A stretch of DNA of 64,000 nucleotides from Thalia democratica (GCA_965202585.1 OZ241830.1:29636001-29700000), one strand, 5' to 3'; counted from the first letter of the stretch, positions 1 to 64,000 are shown. The notes: generated by a model from the letters alone, not told the origin. Program-made: numbers and translations.

Positions 1-888
1 ACCACCAACTCCAGAATATCTAAAGTAAGTATCAGAGTACAGCTTAGTAGCTCCTCTTTTTACAGTTTGTGGCCTCCTAAATTTCCTTAAAGTTTCCCAA
101 ATGATGTAGTATAACTTTCAAAACTACTTTAAAACATAATTGAGACTTTTTTTCGCTTATCTTTATAAACTACAGAATATCTAATGTAAAATTTTATTTG
201 TGACTCCCCTGTGGCCCCTTTACTGCCAATGGACCCAAGTTTGGCTCATTTGCTGCTTATTGCTCCAAGAGGGCCACTTAACCCATTTTTGGAAACCCTG
301 ATATAAAGAAATAGCTGTTGAGCGAAAACAAGATCTCTTTCTAAAGAAAACTTAACATAAAACTAATACTTATTTAGATAGCATTGACTTCGTAAATGCC
401 AGCTATATAAATATTTTTAGAAAGTTAGAGAATAATTAATAAATTTTTTATCAACATAAACAAACAGGCATTGGTTGAACAAACCAGTTACAGGATCACT
501 TTCCAAGGAGACCTCCACACTTACAGGTCAGTTATAAAATAAATAGTATTAACTAATCAAAAAGATGAATCATAATATAGTTGCACCTGCACTTTTACAG
601 GTGATTTCCTAGTGTCTAAATGAACTTGTAAATAATTAATTACATATTAATAAGACTTATGCAACTTTTTAAAACATTTTTTCAAGTTTACCTAGGTAAA
701 TAATAAAACAAAAATGTTGAGATTTTATGATATTAGTTTTGTTACGTTAATTGTAAAACCCTTATAGATGCTGTGATGATGTTTGGACTCTGTATATGAA
801 GAATGGAAAGTACAAAGTTGGTTTGGAGACGGTTCACTGCGATAACGTGAAATTTGTTTGTTGCAATGGAAAGAAATCAGATAAATAG
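1..888 (+). CDS. GTF2A2: TFIIA gamma (small) subunit-like gene, 3' part; coding exons <1-24, 494-526, 768-888
   Basis: Donor GTAAGT at 25, acceptor TTACAG at 493, donor GTCAGT at 527, acceptor TTATAG at 767. The spliced frame reads PPTPEYLK-ITFQGDLHTYR-CCDDVWTLYMKNGKYKVGLETVHCDNVKFVCCNGKKSDK*. It aligns without gaps to the TFIIA-gamma C-terminus as I recall it (VNFRGSLNTYRFCDNVWT...DKVKIVACDGK). It may be a paralog rather than the ortholog. Confidence 0.85.
197..300. mobile_element. hAT-like MITE fragment inside the TFIIA-gamma intron
   Basis: Ends in GGAAACCCTG. Its GGCCCC-containing interior resembles the elements at 17853-18112 and 25625-25915. The left end was not resolved. Confidence 0.45.
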
Positions 889-903
889 ATTATGGGTTTA
901 TAC

Positions 904-1042
904 CACGGGTTTCCAATACTTATTATGATAATTGCTCCCTTTAAATATATTTATAAATAAGCCACCCTCTCTTTATTAAATATCACCAATTTACTTTCTT
1001 GATTCCTACTACCCCTGCTTTTAGTCCACTTTTGGCACCCTG
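904..1042. mobile_element. Short hAT-like MITE
   Basis: Termini CACGGGTTTCCAA ... TTTTGGCACCCTG. The flanking 8-mers GTTTATAC and GTGTAAAT match only partly. Confidence 0.45.
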
Positions 1043-2889
1043 GTGTAAATTTACTTCGGCTACTGACATCTTACTGATTAATGCATCGTCATTTACCTAC
1101 AGTTTAGTGATTTAGTTGCATAATAAACATGTTTAGACTGAGCAGTAGTTTGTTTTTGTATAATTATATTTATTATTTGAAACTATAAACAGTTTTAGAC
1201 AGAACTAGATGTCTAAACAAAAAGTTTTTTTTTTTAATTTATTTCATTTGCTTTCCAGTAAACATTTTAAACAAATAGTTTATTAATTTCATTCAGTAAC
1301 TGTATTCATTATTGTACAAAGTATTAGATTTAAAAAAAATTGTAATTAACTCGAAGCAACTCCTAGTATTTTGATAAATATATTCGAACCCATTTTTAAC
1401 ATGTTTGGAGTAATTCTCAATAGAAATCATATGAGCCATATATTACTATTTTTAATTGATTAACAAATTAAAAAATATATACCTCGCAGTAACGCGTAAA
1501 AGTGTCTTAAAGTAAAGTATTAAAAAAGAAATAAGAAATTTTCAAAATATATTAGTTAATAATTTGTTCTACTATACAGCTTGTATAATTATTTCTGTAA
1601 AAATATAATTTTGATAAGTAACATATGCTAGCATCAGTTTACTTAATTTGTATGATTTTTTAAATTTTAACCCACATGGAAAGTTTCAAACACATTAAGA
1701 ATGGTTTTTGATTTATTTATCACACGATGTTTTCATGATAATTAAAAACTGGTTGAGATTTTTTATTTCACGTTTAAGTTTTTACTAACTTGTAGTCATT
1801 ATGGTACAACAGATTATTAAACGACAAGAAATAGCAAAAAGTTTAGTTCATAATTCTTTTGTACGAAAAAAACTTTAGGTTGTTGAGATTTACACCGTAT
1901 GGATATCTTTTTGTCTTGTCCAGGACTTCATAATAAATAATAGTAAGAATTTTTTTTTTACGACTTGCTTTGCGCGTTGATATGTAAATATATAAAATAA
2001 AAACTACATCTAGTGTGTTAGTGGATAAAATCATTCATTAAACAGTTTGACACCTAAAAAATACAGGATTTGTTTAAACTTTGCATAATGTTTATGAAAT
2101 AATTTTTTTTTAGCATAATCAACTTATTCTAAAGATATTATTTATTTTCATATGCCTACCTGTAGTTTGAACATAAATATTTACACGGGTCAAAAACAGG
2201 GTGTGTTTAAAATTTTTAGTGGGATAGCACACCTTTTTTGATATTTAGAGTATTTTCTTTATTAATTGTTAGTAGAACACTTTAGAAAATTAAAAAAAAA
2301 ACGGTGTTTACTTTTCTGATAAATAAAAATGTCTAAATGTTTTATAAAATACTATTAAAACAAGAGTTGTTATAAGTAGTCCAGTTTTATAATATAAAGT
2401 ATAATAATTTAAATATAAACATAAGTCCTGTTGACATTGATTAACTGAAAACTTCACTTACATAGTAAATCTGGAATGTGTAACAAAAACTTTTAATCAG
2501 AGAAAACTAAAAACTAAATAAATATAAAAATAGTTAATTGTCCTTCTAACAGAAAAAAATTAATAATGATATCTAAATAATTGACTTAGTCAAACAATGA
2601 AATTTGCGACCTAAATAAAACATTTATGTTTACGAGAGTTGCATATTTAAAAACGAAAACCCTTTGAGCTGTAAAATAATTCAAAAATAGTTTTTTAAAA
2701 TCTTGATCAATTTGATAAATTTAAATGAAAACTTTAAAAGTGAACTTTTTTAATTATGAAAATTAATAATTTTTTCTACATCATAAAAATTTAAAGCTAA
2801 GCCATTATGTTGACGTTTTAACGAAAAAAAAAACTTTGTTATTATTTAAAAAAACATATATACTAACTTCATTTGACAGCAAAAAATAA

Positions 2890-3300
2890 CAACAAAAAAC
2901 ATCGGCGAAAGTCTGCAGAGCAAAAGTCCGGACTTTTGTTTGCCGTGAGACAAGCTCAAGTTTAACAATAGGGTTGATCACGCCAATTCGATCATCAGAC
3001 CACAAGTTTCGGTAGACTGAGACCGGTTTCGTCCTTATTAGGACTCATCAGTCAGTCACAACCGAAAAACTTGTAGTCGTCAATATACAAACGGTTTATC
3101 ATGCTTCCACATGAAGCAACCATTTGCTGGCAATGATCAGTGACGTGAGCATTGTCGTTGCCGTTCAACGTTTTAAAACATTGTCCACTAGGCAAGACAT
3201 CTGGTTAGCTCGTTTTAGTACTATCAACAAAAAACATCGGCGAAAGTCTGCAGAGCAGAAGTCCGGACTTTGGTTTGCCGTGAGACAAGATCAAGTTTAA
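2890..3300 (-). repeat. Retrozyme-like tandem repeat, ~1.2 units of 335 bp, containing a hammerhead ribozyme
   Basis: AACAAAAAACATCGGCGAAAGTCTGCAGAGC occurs at 2891 and 3226 (period 335). It is homologous to 36631-37126 and has no credible ORF. Confidence 0.85.
3002..3074 (-). ncRNA. Type I hammerhead ribozyme with intact core; predicted cleavage GUC| between 3021 and 3020
   Basis: The minus strand reads ACAAGU-UU-UUCGGU-UGU-GACUGA CUGAUGA GUCC-UAAUAA-GGAC GAAA C-CG-G UC| UCAGUC-U-ACCGAA-ACUUGU. This gives the canonical CUGANGA/GAAA core, a 4-bp stem II, a minimal palindromic stem III (ACCGGU) and a three-segment stem I. Confidence 0.92.
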
Positions 3301-5751
3301 AATAGTGGATTATGTATTTTTAGTATACTTTCAAAAATTATAACCTGTTCAATTGCATTATTTTTTGCTCATTCCAGATTTACAGGGGTCACCTAGTGAA
3401 CAGTAAACTAGTAAAAACAAGTCCCTGCTATAATGAAGAAACGTATTATTGCAAACATTTTTTTTTTGTTGTGATTTAGTAACACGTTTAACGATAGAGA
3501 AAATCTTCTGTTGTAGCTAAAATACTTATCTATAAACTTTTATTTTCTTAAGTTACTATTTATAAAACCAAAACATAAACTTTTAATTTGTGTTTAAAGA
3601 AAAACACAAAAAATCAAGTAAATATTATACTTTTTTATCATAAACCCAAAACTAAACAGTTTAGATAGCTATTTTGGAAACAAATTTAAATAAATAACAA
3701 AATTTATATACTATATATACTAGACTTATTATTACTTTGAAATGTTTTTTGTTTTCAGTGAACTAATTGTAAACTAAACTAAACTGTAAGTTTGAGTTAG
3801 TATTTAACCAGTTAAAAAAAATTAAACATTATTGGTCTTTTCTTTGACAGCTAAAGTTGTAGGTTTATTTCTTACTTTTCATTTGTTTTTAATACTTTTT
3901 AAAATTTTTCTGTTTAATCTCTTTTTTTTTTCTTCGGTAGTAGTTTTTTTAATATTGTAAGAATTAGTTTGTATCATACTATAATACTAGTTCTAATTTT
4001 TATTAATAGTTAAGTGTATTTGATTAACATTATGTTCGTTTTACTTTTATCACTTTCATTTGTTAATTTTTGCTACAATTTTAGGAATCATTAATATTTA
4101 CTTTCACTACTTTATAAGAAACTGTTCACTTAAACTAATTAACATACGTTAAGAAACTTTGAATAAAATGTATATGTTTTTGACACTTGTCTTCAAAAAC
4201 TTGACTTACTTCTTTTAGTAAGTATTAAACTATGATTTCTACAGAATAAAACAAAAATTGTAAACCATAATGAATATAAATATAAGTTTGGAACTACTTT
4301 TAAACGCTGTTTTTGTTTATCTTTTTTTTTAAACCTAATTGAAACTAATGTTAGTAGTTATAAACCTTTTGTACTTTTTACTTTTTAAAAGTGATTTTAA
4401 TAGTTGTGACAAGTAGCTTTAAGGTTTAAGTCATGTCTTTTCAATTTTTTGTATATTATTTTCTACTAGTTATTAAAACTTTAAAATTTGCTAATTAAAC
4501 TATGTTAAGTAAATATAGTCGTGTAAGTACAAACTTAGTAAGCATTATAGTTAAGATAAGTTTAAAATTTTACTATTTGAAAAAAAATTTAAGCAAAATT
4601 AAGTTATTATTTCAATGCATTTACTAACTTCAAACTTAAGTTTCAAATTTTATTCATAAAAATATCTATTTAAAAATTCTAACAAAGATTTGATTTGAGA
4701 TTAAAATGAGATTAACAAAGTCCTAGTATATAAGAAACCTTTCAAAACAGGTTAAACTCGACTATTTGTTAATTAACCAGTTTTGTTTTTCAAGCCTTAA
4801 GACTTTCAACTTGAAAATTTTCTTACTCAACATAAAGCTGAGCAGTAGTAATATAATGATAAAATATCAAAAAATTTACAAAAACTTAATTAAAACTGTG
4901 TCGTTAATGAAATTTAGTTATGGTCTAGGAAAAGTTGGAATATATGCAGTTGTTTTATTGTTCGAACAAAAGTTACGAATAAATTATGATTAAACTTGAG
5001 ATTTTGTTTATTTTATACGCGGTCAACGATCCTAAACACATACCGGTAAAATTTTTGTATATGAAATTTCGTGTGGTGTTAATGAAAAGTAGGATCAAGA
5101 CTAGATGATCACATCAAAACTTAGTATGAAAAGGGTTTTGATCTGTCGAAAGACGATGTTTCGAGTTATGATGGTAGAAAAACTTGTTACAGGTTACAGT
5201 TTTAGACATTTTTAACAACTGCTTTAAATCTTTTTTTGGAAAATGTTCACTTCAATTAAATAAAGTACTTTTAGAAATTTTTTAGTTTGTGCTTATGACA
5301 TTTAACTTCAAAAACAAAACTTCTTTTATAAATAACTTAAAAGCTTTGATTTGTACTAAATAATACTAAAAACTTTAGTAATTTTCACTAAACTGATAAC
5401 AGGATAAAAATCCTAAATTTTATTTTACTTATTTTTTTTCTTTTCTTCTTTTAATTTCAAAAAGGAACAGCATTCATTCAGGGTTTTTGTTCCAAACTTA
5501 TGTTATAAAGACTTAAAGTAGCAATATTATTTAGCATTTAAATTTTTTAACTATGCACATAAGTTTTAATAACCAGTTTAAATTTGGTGAACCGATCAAC
5601 ATTTGAAGTTGTAAATATATAGCTATACTTTTATTATTTTATTCGTAGCATTTTTTTTTACTGTATCTTAAACTTCACACGAAAAACACTCTAAGAACAA
5701 AAAGGAAAAAATTTTGCATTAAACCTAAAAGTTTATTTATGACAGATAAGA

Positions 5752-6003
5752 TTATCTGAAAACATTTCGACCATTTATTAATTGCCTTGAACCACTGGGG
5801 TGGTGCCTAGAATCACTTGGGCAGTATTTTGAACCGTTTGAGCGGTACCTTGTAGAACATCGGCCATTAGACTTGGTTGGCAATTGGTTCAGGAAATAGT
5901 AAATCACTGATGCTGCTGCAACTATGAACATCTATGGACCAAAAGTGCTAATCAAAGAGTTAAGTTGGTAGTTTCCGACAGTCCTTGGTAGTGAGAAAAA
6001 CAT
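5752..6003 (-). pseudogene. Candidate small single-TM ORF interrupted by one TAG (or a 59-aa ORF at 5752-5931)
   Basis: GC-richer patch. It reads MFFSLPRTVGNYQLNSLISTFGP*MFIVAAASVIYYFLNQLPTKSNGRCSTRYRSNGSKYCPSDSRHHPSGSRQLINGRNVFR*, with TAG at 5932-5934 directly before the ATG. No homology recognised. Confidence 0.3.
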
Positions 6004-6129
6004 TATAAAATTTATTTGCAAATATAAAAATATGTTTGAAAAAATCTTAAAAAAATTCTTTACGTACTGACAAAAAAGCTTGATTTATACCGAGTTCTAT
6101 ACACTGTTATTGTTTATTGAAAGATATCT

Positions 6130-6200
6130 AAAGCGCTGAAAAATTTGGTCTAAGGACCTGGTGTATAAAGGAACCTTTCGGTTATCGAGTCGTACACCAC
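6130..6200 (+). repeat. Short dispersed repeat, copy 1 (others at 23839-23912 and 33909-33963)
   Basis: An AAGCGCT(G/C)AAAA..TTTGGTC.A.G.CCTGGTGTA...TTCGGT motif occurs in three same-strand copies. Confidence 0.6.
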
Positions 6201-8841
6201 AATCAATTATATTTTGAAGTTTATAATTGATCTAATCAGTACATTAGTTTAACATGTATCCTACATTCGGATAAGTGAAGTCCGGATAAGTGGATAAGCA
6301 CTGTACTATATAAATTTGTTAAATCTTTAGGTTTAAAAATATTAATGCTACAAATATACTTAAAACACTCTTAATATTGAAATTTGACTTTATCATAACA
6401 TCTTATTAATAAACTGTTCATGATATCAAAAATATTTTTGCTTTATCAGTTTATATCCTAAGCTGTTACTACTACTAGCTCTTTTAGTTACAACTAATTT
6501 TGTTTGTTGCCATCAGCTTAAATGTAGTTTTCTAACCAAGATAGTTCTGATAAAATGTTTTAAATAGTTTAGATTTATGAACTACTAAATAACTAAAAAA
6601 TACTTATTAAATCTATAATAGATTATATCTCATTTCTTTAGATTTATCATTCCTTAAAGAAAACTAGTTTGCTTGACTTTTTACATATATAGAAGCATTT
6701 AAAACAGTTCTTAATCAATTGTAAATCAATTACAAATCGTAAACTAAAACGAACAATATATATATATGAAGAAAAATGTAACGAGCATTGGATTTGAAAT
6801 ACATAAAATAAAGCCAGGTTAAAAAAAATAAAAAAAGTGCTAATATTTAAAAACGTAAACTGAAAATGAAAGTTTCCAAACAGGACTCGGCCAGTAGTTT
6901 TTACAACTATTAATAATATACCCTGTGTAAATTTTAAAAAACTTTTTTTCTAAAATTTCTCATTTTAATAGGGTTTAGTATATATTATTTTCACTTTAAG
7001 AACTTTACTTCTTTTGTTCTACACTAAATCATCAAATTACATGGCTTTTAGGAATACATACTACTATTTTGAAATTCGTTCAGTAACTAATCATTTGTTC
7101 AGTTTAACATGTGAATATATTGAAGGTTCACTTTTTTATTAGAAAAGTCTTAACTTGAAATAAGTTTTAACTTAAAATTTTAAAATGTTTAAGACAACTT
7201 TTCATTAACAAAATTACAATTGTTTTGCAACATTAATTTAAAACTTGGTTTATCAAAACTTTTATAAATAATTTTTAATAACAACTGATACATTATTAAA
7301 ACTTGTACTATTAATAATTAAATTAGATTATATATATAGCAATTAGTGTGGCGTCATAATGGAATTTTGTTGGTTTACACTTTAGCTTGTGACAAATAGT
7401 TGTAATGCTTTATATAGACCTTGTTTGGAATGTCACTGACTGATGTGTGTTTTAAAACTAACTGGATTGAATAAAAAGTTGTTTTGTTGAAATTAAAGCT
7501 TGATCTTTCTTTTAGTGTTTCTAAACTTTCGATTTTCCTTTGTATTTTTGTTTGTTATATAAATATTCTAGAATGATTGCGTTAGATACGGTTTTTACAG
7601 TTCGTAAATTGTTATAAAACTAAAAAAAATTGTTATTTTATAATCTTGTATGTTTATAACAATCTCAAAAATTTAAAAATTAATACAGTGCTCGAAAATG
7701 TTTTACATTTTAAATATTTAGTTTTCTTAATTATGTACAAAACTTAATTATTTTGGTTTTAATACGTTTTTCACTTTTAGTAAAAAAAAACATTTTTTGA
7801 TAAGTTTTTTTATTTGCTGAACTTTTTATAACTACCACTGATTAAAATTCTCTATTTTGTTATAAAGTTTTATAAGTTAATGCATATCCAGGTTTCAACT
7901 TAAAAATAAAGTTTTAATAGTTATACTTTTGTAATAGTTTTTTTAACTATGTTTCTTATGGTAATTTCTGCTTTTTGGTGCAAGATTAAAAACTTATCGA
8001 TTCGACAGGCCAGATGTGGCAGGGTTTTAAAACACTGGAGATCGGATATACTAGACTTTTGCAGACCGTTTAAAACCCTTGAGTCCAACCACAAAGTTAT
8101 GGCAATAAAATCTTGAAACTAGATAAACTATTTACGTGTAAATGAGTTGAAGTTATATTTTTGTTAAGTTATTTATCAAAACTGTTTTCAAATACAAGTT
8201 TTAAGCTGAATAGCCGTACAATCGTACTTGAATACGGGTTGAATGTAGCGGAACAATTTCTCACCAGAACATTTATAGAGAAAATTATTGATTTGCGTAA
8301 ATGTAGTTATAATTTTACAAAACCGCGTTAACAATGCACATTAATAAAAAATAATTAAAGAATGCCAGGCGAAAACATAATGTTAAGTATCAAAAGCAAT
8401 TTAAATATTACAAGTGCGTTTTTAAGTTTGACAAGTTGCAGAATCTATTTTAATGCATATTTAGACTTTTGTACGGATTTAAAATATTTAGTTCATGCAA
8501 AGCCAAAATCAGTAAGCTATATACTAACTTGTGAAAAATACATGTTCAAGTAAAGTATTACGCGTTGCTGCAGATCTAAGGTCGCTTCTGATTGGCTGAT
8601 AATTAACTTATTTATACTTTTTAGTTTAAACTAATAAAACATTCTATTTTCAGTTAATTTTAATATATTTGGGAAAGGTGGGTTAGGAAAAAAGGTATTC
8701 TTAATGTTCTGCTGTATTGACACTCTACATCATTTGCATTATGTAATATATGAAAATAATACCTAAACCTTACAACTGCAGCCGATCAGTATTACTTACT
8801 TGATAGAGGCATTCAATTCAATATTTTATATATGCTTAGAA

Positions 8842-9143
8842 CAAGGGGCTGGAAAACTGCGGCCTGTGGGCCAAAATCTGTGGCTGGGAGGTACTGTTAA
8901 GTCAAAATCATAGTTTTTTATAACAATAAAAAAAAAAAAATTGCAATAAAATTAGCACTCATTACTAGTGTTTAATTAATTCTTTTTTTTTCGGTTAAAA
9001 AACATTATTTATTTTATTTTTAAACACATTATTACGACTGTTTTGAAATTACTACGCCCCTTTTTTTAAATAATCTCTAAACTTAACCACGAGTTTATTC
9101 AAGGAAAATTGGCCCACTAGTTACAACAGGCTGCCGACCTCTG
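8842..9143. mobile_element. hAT (Charlie-like) MITE with perfect 8-bp TSD
   Basis: TSD GCTTAGAA at 8834-8841 and 9144-9151. Termini CAAGGGGCTGGAAAACTGCGGCC ... GGCTGCCGACCTCTG. Confidence 0.85.
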
Positions 9144-9992
9144 GCTTAGAATAAGAAAGTTTGAATGTATATCTTCAAATTCGTTATAGGTTAATTTTTT
9201 CAGAGTTATAATTATTTAAACTATGTTACAACATTAAAATTTAAAACAAAAAAACCTAATACGTTGCTATAACTTATAAATAAGATTATTTAACCAATAA
9301 TATAACTATCATCAAAATTATGAATTACCAACAAAATATTGTCAGCTAAACAATTTTTCATGACAGATAAAATAAATTAACTTTGCTGTTGCACTCACTT
9401 ATTTTTTTAAGAGAGAAAGTTGATACCATACAAAAGTAGATAGGTTTTGGAATTTTAAAATATTTTTTTTTGTATCGTGAACAGCACTACATCTAAATAA
9501 ATAATTTGTTTTTATAAAATTTACGGAGAATATTACGATTTTAGTCTTATTAATTAATTAATCTAGTACAAATATCTAGTACAATAGATTTTTTATGATC
9601 TGAAGCCAAATTTTAGTAACAAAGCAAAATGCTACATAGTGGTCTTTGATACTTAAATTTATTTAAGACCCTTAACTAGTTTTTACTATAAAAATGGTAA
9701 TTTTAGTACAGTACAGCAAAAATAGACACTTTTAGATTAACTATTAAGTATTTACTTACAAAAGAAAAACAATCAATTTCTAGTTTAAAAATAGTTTATT
9801 TAACCAGGCGAATGTACAATTAATATCATACAAGAAAGAACTGTTGGTAATCCAGTAGAAAAAAACAATGTAAGTTGGAAATTTTTCTTTTTCACGATGA
9901 AAATTTAAATATTAAGGTTAATCTAACTTTTTTATTTTTTAAGTGGCAATTTACTAAGAATTTCCTAATATTTTCTAACAACATTACTAATT

Positions 9993-10334
9993 TTAAAAGA
10001 AACCAGTGACATAGTCTATTGTGTTCCAGCAATAACCGCATACGTGGCAAAAAATGAAAGCAATAATAAAAGTTTTACTTAATGCCACAAAATTCTTAAA
10101 AACACCCAACAAAATTTGCAATAATTTCTTCGCTATGAAGTATAAAACAAATACTGCTATCAATCCGAATATGAGGTGGAAATAGGAGATTTCACCGTTC
10201 AGTATTGTGGTGGTGTTGATCCCTGTCAAACTGCTGATGATTCCAGGCATTATATAGAACACCGTTTTGCCTGCATAATAAGCTGCTGTTACTGCTGTGC
10301 TGGTGGCATTGTATATTGGTGGTATAGTGTCCAT
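9993..10334 (-). CDS. Small hydrophobic (probably 2-TM) protein, family member A, 113 aa
   Basis: Intact ORF in a GC-richer patch. By manual count it is 72/113 identical, gap-free, to 31416-31757. An acceptor TTTTTTATAG|AAA lies right before the ATG. Confidence 0.85.
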   Translation of the reverse strand: MDTIPPIYNATSTAVTAAYYAGKTVFYIMPGIISSLTGINTTTILNGEISYFHLIFGLIAVFVLYFIAKKLLQILLGVFKNFVALSKTFIIAFIFCHVCGYCWNTIDYVTGFF

Positions 10335-10511
10335 TTTCTATAAAAAATTTGAATTAATACTAAAAATTTACTGGTTTAGTTACTGCATTTAAAATAGCAC
10401 TTTTTAAAGGATTTTACTGTAACAATTAATCACTAAACAAACAGTTATTTTATATTTTAAGTTCTTTTATCTTTTACATAATTTTAGAATTTAGTTTAGT
10501 TTTCAAGTTTA

Positions 10512-10923
10512 CAGGGTTGCTACTCGTTTTTCCAAAATTTTTCCAAGTTTTCCAAATTTCTTCAAGGATTTTTAAAGTACACCTTGTTCAGTCTACTTTT
10601 AGTTTTAAGTTAAAATTAAGGTAAGAAACTGTGTTTAAAAGTATAAAATCATTGAAAATATACTATAAATATTTATTTAAATAAAAAAAAAAATTTATGA
10701 CTACAATTTTTTTTTTATTTATATGATAGATATTTGGAGTAAAATCGTAATTTACTACTAAACATGTGATAATTGTTTAAATTTCAAGTTTTTTTTAGGT
10801 TTTTTAGTATTTGTTTTAAATTCCAGGTTTTTTTCAAAATTTCTAAAATTCCAGGTTTTTATATTTAGTCTAAATTGTCAAATTCCAGGTTTTTACAGGT
10901 TTCCAGGCAATGTGGCAACCCTG
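10512..10923. mobile_element. MITE with CAGGGTTGC(C/T)A terminal inverted repeats
   Basis: CAGGGTTGCTAC ... GTGGCAACCCTG, with TA on both flanks and internal TTCCAGGTTTT subrepeats. Confidence 0.8.
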
Positions 10924-11825
10924 TAGTTGTAGAAAAAGTTTAAATTCTAGCTGTTTTAGTTTTTTAGGACTATTTTTTAAAATGAAAGAACTTAACAAAT
11001 TTGTTCATTATTTTTTTTTTATATCACAGTTTGAGTGATTATAAGCTTTGTAGATTCATTTTAAAACAGTCTAATTTTGTGAAAATGAAAAATAAAATAA
11101 TGGAAATCTAAATCTAATTCAAAAAAATCTTATAAAATTTTGTTCAAGTAAACAGTCTTCTCAAAAAGAAAAAGAATAAACCCTGAATCTAATTTTATAT
11201 AATTTTCTGAGTAATTAAAATGCTACTATTTCAAGTACTTTTGATAGACTAGTTAAATACAACACTCATTCAAAACTTATTTTAGTTACTTAATATATTA
11301 GTTGCAAAAACCTACCAGTAAAATTAAAAGCCTAAAAATTAACCTAAATTAAAAAAAAAAAAAAAATTCACATTCAAGCTAAACAGTATGTTTTATGAAA
11401 TTTGGAGTAAATTAATTAACAAAAAAATAAACTTAATATTTTTCAAAATCTTAAGTTTACTAAACATTGATACAATAATATTGGAAATATTTTCTTAAAA
11501 ACACTTTTTATTATAAAAAGATTTTTTCTAAAATTTTTTACTATGTATAAGAAGTGTTATGTTATATTCTTAGGCCAATATTTTTCATAAGTGTCCAAGC
11601 ATTATTTATAAGAAGACAAAAATTTTAAGCTTCAATAAACTATAATTAACTTTAAATTATTTTTTTTAAATTAAGCTGATTTTAAGTTTTTATAACTTAA
11701 AAAATAAATTAAAAAAGTATAACAAAATGAGTAAAAGAAATCTTATTAAATCTATGCTTACGTTAGAAACAGCAAAAGAAAAAGAAAACATAATGTTTTA
11801 AAAAACTAATGTAAATTCATTAAAA

Positions 11826-12043
11826 CAGGGTTGCCATGCAAAATTCTACAATGTAGTCGGACTTAAAAGGATTTTTGGTATTTTTTCTACCATTTAAGGC
11901 TTCGAAGAATTTGTAAATTAGACTTGACAAATTATGACATTTTTAACTAAAAAACTGATTTTTTTGCCATTTTAATCCTAAAAATCCTGACTTTTTCCAA
12001 ATTTTTAAAATAAACTTATTTGTTCTGACCCAAGAAAACCCTG
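11826..12043. mobile_element. MITE, CAGGGTTGCCA family
   Basis: CAGGGTTGCCAT ... AAAACCCTG termini. Confidence 0.65.
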
Positions 12044-15000
12044 TAATAACTGTAATAAACAAATTTAAATAGCTATTAACTATTTATTTCAAACTTTTTA
12101 TACAACCCTATATAACATAAATTAATTAAGTACTAAGTAGATATTTAATCAGTGGGATAACTAACAAAATTTTAATTTTTCACAACAATTTTTAAATACA
12201 TATTTGATTCATAAAATATAAATTGATTAACTTAAAATAAAAACAGTAAATATTACAAAAAATAATAACATTATGAGATTTTTAGACGTATTATAAAAAT
12301 TATTTTGTACTAAATAATAACTAAAAGTTTCCAAAAAACTATAAATTCTAGCCACAATTAAATAGCTTCTATAATTTATATAACAAGTTAAATAACATAT
12401 AAATGTTTAAACTTAATTTGAATATCCATTTGTTATACAACTTGTTATTTAAATTGTAGAAGTTATAAAGTTATGGCTAGAAAATATTATAACAAACTCT
12501 GCTAAACCATGCACTCAAACTTAAATAACTAAAGGCTTTTAACAAACTTATTCAAATAATTTTAATAATATAACAGATGAACAATTTACTTACCTTTTTA
12601 ATGATGGATGCTTTTAATAGAGTTTAAGACTAGAAGTTAATTAAAAAAATTCTGGTAAAAGATAAAAATTAACATTTATTAGGTTTTTTACTTATTTATA
12701 GAAATATTTTCTAAACATAGTAACTTTATACATGAACAACTTACTTACCTTATCTTATGACAGTTGGTTTCACTAATGAGTAGTCTATCTTTTTCTTTAA
12801 AATCTGTATAAAAAGTATACTGATAAAAATTGTAAAAATTCCTCTTTACGTATAATTGTTTTTTTGAACTCCCGTAGCGCTAGAGAGATTAAATAAAAAT
12901 AATATTTCAAATGAAACTTTTAATTAGGAAATCAATTGACAAAAATACGAATACTGAACAACAGTTTGTTTCTATAAGTTCATTTTTATGGTATTTTCTA
13001 ACAGAAGTGTGGCAATTGTGGCAAAACTTATAAAAATATTGAAAGTGAAGTTTAAGTAAATATAAGCCAAGTACAACGCATATTGATAAAATTTTCAAAG
13101 GCCATTTAATGTAAATATAAGCTAAAGGAGATTTACAAGCTTTTTTAAATATAGTTTTCTTAAGTTAATGTTAAGTAATTTATTTTAAACACTGTACTTG
13201 AATTAATTGACTGGATAAGACCTTAAAAGTATCTGTGTTCTGACTCGATCACCGAAAGATTCTACGTGCACCAGCTCTTTAGACTAATTATTTTGAGCAT
13301 CTTTTTGTCTTTCAATAAAATGTTAACACTGCTGCTTCATGTAGATACTATTTGAACCAATTAATTTCAAGCGAAACATTAATGTACTTCAACAATCAAC
13401 AGCTTTACTAAATTTTGAAATAGCAGTTTTTAAGGTTATCGCAAAAGTTTATATTGTTATTGTGAATTGATTAGTCTTCTGGTTTAAACATAATAAGTTT
13501 AAATTGTGGTAGCATAACTCTTTTTACTTTAACTAAAACTCAGTAATTAAATTTAAAGTTTTTTTTTTAATTTTTAGTAAACGTCTGTTTAAAACACATT
13601 AGTACATTTTTGAAGTTCCTTAGACTATTTTTCAACTTCTAATAAATATTTTTATTTAATTTAGTGCAAAAAATAAAAATTATAAATACATACTTTAAAA
13701 TTTTTTCTAGGAATGCTGATTTCTACATTTTATTGAAATGATAAATATGCAGTACTGTACTATGAAAATTTAAGCTTCTATCAAAGTAACGAAATTACAT
13801 ATATTTTTTAAAAAACTTGCTTGTGCATTTTACTAACTTTTAGAATACTGAATGTTTGAATAAAAGTTATAAGCGTCTAAAGCTATAAAACTAATGTATA
13901 TATACACTTAGTTAATAGTAGAAAAAATCATCAGTGCAGTAAATTTATATTTATTTAAGAAATAAAGAATTTTAGAGTTTGGTTATCTGAAACAGATCAT
14001 CCCATTCTTTTAGCTATATACATTTATTTAGGTTTCTTAATGTCTTTAAATAACATATCAAGATAAATCAACTAATCAAAACTAAAAAAAAAATTAAACT
14101 TATTGATTGAAGATACTTAAGTTTTAGTGTAAAAAAATGTAAATTATTTTTTAGTTTAAAAATACAAACTGTTATTACAGTAATGTCTATTAACTTTTCA
14201 ATAAATAAAATGACTAATAAGTTTGTTTATTAACAATAAGAAGGATTAGTTTAGTTTAAGATCTTTTATTTCACAAAAAAAAATAAGCCTATTGTTAAAC
14301 AGTATTGATAAACAAAGTCAAAAAACTAAACAGATGATTACTACACTCTCAAGCTGATTTAAATGTTTAAAAAATTCAGTGTAATACAGGTTTATTTTAA
14401 CTTTTTTGCTTTCACAAAAATCTGAATTATTTAGGCTTATATAAAGTTTACTGCAAATCTAAGATTAATTTGAATATTTTTTCTGAACATCAGTTTTGTA
14501 TTAAAAGTTTTGTAATTTGCTTTTGAAGTTTTGTATTAATTTCTAAATATTTTTGACTTTGTTATCATTAGAATGCTTTAAAGTTTTATCTTGATTAAAC
14601 TTTTTATTATTATTATTTGGGTAAATCAAAATTATGAGATTTTGTTCAAACTCATGCTTACTTAGCAAAGATTATTTAAAGTTATATTTTTAGAATTTTA
14701 TTTATAAGGTGTTTTGAAAGAAAAAAAAGGTTAAAATCTCAATTAAAAAAAAATAGTTGAAACCTAAAAACAAAGAAAATTATTTACAACAAATTTAGCT
14801 AAGTAAGCAAGAGTTATAACAAAACCTAAAAAGTAATATTAGCCTAGTATTAAAACAGTACAGTGGTAAAAACTTCAAAAAAAGATAAAATTGTAGGTAT
14901 TATTAGTGGTCATTTACAATTAAAGCTTTGTTTTTTTATTTTTTTGTACTTAATAATCTTTATTATGTACAATTTTGAAACACTAACAAATTCTAAATAA

Positions 15001-15216
15001 TACAAATAGACAGAGAAGATATAAAAATAAACTTATCTGTTTAGCTGCTAACAGTGTGTCCTTGTTATTATATAATTAAGAAACATTTAAATTTTTTTAA
15101 TGGCAACCACAGCATTAGTTTAAAAAAGGAGTTGAACAAAAAGTACACTTACTAAAATAACTTAGTGTTTATATTGATGTATAATTTTTTAAAGTACTAC
15201 TATTTTAATTTATTAC

Positions 15217-15554
15217 CAGGGTTGCAACAAGTTTAGGATACCAAGAACAAAAATAACTAATGATATTTTAGCTAGTTTTTTAAACTCCGGATGATTCAGG
15301 AAAGTGTTTTATAATTTATAAGAAACTTAGGATAGTTTAATATTTCTAGAAACCTAGGCCAAGGAGATTTTGAAATTTTTAAATTAGCTTAGTCTTACTG
15401 TTTTGTTTTTTAAAAACAAATTTTATTGAAATAGTTGATTTTGATGATTTTTAAAAGCTATAAAATTTGTTTTTAGAATTTAAAAAACTCAGGATGACTA
15501 AGAACAATTTAAGGTTACCCAGGACAGTTTTTGACTCAGAAAGAGACAACCCTG
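15217..15554. mobile_element. MITE, CAGGGTTG family (inverted homolog at 25461-26104)
   Basis: CAGGGTTGCAAC ... GACAACCCTG termini with internal CAGGA subrepeats. Confidence 0.75.
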
Positions 15555-15887
15555 TAGTATACATACAAATGTATTTAATTTGTAATAAAGCAATAAGAAA
15601 ATAAAGAAAAATAGTAAGTTAAAGCAAATTTAATTTCTGCATACTTGTTAAATTTTATTTCAATTCTAGCACTTACTTCTAAGACTTAGTTTTTGCATAA
15701 TAAAATACAATATCTTAACCAAATATTACATTTGTTTAAATATCAAATAGTTGTTTTATAAAATAGTTTAACAAGAACTAATAGAAGATAACATGTTTAA
15801 ACTTATCAAAAAATTCAGTAGACTTTTAGCTATTTGTATTGAACCAAAATAACGGCTTTTGAACAACCATCTTTGAAGAATGTAGTA

Positions 15888-16113
15888 CAGGTTTCAACAT
15901 AATAAAACAAACTGAAATACTTGCAATAACTTTTAAGTAATTTTTTTGACCATCAGTTTTTTTTAACTAAATAGTAACTTAATTTTAAATTGTCAAAAAA
16001 AGATGTGCATTCAAAAACCAGGAAGAAAATATGAAAAACCTGAAAGAAATTTATAAAACCTGGAACAACCTTAGAAAACCTAAAAGAAAATTAAATAAAT
16101 TTTGGCAACCCTG
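15888..16113. mobile_element. MITE, CAGGGTTGCCA family
   Basis: CAGGTTTCAAC ... TTGGCAACCCTG termini with AAAACCTG subrepeats. Confidence 0.6.
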
Positions 16114-16299
16114 TCTAATAGTTTAATTTTATCAAAAGTGGCGATATCGTTTTATTTTTTGAATCCAGTTTTAGAAAACTTTGTTAAGATATTCTTTATT
16201 TGATAAATAGAATATAAATCGTATCTACGTAGTTATACAGACTTATTTAAAATATGCTTATTTTATAACTAGTCTTATATTTTTCAGAAGTTTAAAAAA

Positions 16300-16656
16300 A
16301 TGGACACATTATACTCAGCCTACACTAAAGCTTCCACCGCCTTCACAGTGGCCCGCACAGCAGCGTCCTGGACTTACTACTGTAGCAAGATGGCTTCGTA
16401 CGACGTTCCGATGTTCTTCAACAGCTTTGTCGGTATTCCTTACTTCAACAGTGCATGGGTTGTTGTTATGATGTGTTTGTTTGTGATCGTCTCCCTGCAG
16501 CTGTACAGCGTGATCACACGACTTCTCAGCGCGCTCATCAAGTCTTCAATGCACGTTGGGGTGGCCATTCTGGCGTATTACTGCTATGCATGGAATATTA
16601 ACGTTTTCGATGCCGCGATGCGATTTTTTTGGTTTGTGACCGCACACTTTTATTAA
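16300..16656 (+). CDS. Small hydrophobic protein, family member B, 118 aa
   Basis: Intact GC-rich ORF in AT-rich DNA. It shares TAASWTYYxSKMASYDxP...IPYFN with 23967-24245, and MDT...Y...STA, K...Y..P....S..GI and a terminal N..D....FF with member A. Acceptor TTTTTCAG|AAG lies just upstream of the ATG. Confidence 0.85.
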   Translation: MDTLYSAYTKASTAFTVARTAASWTYYCSKMASYDVPMFFNSFVGIPYFNSAWVVVMMCLFVIVSLQLYSVITRLLSALIKSSMHVGVAILAYYCYAWNINVFDAAMRFFWFVTAHFY

Positions 16657-17104
16657 AAGTTGTGATGGTTTTAGTGAGTTATAGTAGTTTTGCGTTAATA
16701 AAACATTTTCACACAGTTATTTTACTTTGTTAAAATTTCAAATAACATATTTATATAAATATAATATATATCTAATATTAATGTTACACAAACACAACGT
16801 CCTTTCACCCCACAGGGATCTTCATGCCTGCAAAGTATAAAATAATAAGACGATGGATAACTAAATAATTAGTGTAAAACAATTTTTATAATCAAATATA
16901 TAATGTTTAGAAAAGTCACTTCGGAAATTTAACATGATTTTTAAAGTGAAACAAAAAATAATATATAAGTAGCAATCTTTATACTAAAAAGTATTGATAT
17001 GTTTTATACTGTATTAGATATAGCTTATAAGAAATCAAAAATGGCATTTAAAATTAAAAAAACGGTAAACCTAACAAGCAAAAACAAAAGTAAAAGTTAT
17101 AAAT

Positions 17105-18300
17105 AAGTTAAGTTTTAAAATATAGTTTTTTAAAGTGCGAACAGGTGTAAAAAGTTTTTGACTTTAATTTAGATTTTGTTTTTTGTCAGCAAATGCTCTA
17201 CTATTTTTTTCCAGGTTGCAGGTTTTTCAGATCTTATGTAAATTTTTCAATTCTCAAATCTTATGAATAATGTTCCATTTAAGTTGAATAACTGATGTTC
17301 AATGTTCAATACTTTTTAATTTCCAAATGTACTTAGTAAGTTCTGCTCCTTTGTTTTTTCATTTTTAATGTCACTAAAATGCGCATACCATCTCTTTTGG
17401 AATAAACTTCTCGTAAAGCCTATGTACTCTTATATTCCTTAGTTTCGTTTTGAGTAGTGATTGTTGTCTTGTATATCCTATTCTCCTGCGAACACTTACT
17501 ATTTAAGGGACAAGAATCTTTTTCGCGGCAGTTACACATACTATTCTCTTAATCTTTCTTATTGTTCGTTCTACTTAGTACCTAAGTATTGTGAAGACTT
17601 ATTAACTATTTAAAATTTTCTATACAAAAGTACGATAATTTTCAATTGCTTCTCTTAAAAATCTTTTTTTCGCTCTTGTTTTCAAAGTGTTTATCAATTA
17701 GATCTAAAAACTGTTTTGCAATATTAGTTTAAACTGATTGGCAGTATGGGGGAATTTAGGAACATAGTATTTCCTGTTTCGTTTCCGTTTTTTTTTTGTC
17801 GACGAGGTTGGTTTTATTTTCATATTCAAATTTGTGTTAGGTTGACTAAGAACAGGGAGTCACAAACTTTTATTCAAATGGCCCCCTTTACAGAAAAAAG
17901 AAATATGGCCCCCTTGTATCAAGATTACTCAAAAACTACCATCCAAAGAAACCACATAAGACCTTTTTTTTCGCTCTTCATTAGCAACGTAAAAATATCT
18001 AATGTAAGTTTAAAATTATGTCTTAACGGCTACTTTTTTTTTTGGCTATTTTGCTGCTCACAGCCCCCTGAGTAGGGAGTGACTAGGAGGCCACTTGGCT
18101 TGGGAAACCCTTGCGTAGAGCAACTTCGTACCTATGCTTTGCATTATCGAAGTTTTTTGGGTCTGTAGAAAGTCTGTATAATCTTTTCTCTATCATTTTA
18201 GGTAAGTTTTTACTGATTATCGTCGGGTGGTTAGAGTTGTTGTTGATTTATCTTATAAATTAATGTTAGAATTAAGTCCAGAATAACTTTTGTCGAGACC
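17105..18300 (-). mobile_element. Decayed Penelope-like retroelement (RT C-terminal region, linker, GIY-YIG endonuclease)
   Basis: Frameshifted and stop-riddled minus-strand peptides: SNHPTIISKNLPKMIEKRLYRLS...AKHRYEVAL, NIAKQFLDLIDKHF...KIFKR..KLSYFCIEN, MCNCREKDSCPLNSKC...IYKT, EYIGFT..LFQKRWYAH, LTKYIWKLK...KWNII...TCNL. These are the motifs, in the order, typical of Penelope/Poseidon-type ORFs. Confidence 0.85.
17853..18112. mobile_element. hAT-like MITE inserted into the Penelope-like element
   Basis: CAGGGAGTCACAAAC ... TTGGGAAACCCTT. Penelope coding remnants resume on both sides. The TSD is only partly preserved. Confidence 0.65.
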
Positions 18301-20335
18301 TTTTGTGTTAAAGGAATACTCTTTACATATACCTAAATATGTTGTATGTTTAGTTTTTAAATATAGATTACTTTTTGAGTAATTCTCTTAAAATTTTTAT
18401 TTAAGAATTGAATAGTCTGAATTTGTAAAGTCGTGCACCTAATTTGTATAAATACACTAATATCTTAGAATCAATATACAAATAAAAACACTAAATGAAT
18501 CTTTGACTAAACTATGTAATTCAAGAATAAAACAACGTAATATAAAATGTGTTATACATCTTGTGTGAAAAATACAAGCATTACTTAAAGCTAGTCTATT
18601 TTTTATATCATTAAAATTTTATAAGATTCGAAGTACATCTTTTAATAATATGAGATTTTACTATCATACTCATTATAATAACATGAAAGTTTTGAGTATT
18701 AAACAATATAAAAACTTAAAATAAGCACAAGTAAATCTGTTAAAATCAGTTTAATTAAAAAAAATTCAGTAAAGTTAAATTTTTCCTATTTCATTTTTTT
18801 AGTGCTAGCATAGGTTCGTTAAAATATATTGTGCTTCTAAAATCTTCTAACAATGATATCTTTGTCCCAAATAAAATACCTTATTATTTAAATTTTTTAT
18901 CATTGTTAATTTAAACTTTTTTTGTTGAAGGATAAAAACTAAAAATTTATGTAATTTTGTTGCTTATAGCAGTGCTTATTTTTTTTAAATGTTGAACATC
19001 TAATTTTTTATTTAATTAATCAAAGCATTTAGTAATGCTGCTTAACAAAATGTTTGATTTAAAAATTAACAAGTTTAAAAAATTAAAATTTAACTTTGTG
19101 CAATTGGGCTTAATCGTTAATTTTCATTAAGTTTTTAGAAAAGGGTAATAGAAGGGAGGGAGTAGTAATTAGTAAGGAAATATGATCAATGAATAAATAA
19201 CTAGAAATTATTTAAAACAATTTTTAAAGTGGGTGGTTATAAAATGACTTTTGGACCCGAAATAAACTCTCTTAATTAAAAAAAAATGATGCTATTTTTT
19301 TTTAGTTTTAATTGTTCTACTTTATAAAATAGTTGTTTGTATGTATTACAATGTTATTCATGTTCTGTCACTTGATTTGTGTTTTACTTAATTGAGTACA
19401 GAGTCAAACTATGAATTCGACTAATTCTGCATCAAATAAAAAGCTAGATTGATATTTAATTGTTTTATTGTAAACTAGTGTGTTTTTATGATTATATCAG
19501 CTCAAATAAAGTGACCTTTTAAAACATAAAAAAATACATTTAGTGTATTATAACTTGTAATACTCATTAGTTTTGTTAATTTATGATATTCTAAGTACTT
19601 GTGTAATGGAATAGAGTGCTTTTTTACTAATTCAGACGCTGACTTATCCGGACAGTTTCAGTCAAGAGAAAAAAAAAACAATATTAATAAAAAACATTTT
19701 TGTGTTATATACATAACTTTTCATGCTGTTAGAAAATTTTTAGTGACTTTATTTATTCTGCAATTTAGTTCATTATTATGAAGTAATAATACTACTAAAG
19801 CTTACATTAAAACTTTTTTCCAAACTAGTTTAGTTATTGAAATTCTTTGTATGTAAAGTAATTCAAATTTTTATTTTTCTTAATAATTTTTATTTAAACT
19901 ATTTCAAAACGTAAAGTTTATTTTGATAACTGACTAAATTCTAAGTTTTTCAGAAAAAGAATGTATAACAGTTTTTTTATATTTGATTATTAATTTAAGC
20001 TATACTATAAATGTTAATCCAAACACTTTTTGTATAAGGTGAGGTAGATGACAATTTTTAATTATAAGTTAAATAGGTTTGACACACTCGATTTAGTAAG
20101 TTTTAAAAATGAACAAGACATCATAAAAAAATCGAGTTGCAATAAACATTGAAAAAAGCTAGAAAATTGTAAAATGGTTAAAGACTATATTCCAAAGTCT
20201 TTTATAACTAAGCAGTTTAGCATAGGCAGGTAGGTCCCTATTTTGAAAAATAAAGAAAAATTTAAAATGTTTAAAGGAGAAAAAGAGGAGGTGAGCTTTT
20301 ACTATTTATTATCTATTGCATATTATGTAGAAGTA

Positions 20336-20447
20336 TAGCAGCTATACTAATTTATGAAGATTATATTTTTTGTACTTGTCCGAAAAATTCTTATCCGAAC
20401 ATGTTTTATAGAAAAATCATGTCCGGATAAGTTAATAAGTACTGCTG
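20336..20447. mobile_element. Possible pogo/Tigger-like MITE (related right-end fragment at 6262-6303)
   Basis: Inverted TTATCCG / CGGATAAG subterminal motifs ending in ACTG or GCTG next to T(T)A. Confidence 0.35.
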
Positions 20448-22159
20448 TTACATTCAGTTGAAAATTTAATAACATATAATAAATCTACAAGAAAGCAAGT
20501 TGATATAATACAAGTTTACAATTTTATAACATAGTTATACAAACCAGCGACAGTGTAATTGCAGTGATATTCTAGTCAAGACCTAACAGATGTAGTTCCA
20601 GAACTGAACTTAATTGTTATTATATTATTTATTGTAAAATTATTTTTTAAGTAATCATCACTAATTATAATTAATTTTTAAATTCAATTCCAAGTAGTTA
20701 ATTATTCATTTAGTTTTACATTGTTATAGTATATTTCTACTGGATTTAATTATTTTGTAAAAGTTTTGACCATTTTTAAAGTTTTTAGTCTAAAGTAGGA
20801 TATTCTTTATTTTCTAGTGTTTGATATGTTTTTAACATAAAAAATAATCACCAAAAGTCATGCCTAGTTTTTATAAGTAGTATATCATACTTATAAGTAT
20901 CTTTTAGTTCTCAGTTAAATTTTAATTTAACTATAGTTTTTAGTGCAGTTTTACACTGCACTCTAAACCTTACATGGCTTCATCATAATAAAAAATCATT
21001 ATTTTTTAAAATAACATTTAAAAAGACCATGACAGTATTTAACCCAAACAAACTTTACTTCTATATATAACACTTTCTTTTCAAAGCAGTAGTTCTCACA
21101 TTTTAGTCTAAATTCATATATATGTTTGACATTTTCATTTGTTAGTGCATTTTATTCAGCAGAAGACTTAAAAAGTTTTTTAATAAAGCTTGCATTTAAT
21201 TTTAAGAAGCAATACTCACATTTACTATTTGCCCATTCAAAAACCCTTGTGGTTTAACCATAATTAGAAATAATTATAACATCTAATAACATTTTGTAAT
21301 CCTTGAAATGTAAGTTTAGTTTACACAAAATATTATATATATCTATATATACATACCAGGGATCAGATGCAATCTTCAAAAAGAAAGTCTCTTCATGTAC
21401 ATTTATGAGAATTTTCAAGTTTCACTACGAAATTAGGGTACTGTATGAACTAAAATTTCTACTGCGTTATGCGAGTGTCATATTTTTCTAAACTTGGCTC
21501 GAGATTACAAAATTTCTGCTGATTTCGATCGATAAAATGTTTGTTTTGACCGTGAATAGGTTAAGATGGCTTGATTTTTAGAATGAATTAGTAGACTTTA
21601 TAATGTATGAAACACAGAAATTTGAAAGTAGTTCTTATTTTACAACCCATAATCCTAAGAAACTTCATTTATGAAAACTGTCAGGTGTAGAAAATTTTCC
21701 GTGAAATAAAGGTTTTAAAATTTTTACAATGTACATTTACTAAACTGAACCATAGTTTGATAACGATAGTGTTGATAATGTTCATTCTCACGAAATACCC
21801 AAAGTTTGAGTTCAGATGTTACGACCGATGTAGTATTTACAAAATTTAGTTTCAGCATGCAAAAACGTAGGAAAAACACAACCAAGTTTTAATTCATAGT
21901 TCAACCACCAAATATAGCTTGAAATTTTTAAAACTCGTTGTTGGTATTATGGGTAATGATTTTAAAAATTAACAACATGTTTTTTTTTGTAACTTTATTT
22001 TTATCAGTCTTTGATATACAAATACTGCTAATTCTTATCTGTATAACTGATTAAATGTAGTTCGATAACTAAAAAAGATACATTAGCTAGCAAAAAACGA
22101 AAACGTTGTACTTTTTATTATTTTTTTCTACACTCACTACAACAACAATATGCCAATGT

Positions 22160-22685
22160 CAGTGGCGTCGCGAGGTATTTTTCTTAGGTGGTGCAGATAA
22201 AAAAAAATCCGTGTTGCCAGAGCTTTAATTGCACCTACTCCAGTTGTCCCTGCACGAATTGCCTCTGCTCGATTAGTCCCTGCTCGAGTTGTACCTGCTT
22301 GAGTTGCCTCTGCTTGAGTTGTCCCTGCTCGAGTTGTACCTGCTCGAGTTGCCTCCGCTCGAGTTACTTTGTTTTCTTTTTTTTTTACAACCGCTTGTGG
22401 AATGATATTTAAACCTGTACTGCTTTAGGGAATTTTCAACTTAGATTACTTACCGCAAGATATTGATTTTGCGGTATTTCTTGAAAAAATTTTGCTTTTT
22501 TGAGTTCATTTGCGGCAATCAGTTAAGAATTTGCGGCAGTGTAGTAAGCAAAATGGTCGTTGTCTCAACTGGAGTTTTATAAGAGATTTTGTTCTAAAAA
22601 ATAACTAAAACGTTATAGATACTTAACATTTTCTTACAAATATTAAAGTGGTGCAGTTGCGGCAGTGCAACACCCCACGCCCCTG
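22160..22685. mobile_element. Non-autonomous hAT-type element with perfect 8-bp TSD
   Basis: TSD GCCAATGT at 22152-22159 and 22686-22693. Termini CAGTGGCGT ... ACGCCCCTG. Confidence 0.85.
22241..22365. repeat. 15-bp minisatellite (~8.3 units) with 45-bp higher-order period
   Basis: Units are GAGTTG(TCC/TAC/CCT)CTGCT(C/T); the variants cycle TCC-TAC-CCT. Confidence 0.9.
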
Positions 22686-23556
22686 GCCAATGTATTAAAT
22701 TAGGGCAACGTACGGCCGGCAAAATGAAAAAAAAAACTGGCCCGCCATTGTCTACAAAACTTAAGTTGAATCCGGCTTGCGAAAAGTAGAATTCAGACTC
22801 CAAAGCTAAACTTAGATTATACTGGATAATCATGAATACTGGAGGAGGACAAAAGTCTTTTGTTCAATTTACTTTAGATTTAAAACTTTCACCTGTTTTA
22901 ATAAAAAAAGGTGAAGTAGAATAAGTATTTCGTCGAAATAAACCTGTAACTGAATAAAAACTTATTAAAAAGTATTTATATTCAAAGAAAATTTGAACAT
23001 TTTTTAAACTAATTTATTAACGTTGACTATAAACAACAAAGACTATTATTTAATTCTGTAAGTTGAAAAAATATTAATTACTAAGAAATAAGAAATCTTA
23101 GAATTACCGTAGAACTTTGTAACATCATATACAAAGATATAAGTATTCAAAAATAGAATTTAAAACGATAAAAAATCTAAACAAATAATATATAATAGCT
23201 GTATTGTTATTTGGGCAAATTTTTCCAAGGTTTACGAAAATTCTTCAAAGTTATTAAACTTACACGTTGTAGGGTCTATTATTAGTTAAAAATTAAGTTT
23301 TAGGGAAAAAATGTACAACATTGTTAAAACATCTTAATGCTTCTTTAAATGTGATTTTTAATAAAAAAACATTTTGCTAACGAATTTTTTTTTAACCTTT
23401 ACGATAGATGTTGTGTGTCAAATCGAAATTTTACTACTCAACTGGTAAATGTTATTTTTAATTCAAGGTTTTTCAATGTACTTTTAGCCTAAATAGTCGG
23501 ATTCAAGAGTTTTCCTGTATTCCAGACTTTTTGATAACGCTGTTTGTAGCTTGTAT

Positions 23557-23691
23557 TTAATTAAGATTTTTAACACCTTTAGTAAACTCTAAAATAGATA
23601 AAACTCGCAAGTAACACTTGATAAGAGCGTCTAAAAGTCGCATGATTATGTAGCACAACTTCAGATAGAAGAGCACAAATACACACATCAT
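23557..23691 (-). CDS. Truncated B-type paralog (44 aa, C-terminal half only); gene fragment or pseudogene
   Basis: MMCVFVLFYLKLCYIIMRLLDALIKCYLRVLSILEFTKGVKNLN* aligns with B (MMCLFVIVSLQLYSVITRLLSALIK) and B' (RLAGNLVKCYLRV). DNA at 23603-23625 nearly duplicates 23989-24011. It is preceded by TTTTTTATCATAG|A. Confidence 0.55.
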   Translation of the reverse strand: MMCVFVLFYLKLCYIIMRLLDALIKCYLRVLSILEFTKGVKNLN

Positions 23692-23966
23692 AACACTTAA
23701 AAGAGTCTATGATAAAAAATATATATATGGTGCACTGTTATTTGTAACTTATATTAAATTAAGATTCTTGACATGTTATACATATAAAAAAGAGGCGATA
23801 AAATCTAAATTTAATTTAATGGTTTATTGAACGAAAAAAAAGCGCTCAAAACGTTTGGTCCAATGTCCTGGTGTACGAAAAAATCATTCGGTTACCCAGT
23901 CATACACTCCAAGTGCACTTTAGTAAGTTTTACCATGACTTTTATATTAGTATTTTTCCTTTAGTA

Positions 23967-24245
23967 TTACAGCTCAATATCAAATACGACTCGCAAGTAA
24001 CACTTGACAAGATTGCCTGCAAGTCGCATCATCATGCATAAAAACTTCATAGAGAAGTAGACATACACAATCATCGTAAGAACAGTCCATGGCGTGTTGA
24101 AGTAAGGAATATCGACCAAATTGTTTAAGTACACCGGTATGTCGTATGAAGCCATCTTGCTCAAATAGTAGGTCCAGGACGCTGCTGTGTAAATAAATGC
24201 GACGGCCTTTACCGCTTTGGTGTAAACTAAATAAGCGGTGTTCAT
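23967..24245 (-). CDS. Small hydrophobic protein, family member B', 92 aa (C-terminally shorter than B)
   Basis: Clear paralog of 16300-16656. The upstream sequence TTATTTAAA..TAT..TA.TTTATAAC...ATTTTTCAG|AA is also conserved with B. Confidence 0.8.
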   Translation of the reverse strand: MNTAYLVYTKAVKAVAFIYTAASWTYYLSKMASYDIPVYLNNLVDIPYFNTPWTVLTMIVYVYFSMKFLCMMMRLAGNLVKCYLRVVFDIEL

Positions 24246-25460
24246 TATATTAAAATAATTCTGAAAAATGTTGGGTTGGTTATAAAGTAGGTATATTTAA
24301 ATAACGATGATAGTGTACAAGCCGTCTACATTTAGTTTTTTACAGTTTACATTTAGTTTGCCCTTGAAAATTGCAGTCACTTTTTCAATCTCTCTAATGC
24401 AGGATTTCCAAAAGTAGATGATATAAACCACCTTGGATTAATAGTGATTGGGAAAAATATTCGATTGATAACATTATATTTAACAAAATTTATAAGAAAG
24501 ACGGTTACTCATTTCAATTCTTCTTAAGTACATCAGGAAACTTAATAATTTATATACTGATTTATAAATTTACTTGCTCCTCGTTTACTAGTGTTAATTT
24601 TATTAAAAAATAAACTAACTTTGAAACTATGGTTCAACTACCATTATTTCAATAAAAAATGTTAAGACTTTTTGAACAAAATAAAATATATACGATGGAC
24701 TTTGATACATAGAGTAGAAAAAACAGTTTTGGTACATTCTACCTTTTATGTACCAGAAAATAAGTATAACTAATTACATTAACTTTTATATATATTATAT
24801 GTGTTTTAATTTTTTTTAAAATTCGAAAAAAAATTCCTAATAGTAGCTATATCTTAAAACTAGCTTTAAAAAATACTCATTGAAATGTTGACCCTGCTTA
24901 CATTTACCCTACCAAGAAAAATATGTAGATTTCTAAGTGAAGCAGCACATAGTCTGACTATTTTGCGTGAGTGTATTAGTTATTTTTTAATATAGCAATT
25001 CATAATGTTTAATAACCTTAGACTTTTACAATGTTGCCATTCTTTAGCTACCTCAAATCAGAGTGTCCGAAACTAGTCAGATTTGTATTTTATTATTACA
25101 TATCATACTATGTATTATTAAAGATTATTATCTGAGATAAAGTAAAAACAAAAACTCGAAATTTTATAGTTACTTTTATTTTGGCTTATTTACCCAATAA
25201 ATGTATAAGATACACAAAAGAACTTCAAATACAAAAAAAAGTTAATTAAAAAAAGCTAGCCTTAAAGTCAATACATAGCTTAATATTTGCCAATATTTTA
25301 ACCAATTTTTAATATAACTTAAAAGTTTATAAGTTATTTAAACATAGTTTTATTCAACTTTTTTTTACTTCTTGTGTTTATTTTAATTTTGAAAATGTAA
25401 GGGAATGATATAGAAATTTTAAAAAATTTATGTAATACTAAATATGTTTATGTAAACTAA

Positions 25461-26104
25461 AGGGTTGCCTGTCTTTAAGTCAAAAAACTGTCCTGAGTTT
25501 TTTAAAATTCTTTAAAAAAAATTGAATAATTTTAAAATCTATAAAATTCAAGTTTTTAAATAAATTTGTTATAAAATAGTAAATTTCAGAAAATAAATGA
25601 ACTAAATGTTTTCAAAATCTAGAATAGGGTTTTCCAAAAGTGGGCGATTTTAGTAAGTTGGAGAGCAAAAATTAGTAATGGGTGAAATGGGGGCAAATTT
25701 TTGGCGCCAAAGTGGGCAAAAAAAAGTTTTAGGTGTATTTATGTATTTATTAGTAATTTTGAAACTTTCACAATATACTCTTGAGTTGTAGATGAAGAAT
25801 TAAAAAAGGTCTTAAGTGTATTAAATGTAGTTTTTTGAGTAGTCTTGTGTAGGGGGCAATAGCTTTTTTAATTCTTCAAAGGGGGCAATTTGAAAAAAAA
25901 AGTTTGAAAACTCTGATCTAAAAAATATGTGGCCTTAGATTTATATAAGTCTTATAACTATCCTGCGGTTAAAAAAAAAAAAAAAACTATCGTGAGCTAT
26001 CCTGAGATTAAAATAAAAGTCAAAATATGATTAGTCATTCTGATAATTAAAAAAATTAAAAATACCCTGAGTTATCATGTTAATCATTAGTGCGTGGCTT
26101 CCCT
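25461..26104. mobile_element. CAGGGTTG-family MITE (inverted relative to 15217-15554), split by a nested insertion
   Basis: Starts AGGGTTGCCTGTCTTTAAGTCAAAAAACTGTCC, matching the reverse complement of the end of 15217-15554. Similarity resumes after 25923 (GGCCTTAGATTT...AACTATCCTG). It ends GTGGCTTCCCTTG. Confidence 0.65.
25625..25915. mobile_element. hAT (Charlie-like) MITE, nested
   Basis: TSD ATCTAGAA (25617-25624) / ATCTAAAA (25916-25923). Termini TAGGGTTTTCCAAA ... TTTGAAAACTCTG. Confidence 0.75.
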
Positions 26105-29100
26105 TGAAGTACAAATGAAAGTACTAGTTTTATAAATAATCTTAAAACACTAACATACTCTTAATATTGTTATTTAAATACTTTAAAGTTTATTAAGAAA
26201 CTATACTTTACATTTGTAATTCTTTTTTAATCCTTAATCAGATTTGATTTTAGCTGTTACTCCTAGCTTTAACAGCTACAACTGACTTTATTGACTTTGG
26301 CTCTTTATTAGTAATGATGAACATCTTTACAAAATACTTTTTTACGGTCCTATTTAGTTTTAAGTAATAAATATTTAACATTAGTTTTACTTGAAAATTT
26401 TTTAATGCTTGTAATCTTATTTCTTCCTCAAAAAGTAAAAGTAATTCTGGTTTTTAACTAATTTTACTAAAAGACTAAAAAAGTGTTGATAATGAATTTA
26501 AAGTAGATAAAAAACAAGCATTACATTAAAAAAAATTGTAGTAATAACTAGTACTAGATTTAAAAATTATAAAATATAGCCTAAACTTATACAAAAAGTA
26601 AAACAGATTATATACTGTTTAATTTCCTGAAAAGATTATATAAAAATAAACAAACATTACATTCAAAAGGAAAATATAGCATTCACTAGAAAAAATAAAA
26701 TAAAGCTTAAATTTAACTTTTACAAAAAGTCCAAAAATTGTTTTTTATAAATTGCCTAAAAAAAATTTTGCATGCAGAAGTCCGCCTAAAATTCTTCAAC
26801 TAATAAAATGTTTTCTAGATTACAGAAAATAAAGTAAATGTTTCTTTTTTTTAGTTTCTTAGATCCCATATAAAAATATTTCTAATTGGAAGCTTTTAAT
26901 GATATAAAAAGTATACTAAAAAGTCTTGCTTATAGTTTTTCAAATTTCTTTGAATCTTTTACTAGAGGAAACAATAACTAAGACAGAAATAGAAATTACA
27001 AAGAAAAACCCAGTTTTTTTTTCAGTATGAAGTTCAAAGTCAACTTATAAAATCAACTATTTATTTTAATTTTTTGCAATATTACTTTTTAACTAATAAA
27101 CTATTAAGTATAAGTATTTGAGAAAACAAATGCATATTTATATCAAAGTTAATTGAATCTGAGCCTTTAAAAATCTTATAGAATACAAAAGTCCTGAACT
27201 GAAAATGCTTCTAATTAAGTTTGTATATTTTGTTTTATTAACCAAAAGAGTCAGTCAGTACCTAAAAAAAACTTGAAAATAAAAAATCTGTACTGTAAAG
27301 ATAGTTTATAGATTTAGGAAAAAATATCCAAACTAGCTTTGCAAAATACTTTAATTAAGCTTAAGTCAACAGTGCTTTTTATTAAACTAAAAAAATTATT
27401 AAACTAAGATGAGTTACTTTGATTTTTTAAGTACTTTAAAGTAGCCTGAGGGTGTGGTATGGTTACCCTGAGTGTAATTATAAATTTTAATTTTAACTAT
27501 TTTAGAAAACCAGAAAAAAAAGTTATGATATTGATATTCTTTTATTTAAACTACCAATTTTCTATTTCTAAAGTTCATTAACTAACTTATTAAGTTATTT
27601 TTCTTTCATAAGTTGATAGAAATTTACGTATAAACAGTTTAAAACTTTTGGTAAAGCTGTAACGAGCTGCTGCAAAATTCCTTCCACTGTTTGAACATTG
27701 AACTCAAGAGAATATTTTTAGAGCTCGATACGGTCGCATGCACGAGCCAATGGGAATCAAGGCTCCTGATGCAATGATTCATAAAAACATGACAATACAG
27801 TTTTTATGAGAGAAGTTAGTCAGTTCTTTTGAGAGCAGCAACATAAATTGAACTTGTTTGGATTTGTTTCTTCTAAGTATGGATATATATACATATAGAT
27901 TAAAAATATAAATTGATTTAAGTTATCTGAGTTAAATTTAAAAGTTTTGTAATTATTAAATCTTTAGTAGTTTTATTGCACACTAAATGTTTTATTTAAC
28001 TTTTAGTTTATTGTTTTTTTATTGAAAAAGACATAAATATTAACAATTGTTTAAATGCTTATATCTTACTTACTAAAACTTGGTTTTTTATTAAGTTGCA
28101 CTTTTACTTAAATATAAAGTTTTAAAAATAATTTGATGTTTGATATTTTGCTTGTATTTCTTGTGGTTCTTTATATTGTGGATACATCACTCCAAACTGT
28201 CTTCTCTGATTATATAAAGTAGTCTAGAATACCTTTAAGTATTTTATAGATAGAGTCCACTTATATGTTACAAGTTTGCAAAAGTATTTTATATTTAATG
28301 TGTCCAACCTAAGTAATATAAAAGAGAAGTTGTGTGCAACGGGTCCTAAGCATAACAGTGATAGAAATTCACCCCGCCAGCAGAAAAAGTATAATCAAAA
28401 AAGTCAGGTTGAAAATCTACCCACAGAAAGTCAACCAGACCCAACTGAGGCTTTTGATGTTGAACCACCAACATCTTCAGCTCATTAACTAATCTTCATT
28501 TAATTAAACTAATCTAACTTTAAGTTCAAATGTTAATTTAATGGGGAAAACTTAAAATATTACAATGTTAAAATTAAGTTACTTTAGTCATGGTCTGGTA
28601 TTTCTCATTCAATATTAAAGAAACATTGAACTAGATGGTAAATTTTAAAAGTGCTAAAAATTAAAAACTTTATGGTAAGTTTAGAGGACCATTAAGATAA
28701 AAACTTTAAAATGATTCATTAAATTTAAATCTGATATTAAAATATAATATTAAAAAGCTTGGATTAAAGTTTTTGAATCTAACCAAATTGAATTTGAAAT
28801 AAATAATATTATTCTAATACTAAAAATTAAGTTCACAAAAATAAATCAAACTTTTTATACAAGTCCTAGTACATCATTTTAATTTAGTTACATAAACTTA
28901 TGTTTTTATTAAAAGAAACTTAAGTAAATTAGTCTTGGACTTTATTTTTCAAAGGGCTTTCAATAATTTAAATTTGTAGTGACTTAATAGTGAGCTAATA
29001 ACTTAGAGCTTTGTTTAGCTGCTTTCAAATATTGTTAGTATTAAAAAACTAAAGCTTAGGAATGCAATTAAAGAAGGAGGCAAAGTTGTTTACTTTAAAA

Positions 29101-30100
29101 GCTTAATATAATTTTTTTACCTACTTAATATTTTTAACTGATTTGTCTTTCTTTAACTTAACTTTAAGTATTTTTACAAGTCAAAGTTATCAGATTTCAG
29201 GGTGAAAAGGCCAAAAACTAAACATTAAATCAAAACAGAAATAAGTTTAATTTAATATTCAAAACTTTTAATATTTTGCAATTCTTATTTTAAGTTATTT
29301 ATTTGAAGTTATGCTTTTAAGCGCCACTTGTGGTTAAATTCAAAAATAAACTTCATACATAGTGCTGAATTTTAAATATTGATCAGATTTTTTTTCAGAA
29401 ATAGGTAAACTAGTTAATGTTTTTTGAAAGCAGCTGGAATATAAAAGAGGTTAGTAGTTTGTTCATCTATTGTATTGTAAGTTTTTATTGTAAGTATGAA
29501 ATGCCTTAAGTTACTAAAGTTTATGTGCATGTTATAGTAGAATAGTGAAAAATAAATTTATAGTAATCATTTGATAAGCTACTATGGTTAAAAAAAATCT
29601 AAGCGTAATAAAAGAGAAACATTTAAATTTTGAAGTTTACCTTTTTTTTTTTGATTTTTTCTAATGTGTTTAGGTACAACACAATTTTTTCTATCCTAAC
29701 TTAGATAAAAGTTAAATAATAATAAATTTTTTGTTTATTTTTAGTGTAATTAAATCTCTACTTGAATATTTCAATAGTGAAATTATTACAAATATTTAAA
29801 AAAAATCTTACAACTTTGTTGAAAACTGCACGTAATATTTTTTTTTTGTTTTATATAATTTATGCATTGAACATTTATTTGAAAACATTGTTATAAAAAA
29901 ATGTGTTGATTGTCCTAATCATGATAAAAATATACTGAAAACTTAATATTTTATGTTAAACGTTGCATAAAAAATTAACCATAAATAACTATCTTAATAA
30001 AGTTTAAATCTAAAGAAATGACTTTCTTAGGATTACAAAAAAATCTCATTTTCTAATAATTTTGCTTTTTTATTTTAACTATAAAACTCAAAAAAATTTT

Positions 30101-30303
30101 TGGGTTGCCATTTTACCTGGAAACCTGGAAAAAACTGGAAAAATCTTGAATTTGAGAAATTAAAAAAAAATATGGAAAAACCCGGAATTTTGAATAAAAA
30201 CCACTTTAAAACCTACAGTAACCTTAAATTTAAACAATAAGACCAAAAAAAAAGTACTTTTAAAAATCCGGAGTAAATTTGCCAAAAGTCGGTGTCAAAC
30301 CTA
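30101..30303. mobile_element. MITE of the 10512-10923 family in inverted orientation
   Basis: TGGGTTGCCATTTTACCTGGAAACCTGGAAAAAACTGG matches the reverse complement of the right end of 10512-10923. Confidence 0.7.
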
Positions 30304-31415
30304 TTTTATTTTATTCAGTTGTAAGGTGTGAATATTGGTTCACTCAATGGTTTATTGGTAATACTTATCATTACTAAATTCTACCTTATTTAGTTACTAC
30401 ATTATAAACTCTAGATTCTATTTGACCATATTTTATATAAATCAGACAAAACAGTTTAAACAATGTATATATTATAAAAAAGAACCAAAAACATTACTTG
30501 AACAAAACAATTTTATATTAATGTATTATTAAAAACTTCAGTCAAATAAAACAACTGTGCTTGCTTAAAAGCTTTGCAGATGTGCATTTTATAAAATCTA
30601 GAACCTTTTATATTCTTTATTCCTAGTTTTAGGTAGTCTACTATAACTGAAATTAATTAGTAATTTTGACACCGCATAGTAGTATTAAGTAGAATTAGAT
30701 ATTTTGATTGGATAAATTTATTAAATGCAGGATGTTTATATCTTAAATAAGTTTTCTGTCCTAATTGAACATCTAAAAAAATATTTAATGTAAAAAACAG
30801 CTTTTTCTGATAAAAATAAATATTCTGTAGATTAAATAACTTTTTTTTATTTTGAAGCATTTTTTGATATTATTTTACAGCTTAGCTAGAAATGTTGTGA
30901 ATAATATCTGCATAGAATAATGTATCTAAATTTTAGTATGATTATTACTTAAAAGCTTAGTCATTTATTAAAACTTCTTATTATATTATAAGTGTAGCAA
31001 AGTAATTTTTTTAATCAGAAAATTCTTCTTTGAGTTAATAAATTTTCCTATGATCTAATGAATTTGTTCTAATAATGCTTAATAAACAGTTTTATAAACA
31101 TATCGGAAACAATGATGTATTTTATATTTCCAAACATTAGTTATTTTAATAATAAGTCTTAGACTAAAGTCCTTTAGAAGTTGCTGACTTAATTTCAGTT
31201 ACTTAACCAGCAAGTCGATATTAATATTTCTTTTCATAAATTTAACTTATACATAATTATTAATAGAGCTGAAGTTACTAATAGATAGAAAGAAAAAAAA
31301 AACATATGTCTTTTAAATTTTGTTATAGTACATAATTACAATAATTAAAAGTCGCAAAATTCTATTCAAATAATTTTTTAAATTAATTTCATTTTTTTTC
31401 AGAAAGTTTAAGAAA

Positions 31416-31757
31416 ATGGACACCATAACACCAATATACAATGCCACCAGCACTGTAGTATCAGCAGCTTATTATGCAAGCAAAACAGTGTTCGATACAA
31501 TGCCAGGAATCATCAGCAGTCTCACAGGAGCTAACACCGCCACAATAATAACCATTGAAAGCTCTTACTTCAACCTCGTATTCGCATTGATAGTAGTGTT
31601 TATTTTCTTCGTGATAGCGAAGAATTTACTAACAATGTTTTGGAATGTTGTGAAAAATTGTGTGGCATTATGTACGACTTTTATTGTTGTTATTATTGTG
31701 TGTCATGTATGTGATTATAGTTTTAACACAATTGACTGCATTACTAGTAAATTTTAG
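31416..31757 (+). CDS. Small hydrophobic protein, family member A', 113 aa
   Basis: Intact ORF with the same length as 9993-10334 and 64% identity to it. Acceptor TTTTTTTTCAG|AAAG lies just upstream of the ATG. Confidence 0.85.
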   Translation: MDTITPIYNATSTVVSAAYYASKTVFDTMPGIISSLTGANTATIITIESSYFNLVFALIVVFIFFVIAKNLLTMFWNVVKNCVALCTTFIVVIIVCHVCDYSFNTIDCITSKF

Positions 31758-34749
31758 TATCAAGGAAATAGCATACCTTGAATAAACTATTAGAAAATTT
31801 AAAATTATGGTTTTTTTTATTCTTCTAGAGTTCTACTATTTTATGCAAAAAAAATTGAAGTCTATTAATTGTTTTATTACGAATATTAATTTGAGGTCAA
31901 GGAAAAATCATAATGAAAAAACTGATAAGTACATACTTAAAAAGCTTATCTAACTAGTTTGAATTTCTAATTATAGTAGTTAGAGTACCGTTTATTTCAA
32001 AAAACTAAGTATTTAGTTGTTTCTTAGGGTCTGAGGGGGTTTTTATTTTTTTGGTAATTTTTTTAATTAGTACAAAGAAAGTTTAAGATCTAACTGAAAG
32101 CAAATAGTCTTTTTATTTTTGAACTAATCATAAATAAAAATAGAGGTACTTGTTCTTCCAATCGAAACTTAAGAAAAATACTTATAATTTGGACGTTACA
32201 AGTAAGTTTAGAAAGTCTAATTTTCAGAAAACATTTTTAACTTTAACAATTCCGTAAATTACGTCATAATAGTAGTTATTTTTTTTCTATACATGATATC
32301 ATAAAAAAATGCTAACAGTCAGTAATATAATTTTTAAGTAGATGATGCTTTATTTATCAACGTCTTAGTTATCCGAAATCGTGTCAATGAAGTTTTATTA
32401 ATAGTGTAAAGACTTAGTATTACTATAAATAACCAGACACAACAATTGAGTGGGTTTCTCTATTAAACGAACTTCAATGAATGCAAAACAAATTGTTAAA
32501 GTTACAAGAACTATTAAATATATAATTTTTGTACTAAAATACTGTATATTAACCACTTTATAAAAGTCAATAATATATTAAGAAAAACTTAAAATTAAAT
32601 GCAAAACCAAAAGTTAAAAACTAAAAGAACTATAAAAGTATGTCACTTATGTGAAAAATGCTTTATAATAAACCATTTAAAAAAATGCATTTAATAAATC
32701 ACTTGTTGAAAATCAAAAGCGCTATAAAAATGTACAGTAAGAGATTACAAAACTTTCTTTAAATAACAGTCTTAAAATTTAACAAATACAATTATATATA
32801 CTAAAACTTTATAAAACAACTCAATACCAATATTCAAGTGTCATTTTTTTAAACAGTCTCTGCAACTCCTGGCGGTTATACCAACATCACTCTGTCTGTT
32901 TTATCAGATTATCAAAAAAACATTACATAAAATTTTGCATCAGTCAGTTTTGATAATACGTCATAAAAGAAAAATGCGCTCTAAATCTCTTTTTTATTCT
33001 CTTCCCACTTATGTTACATAAGACTTGCCCGAGCAAGAATTTTAATTGCAATAACTCTCTTAAAAACAAAACGGTTCTGAAGTGAAACTAGGAATAGCGT
33101 TACAAAACTATTTTCGCTTATGATATCTAAATACTTATACTTAAACTTAAATGAAGCGTTTAAAAACTTTCAAAGGTCAATTAGAGGTCATTTTTAAATT
33201 TGTTTTTACTTTATGAAAATTTTGCAGATACAAAACGTTTTCTTTACGATAAATATTTAAATTGTTTTATTATAGCGACGTTTTATTACATTTTTTTGAG
33301 ACTTTAAATTAATTACAAACTATTTTTTTTTAAATATCTTAACCTACAACCTCCAAAAAGTGTTTATTTTAAAAGCATTCCATTTTTAAAGTTACCAGCT
33401 TAGTTGAAACTTGAAAATCTAAATTAGTTTGATTTTTTATTTACGTTAGCATTTTTTTGACTAAATTCAAAAATTACGCATAACAAAAAAAAATTATTTT
33501 ACTCAATTTTGATAGAAACTTAACAATTCTGTTTTGAACAGTATGGTTAAAATCTAATATATGCTTAATTTTAATGTGTTTTCGTTACATTTTGCAGAAT
33601 AAAGAAAATAATACTTGCAAAACTTTTCAATAAAAATTGTATATCTAACCATTTAGTTTTATACATAAATCTATAATATTTCTAAAAAGTTTTCTCATTT
33701 TATTGAAGAAACTTAAGATACGAGAAACATAGGAGTAATTTAAAAAGCTTAAGTGCCTAGTATAAAATAACTTAAAAATTTATATAAAGTTTTTTGGTCA
33801 ACAGTTAGTTCTTAACTGATAAGTGTTTATATTTTACAAAAATTAGTAAAAGTATTAATTTGTAAATTTAGCTTGAACATTTATAAGTATCTATAAAGGT
33901 ATTAGTAAAAAACGCTCAAAAAGTTTTGTTTAAGGACTTGGTGTAGAAAAAAACGCTTCGGTCTTAAATGATAGCATTTAAATTTTTTATGTGCTTGTAA
34001 ATAATAGTTTAGAATAAAAATATTTTAAAAATTAATTTTCACAAGCTAAGTATAATTTTAAATGTGGATACTCTTTTTATCGGCAAAAAATCAACCAAAT
34101 TTGTTTACTTTGAATGATCGAAATCGAATTAACTTGATTAAATTAGTGTAACTCACGTTGGACTTAAGATGATTATTAACAAACTTATTCAAACAGTTAA
34201 ATTTCAGTGAAGCTATCAGTCAATAATATTGCTGCGTTGTATTCAAATTACTGCTCAAAATAAATTGGTCAGTTTTAAATATTGTTAAAACTTAATTTCT
34301 ATAACATTATAGGTAAGAGATAGTTTTTGTTACACAGAATAAAACATTAAGGATAGCATGTGTTTAAAAGTTTAGTTAAATTTCTTGTAAAATAAAATAA
34401 CCTAATATTTTTTTTTTCGAATAAAAGTTATTTTTTATTAAGTTGGACTTGCTTATTTTACTTATATTTTAGCTATTAATTAGTACTATTGAATTTTTAG
34501 TAATTGTTTTAGGCTCCATAGATTTTTTAATTTATTAACTCCTAAAGTATAACTAAAATCATTAGTTTTTCACTCTATAAATATTATATGAGAATATTTA
34601 TCTTTAATTTACTATTGATAATATCTATTTTAAATCCAAGTTAGAAAAAGAAATGCTTTTTCATAATGTCAAATCTAAACATCCAATTAACAATTAAATC
34701 TTTGAAACAGATACACTATCCCTGAGCTGTTCGCTGAACTTCTGAAAAA

Positions 34750-35019
34750 ATGGGTCTTGTTCAAAACGCTGAAACCCATTCCTTTGATGACTTCTTTACA
34801 ACAGCTAAAAAGTGGTTTCTCGGATTTACCTTGGGTTTTGTCTCTCTGATATGCTGCGTTGGCGTTCTGATGATTTTTGGCTCGTTCCTGAAAGATTGGT
34901 GCGATGGGAAAATTGTTGGCGAGTGGGGAATTTTTTATGTGATGCGGCCTCAGTTTTATGTTGCAATTCTTATTTCGTCGACTTTAGGTTTCTTGAAAAT
35001 CATAAAATTTTTCAATTAA
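34750..35019 (+). CDS. Small 2-TM protein of unknown function, 89 aa
   Basis: GC-richer ORF with two hydrophobic segments (FLGFTLGFVSLICCVGVLMIFGSFL; FYVAILISSTLGFL). Acceptor TTTGAAACAG|A at 34710. Homology to the A/B family is not established. Confidence 0.55.
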   Translation: MGLVQNAETHSFDDFFTTAKKWFLGFTLGFVSLICCVGVLMIFGSFLKDWCDGKIVGEWGIFYVMRPQFYVAILISSTLGFLKIIKFFN

Positions 35020-36630
35020 TAATAAGGGTGTTTTAGTTACTAGTGGCAATTTTATGTTGATATACAAAGTTTTTTGTAACGTACGCAAAAAATTTTATTA
35101 GTGTTACGTTTATCAGTTACGTTAAACTTTGTTTTCGTAAATTTTCTGTTTGTAAATATGTTACAATAAAATGACATAAGGATAAAAAGTTTCATCCTTT
35201 TTTTTTACTTAACTTTAATACTACTATAACATAAAAGTCACACAACTATATTATATATTTACTAGAAGTAGTCTATAAGTGATTCAAAAAGAAACTAAAA
35301 CTCCAAAGAAAAGCTTAAATGGCAATAAATAAATGATATAGCTTTATTGTTTGCTAAATTGTTTCAACCAATTTAAACTAATTCACATTAGTAGTAGAGA
35401 ACTCCTTTTAATGCACTCAAACAAGATGATAGTTATTTGAGTTAACTATCTTTTTTCTTCCGAAAATATTTAATATAAGTTTAAAAACACGTTCTTGATT
35501 TAGTAAGCAACATTTTTTAACTGTTGACCTTTCTAACTGCATAAAAAACTTCATTACCTTTTCGAAAACCGTATTTGATTGAATTATTTCTCAAAAACCT
35601 TGAGATAATTCAAACCGTTTCGGCAAAAATTTCAGACTAACAAAATTTGTAACAATTTACATTTAAAGTCACTACTCATTGTAGTGCAAATGTTTTGTAG
35701 ATGATATTTTATTTCTAAACTTGTTTAACTATCCAGAAAATTATCAATGATTCTTTCTTCTTAATAATGTAAAGCATGTCTTGGTTTAAATAAAATAATG
35801 GAAAGCTTAGCTTAGCTTAGCTCAGTACATCTAAAAAATAGCATAACATGTGTTTTTACTATATTTTTTACAACAAGAGTTTGAAAAATTTAGTTAAACT
35901 TAAAAGTTATATATTTTTAGCCTGGAAACGGTTACGTGGATGCTAAGTTTTTTTTTATCACTTTTTATCACTTTTTTTATACTATACTTAACAACAACTC
36001 TTAGTATTGTCAAGCAGTATTATAGAGTTGATGTTGGTAATCAACATGCTGACATTAATAACTAAGCTTAACTTAAATTAGATATAAAATATTGAATAAA
36101 GTAGTAACTTATTATATTATATTACATTTTGTTTAGAGTTTTAAATATGGATAATTTTCTGGTGACATGATAATCTATTTAAATTATCATAGTTTTTAGT
36201 AGTTTCCATGTAAAAACTCTGAAGTTAATCAGGTGTTAAGTTTTATGTCAATAATGAGATCTACGTTTTATAATCCTTATAAACTGTTAATAGTTCAAAA
36301 GTACATTCAAATTTAAAATATATATGTTTTTTAGGAAAAAGTGTTAAATGGATAAAAAAAGTATTTGCTTATTTTTTTTTTGTTTTATAATAAATATGTT
36401 TTTATATATCTTTCCATACATGTTAAAGGTTTTATAGAGAACATAACTACAATTTAGTAAAAAGTAGACAATCTACTGTATTTTGAATATTTATTTTGTT
36501 TTTAATTACAACTTAGTTATAACAAATTTTTGTAGTTTTGATTTTATGTCTTCCGTTATCGAACTTTTTACCACTTTTTATTTAGTTTTCTCAAAAATTT
36601 TAAGTTTAAGCGTTTTTTAACAGAATATAT

Positions 36631-37126
36631 AACAAAGGGTTGATCATGCCACTCCGATTATCAAACCACTAGCTCTTGTTAGACTGAGACCGGTTTTGTC
36701 CTTATTAGAACTCATTAGCTAATCACAACCGAAAAACTTGTGACGAAACCGATAGCAAGTACGGTTTCTCATGCACTCTTGTGAAGCAACCATTTGCTGG
36801 CAATGACCAGTGACGTTAGCATCGTCTTTTGCCGTGCAACGTTAAAAACATTGCCCACTCGGCATTACATATGGTACGCTCGTATTAAGTCGATCAACAA
36901 AAACATTGACGAAAGTTTGCAGAGCAGAAGCCTTGACTTTCGCATGCCGTTAGACAAAGCTCAAGTTTTACAAAGAGTTGATCATGCCAATTCCATCATC
37001 AAACCACAAGCTTTCGGTAGACTGAGACAGGCTTCGTCCTTATTAGGACTCATTAGTCAGTCATAACCGAAAAGTTTGCAGTCGTCAATCAACAAACGGT
37101 TTATCATGCTTTGTTAATGAAGCAAC
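36631..37126 (-). repeat. Second retrozyme-like tandem locus, ~1.5 units of ~338 bp, with two degenerate hammerheads (~36668-36741 and ~37006-37080)
   Basis: GTTGATCATGCC at 36639 and 36977; colinear with 2890-3300. The minus-strand cores read CUAAUGA...AAAA and CUAAUGA-GUCC-UAAUAA-GGAC-GAAG. Confidence 0.85.
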
Positions 37127-40039
37127 TTGTTAAATTAAGTAACCAACTTAAATTAAGTTATTTTATACAACGTAAAAAAACAAAACAATTAGGTCTTAAA
37201 AGACAACTTGAAAAAATATAACTTCGCAATCCTATTTTATTATACCTTTCAAACCAATACCCAAATAATAAAGTAACACCCAAAATATGTTATAAAATTT
37301 TCAAAAGTATTGGTTCAACTAGGTTTTAACATTTTATTACAAGAAACTTTGTTTTATTTTTTGGAAAGCTAATGTGTTTTACTTTTTTTTAATGCAATAG
37401 AAATACTAGGTGAAAATTCATTTATATTTTTGATTTTAATTGTTTGCTGGTTAGGTGCAAGTTTTATTTAAAAACGTTGTGCTGTTAAAGTAAGTTGCCA
37501 CTAATTAAGGTCTATCTACAACATAATTTATTCATACTCATTATACATGGTTGCTTAAACCTAGTATTTTTTATAATGTATGACCAACTAAGATGTTCAA
37601 AATATTTGAAATGAAAAAATATATGCCATCCGTTAATTACAAGTATGTTGAGATATACCAATAATTTGTATACTGCATTGCTATTTTGGTATTATTTATC
37701 AGTTTTCAAGCCAAAATCAAATCAGCTTTACTAAAACTTGTGATTATACAGGAAATACTTTATGTATATAATGTTTACTTTTAAAATACCTTCTGTTATA
37801 AATTATTAGGGTTTACCAAAAAATAATAGCTCATAGAAAATGTATACTTTTTCATAATTTCTAAAATCAGAAATTTACTTAAATTATCGAATACATATAA
37901 AAGAATTTAAAAAAATTGAATTAAATTTAATGAAATATGAAATTTAATTCAACTAAAATTAATAAATAAATGTAAATTCTAGGATCGATATATATTTTTT
38001 TTATGTAACACTTATGTTTTTTACGTAGGAAATATAAAATAATTTTATAATAGAATTTTATACAAACCTGTGGTGTACAATTACAAAGTTTATTGACAAA
38101 ATACAAACATAAATCATTAATTTACATATTATACTGTATTAATACTGCAATTAGAATACACATAAACACAAACAATACACAAGTAACAATAAAGTTTAAA
38201 ATTGAAAAAAAACGTGTTTTTAATATGTTTTACATCAATAAACAGCTTTTTTTTTGCTTTGTAACACTTTGCATTTTAGTTTGTACCTCATTAAGACATT
38301 GCATCTTCGAATTATAAAACGATGTACAAAGTATAAGTTGTTACACAACAATAGTTACAAGCACAACCCTTTAAACTTTAACATTTAAGAAAATTGTAGA
38401 TACGAAAGTGTTGTTTATACTTTTATTTATTTCGCTTAACCTACAAACGCCTTTTTTTTTATAAAACATGAAAAATCTAATAGAAATAATTTACTTATCA
38501 TCGAAATCAAAGAGCAACCTTGTATAAATTTAAGAACAATTTTTGATGAGTTTAAGACTTTTTATTGCACTTTTTACCTTACTTTGTTTTAAAACCTTGG
38601 TGAACTCAATATATGAATAATCTCAAGAAAATGTTTATATATTTGATATAAAAAAAATATTTTTGTAGTAAGATATTTAGGTTAAAAATTTTTGAAAACG
38701 TTTAACATTTATTATTAGTCTTAGCAAGTGTTCTACATTTAAACAAATAAATCATTGCATTAAACAAACACGATAAAAAATTCAAAAGATCAAATAATAT
38801 TAAGTTAGTAAGTTCTCATATTAATTTGTTAGACACAATAAGTTTTGTTATAGTTATAATCATACAATAACAAGTACAACTCATAGTTCATTTGTTGTAC
38901 AATGAAACTTGAAAATTATCGAAAATTGAACAAGACATAAACAAATACAGTAAACAAAAAAATTAACAAACAAAATTTAAGGCCATAACCTATTGCTTTG
39001 CAAAAGCTGGCAGCCAAAAACACAAATTTGGCCTTTTTTAAATACAACAAGTCACATTGGACAACCTTAAACCCAGACAAACACCTCTTTTGATATATTC
39101 CTATTTTAATCACATCTTGTTTAAGTTATTTTGTCGTTTTTACTCAAACTTTGAATTGCTTTGATATTTCAAATAACTTTTAACAAGTATGTCCTAATAC
39201 ATCTGTTTAATGCTTTTTATGCAATCAACCTAATGTTTAATTAGTAAATATTTTTTTTTAGAATTATCAAAAATGGAATAAGTATACAAAAAGAAGTGTA
39301 ACTTTGCTGTCGGGTAAAAATCTTTATACTCCGTCATTTAACAACTCTTAATTGACACATTTATGTAAGAAAAACAATGTTTTGGCCCTTGGTTAACAAC
39401 ACAATGTAAAGTAAAAATAAACAAAACTTTGGGAACAGAATCTGTTACTTTTGATCTAAATGAAAAAAAAACAAAGCAACTGTAAAAATTAAAAACGATT
39501 TTTATTTGGTTTAGGTACTTTTTGGTTTTAATATAATGGTATATCAATAATTAAGCGAAAAGCTTGAATAATGTTGGTGTTTAATGTGATTGATACTATT
39601 TAGCATTGGAATAGAAGTTAAAAAACAAATAAAAACAAGAAAACGATTTAGATAGTACTAAGCATAAATTAAAACTGGAAGAAGAAATCTCAGAGTTCAT
39701 CTCTTTGTTCGGAAAATTTGTTCAGAAAAGTTATGATGTTTTTTTGCCAAAGTCAAAGCTCTACCGACTTTTCACATATTCACAAAAGCCGTGAAGAATT
39801 CTTTTATCAGTTAAAAAAGCTGCTTTAAAGTGTAATAAACTTTCAGTTTTTGTCTGATGGGAACCGCACCCTAGTATTGCTTTTCCCTTTCACAGATTAT
39901 TTTTTAAAAAATCGAACGGAAAAAAAGCAACATTTTTCAAAGCAATAAGCAAGCGACTAAAATAGGAGAAGTTTTTTTGATTGCTTAAAAACTTCCAAAG
40001 CGCATTGGTGATTGGTTGAAATCGTTGAAGCGCGAAAAG

Positions 40040-40588
40040 CTAATTTTTGCCGTTCCGATACCACATGTGGCCCCACGGCGAGCCGTTCGAACCACCGTTA
40101 TTACTTTCGGAGATTTTCTTATCACTCTGTGACTTCACAGCATTGTGGTTTCCGTGCATGAAGTGCCCGTACCACTGGTGCACGGTGTTGCTCTCGTGCC
40201 CGCACAAGTTGCACTCGAGGGGGTTTTTGTACGAGTGCGCCGCCTTGTGGATGGCGAACAGGACGTCGTCGAGGAATATGCACCTGCACACCGAGCAGTA
40301 GTGACCCTTTATTTCAACGGGGGATTTTTCTGAGCCATCCGGCTTGAACGTCACTCTCAAACCGGACTTCCCCAGCTCCCCGCTCTCCAAGCCCCCGTAC
40401 ATGTCCTCCGTCATCGCGACGGGCTCGGGTGTTTTTCTGCGTTCGTGGTTGTCGTGGAAGCGCGGGTACAGGTTGTTGGGGAAGTTGTTCGGGTGATTCG
40501 ATTGGAAGAAGTTGTGCTGCTTGCGAAGCTCATTGGCCAGCATTGCCGCGTTGCTCTGCGCCTTCTTGTGCGCCGCCGTCATCGGGTT
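40040..40588 (-). CDS. IKZF: Ikaros-like exon 11 (two C-terminal dimerisation fingers, stop)
   Basis: Acceptor TTTCAAACAG, phase 0; encodes [53 protein letters not shown]. Confidence 0.95.
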   Translation of the reverse strand, partial: NPMTAAHKKAQSNAAMLANELRKQHNFFQSNHPNNFPNNLYPRFHDNHERRKTPEPVAMTEDMYGGLESGELGKSGLRVTFKPDGSEKSPVEIKGHYCSVCRCIFLDDVLFAIHKAAHSYKNPLECNLCGHESNTVHQWYGHFMHGNHNAVKSQSDKKISESNNGGSNGSPWGHMWYRNGKN

Positions 40589-43500
40589 CTGTTTGAAAGC
40601 ATGTTTGTGATGCTAATTGGTATTTGTTATGTTTGATATTTAATTCTGTCAAAAAACGTTTAAAGGTTTCTTAAATGAAAAAGAACCTTAAGTTTAAAAT
40701 GGTTCTAGAAATCTTAATACAGTGTTTTGAGTGCCTGAACGTAACAGTGAAACTTTATGCACTTATAAAAAAACAAACTCTTTACATTGGTCAACATAGT
40801 TGTTTTTAGATCAGTTTAAAATATATATATTACCAAGTTAAAACGAAAAAAGTTTCTCCAAAATTATTTAGAAAAACTAACAAACTGCTGTGGGGTTGGC
40901 ACAAAAGGGAACTCCCCAACTTTCTTCTCTCCGGAATTTTTTCTTTGGGGTGATTCCCCTCCATTCTCCTCTTTGCTGCTCCTGTTTACTCTAGCGATTA
41001 TTGATTTGAGGTTCCTCAGCATCAGATTGGGAGTCATCGGAGGAGTTGGCAGGTTGTTGGCTGTAGATTATTATTTCAAGTATTGTTCATTTGTTTATAT
41101 AAAAAACAAAGTTTTAGTAATATTTCGGAAAAAATGTAAACCGTTGTTGAAGATTTATCAAAAAAAAAAAGTTGTGTCGATTAGTATAATAACTAAGCAT
41201 AATTTTTTTTTCTATTTAATTATTATACTTTTATTAATAGTAGACTATCATATTTTCAGATAAAGTAATGGAAGCTCTTTCTACAGAACATTTTTGTATA
41301 TAGTTCTTTTAAGTACAAGTTTTAAACTAGCTTAAAATATGACTTTTTTTTTCAGTAATAACCGCTAAGCGTCGCAACTGAGCTGTACTTTTAAATTTCA
41401 AACTACGTACGATGTAACTAAATACACTTGTAACTTTAATTTAAATACTTTGATGACAGCTGCAAGTTTTAATTTCACTTTCTATTTTTACTTTTTCGGC
41501 AATTTTTTCATAGCTTTATTGTGGATTGTATAAAACAGTTCAGCTTAAAAATGTCAGTTTGTAATTTTTTTTCAGTTGATATTGTGTGTTAAAATAACTT
41601 TTAACATTTCACAATATTGTTTTATACATTTTTAACTCTATAACTTTGACAAAAATAATTCAATAGAAGCGTATAACTCAAACCTTAAAAAAAACTTGTC
41701 TTAATTGTAGTTTTAAATTTTGTTACACATCTGCTACAAACCAGTAAATGATAATTACTTGGTGCAAGTTATCAGTTATAAAAACCAACGTTTTGTTGGA
41801 AGAACTTCGTTTTGTTCAGTGGAATCGTTGGAACTTCCCCGGGAACTTTTGGATGCCTGAGGACTTGTGCTGCTAGGTGAGTCGTTGCAATCGTCATCAT
41901 TTATGTCTTTGCCTGTGGAAACATAATATTATTCAAAAATGTAAGTTATGAAAAAAAATGTTTCAAGAAATTGTTTGTATTAAGCTTTTTGTGGTAATGT
42001 GATAAAAAGTATGTGGCTTTGTCTGTAGAGTACAGTAACTTTGCGACTTTTATTAATACAAACAAGCAATTTAAAAATTAAAAAAAATAGTTAATAGTAT
42101 GTTTATAGTTTGATTACAAGCTTATAGTGTTAGCATATGGTTTTAAAAATAGCAGTATTAGCGTAATTGATTATTTGTTGAGTTATTTCTCAAAACAAAA
42201 ACTTTACTAAGTACTACATAATACCACAACGTTTGCTTTCAATAAAGTATATACTTATTAGAACTAAGATAAACGTTGAAACAAGTTGTATGTTTATAAC
42301 ATAATTCTACTTATCTTGATTAATCATACATTCATGTCTTACCGTATCGTATCTTAATCAATATAAAATTTTTAAGATAGATATACAACCTACCGAAAAA
42401 ACGACTTAATACACTTATGAATACTGCTTTTTGGTAAACCGAAAAAATGAAACAGTTTACTACACAAGTTTATATTTATTATAAATACAAATATCTTGTT
42501 AAAAAATACAAAAGAATGTAAAATAAATGAAACTAACTAGATTGAAATTCGTCCCTCAACTTATTGATGAAAACTTCTTTTGTTGCAAGATCAAGAGGCT
42601 GCTGCGAATCGTTTGAACTTTTTCTACTCACCTGAAAAACAATAAAACTACTCATTTCAGCATTTCATTCAACACGCCTAGACTACTTAAAAAATTGCCT
42701 TTACAAATATGAAAAATATAAACGTTCGTAAATAAGGGATAGTAAACTAATTACTTCTTCAACGATCCTCTGAACGACGTTCTTATTCATCATATGCTGG
42801 TGGGAGGGACTCCCCCCGTTATGAGACCGTCCCAGGTCCAAACCACCAGGCAACAAGCCTTGCTGTTGCTTGGCAACCGGGTTCATCATCCCCATGAACC
42901 TCTGGAACGGGTTCATGTGGTCGGTGTTGAAGAAGGGGTTTCCTCCGACTTGCGAGTGCGGGATGCGGGTTCTGGCGGGAATTCCCGGAAACTGGGGCAG
43001 CTGCAGTTTGTTGAAGGCGGGCGGAGGTTGATCGAGCTGTAAGAAAATATGTCATTAAAAACAAACGATAAATAAAAAAATTGTTTGTTGTATCGTTTAT
43101 TAGCTTTAAAGTAAATGTCTTTTGCAAATGAAGTTTTTTCAAAATAGTCATTAAATAACTAAACATATATCTTATTGCTTATCAAACGTATTGGATAGCC
43201 TCAAAGGTGAAAAGGTCAAAAGTTTTAGAGTTTAAACAATAAGCTTATAGCAAGCTGACGGCAAACATCATTAGAAAGTTTTGATATTTTGGTGGCAGGT
43301 GTTATGTACATAATTTAGTTTCAGTTAAAAAAAAAAACAAGTGCTGCACTGTTTAGATTTTATCGACAAGTTATCCTAAACAAGACGCAGCTTTTTATTG
43401 CTCCATAAACATAATGATTGTCTTCAAGTAATTTTATAACAGTGTCTTTAAAATTTTTAAACTTTCTTAGTTTTGCAAATAAACATAACCTTTAGTTTTA

Positions 43501-46500
43501 ACTTTAAAACAAATTCATCTTTATAAAATACATAAGGCCTTGATAGCTTTTTTAATGTTTATTTAAGTACTATTGAATAATTTATTTCACATTATTATAA
43601 AACGAACTTTAGCGTACTATACTCTATTTTCCTCTATTTCTGTGTTAGTATTATAAACTGTTAGATTAAATTTTTCAAAATAGAATTGAATACTGACCCT
43701 CGGTCTTTTCATTGGGTGGTTCCCTTTTCTCTTGTTGGTTGTCATGGCAGCAGCTTGGGGGTTTCCCGCTTGGAACCAAGGCTGCTGCTGGGCCCCGTTG
43801 ATGAGCGGCATCAAACTGGGAGCAAGTGGGGGATGGTCGAAAGCCGCCTGGGAAGTGAATGGGGAGTTGAAGTCAGTCATGCGCAACATTTGGTCCCCGC
43901 TGGTTATCATGGGTAGTGCTGGTAGTTGGGGAGATCCGTTGAGACGCTTCGTGCCCTGTTTTCTTGTTGGAGCTGAAAAACATAATTATATTGATTTAGA
44001 TTAAAAACTTTTTTTTTGATTATTTTTGATAACCATTTTTCACAAAATAATCCACGTTTTTTTAATTACTGATTTAACAAATATTCTATGGTATTTGCTG
44101 GTGCTGTTTCAAAAAAAAAAAAAAAAAGGATCAAATAATAAAATTTTATGAAAAAAGTGCGCTAATCCTCTTTCACTTATTACTACAAAACATTGTTTCT
44201 AACTGAAATCAAAGACAGTAAGCCGTTTGACAGCCGTAATTAAAACTACTAATAGGTGATGTAATGAAATTCACACGGTTCAATTGGAAACTTTATTTTC
44301 CTTCTAAAGCAGCAGATGAAACAAATTTTTAACGTAAGTCTTAACGCAAGGAAGTGGGTGTTGCCGGGTTTAAGAAAATATACCAACATACAAAAAAAAA
44401 AAAAGGAAAAAATCGGATAAATTCCTCATCTGATTTTCAACCGGCGAACCCAATTCACATCTGAATTTGCTATCCGCAAAGTTTCGTTCCCACCGCAAAA
44501 AGTTGTGTGGAAACCGCAACGAAAAAAGTTTTCATGGAACGAAGAAAGCATTCACAGTCATGCGGCTAGCCTCGGGTTAGAATAAACATCCAACACACAG
44601 GTAAGAACCCGGTTGACCCTGCGTAAGGTGCATTAGAAACTATAGAAACGCTTATTGGCGGTGGCAATCATCAGCATGCCAACATACCACGTCGTGCGCG
44701 ATGAGGCGTGAAACAAAAAGAGGAAAGTTGTATGCCGGTTGCCATGGCAACGGTAACCACGAAAGCGCACGTTGCCAGCCAAATTCTTGGATTTGCTCCT
44801 TTGAAGAATTTTGATTTTCTTCTCGCTAAGAAGTTTGTGTTGTTTTTAGTTGCAAATCGAATTAGCACCAAGGTCAAAAGCGCCGGGCCCGGCGATTGAC
44901 CTCTCAGCCGAATCGAACCCACAACAAGCGCGTTGCTAAGTAACGGTGATCTCGTTGCTACGTGTCAACTCACAACTCGCTCGTTAAAGTCGGGATTTTT
45001 ATCGGCGCTTGATTTGTTCGTCTTTGAAAACAGAAACTCCGGTTTCTAGTTTTGAATGCAAATTTTGATCGATAGCTATTCATTTTGTGACAAAAATTTT
45101 TTTTTTATTAAATTGATGCGTACATACTTAAATACATTTTATCTAAAGCTAAAACTGTTCAAAGTTCAAAAAGTTTTATTTTCACAATTTATCTAAGTTC
45201 TTACATTCAATTTATATAATTCTAGGTATGCTACGGTTACAAACCCCTCAGTTAACAAAGCAATAAGTTACAATTTATCGAAAACTCCAAACAAAATCAA
45301 CTCACTCGTAATCATGTTCCTCCTCGCACTTCCTCCAATCGACTGATACGAGGCAACTCCGTTCTCCTCATGCTGCTTCCTGCACTGAGCCTCGTGCTCC
45401 TTCACCGACTGACGCGATTTGTACGAACGAGAGCAGAACATGCACTTGTACGGACGAACGTCTGTTGAAAAGATTAAAATGAACGTCGGTTGCACGAAAC
45501 AATAATTTGTTTATTGTTGATTTCGAGTGTGCGTCTGGTAAGTGTAGTTCAGTTAGATACTTTTGAAAATACTCGTAAGGGAGCTATAAAAATATTTATG
45601 TTTTTGTATAAAGTCGTGAAAAGGTTATATTTTTCAGCGTGTAGAATGTTGAGTGTGAGTGTAAAGTATATAAACAATTGCCTTTAAAACGATAATAAGT
45701 TAACGTTTATTTCATTTTACAATTAGTTAGAATGACATGCATGTACTTATTGGTTTGAAGTTCCTAATTTTTGCATTTGGTATGTACAATAAGCTTCGAT
45801 TTAATACAATCATTAAGTTACGTTTTAATAATTTGTATAATTTTATTCAACAGTTTTTCAAACTTCGAATCAAACATGTTGTTTTGTTTAAAGTTTAAAT
45901 TCAAAGCAGTTTACCAAAACTTGAAAGTCATTTTATTAATACTTTTAAGTGAGCTAATGGAAGTTTTTAAGGGTTTAAAAGAACATATTGGCAAATGTTG
46001 TCAATCAGCAGCTATCACAAATTTTATGACTGAAATTGTTTGCTTTTTTCCTTTTAATGACAAATACGTGCGATTGTTTACAAAAAGTCTGTAGCTGCTT
46101 CTACAAAATAAACTTATCGGTTTGTGGTTTCAGTTACACTTTTTTGTTTTATTGCTGTTGTGGATTAAAAGTTTGTTTAACAAGTTTTTATAAAGTTACG
46201 GGTGCAAGCTATCTTACTTATGAATTTGTTTATAAGCCGCACTTTGAACCTTTTTGCTTGTCAATAAACTAAATTAAAACGTGATATAGTATTAATGAGT
46301 TTTAATGTCAACAACTGAAGTGCTTGTAGTTTCTTCAGATTTTATTTAAGCGTTTCACAAGTATGTATAGTAAAATCAAAGTCGTCAATCGCCAATGATT
46401 TTTTCCAAATACTCGAATAGACAACGATTATAGAGTGATCTTTTTTTAAACGATCTAAAACGCGAAACGTTTAAACTTCGATCACATATACTTTTATTGT

Positions 46501-49500
46501 TGTACCAACAATGCCTCAAAGGTATATTGAAAACAATGACCCGTCAAGTTATTCTCGCAAACGGAGTTTATCATACCAAAAAACGCAATCAATTTCAACC
46601 TGCGAGCTCCACTGAAAGCTGCGGGCATTCACGGTATGCCACGCGCAGCAAACTCAAACCATAACGAAAAATTCTTCTTCATAAAAGAAAAGAAGAAAAG
46701 ACAAATATTTCGACCCTTATCAACAAACTTGGCTCACGGCACACAGCAGAGAGCCTCGGCGAATTTCTAAACAATCTTCCACGCATCAGTGCCTCTCAAA
46801 GATGGAAAGTTCATCGAAATGAAAGGCTGGAGCGGCCAATTTGGCCTTTTCGAATTTTTCCCCTTTCTTCAACGCACTGCCAACTCATAATCTCTTTCTG
46901 CCGCTAATGCATTATGCTCGTTGCTCGATCATCTCAACGAGTCTCAGTGCCCCCCGGCTGTTTCCTAGCAACGAGATGTTGTGTTGCTAAGCTGTACGGT
47001 TTGGTGCGTATTGGATTTATTGCAATCGCATTTGCGAACGGCCAGCTTGAATTAAGTCGCTCAAGTTTGGTGTTGGTGAGATCCAACGTTTTTGCACTTT
47101 ACAAGTTAAGTTTTTATTCAAAAGTTATTAAAAGCAAACAAACTTTTAACTGTTTCGAAAACTTTACTTGTTTTTGATAACCAGCTTTAGAAGTTGCGTT
47201 TTGGAAGTGTTTTGAGTAAGGATGTACTCATTTTGTAAAAATAAAACTTACGATATCTCTTTAAAAAAAATTAAATTCTTTTTATTTATGTGTTTTTTAT
47301 AAACTTGTACAAATGTAAATTAATAAATTTGGTAAAAAGAAGGCTTCGCTTATTTTATTTGTTGTAGCAGACTTCTGTTTTGTATTGCCTGAGGATTTGA
47401 ACAGACAATTTTGAGCTAATCTTGTACACAGACGAATAACTTTTACTATATGCAGATTAGTGTTGTTTTATTTCTGTAAATTTAATCTTTAAACTAATTT
47501 TTTAAAAGTTTTCTAGCTTTTCAACGTTAAATTTAAAGTTTTCAAACGAATACCCACCTTAAGCTGTTTCACTGTTCAATCCAGATATTTCATGAAATGA
47601 CTTAATAAACTATTTCTAGTGCACCAGGAAAAAGTTTTACTTATATGCTAATATTTTATAAACGTTAACCAAGAAGGCCGAGTAAAATGTTTGTAATTTT
47701 TCAGTAAAATAGTTTACTAAGAAGTCTAATGGGCATAGTTTACATTTTTAAAATTTAGGCTGAAGACATTATGTATTAGTTTACATTGCAAGCAAAACTC
47801 AAGCTTTAGATTTTAAAATTTAATTAAATAGTTTTTCGTTATAATTTTGTGTGCTGTTTTTTTTCACCTAGTAGGGAATGTTGTATGCAAATTGCTTCTT
47901 AAACGTTTTTATTTTTCACGACAAAAGTAACCCGGTCATTTCTGCGCATGACATTACTCACTGCATGTATATCACACACATAATGCACTTGGCCTTCCAA
48001 CCAACGACAAAGCTTTTTATTGCGTCTCTGCTGTGTTCAAGCGGCTATAAAACGGCGCGCATCGAAGTAATGCTACAAGTCTGCCAACTGTCTTGTTAAA
48101 TGTGCTAGTTGAAAGCTTGCTTGTCTATTTTATACTCTGCAGGTTTTTAAATTTAGCGTTTTTATTGCTTTGTTATTAATTGCAGGCTTGGGTGCTGAAC
48201 AGTTAATTTTGAAAATTCAAACCGTTTTCATAAAAAATGCTATAAAAAAAACTACTATAAAACGCCGCAGTTAAAAATTTTTGTTTTTGCCAACTGTGTT
48301 ATTAAAAATTAAAAAAAAAAAGCTTTATAGCGGAGCGTAATGCAGCTAATTAAGTTTATTAGAACTCTGCTAGCTCTATTTTCAATTCTAAACTTAGGTT
48401 AAATGAATTCAAAGCGATTGAAAAATATATCCTTTCACCACCCACTCAGTTTTATTGTTTGCATAAATAAATATATGGCACGAAAAATTCACTCAATCAA
48501 CTTTAAAAATAGTGTGGAAAACTAAAATTTTCCCGGAAAAGTTGAAATAGCGCTGAAATAGTTTCTCATTTAAAAAATTAAGACTGTAATAGGTTTGTAC
48601 CTCACCAAAAAAAGCTTTAAGAGTTAAGTGCTTCTCATACACATGTAAGTTGATTATGAAACGTATACAAATTCCTCAACAAAACCGCATTGAAAACGCT
48701 TATTAAGCAAACAGTCTTGTCCGTCAGCATCATCAAAAAATGCAGATGTTAGCAAAAACATGTTGGTAAAGGTTTGACCTTTGGTGTGCGCATTAAGTCG
48801 GGCATGTAAGAATGTTTTTTGTTTCAGCTTTTGCTAATGTAGTATAATCGTTTTTAAAACATAAAAATACTTAAAAAAAATTGTATATATGTCATAAAAG
48901 TTTACACAACTTTAAATATGTCGTATCAATTGATTTTAATAAAAAAAATTATAACAATAACATAATTACCTTTTAAAAAGTGATTTTTCTTAAAACTTTA
49001 ATGTAAGAGATTGTGTGGTGTGTACACAATATTAAAGACTACCCAACATATGCTGTAAAACATATTTGTACTAGGTCTTGTTAAAAACTTTATATTAAGT
49101 GTAGAAAATTGTAAACTATACTTTTTTTTTTAAACTCATTAAACAACAAACCACTGTGTATACGCATACTTATCTTTATACTTATTGTAAGTTTTACTTT
49201 TTTCTAACAAATTTAACATTTCACCAACCGCTGTGTATTCGCATGTGTCCGGCCAACGCGTCCCGCCTCCTGCACCTGTAGTTGCACTCGGGACACTTGT
49301 ACGGCTTCTCGTCGCTGTGGATCTTCATGTGCCGGCGCAGGTTGCCCTTCTGCGTGAACGCCTGGTTGCATATCGTGCACTTGTACGGCCTCTCGCCTGA
49401 TAAAATGGAAATGGGGTTTAAGTGGATCTACAAGTTAATTTCTGAGTAATCCATTGTTTACACTAAATATGCAACAAAAGAAGTCGGCTAATTATTGAGA

Positions 49501-51300
49501 ATTATCTCAACATCAATAAAACATATTCTTCACCAAAATGTCCATTTTAGTCTAAAAAACATAACATACCAGTGTGGCTCCTGATGTGGACCTGGTAGTG
49601 GGACTGCCCGGCGCACACTAGACCGCAAGTCTCGCACACTATCGTGTTCACGTTCCTCCCGGATCTCTGGCTCGACGTCGGGGGCATTCCCAGGTTCGAG
49701 AGTCCCTCCATGAGGCCCTCGAACCTGCTGGAGGGGAAGCTGGCGGGAAAGTGGTTGCTGTCGAAGCTGCCCCCGGATGAAGTCGGGATGTCGGACCCTG
49801 GGAAACATTGGGTTGCTTGGTAACAAAGAAAATAAAAACAATTAATGCATTTAACAACTAATATCAATACTTTATTTATTTAAAAATTTGTAAGAAAAAC
49901 ATTGCAAACACAATTAAAAAAAAATAAAACTCAACCAACTGTCATCTAAGCTTTGGTCCCTGGTCAGGTTCAAATGAAATATTTTTCCGTCGCCGGTGCT
50001 TTCCCCGCTCTCCGCGGAAGTGCTGGGCGAAGTGTCGATTTTCTCCTCGCCCACGCTGTTCGGGGAGGACTTCTTGTCGATGACCAGGTCCTCGGGCTTG
50101 TTGCTGGGGTCGTGCGAATCGTCCGACTTGCTGAAGCCCGAGTCCGTTTCGTGGTTGCTGTGCGGGCGATCGTCGTACTGATGGTGGTGGTCTGCATGTG
50201 AAAAATTTAGTTAGAAATTGAAAAATTTTAAACTGTGTTTTCACGGCACTGGCGGTGGTGGTCTGTATTTAAAGAATATTGATAACAATTTTAACTTATT
50301 TTGTTAGTAGTGATCTTTGAACATATGATTTTTACTGATAAATTAAATCTATATAATTAAATAAATACATACAAACATGAACATTTTGAAACTGTTATTT
50401 TAAGTAAGGTTTTCTAGGCTGTTTTTTTAACCATTTTGTTTTGATTTGTTTGTAAAATGTCTTAATTGGATTTTTTCAGATAATTGTTTAAAAACTGATG
50501 TTTGTGCTGATGATTTTTTGCATAAAAAAAGATGTAAATTTTGAAATTTTTAAATTGGTATGGACTTTTTGCTTGTAAATTTTACCAATAAAAGTTAAAT
50601 AAGTCATAAAAAGACTAAATAAAATGGATCTATATACAAGTGAAATTTTTCAAATATATTTTTACTATAAATGATTTTGAACTACTTTTTTCTGAATTAC
50701 TGAATAAATTTTCTGTTTTATTGAAAAGGTCTTAGTTATAAATAGATGTTTGGTTCTAGTGTAAGTTATAAATTTTAAACATTTTTTGTTGCAGCATCTT
50801 TTGCATACTTGTCTAATTGTAATTTTTTTTTTAATTTCTTAAAATACTTAAATAAAAGTGTTTGATGACGTTGTTTTCATATATAAAAAGATCTTTTAAA
50901 TATTGTATCTCCAAATATCAAAAAAAAAAGATTGATATTTGCAGCAACTTTCACAAACTGATAGTAATTAGAATTTTTTTTATGAATCATCTTTAAATTC
51001 TAAACTAAAATTGTTTGTACAATGCTATTAAAATCGATATTACTTTTTTAATTAATAAAACTGTAAATAGACGATTTTAGGTCAACAACATAAAATTTCA
51101 ACATAAAAACCTTCGCCGTTGATCTCTTGCTTCTGATTGGCCCGCTGATCGCCGAAGTCCCTTTCTGATTGGACGTCCTCCTCCTCCTCGCTGTGGTGGT
51201 TCAGCATGGATCGGTTGTTGCTGAACGCTGATTGGTTGAAACTCGGCTTCTGCGATTGGCCCAAATCGATGGTCTGGTTGCTCAAGTCCTCGTTTGTCAT
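40040..51300 (-). CDS. IKZF: Ikaros-family C2H2 zinc-finger transcription factor (4+2 fingers), 11 coding exons, ~831 aa
   Basis: Exons 51111-51300, 49940-50191, 49570-49797, 49229-49396, 45306-45461, 43698-43972, 42755-43036, 42538-42631, 41790-41912, 40882-41060, 40040-40588. All introns are GT-AG, phases are consistent, and the total is 2496 nt. Fingers [55 protein letters not shown] and the C-terminal [10 protein letters not shown]...PLECNLCG...GNH match the Ikaros/Helios/Aiolos pattern. No specific vertebrate ortholog can be assigned. Confidence 0.95.
40882..41060 (-). CDS. IKZF: Ikaros-like exon 10
   Basis: Acceptor CTACAG, donor GTTAGT, 179 nt, phase 1 to 0; encodes [24 protein letters not shown]...PTPQQF. 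Confidence 0.85.
41790..41912 (-). CDS. IKZF: Ikaros-like exon 9
   Basis: Acceptor TTTCCACAG, donor GTTGGT, 123 nt, phase 1-1; Ser/Asp-rich. Confidence 0.85.
42538..42631 (-). CDS. IKZF: Ikaros-like exon 8
   Basis: Acceptor GTTTTTCAG, donor GTTAGT, 94 nt, phase 0 to 1; encodes [31 protein letters not shown]. Confidence 0.85.
42755..43036 (-). CDS. IKZF: Ikaros-like exon 7
   Basis: Acceptor TTTTCTTACAG, donor GTAATT, 282 nt, phase 0-0. Confidence 0.9.
43698..43972 (-). CDS. IKZF: Ikaros-like exon 6
   Basis: Acceptor GTTTTTCAG, donor GTCAGT, 275 nt, phase 1 to 0. Confidence 0.9.
44220..45050. promoter_or_regulatory. Intronic GC/CpG-richer island with RFX X-boxes (enhancer or internal promoter)
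   Basis: Perfect X-box palindrome GTTGCCATGGCAAC at 44738-44751, GTTGCTAAGTAAC at 44932-44944, Runx-like ACCGCA sites near 44490-44520 and TTCCCAC at 44487. No ORF fits the gene. Confidence 0.6.
45306..45461 (-). CDS. IKZF: Ikaros-like exon 5 (finger 4)
   Basis: Acceptor TTTTCAACAG, donor GTGAGT, 156 nt, phase 1-1; encodes [26 protein letters not shown]. Confidence 0.95.
46380..47100. promoter_or_regulatory. Intronic GC-richer non-coding island with X-box
   Basis: GTTTCCTAGCAAC at 46960-46972 plus GTTGCT half-sites at about 46920 and 46982. Confidence 0.5.
49229..49396 (-). CDS. IKZF: Ikaros-like exon 4 (fingers 2 and 3)
   Basis: Acceptor TTTTATCAG, donor GTTGGT, 168 nt, phase 1-1; encodes [55 protein letters not shown]. 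Confidence 0.97.
49570..49797 (-). CDS. IKZF: Ikaros-like exon 3 (finger 1); alternative in-frame acceptor at 49815
   Basis: Acceptor TTTCCCAG (or upstream TACCAAG), donor GTATGT, phase 1-1. Confidence 0.9.
49940..50191 (-). CDS. IKZF: Ikaros-like exon 2
   Basis: Acceptor CACATGCAG, donor GTTGGT, 252 nt, phase 1-1; encodes [43 protein letters not shown]... Confidence 0.9.
51111..51300 (-). CDS. IKZF: Ikaros-like first coding exon (5' UTR part 51301-51341)
   Basis: ATG at 51300 (MTNEDLSNQ...), donor GTTTTT giving phase 1, acceptor TTTTTTTTCAG|A at 51342. Confidence 0.85.
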
Positions 51301-52129
51301 TTTGTTTTTAAATTTTTTAATAAAAATTTAGCATTTTAAATCTGAAAAAAAATGTTGACTTTTAATATTTTCAGCAGTGGTTCCCAGGCAGTACAAATCT
51401 GGTGTTCTAGTATAGATAAACTAAACTTGTTTTTTGTATTTATTTGTTATATATGTTAATTAAGTATAGTTAGCATTTGTAAGTCATCGATTTCTACTGG
51501 TACTTGATGTTTTTTAACTCAATTTAATTGATTTTTGCTACCGGAACAAAATACATCGGAAGCGAATACTTTTAAAGATCAACTATTCATCATGCAACAA
51601 ACTTGTAATTAGTCTATCTAAGTAACTGTTTACCTTTTTAGTCATGTTGTCAAGGCGAAAACGTTTTTTCTGTGCTACAAAACAATAATCTCAACTGCTT
51701 TTGTAGCTGAAACTGGCAATCATTTTCGAAGGTTGTAAAAATTGATTATTTCTCAATACAAAACAAACAAACAGTTCTTCCAACTGTTTTGGTAACTAGG
51801 CTTTTTTATTACTTATCTCCTGTCAAGTTTAACTAACAGCCTATTTACTCTTTAAAGAAAACATAGTTTTAGATGTATTGCATGTTGTTATAGAAAACTG
51901 ACACAAATGTTAAGGGGGCGGCAAACGTTAAATAAAAACAGTAGTAAATTCATGAGTTGATCTAAACATGAACGTTATGTTTCTAAATGTAAGTCATATT
52001 ACAAAAAATATAATTAATTGAAAGATGGTAGCCAGTTTAGAACTGTGATTGTTTATTAATTACTTTTGTCTCAAAAAGAAATTCAAAAGAAAAATCAGCT
52101 TCAAGGGCCAACATGCAGTCGTAAAACTT

Positions 52130-52600
52130 CAAGCCAACCAACTTATATTAAAAAACATTTTTTAAAAATCACCCACCTGCACAAAACAATTTCAAATCAG
52201 AATCGGGCAGTTAAAAACATAATTGCGAAAATCGAGCCAGCATTTGTCACCTGCTGTTTGCAAGTGTGACGTCACACACACTGCTTTCATGTGTTTTTTT
52301 GTGACGTCACAGTTTGTTTGCGGATTTAGGTTAAATTAACGCACGAAGTTCGTGGTGGTCGTGAAAGGCAAAAGTTAAATGTTTTCAACTTCCGCTTGTG
52401 CTTCGGTGTCCTACAAAACCAAATTGACCAAACATGCCACCTGTCTGCTTTGTGAGTTTCTGAAACTGTGAGTTTTTGAAAGTTGTGTTGAAATCACCGC
52501 AATCGTGTTTTCCTCGCATGTGCTGGTAAACACAAACAAGGTAAGATTCACGACAAGTTTGTGCAGAATGTGACCTTTAAATGTTAAATCTTTCACACTT
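52130..52600. promoter_or_regulatory. Upstream island with paired CRE palindromes
   Basis: TGTGACGTCACA at 52265-52276 and 52300-52311. Confidence 0.5.
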
Positions 52601-52813
52601 TTTTTTCAAACGAAGGCTCTAGCTTTTTTGATGTAAAAAAAAAACTACGAAAATTATTTATCAAAAGAGCATAGTAGTATGCTTAAGTATCTAAAGTACA
52701 CAGCAAAAGTTAATAAGCCTTAAAAAAAAAAGAAAAACGATACTATCTTTATATTTACTAATACAAAAACTCAGTGTTTATACAATAGCTGATAGAAATG
52801 TATCTGAACTTAC

Positions 52814-52900
52814 CTGGTAATTTTTTTTTGTTGATGGTTGTTAAATTTTTAGTAGACAAGTAAAGTTCAAGACATGATTTGACAAGGCTCTAGCGTTAGT
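52814..52900 (-). other. Candidate non-coding 5' exon of the Ikaros-like gene (3' end at 52814; 5' end uncertain)
   Basis: Full-consensus minus-strand donor CAG|GTAAGT at 52813, about 1.5 kb upstream of the first coding-exon acceptor. Confidence 0.35.
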
Positions 52901-54069
52901 CATAAAACTATAAATAAGCTCTCGTGTATGTAGCTTGAAGTTCAAAAGAACACGAAATAAAAAATAAGATTCAAAAACACTTTTATAGAAAAAGGAAAAC
53001 TCAGCACACTTTAATAGAGTCTGTGAACATTAAATTTACTACACTTCTTTTCTAGTTGTCGTTTTTGTTACACCTGACGTAGTCAAAATAGGATTTAAAA
53101 TGTATGATGAAAAATTCATTCTAGAATAAACCTACAAATATTAAGATCGTATTAAATGAGCAAGTATTATAAAACTTAATTTAAATCGCCATGCCGTTAA
53201 AAATATTAATAAAAACGTCTCTTCATGTGTTGGCAGTTCAAAAGAAAACGTTAACCACACTCGTATAAGCCGGCGGAAAATATTTTCCGCAAGCCAATAC
53301 ACCTCTCATACTTACATGAACTCGCCAGGCTAAATTTCCCTAAATGACTGCGCGTCTTAAGATCGGTCGAACGTATTAAAATCGAATTAGCAGAAGTTCT
53401 TATCTGCGCCGCAAATCGCAAAACTTCAATTAATTAAACAACCAGGCCGCAAAAACGAGTTTGCTTGTCGTTTAGTTGTGTACTGTGGTGAAAGTTTTAT
53501 GTGTCTTGAAGTGGGAAATTAATAGTTTTAAGTGCTTTCAGATGGATTTGTTAATATAGTTTTACTGAAGTATTATTGTGTGAATAAGTATGAACTTGTG
53601 TTTGTTGTGTTTAATAAACACTAAAATACCTGAACTAGGTTTTAGAGTGTGAAATATTTACTATCTAGCTACGCTAAGAGCAAAAAACCTTTAAACCACA
53701 TTCAACATAATAAAACATGTATTACAGTTCTTGTTAAAAAATTATTTGTTTAATGGAATTAAAAGGTCAACGTGATCAGTATAAAATTAAAGTAAATCGA
53801 TGTAATTAAATATGTTAAAATTTATAAAAAAGTATTTAGGATATTACAGCACAAACAAGAGAGTCAAATTCCAAAACAATTTTTAGCCTTGGTAATATTA
53901 TAAGCCGCAAGAAATTACTTAAAGGAATTTTAATTACTTCTTAAATATTATGTTCTAAATTAATAACATTTTTATAGAAGAAAGGATATGCTTGCGATGA
54001 ACTTGATAAAGTTCTAAATTAGACTATTTTAAATTTTTCTCGAATTTTGAGCTAAATTCATAGCACAAA

Positions 54070-54850
54070 CATGAAACGCTCTACGATGCAGTTCGTTTCA
54101 AGTAGTTGCTATTTTTACCTGCGAAACCAACGAATCACGTTCGATCGTGGCCCCTTTGATATACAAGTTCTTGGCAGGTTGCCATGGAGACAAGAGCCAG
54201 TAGTCAAGTGCAAAAAAGGTTTTGTTTATTGCAAACTCGCATCAACAAACAAAACTGCATGGCAACGAGCTCCGTGTAGAGCGTTGTTATGGCAACAAAC
54301 AACTTTTTGCCAGGCGGCGACGCTAAATCTTGTTATTTCGCGTTAATTTTTGATTACATGTTCTTTTACACGTTTCGCAAAGAAAAAAAAGTTCAGTCTT
54401 TATTGTGAGTTTTTGCTTGTGCAGTGGTATTAGCACGGTCCGTAATTAATGCTCTCATTCGCTTAGCTTGCGTTTGTGAATTACACGCGGTAATTAATTA
54501 TAAAGCGCTGACGAGTAACATTTTCGTTTCTACTGCTGCCTACGACTTTTATAAGCACAAACGTGCATATTGAGCTCCGAACATTGAGCTTTGCAAAAAA
54601 CATTATAAAAACTACTTCAAACGAGAGTTCACAAAGTTCGGTGATTATAATAAAATAGGCCAATAAAAATCAAAAGTTGCATCTCCGAACTTTTCCCACC
54701 GACATCAAACGTGTCGCTGTGACAACCGCCGCGAAGAGTTTATATGGAAGCTGCTTCATGCGGCGAACGCACTCAACCGTAAAATCGATCGCGATTTTTT
54801 TACGAAGCGATTTCGAATGATATTTGTATTTCAGGCAATGTATCCTTGAA
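54070..54850. promoter_or_regulatory. Upstream island with X-box cluster
   Basis: GTTGCCATGGAGAC at 54178-54191, GCATGGCAAC at ~54257-54266, GTTGTTATGGCAAC at 54283-54296 and TTCCCAC at 54693. Confidence 0.6.
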
Positions 54851-57800
54851 AAATAACTTTTCTTACTGAAGCAAATTTTCCTTTTGAATTTATGTTTAAC
54901 ACAACAAAAAAAACTTGATAACACTTAAACTGTATAAACTTGATTTTGTATAACATAACAAAAATAGAAAAAAAATAATTAAAAAAAAATGCATACAAAA
55001 TATCAATACATTTCAATAAACCAAGTGCTTAACTTCATCTAAAAAACAATGTAGCTTCATTTCGTCATAAAGGTTTTTTATCCATGCTACAATAATTACT
55101 AAATATAAGTCATTTAACGTCACAGATAAGCTTGTTTAACCTATTATTTAACTGTCTGAAGTTTTTATGACTAAAGGTACGTATCAATGAGTGGTTTTAA
55201 AATTCCTAAATATAACTTTAAATTTAACCATATAATTAAAACTAAATAAACACAGCTTAAATTGCAAAGTCGATCTGTATGTTTGAAAATCAATGCAACT
55301 AAACGTAAAACCTATAACTGTTTTAACCCACCGTATTTCTACATTCTAGCATTTTCGGTAAAATTGAAGCAATTAAAAACAAGCCGTCACCTGTAAGCTT
55401 AAATCAGCTCTAAAAAACTCTTTCCATAAAAATAAAATAAAACTCTGCGCGTTAACAGGTTGTGTGCTGCTGATTTAGATGTAATTCCAAGCAAACAACG
55501 CCTACGCCAGACTATCATGCAAACAGCAATTCAAATAAGCTTTGGCTCCTTTGTTGCATTTGAACATACGCATTATACTTTGAACGCATGCATCCATTCA
55601 AGCTTTAATTCAAAATTTTCACGCATAAAAAACTGCGTTTCAATTATCAGGGCTTCGAAACCCGAAACTTTCATACTTTTTCCACTTCGTGACTAATTTA
55701 ACATTTAGTGCGCTTTTCAGCTTGACGAGTTCGGAAAACGTTTTTCTCACGGACTCGTTTCCAAGCGAATATGCATTTAGCGACGCGTGCTATATATAGC
55801 ATGCATCAAACTTCCTTGCGCTACAGCGTTTTAGGTTCAGATATTTTTTCGCAGCTTGTGAAATTTTACCAAATTGAAAAAAATACCTAGCTAGAAAACA
55901 AGTCAAAGCAACTTTTTATGTCTACTTATTAAATACTTTGTCTTGGTAAAATATACTACAATACAAAATTAATTTTGTGATGAGTAAAAGGTTACAAACC
56001 GAAAAAATCTTTTAAACAAACGTTTTTTAGATGAATATAATGCATTTAAATTTTTTTAATGTTTTTACATAAGGTTTACTAAATTTTGTAAGTATACTTT
56101 TGTGAAACACATGGATTGAAAGCACAGACCAACAAACTAAACTCTAACCGTTCAACAAAAAAACAAATCAAATTAACTTGTCAAGTATTTGCACAAAAGT
56201 CTAAACCACAACAAAATTCACACCTATGCTTAAAATTTCACCGAAATCCGAAACTAATAATCGAATCAGATTTGACAAAAAATTGAAAAATTCTCACAAA
56301 CCGCTGACAGGCTTTTTGTAATGGAACTTTCCAGTCTCCTTCACTTGAATGGAATTCGATGCAGTTTCGTTCAAAATGTTCTTGAAGGGATTGAGTCTCA
56401 ACAATACAAAGGCAGCCATCCGCGCAAAAGTTTAGGGAAGTTTGCGCGGTCATGCGAATCGAAGTTTCCGAAGTTTTCTGTGTTCCAAGAGCTTTGCGCA
56501 CCTGAAAAAGTCTGAAATTGATTTTACGCGTTCTCCAAAACGTTTTCAGGAGATCTTTTATTTTTTAAGAGCCGGCGTGTACCAAAACTAAATAATTTTG
56601 CTGTTATAAAACATTGAAATATTTTATTTCGAGAAAATAACTGATTTTTCGTAATAAACATTTCGAATTCTGTTATTTTCTTTTGTTTGAATAACTATGT
56701 AAAAATCCTCAAAGTTTACTTTTGTTTAAACTGATTAGGAGTTGTACAAAAAAAAAAGTTAAAACTGAACTTGCAACTAAGCAACAACTAACATATGCTA
56801 TCAGCAACAAACGCAAAACACTGATCAGCGAAAAACTTAATTAAAGCCACCATGTAAACTATAAATTAGTCAGCAAATTACCAGTTTACACGCAACAGAA
56901 ACATGTGTATACTTCCTAGTTGTAACAGAATTATGAAAAGTAAAATGTCTATACTTTTAGTTTTAAAGCAAGTACGTCTTTATTCAACATATATAGTACT
57001 AGCTGTAGAACTAATGTATTCAAAATATAACGAATCACTTAAGTATAACGAATAAAATTGCTTAAACATAGTATTAAACTGTACATTTAAAGAAGCTTGA
57101 AAAATATTTCCACTTAAAATTCTTCTCAACAAAAATATTGCCTCACAGGACAGCCCTGCGCGCCACCAACAAAAAACTCACGCGGCGAGATTTCAACTCT
57201 TTGCAAAAACGAGAGAGCTGGCAAAAAAAATCATCAAAAACGAGAGAGGCGATTTACTCAGGTGAGCTAACACTTGCGCTGATGAAAATATTCAGCCGAA
57301 AAAAAGGAAAAAAAAAAGTCAGATTTTTGCAGTTTTTGGCATCAGCTTTTTGCCCATCCCAAATTTTTTTCTTGTTGTTTTCTCAACATCGGTGCGCAAA
57401 TTCAAACTTTTTATCGCCGGGGAGAATCACAAAGCGAAAACAATGCCCGCGGCGATTTGCAAAATTGTTGTTTTATATTCTGCAGCACATTTCTTTATTT
57501 TATTTTCGAGCGTTTTCCACGAAAAATTGTGCACAACGATAATTGAGCGAGTTTATCCTCAAAACTTTGCCTTGCCTTTTCGACTCTGTTGTTTGTTATT
57601 TTCGAACGAGATTAAGCGCCTCGCCCAAATATTTGATGCCCGGCGTGCTTGTAGCTAGTAAAAAAAATTCAACGAAAGTAATTAAAATTTCAGCTGACGT
57701 TTGTCGAGTTGCAAAAAAATTCCAAAAAAAATTGTAGTCACGTTTTTAAACTAAACAACTTCCGCTTGGAACACATGCTGATTCATTGGAAATTGAAACG

Positions 57801-59099
57801 TTGGAAAAATTTACTGTTTTAATATAAACTAACTCAAATTTAAGCCTGGAATGAAGTTTTGAGTTATGTTAAACCGTTTTTTTGGAAACAGAATTGCTTT
57901 AAATGTAACTAAAAATTATTTTTTATTTAACAATAAAATTTTCAACACTTATGCAAAGTTTCAAAGCTTCAAAAATCTTAGCGCATATTAAGAGTAGATA
58001 AACTTAGGTACAATATAATAATCGAACAAAAAAAGCAATACTGCTGTTAAATTGAAAAAACTAATAAATTTTGCGTGCCTGAAGCCCATTGTTTATGTTG
58101 GTGATTATTGAGAATTCCAATTTTATTTTGAGCGTGACCCAGTAAACGTGACAGCGACATATGACTAAAGCGTGGAGTGTTGCAAACTGAACAAAGCGTC
58201 ACGCCAATTAAAAGTCCCAAGCTGTGAAACAATGATTATGAAACAAAGTTGAGCTTTGAGGAAAAAAAAATTATGCTGCATAAAGTAAACTGCTTTCTAC
58301 TGAATGTTTTAAATGTATATGAAAAAACTAAAATTTGTTGTTTTTAAAAGTTTTAAGCTGTGAAACGCACTGATTTTAAAATAGATTGAATTTGAAGTTA
58401 AAAATAAAATCTAAAAAAGCTTTGGATACTCTAATTTTGTAAAAAAAGGACAACAATTGGTCGACTATGCATTTTGGTCCTTTGTAAGTTTACAAAACAA
58501 AACTGACTTATATATTCATTGATTACAAATTTAAACCTTATTGTTTGTTTATACCTGTGCCACAATTTACCTGCAATTGTAGACCAAAGAACAAGAAAAA
58601 TTTTCTAAAGCTGTTTTGTTATTTTAGAAATGTTTTTTTTTATATTTAAGAATTATATATTCAATGTATCACATTATGTAATTAAAATAAAAACCAAGTG
58701 AATTGAATGTGAAATACCCGTCTAAATATAAAAGCAGTTCCAAGAATCTCAGACAAAATTAGTATACCAGTTGAAACTGAAAATTTACAAAATGTTTCGA
58801 GTTAGTCGATATCGTTCGATTACGAAATGCGTAAAAAATTCAAACAAACATTATAAGAAATATCAGTAAATCAAGTTATTTAAAATTAGTTTTAATTCGA
58901 ATATGCATTTTAGATCATGCTAAATAAAAGTAGAACTAATACTAAAATTAAAAAATAAGTTGTCAAGTAAAAAAAAAACACCTAAATAAAAAGTTTCTTT
59001 TAAAAAAACAATAATATTTTTCTCAATATATGTAAGATTGTTCGTCAAATGCAAAAAACTTATAATTTTTAAGAAGGTTCGATAAATCTGCCACAAACC

Positions 59100-59400
59100 T
59101 ACGGCGAACAAATGCGACGAAATCGGTTGCCAAAGCAACGCTCGATTCCACGCACCACTTTCCCACGATTCCCACCCGATACGTCACCAGCTGTTGTTAT
59201 TTGTGACGTCACAACAAACCAACTACGACTCCCACTACAAATGCGACATCTGGTCACCATGGCAGCGACGGCGACGAGGAAATATGGCAACCCGTGACGT
59301 CACAAATCGCCTTTAAAGTCGCGGCAAGTTCTGTGACGTGTAAATTGTGTTTGATTTTTCTGGCGAATTAAAGTGCGACCTTGGCTATAAAGCGGAATAA
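59100..59400. promoter_or_regulatory. Promoter-like island: X-boxes, two CREs, ZNF143-like site, GTGGGAA pair, TATA-like box
   Basis: GTTGCCAAAGCAAC at 59126-59139, TTCCCAC at 59160 and 59169, GTGACGTCAC at 59203 and 59294, ACTACGACTCCCA at 59222-59234, GTCACCATGGCAGC at 59253-59266 and CTATAAAG at 59385-59392. Confidence 0.6.
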
Positions 59401-61519
59401 ATAAATGTGGAGAGCTCTGTAAAAAAAATCATTTATATTAAGAGAAATTGCTTAATCTTAGTAATATTGCTTTGAATAAACAACTAAAGCTCCTTGAAAA
59501 TGTTTGTTAGCAATCACCTTTTTCCTAAATGTAATTCAACGAAAAGATTAGTTTAAAAGTAAAACAGTACAAAATTAGCAGAGTGAAAACTGTTATCTGA
59601 ACAAATACTTTATTTACAAGTTAAGTTAAACATAAAGCTATATAAAATTACGATAGAAGCTATTTACAAATGTTTAATGTTTAAACACGTATTAGGTACT
59701 AACTTTTGATAACTTTAACTTTGTAAATAACTTAATGAAAGTAGTTGATATATTTTAAATTTTTATTTGTTATTTAAAATTTTTCCAAAACTAACGCGTT
59801 ATTTGTTTTTAAAGTTTACAACAGTATGACGTTTATCTAAAATATACACATATTAATTTGTAAATTTTTCTTTAAAAGTACCATTAATTTAAATACACAA
59901 TCTTTATATTAGCATAAACGCAAAAATGAGTTAAAACTAAAATCTACGCTCAAAAATATGTTTAAAGTTTAAATTGCAAGCGTGCAAACCAAAATGAAAA
60001 ACCAACCAACCTTTAGCCTGAACGTTTTCCTTGCTGAAATTCCTTTTCGGCTTTAAGCAGCGGTAATTTGTGTAGCGTTCAATTTTTATGCATTAACGCA
60101 ACGGATAATGAGAAATTTGGTGGACTACATAGGTTCAACCGGGTGCCAATACACATTAGAGAGAGAGGAGAGATTTTTCCTTGCGGTAGGAATTTTCAGG
60201 TCTGAGCCGGCCGCCTCCGGTATATTGCACGCATGAGTGGTTTCAAAAGTTTGGAAGACAATGGAACGGCTTTAAAATTGGTTTTTGTGGATGTTTTATG
60301 CAATGAAAATTTCCTTTGCGAAGCTGCTGCAAAACTGATGATGGGATTTTCGCTAGTAGTTTTGAGGGACCGGTGCCGAAGGTTTCCTTAATAGATTAAG
60401 TAGACTTTATTGGGACGAATTACAAACAGTATTCTTTCTTATCTTTTTATATGAATATAAGTATGTCCACAAATACTTTGAACTTTCAAGTTAAAAAGGA
60501 ATATTTTTGTTGTCTAGAGTATATAATATGTTTTTTTTTTGTAATAACCATACATTATAAGTTGAATTTACTGTTAATATAGTATACCAACTGTAGTTTT
60601 GTTAATAAAAAAAATTTCAAGTTTAAAGTTCTAGCACTGACAAGTAATTTAGCCCAAAAACTTGCTGTGCATGAAAATGTAGTGATTGCATAACCGTCGA
60701 AATGTCTCTTAATCAGAAACGCCCATTGCAGATAATATTGTAAATACAAAAATCAAATGGGATAGAGTTGATATGTATAAAGCTTTATACTTATATATAT
60801 GTTAAAAAAATAATTCTTAAAAGTTTTACCTTAGAATAAGAATACATAAGTGTGAACTCAAAAAAACAGCGGTGTCTAAATCGCCACAATTATTTGATGC
60901 CACATTTTAAAAGGGCGCATCTTTATATGAAAAGTTAAAATAAAACTGTTGTTTAGTAGACATCTCCCGTTTTAAAGACTATTCAAAGTTAAATGTTAAT
61001 ACTTTGAAAACTCAAGTTAGAAAATTAGCTTCGATGGTCTTATACTTTTTTAATGTTGAAAAAAACTGTAAATGTTTAATTTTGTTAAAAACTCTTACTA
61101 ACACTTAAAGCTTAAAAACGTTAACTGAACTTTATTTGAAACAAATTAAGTTGTAATAAGCTTGTTTAGCTGTTACAGTTGATAGTAAAATGTCCAAGTA
61201 AACAGTATTTCAAGCTATGTTACTAAGATAGAAACCAACTTTTTAAAAACAGTATTTTTCGTAAGTTATTTAATATTGCATAACACGAAGACAAACTAGC
61301 TTCTTATCAAAAGTACTTCATCAAGTTTAATTTGTATCAACACGAAAAAACTTGACGTACTAAGTTAAAAAAAACTGAGCGCTAAATGTATACTCCTGGC
61401 TCATAAAGCATTCAAATTTACCTAAAAGTGTTAAAAATACTTGCTTAAATGAAGAAACAAATTTTAGTTTTCCTGAACAATTGCATCTAAATTTTTATTT
61501 TTAACAAAACAATTTAACG

Positions 61520-62760
61520 CAACAAATAACACTCACTTGTAAAACCACAAGCTGAATGTAAACCAAATGCCAAACAAACTAACACAAACTGAAATGCACG
61601 CAACTGCCACTTACATAACCGAGAAAAAGTATGCGTTGACAAAAAAAGACACCTTTCTAATAAGCAATAGCCGCGGTAGCCGCTAGAAAAAATCAGCAGC
61701 GGTTCCGAGAATTCCCTGCCAAGTTCGCCGCAACTTCGACTTTCTCCAAGTTGCAAGTGCTCGCAAGTCGTCGAGTGCGGAGAAAAAGCCGCCGGCCGGC
61801 AAGTGAAGTAATCTGCGAGATGTGGGAAAAAATCGCTTATTTCGAATGCCTACAGCGAAACTTTCGGCGTTGAAAAATTCTTGCAAACTTTTTTTTTGTT
61901 TTTTTCCTTGATTTTGCGCGGCGTGGCATCTCGTTGCGTTGTTGAGACGATGACTCACTGTGTTTTCGCTTTCGCTTCGCTGGAGCTTCGAGTGCGCATT
62001 CGATGTTTTCTTAGTGGGGTTGCGATGTTTTAATGACGTAGCTGATTGAGCGGTGGTAAATGGTGTCAGTGGAGTTTGATTGCTTAAACATGTATAAGCG
62101 TTAATTTGTTTTTCTAAACCAGTAAATACATTCTAAACTTACTGAAACATTTTATTTTATTGAAAAGATAAGAAACTAAAATGCCTAAAGTAAAACCTTA
62201 AAAACTAAAAACAAATAAAATGTTCTGATAATTCCGAATCATCGAAACTGAAAATAGTTTTATTGAAAAAAAAAACCCTAAAATGAGCATTTCAAGTTAG
62301 TAGTTTAAAAAAAATCTTCAAAATGAAACATAAACCGTACAAAACACAACCCGAATCTCAAACACTACAAAATTCGAAACCACTGCGCATTCAACTGAAG
62401 TCAATCAACAGACGCGTCTTTATTAATCCGCGCGTTGCTAAGCTCCACTCCGCCGGCTGCTAAGAAACCGGTTCTGCCGGTGGTCACGTCTCAGAGTGCG
62501 TATTCCCTTCTCTCCTGTGCGCGGTTGCCACGCAACAAGATACGCCACGGCCGAGCAGGCATGGCAACGAGTAGAGAGTTTGCACGACAACAATGAGGAG
62601 TGAAGGCGAGATTTTTCACGCTTGAACGAGCGCAATACGCACTGAATAATTCTCTCTCCATTCAGTGGCGATTTGGCTGAATTTTTGTAAACTCGTTTTG
62701 CTGTGTGTGTGCTGTGTGCGGCGGTCTCTGAAAGCAGTTAATTTTTAGCCTCCGTTTCCT
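61520..62760. promoter_or_regulatory. Two CpG-rich islands (candidate distal promoter or first exons)
   Basis: CpG-dense at ~61660-62050 and ~62400-62720. X-box-like GTTGCCACGCAAC at 62524-62536, GCTGCTAAGAAAC at 62456-62468 and ATGGCAAC at 62561. Minus-strand GTGAGT donors at 61536 and 61958. Confidence 0.5.
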
Positions 62761-64000
62761 TTTCGTCTTAATTGTGAAAGATAAGGCAACGACCTTGAAC
62801 TATGCTTGAACAAATAAAACAAAACCATTTTCTTAAATCAAAATAAATAATTTTTTGAATATACAATAAATAAAGTAAAACTGAGTTGTGTGGTTAAACA
62901 CCATTTTTTACCAATGTATTTAGATATAACAATTTTGATGTAGGACACAGAAATTAGTGACTAACTAAAATAATAATTTTAAGCTGAAGTTTTAAAAAGA
63001 AGCAAATAAACACTTTGAGTTTATTAGGTGTTTTTTGTTATATAAAACAACTATCTAAAACAAGTAAAAAAGTAAACGAAATTCAATGAACTAATTAAAC
63101 AAGCCTCTGTTTAATTCAATGCATGAATGTACTACAATGTAACTTGATTGTTATTGTTATTGCAATTGGCTTGTATAGGAAATGATTTAACCGTTTTTTC
63201 CGTGCTTTGCCTAGCAATCAAGCCTACGTCATAGTGATTGTTCCAATGTAACTCGAAATTTACTTGAAAAGTTTCTAGTTTTTTCTAAGTTTTTAATAAG
63301 TTTTAAAGTATATTATAACTGAAACATATTTACCTATATCTTCAAGTTTGAAGTATTAGCCACGCTTATTTTAGACTCGGCTTTATTTAAAGCATAAATT
63401 TTTACGGGGATAAAATGTATTTTTAAAAATAACGTATAAAATAAAAAAGTTCAAGTGATTTTTTATAAATAGTTTTCTCAATTATCCAAACATGAAAAAC
63501 TAAATATCAGCTTACGACTTACTTCTCAAACAGCTTTAAATTTCTTAACAAACATGATAAAACTATATTATTACGTCATCAGAAAGTTGACAGAACTGTG
63601 CTAAAAAGTTTTGCCAAACTTAATAAAAAAAGCCGCATAAAACACGCCTGCCTATGTAACCACTGCCACAGTGTCGCAAAAAGTTCTTAGCAGCTTTCTA
63701 TTTATTCTGTTTTCGAACTTTGCGTTGCGAAAATGTAACCTTTTTATTTCATTGTGTTAAATTTTAACATGTCAAAGCGATTGATACGAACGTAGGTGGG
63801 AATATTTTTTCGAGTTTTTACTTAACTAACCAACCAATGCTGTCGCCTGACTCATGAATTTATTTTCTAACGCTTTCACTCGAAAGTGGAGGATCGGAAA
63901 TCAAAATTGACAGCAGGAAAAAAAAATAAATATGTTTTGAGAACTTTCGTGAGTGGGTGCGAGACGACTTGGATGATTCAATTTGATTTTCATAAACAAA

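Follow-up and report, generated by a model that had tools for sequence, protein, structure and literature searches.

The window analysed here, a stretch of 64,000 nucleotides of Thalia democratica DNA, carries four short genes, A, B, B' and A', which on the evidence of their sequence are real conserved genes of an undescribed family of ~100-residue membrane proteins. Probably they code for small integral-membrane proteins and form an orphan family that undergoes birth-and-death evolution in a pelagic tunicate. Comparison with related sequences establishes that the four genes belong together, that their reading frames are conserved under a moderate purifying selection, and that the family is restricted to one lineage. 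We infer that the ORFs are translated.

Genes of the window and their structure

An earlier note on this DNA had pointed out five small ORFs as GC-richer patches. All five lie where it had placed them (Table 1), and the family ORFs indeed have a GC content of 0.43–0.51 against a background of 0.22–0.24. The four longer ones are clear paralogues in the alignment, as had been claimed, and make up four of the five ATG-initiated ORFs of at least 90 aa in positions 1–39000 of the window. A and A' form an inverted repeat of 346 nt (9994–10339 / 31411–31756) which is 78% identical, similarity being undetectable in the flanks; their proteins are 64% identical, and the earlier counts—33 of 40 identical residues in the N-terminal part, 39 of 73 in the remainder—were reproduced exactly. 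The three motifs proposed for the family are literal in A and B, and only partial in A' and B'. As for the fifth ORF, it is present but lies inside a broken copy of the 3' half of B': the profile match is limited there to positions 40–100, one TAG and one TAA interrupt the extended match, and the inverted repeat I2 ties this partial copy to B.

Table 1. Genes and associated elements of the family, in coordinates of the window.
Feature	Position	Strand	Description	State
Gene A	9993–10334	-	CDS 113 aa, A type; stop TAA 9995–9993	intact ORF
Gene B	16300–16656	+	CDS 118 aa, long B type	intact ORF
Gene B'	23967–24245	-	CDS 92 aa, short form	intact ORF
Gene A'	31416–31757	+	CDS 113 aa, A type	intact ORF
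44-aa ORF	23557–23691	-	inside partial copy of B' 3' half, 23542–23724 (-)	broken copy
Putative 3' splice/trans-splice acceptor of A	10335–10350	-	T-rich tract, AG 10339–10338, 3-nt leader AAA	
Putative acceptor of A'	AG 31411–31412	+	3-nt leader before ATG	
Putative acceptor of B	16264–16299	+	branch-point-like TATAACTAG, polypyrimidine tract, CAG (AG 16286–16287), 12-nt leader	
Putative acceptor of B'	24246–24263	-	CAG 24263–24261, 15-nt leader	
3' UTR of A	9878–9992	-	AATAAA 9936–9931	conserved
AATAAA of B	16697–16702	+	41 nt past stop	
Upstream block (promoter or outron) of A-type genes	10924–11250	-		conserved

Each gene would be compact: a conserved block upstream is followed by a 3' splice or trans-splice acceptor, then by one uninterrupted CDS of 92–119 codons, and finally by a short 3' UTR, in which most copies have AATAAA or a hexamer close to it. 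A putative acceptor, with its branch point, polypyrimidine tract and AG, is conserved 3–40 nt upstream of nearly every ATG. The genes had been described as intronless; this holds for the CDS, but the conserved acceptor just before the start codon makes it improbable that the genes are unspliced. In the A type the sequence ...TTTTTTATAG/AAAATGG is common to A, its recent duplicate, A' and two Tara orthologues. In the B type, B, B' and three Tara genes carry TATTTTTCAG 12–20 nt before their ATG, replaced in the C9 copy by the variant TTTTAGAG; in the C5 copy the leader is longer. The stretch from AG to ATG is untranslated, as is shown by its in-frame stops in the C5, C9 and P0008 copies.

Downstream, the 3' UTR of A shows ~90% identity with Tara contig L018, whereas the neutral flank shows 79%; the block around the AATAAA of B resembles that of the C5 and C9 copies, where the hexamer is AACAAA and GATAAA, respectively. 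Upstream, the block of the A-type genes shows invariant segments aligned across A, its recent duplicate and two Tara orthologues. In A it is separated from the CDS by a repeat insertion (~10510–10923, boundaries by blastn), which has a very high depth in DNA runs and is absent from the recent duplicate. A candidate donor, AAG/GTAA, occurs upstream of A-type genes; as it is not kept in A nor in one Tara orthologue, we do not claim a cis intron in the 5' UTR of this type.

Constraint on the reading frames

Purifying selection on the family appears moderate. It had been proposed from preserved length and frame, and is confirmed for most older pairs, whose dN/dS ranges from 0.31 to 0.66 (Fisher p 3e-6 to 0.03 for most); it does not extend to the youngest pair—A and its duplicate—for which dN/dS is ~1.1 (1.10). 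Apart from this pair, a dN/dS near 1, which the earlier note regarded as a sign against its reading, was looked for and not found. The ratio is 0.46 for A and its L018 orthologue, 0.51 for A' and A, and 0.48 for A' and Tara P0003. It falls to 0.31 for B and Tara P0004 (p=3e-6), with 0.39 for B and the C5 copy of its own genome. For B' it is 0.40 with P0006 (p=0.0016) and 0.72, not significant, with P0005.

The frame itself is well kept. Between A and L018 the CDS is 87.7% identical in nucleotides without any indel, whereas the 1.2-kb orthologous flank is 79% identical with 15 indel events; at the rate of the flank ~4.2 indels would be expected in the CDS (P=0.015). In a second DNA sample a piece of the A CDS is 1.5% diverged, versus 6–9% in its flanks. 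The differences rank codon position 3 > 1 > 2 in all eight pairs compared, the skew being individually significant in only two. GC3 is 0.36–0.70 in the family CDSs (0.62 in B) against a background of 0.22–0.24, a nearby bona fide exon reaching 0.80, and it exceeds GC1 and GC2 in all B-type and most A-type copies. The CDS of B' is no better conserved than its upstream flank when compared with the closest orthologue (88.2% and 86.5%).

This conservation is unevenly distributed. The earlier note saw a conserved N-terminus followed by a fast-evolving membrane part: this is true for the A type, whereas the B type has, if anything, the stronger constraint on its membrane part. Between A and its orthologue the two thirds that code for the membrane part show 81% identity, near the neutral 79%, and the first 135 nt show 97.8%, with a dS of 0.06 versus 0.41 in the remainder. 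These values point to some constraint at the nucleotide level on the first 135 nt of A-type genes.

Relatives, history and protein architecture

The family had been said to be unrecognised, and the searches agree: no Pfam cut-off was reached, and a match to a known family, the other sign taken against that reading, was likewise not found. A profile search of 1.84 billion protein representatives gave four real matches, all from marine metagenomes; six came from a set of 5.8 billion proteins, searched by words and by profile. The PDB returned no match at E<=10 in a sequence profile search, and nothing at E<=0.001 with Foldseek. The ESM Atlas search by shape found only helical stretches of unrelated transporters, and its feature search gave A and B scores of at most 0.84, i.e. 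chance level, which by the tool's own calibration is anything below 0.9. Patterns of the A and B types, scanned against the viral contigs of IMG/VR and the metagenomes of JGI, yielded no relatives, and hhalign detected no relation between the family and a neighbouring 89-aa membrane ORF. As a check on the tunicate origin, the cellulose synthase model PF03552, of plant/bacterial type, was scanned and gave no match, although it may not suit the enzyme of tunicates.

The Pfam scans of all members gave sub-threshold matches only, to Apq12 (discussed below), OST3_OST6, DUF7554 and TrbL. OST3/OST6 proteins consist of a thioredoxin-like lumenal domain and four transmembrane helices. The match to their model (PF04756; 17.8 bits for a cut-off of 27) covers just positions 134–204 of 294, and the thioredoxin domain is absent from the 113-aa protein, so that we rejected this candidate. 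DUF7554 (PF24431) was discarded as well: its best E is 0.0006, below the 25-bit cut-off, and because among the control genomes it matches Haloferax volcanii only, the likeness probably reflects two unrelated transmembrane hairpins. The family would then be lineage-restricted, bearing in mind that the protein collections searched often leave such short eukaryote ORFs unannotated, and, as far as they reach, previously undescribed.

The same genome contains further copies: A has a recent duplicate, which lies 38 kb upstream of the window, two other chromosomes carry intact copies of the B type, and a divergent copy has 91 aa. Altogether the copies number only ~10, over at least four chromosomes, and are arranged in inverted order. 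One of them, C1, is clearly dead: its ATG is gone, 10 nt are deleted and a TAA is present. The Tara gene syntenic with C1 remains intact, and its sequence is the same in 10 contigs from at least nine assemblies, although this was an exact-sequence look-up, biased toward identity. Outside this genome, relatives come from marine plankton metagenome contigs only, some of them syntenic with the A, B' and C1 loci. In the FastTree tree Tara sequences nest inside each of the A, A', B and B' clades, A' grouping with P0002 and P0003, so that these subtypes predate speciation. Each subtype is retained in related species, the short B' form included: its end codon is shared with the syntenic Tara orthologue (L021, P0005) and with P0006. 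From this we reconstruct an old head-to-head A–B pair, duplicated before the split of the sampled species to give A<-->B and B'<-->A'. Afterwards a second duplication of A followed, copies of the B type spread to further chromosomes, and some copies decayed.

The membrane-protein appearance proposed earlier is borne out by hydropathy and hydrophobic moment: two hydrophobic segments (~49–68 and 85–106) are joined by an amphipathic stretch (65–88, muH ~0.47). The predicted chain begins with an N-terminal helix, continues with a first hydrophobic helix and a basic amphipathic one, and closes with a second hydrophobic one, without signal peptide or large ectodomain. The N-terminal helix would span ~45 residues rich in Ala, Ser, Thr and Tyr, the amphipathic one would have Lys/Arg on one face, and the second hydrophobic helix would bear a Cys/aromatic motif. 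The short B' (92 aa) stops behind the amphipathic helix; of the predicted parts only the second hydrophobic helix is missing. AlphaFold2, run on two alignments, is of low to middling confidence (pLDDT 65.5 and 75.2, pTM ~0.3) and draws region 49–106 as one continuous helix with pLDDT 65–75. A clear membrane orientation by charge distribution is seen for the A type only, whose N-terminal segment contains an invariant N-A-T sequon and few positive charges. At least in this type the protein may fold as a hairpin with both termini exoplasmic and the basic helix on the cytosolic leaflet.

By analogy, such proteins would serve in a membrane complex as small subunits, accessory or regulatory, rather than as enzymes or receptors, with A and B possibly acting together.

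Alternative explanations and comparison with known systems

The ORFs could be untranslated, representing either conserved GC-richer non-coding elements or RNA genes, or young pseudogenes still undecayed. We consider this unlikely. It would agree with the sequencing runs that carry gene A, all three being DNA and none RNA (which is no proof of silence), with the weak amino-acid selection in some pairs, and with the conservation of synonymous sites in the first 135 nt of the A type. Nevertheless about ten independent frames, intact and of the same length with homologous start and stop, are observed across paralogues and species, and they persist in DNA where stop codons arise easily; the older pairs have a dN/dS below 1, the codon-position pattern and the GC3 excess over the other positions fit coding, and the genuinely dead C1 copy displays its decay locally. 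An accessory gene of a transposon or of an integrated virus is another origin to consider, given the spread of copies in inverted order over several chromosomes and the high-copy repeat adjoining A. However similarity between the paralogues is limited to the CDS and to short blocks of UTR or promoter, and neither terminal repeats nor a transposase are found nearby; the copy number is merely ~10, IMG/VR and the viral proteins of the 1.84-billion library hold no match, the loci are syntenic between species, and the repeat beside A is an insertion missing from the recent duplicate. A mobile origin is, for us, extremely unlikely.

The genes might also be diverged, perhaps retroposed, copies of a conserved small membrane protein of the ER or nuclear envelope, e.g. 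an Apq12-like hairpin or another small subunit. Apq12, a fungal nuclear-envelope/ER protein, is composed of a hydrophobic, an amphipathic and again a hydrophobic helix, an order which the predicted one of the family resembles. It is besides the commonest sub-threshold Pfam match (PF12716; 6 of 11 members, best E 0.0032 for B'), and when B was run through the Atlas feature search, the two best rows that have a name were clusters with Apq12, scoring 0.82 and 0.78. Yet these two scores are at chance level, every Pfam score is under the curated cut-off (17.8 versus 25 bits), and a six-frame scan of the whole genome gives 14 equally weak matches at unrelated places, among which B' is third with E=1.65. 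As the profile search of 1.84 billion proteins reached neither Apq12 nor any named family, and as the 45 conserved N-terminal residues have no counterpart in the Apq12 model, this kinship looks improbable. On role alone, the family could serve in gamete or self/non-self recognition, immunity or pore formation, as is conceivable for genes that are clustered, confined to a single lineage, fairly fast-evolving and subject to gain and loss; the N-A-T sequon and the few positive charges of the A type would fit an exposed exoplasmic tail. But clear positive selection is seen in no pair, the part that might be exposed, i.e. the N-terminus of the A type, varies least instead of most, and signal peptide and large ectodomain are both lacking. 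Moreover the B-type gene found identical in the ocean contigs is therefore not hypervariable, with the reserve that the look-up favours identity. Such a role appears to us quite unlikely. From their head-to-head position and joint duplication, the A and B types might further be imagined as the two subunits of a salp-specific heteromeric membrane complex, a small channel of a new kind or a module of cell–cell or colony recognition, their strongly conserved, sequon-bearing N-terminal tails being exoplasmic and the short B' a natural modulator, but we regard this precise arrangement as very unlikely.

If, as we prefer, these are real genes of an orphan membrane-protein family, the phenomenon itself is an ordinary one, and a family known from sequence alone bears on no long-standing question. 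It adds one well-delimited orphan family to the thaliacean tunicates, a chordate lineage with a barely annotated genome. Its clear division into the types A, long B and short B', with copies live and dead, makes it a compact case for the origin, duplication and death of small membrane proteins in a very AT-rich, fast-evolving genome, and a test case for whether gene finders miss such ORFs.

Among known systems, the family compares in size class, predicted helical membrane anchors and absence of enzymatic motifs with micropeptides of the phospholamban/sarcolipin type and with the small subunits of OST, signal peptidase and EMC. It matches none of these proteins in sequence or fold, OST3_OST6 being below cut-off and PDB and Foldseek giving nothing. 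With Apq12 (PF12716) it has in common a similar size and, as predicted, the helix order, besides a recurrent weak HMM signal; on the other hand the scores stay below cut-off and at the noise level of the genome, and the N-terminal region is unmatched, so that homology is not demonstrable. The closest parallel is with the taxonomically restricted small transmembrane families found in most animal genomes. Like them, the family consists of short single-CDS genes with homologues in a narrow lineage only, encodes hydrophobic helical proteins under moderate purifying selection, and undergoes local duplication and pseudogenisation. It differs from them in general by its conserved non-transmembrane N-terminal region of ~45 residues, by a conserved short isoform, B', and by the old paired arrangement of A and B.

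Two pairs of small genes in gene-poor DNA

A, B, B' and A' represent a real gene family, not described before, whose products are predicted to be small membrane proteins. The five ORFs claimed by the earlier note, i.e. these four genes and a 44-aa fragment, are all present in the ORF list exactly where it had placed them; they align together as one family, and they stand out, as it had stated, as GC-richer patches (0.43-0.51 GC versus 0.22-0.24 in the surrounding DNA). A and A' are 64% identical, A type and B type 21-25%, and a recount of the A versus A' identities returned the same 33/40 and 39/73. The three proposed family motifs are literal in A and B but only partial in A' and B'.

The window (C6:29,636,001-29,700,000, no N runs) belongs to an assembly of 801.8 Mb; in a comparative tunicate study, the genome of this salp has 790.7 Mb and 25.3% GC (PMC13746493). 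Between positions 1 and 39000, four of the five ATG-ORFs of at least 90 aa are A, B, B' and A', and the inverted repeat formed by A and A' is the CDS alone (9994-10339 versus 31411-31756, 78% identical). Both this repeat and the ORF clustering go well beyond chance. A and B lie head to head with their starts 5,966 nt apart, and so do B' and A' (7,171 nt); this arrangement of both pairs, together with the tree, is what a single ancient, inverted duplication of an A-B pair would leave. The DNA around the A-A' cluster is gene-poor; the cluster is downstream of and outside an Ikaros-like gene, of which a 180-aa ORF without Pfam match at E<=0.1 is probably the last exon.

Features of the window, further copies in the genome and predicted protein elements
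Feature	Position	Strand	Description
Gene A	9993-10334	-	113 aa, ORF list
Gene B	16300-16656	+	118 aa, ORF list
Gene B'	23967-24245	-	92 aa, ORF list
Family fragment	23557-23691	-	44 aa, ORF list
Gene A'	31416-31757	+	113 aa, ORF list
Repeat	2890-3300; ~36630-37050 (region 36600-37150)		two copies
High-copy repeat	~10444-10995		insertion versus recent A duplicate, 10510-10923
Repeat-end motif	~16118-16127		~180 nt upstream of B's ATG
74-aa ORF	22188-22412		Cys/Ser-rich; GC-rich patch
15-bp minisatellite	22234-22365		8.8 copies of CCTGCTCGAGTTGTC
89-aa ORF	34750-35019	+	two hydrophobic segments; own GC-richer patch
180-aa ORF	40040-40582	-	two C-terminal C2H2-like fingers, Ikaros/Hunchback dimerisation type; GC3 0.80
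A-type copy L004	38 kb upstream of window		intact, 113 aa, 89% identical to A
B-type copy L006	C5		intact, 119 aa
B-type copy L008	C9		intact, 104 aa
Divergent copy L010	C5		91 aa
Broken copy L007	C1:50330980-50334264 (G000)		pseudogene
N-terminal helix	about 13-43 residues		rich in Ala, Ser, Thr, Tyr
Hydrophobic helix 1	residues ~49-68
Amphipathic helix	residues ~65-88		muH ~0.47; Lys/Arg every 7-11 residues
Hydrophobic helix 2	residues ~85-106		A type carries C-H-x-C-x-Y-C-W-N-x-x-D

Other elements share the window. The 89-aa ORF has neither a Pfam match nor an hhalign relation to the A/B family; a genome search found seven further copies, of which several are broken; C9 has one, and the other six are on C6 (29.755, 29.777, 29.780, 29.981, 30.033 and 30.050 Mb). 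It represents a second, unrelated orphan membrane-ORF cluster. The 74-aa ORF is created by the minisatellite and is not a family gene. The repeat at 2890-3300 also occurs, at 81-86% identity, on a Tara contig of a related species (L037:165-383).

Gene structure and predicted protein

A good putative 3' splice site is read upstream of nearly every family start codon. In A-type genes a T-run precedes ATAG (or, in A' and one Tara orthologue, AAG), and AAA and the ATG come next; in most B-type copies a branch-point-like TATAACTAA precedes TATTTTTCAG and a leader of 12-20 nt, the exceptions being the C9 copy, with the variant TTTTAGAG, and the C5 copy, with a longer leader. Since the leaders of the various copies are not multiples of three in length, and the leaders of the C5 and C9 copies and of the metagenome homologue P0008 contain in-frame stops, the family ATG is the predicted true start and the CDS would be complete in a single exon. 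The conserved acceptor before nearly all start codons and the untranslated character of the leader suggest that the mRNA is probably spliced there. The earlier description as intronless thus holds for the uninterrupted CDS, but probably not for the mRNA leader. Its partner could be a non-coding exon farther upstream or else a spliced leader of the sort described in Ciona and Oikopleura (PMC1488885, PMC6883708). The candidate splice donor seen upstream of A-type genes is not conserved.

An AATAAA lies 41 nt past the stop in B and 57 nt past it in A; the surrounding 3' UTR is conserved, to about 90% between A and its orthologue. The site reads AACAAA in the C5 copy and GATAAA in the C9 copy, and at the corresponding position A's recent duplicate lacks an AATAAA. 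Some 250-500 nt upstream of A-type genes lies a conserved block that probably bears the promoter; in A it has been moved away by a high-copy repeat, whose insertion measures 414 nt. The summed contig depth of this repeat is 1e5 to 6e5, versus a few hundred in adjoining bins. The insertion point is about 175 nt before A's ATG, the repeat's ends are CAGGGTTGCC... and ...GGCAACCCTG, and the same end motif recurs upstream of B; these GTTGCC/GGCAAC ends look like X-box half-sites.

Hydropathy, hydrophobic-moment profiles and AlphaFold2 agree on the order of the protein elements. A-type proteins have one Lys and an invariant N-A-T sequon in their N-terminal 48 residues, KK after TM1 and an acidic tail; read by the positive-inside rule, this charge distribution suggests that both termini are exoplasmic, with the basic helix at the cytosolic leaflet. 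In the B type, the charges leave the orientation undecided.

Copies, orthologues and coding constraint

A profile scan of the whole genome yields the five window loci and the further copies of the table; weaker matches, with several stops each, look like noise. Outside this genome, a word-index protein search found three A-type proteins, and an exhaustive profile search of 1.84 billion representatives only four real matches, a fifth being a spurious match to an LRR protein (E=3.5e-4 over 25 residues); extending to 5.8 billion proteins added P0008. All are encoded on marine metagenome contigs of 25-30% GC, from ocean plankton and mostly from Tara Oceans PRJEB4352, and scans of JGI metagenomes and of IMG/VR viral contigs gave no relatives. 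The family is confined to one lineage, with gene gain and loss.

The metagenome relatives are orthologues from sister species. Collinearity was found between contig L018 and the A locus (CDS 87.7% identical, 1.2-kb upstream block 79%), between L021, across its full 840 nt, and the B' locus, and between L037 and the C1 locus. In a FastTree phylogeny the metagenome sequences nest within the A, A', B and B' clades, which indicates that the subtypes predate the split of the sampled species and have each been retained since. The short B' is not a decaying copy, as both P0005, its orthologue, and P0006, which is more distant, stop at the same codon.

The earlier note had also argued for purifying selection, and most older pairs agree: dN/dS (Nei-Gojobori) is 0.31-0.66 in most of them, and below 1 by Fisher test in most of those, e.g. 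0.31 for B versus P0004 (p=3e-6), 0.40 for B' versus P0006 (p=0.0016) and 0.46 for A versus P0001 (p=0.02). Codon positions differ in the order 3 > 1 > 2 in all eight pairs tested, the skew being individually significant in two only. The CDS of A has no indel relative to its orthologue, where 4.2 are expected from the flank rate (P=0.015); in another DNA sample, divergence is 1.5% over a 200-nt stretch of CDS versus 6-9% for flanking pieces. In the A type GC3 runs from 0.36 to 0.47, and in the B type from 0.52 to 0.70, with a background of 0.22-0.24 and 0.80 in the adjoining Ikaros-like exon. The C1 pseudogene serves as a control for a dead copy: it has lost its start (ATG->ATA) and carries a 10-nt deletion, a 3-nt deletion and TAC->TAA; its syntenic counterpart P0008 (on L037) is intact in a related species from Tara metagenomes. 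The P0008 CDS is identical in 10 contigs from at least nine assemblies, with some 33 variable positions over about 4.2 kb of flanks, a contrast given little weight because the exact-sequence look-up biases it.

Certain pairs are less constrained. A versus its recent duplicate gives a dN/dS of 1.10 (dS 0.04); B' versus P0005 gives 0.72 (not significant), with a CDS hardly better conserved than the flank (88.2% versus 86.5%); and within A's membrane-coding part, identity with the orthologue is 81%, near the neutral 79%. Given these weak points, the coding constraint is real but moderate, and the substitution patterns indicate moderate purifying selection on the family.

In the first 135 nt of the A CDS (10334-10200, -), synonymous sites are also conserved (97.8% identity with the Tara orthologue, dS 0.06); the remainder is 81.4% identical (dS 0.41), with a neutral flank at 79%. 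This suggests an additional nucleotide-level constraint on the 5' third of A-type CDSs.

Comparison with known families

The earlier note had recognised no known domain; indeed no family member reaches a Pfam cut-off, and a PDB sequence search with the family returned zero matches. The AlphaFold2 models (pLDDT 65 and 75, pTM about 0.3) are too low in confidence for fold matching, and fold searches with them returned nothing meaningful. Nothing supports a transposon or virus origin. DUF7554 was discarded as a relative, having been seen among the control genomes only in the archaeon Haloferax volcanii. An Apq12 signal recurs below threshold, in six of 11 members and two Atlas rows. However, in the salp's own genome the Apq12 model matches 14 unrelated places equally well, so that the likeness would be one of architecture, with homology not demonstrated.

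Orphan families of this kind are common. Judging by analogy and gene arrangement, our best guess is that the proteins are small accessory membrane subunits, with A and B possibly working together.
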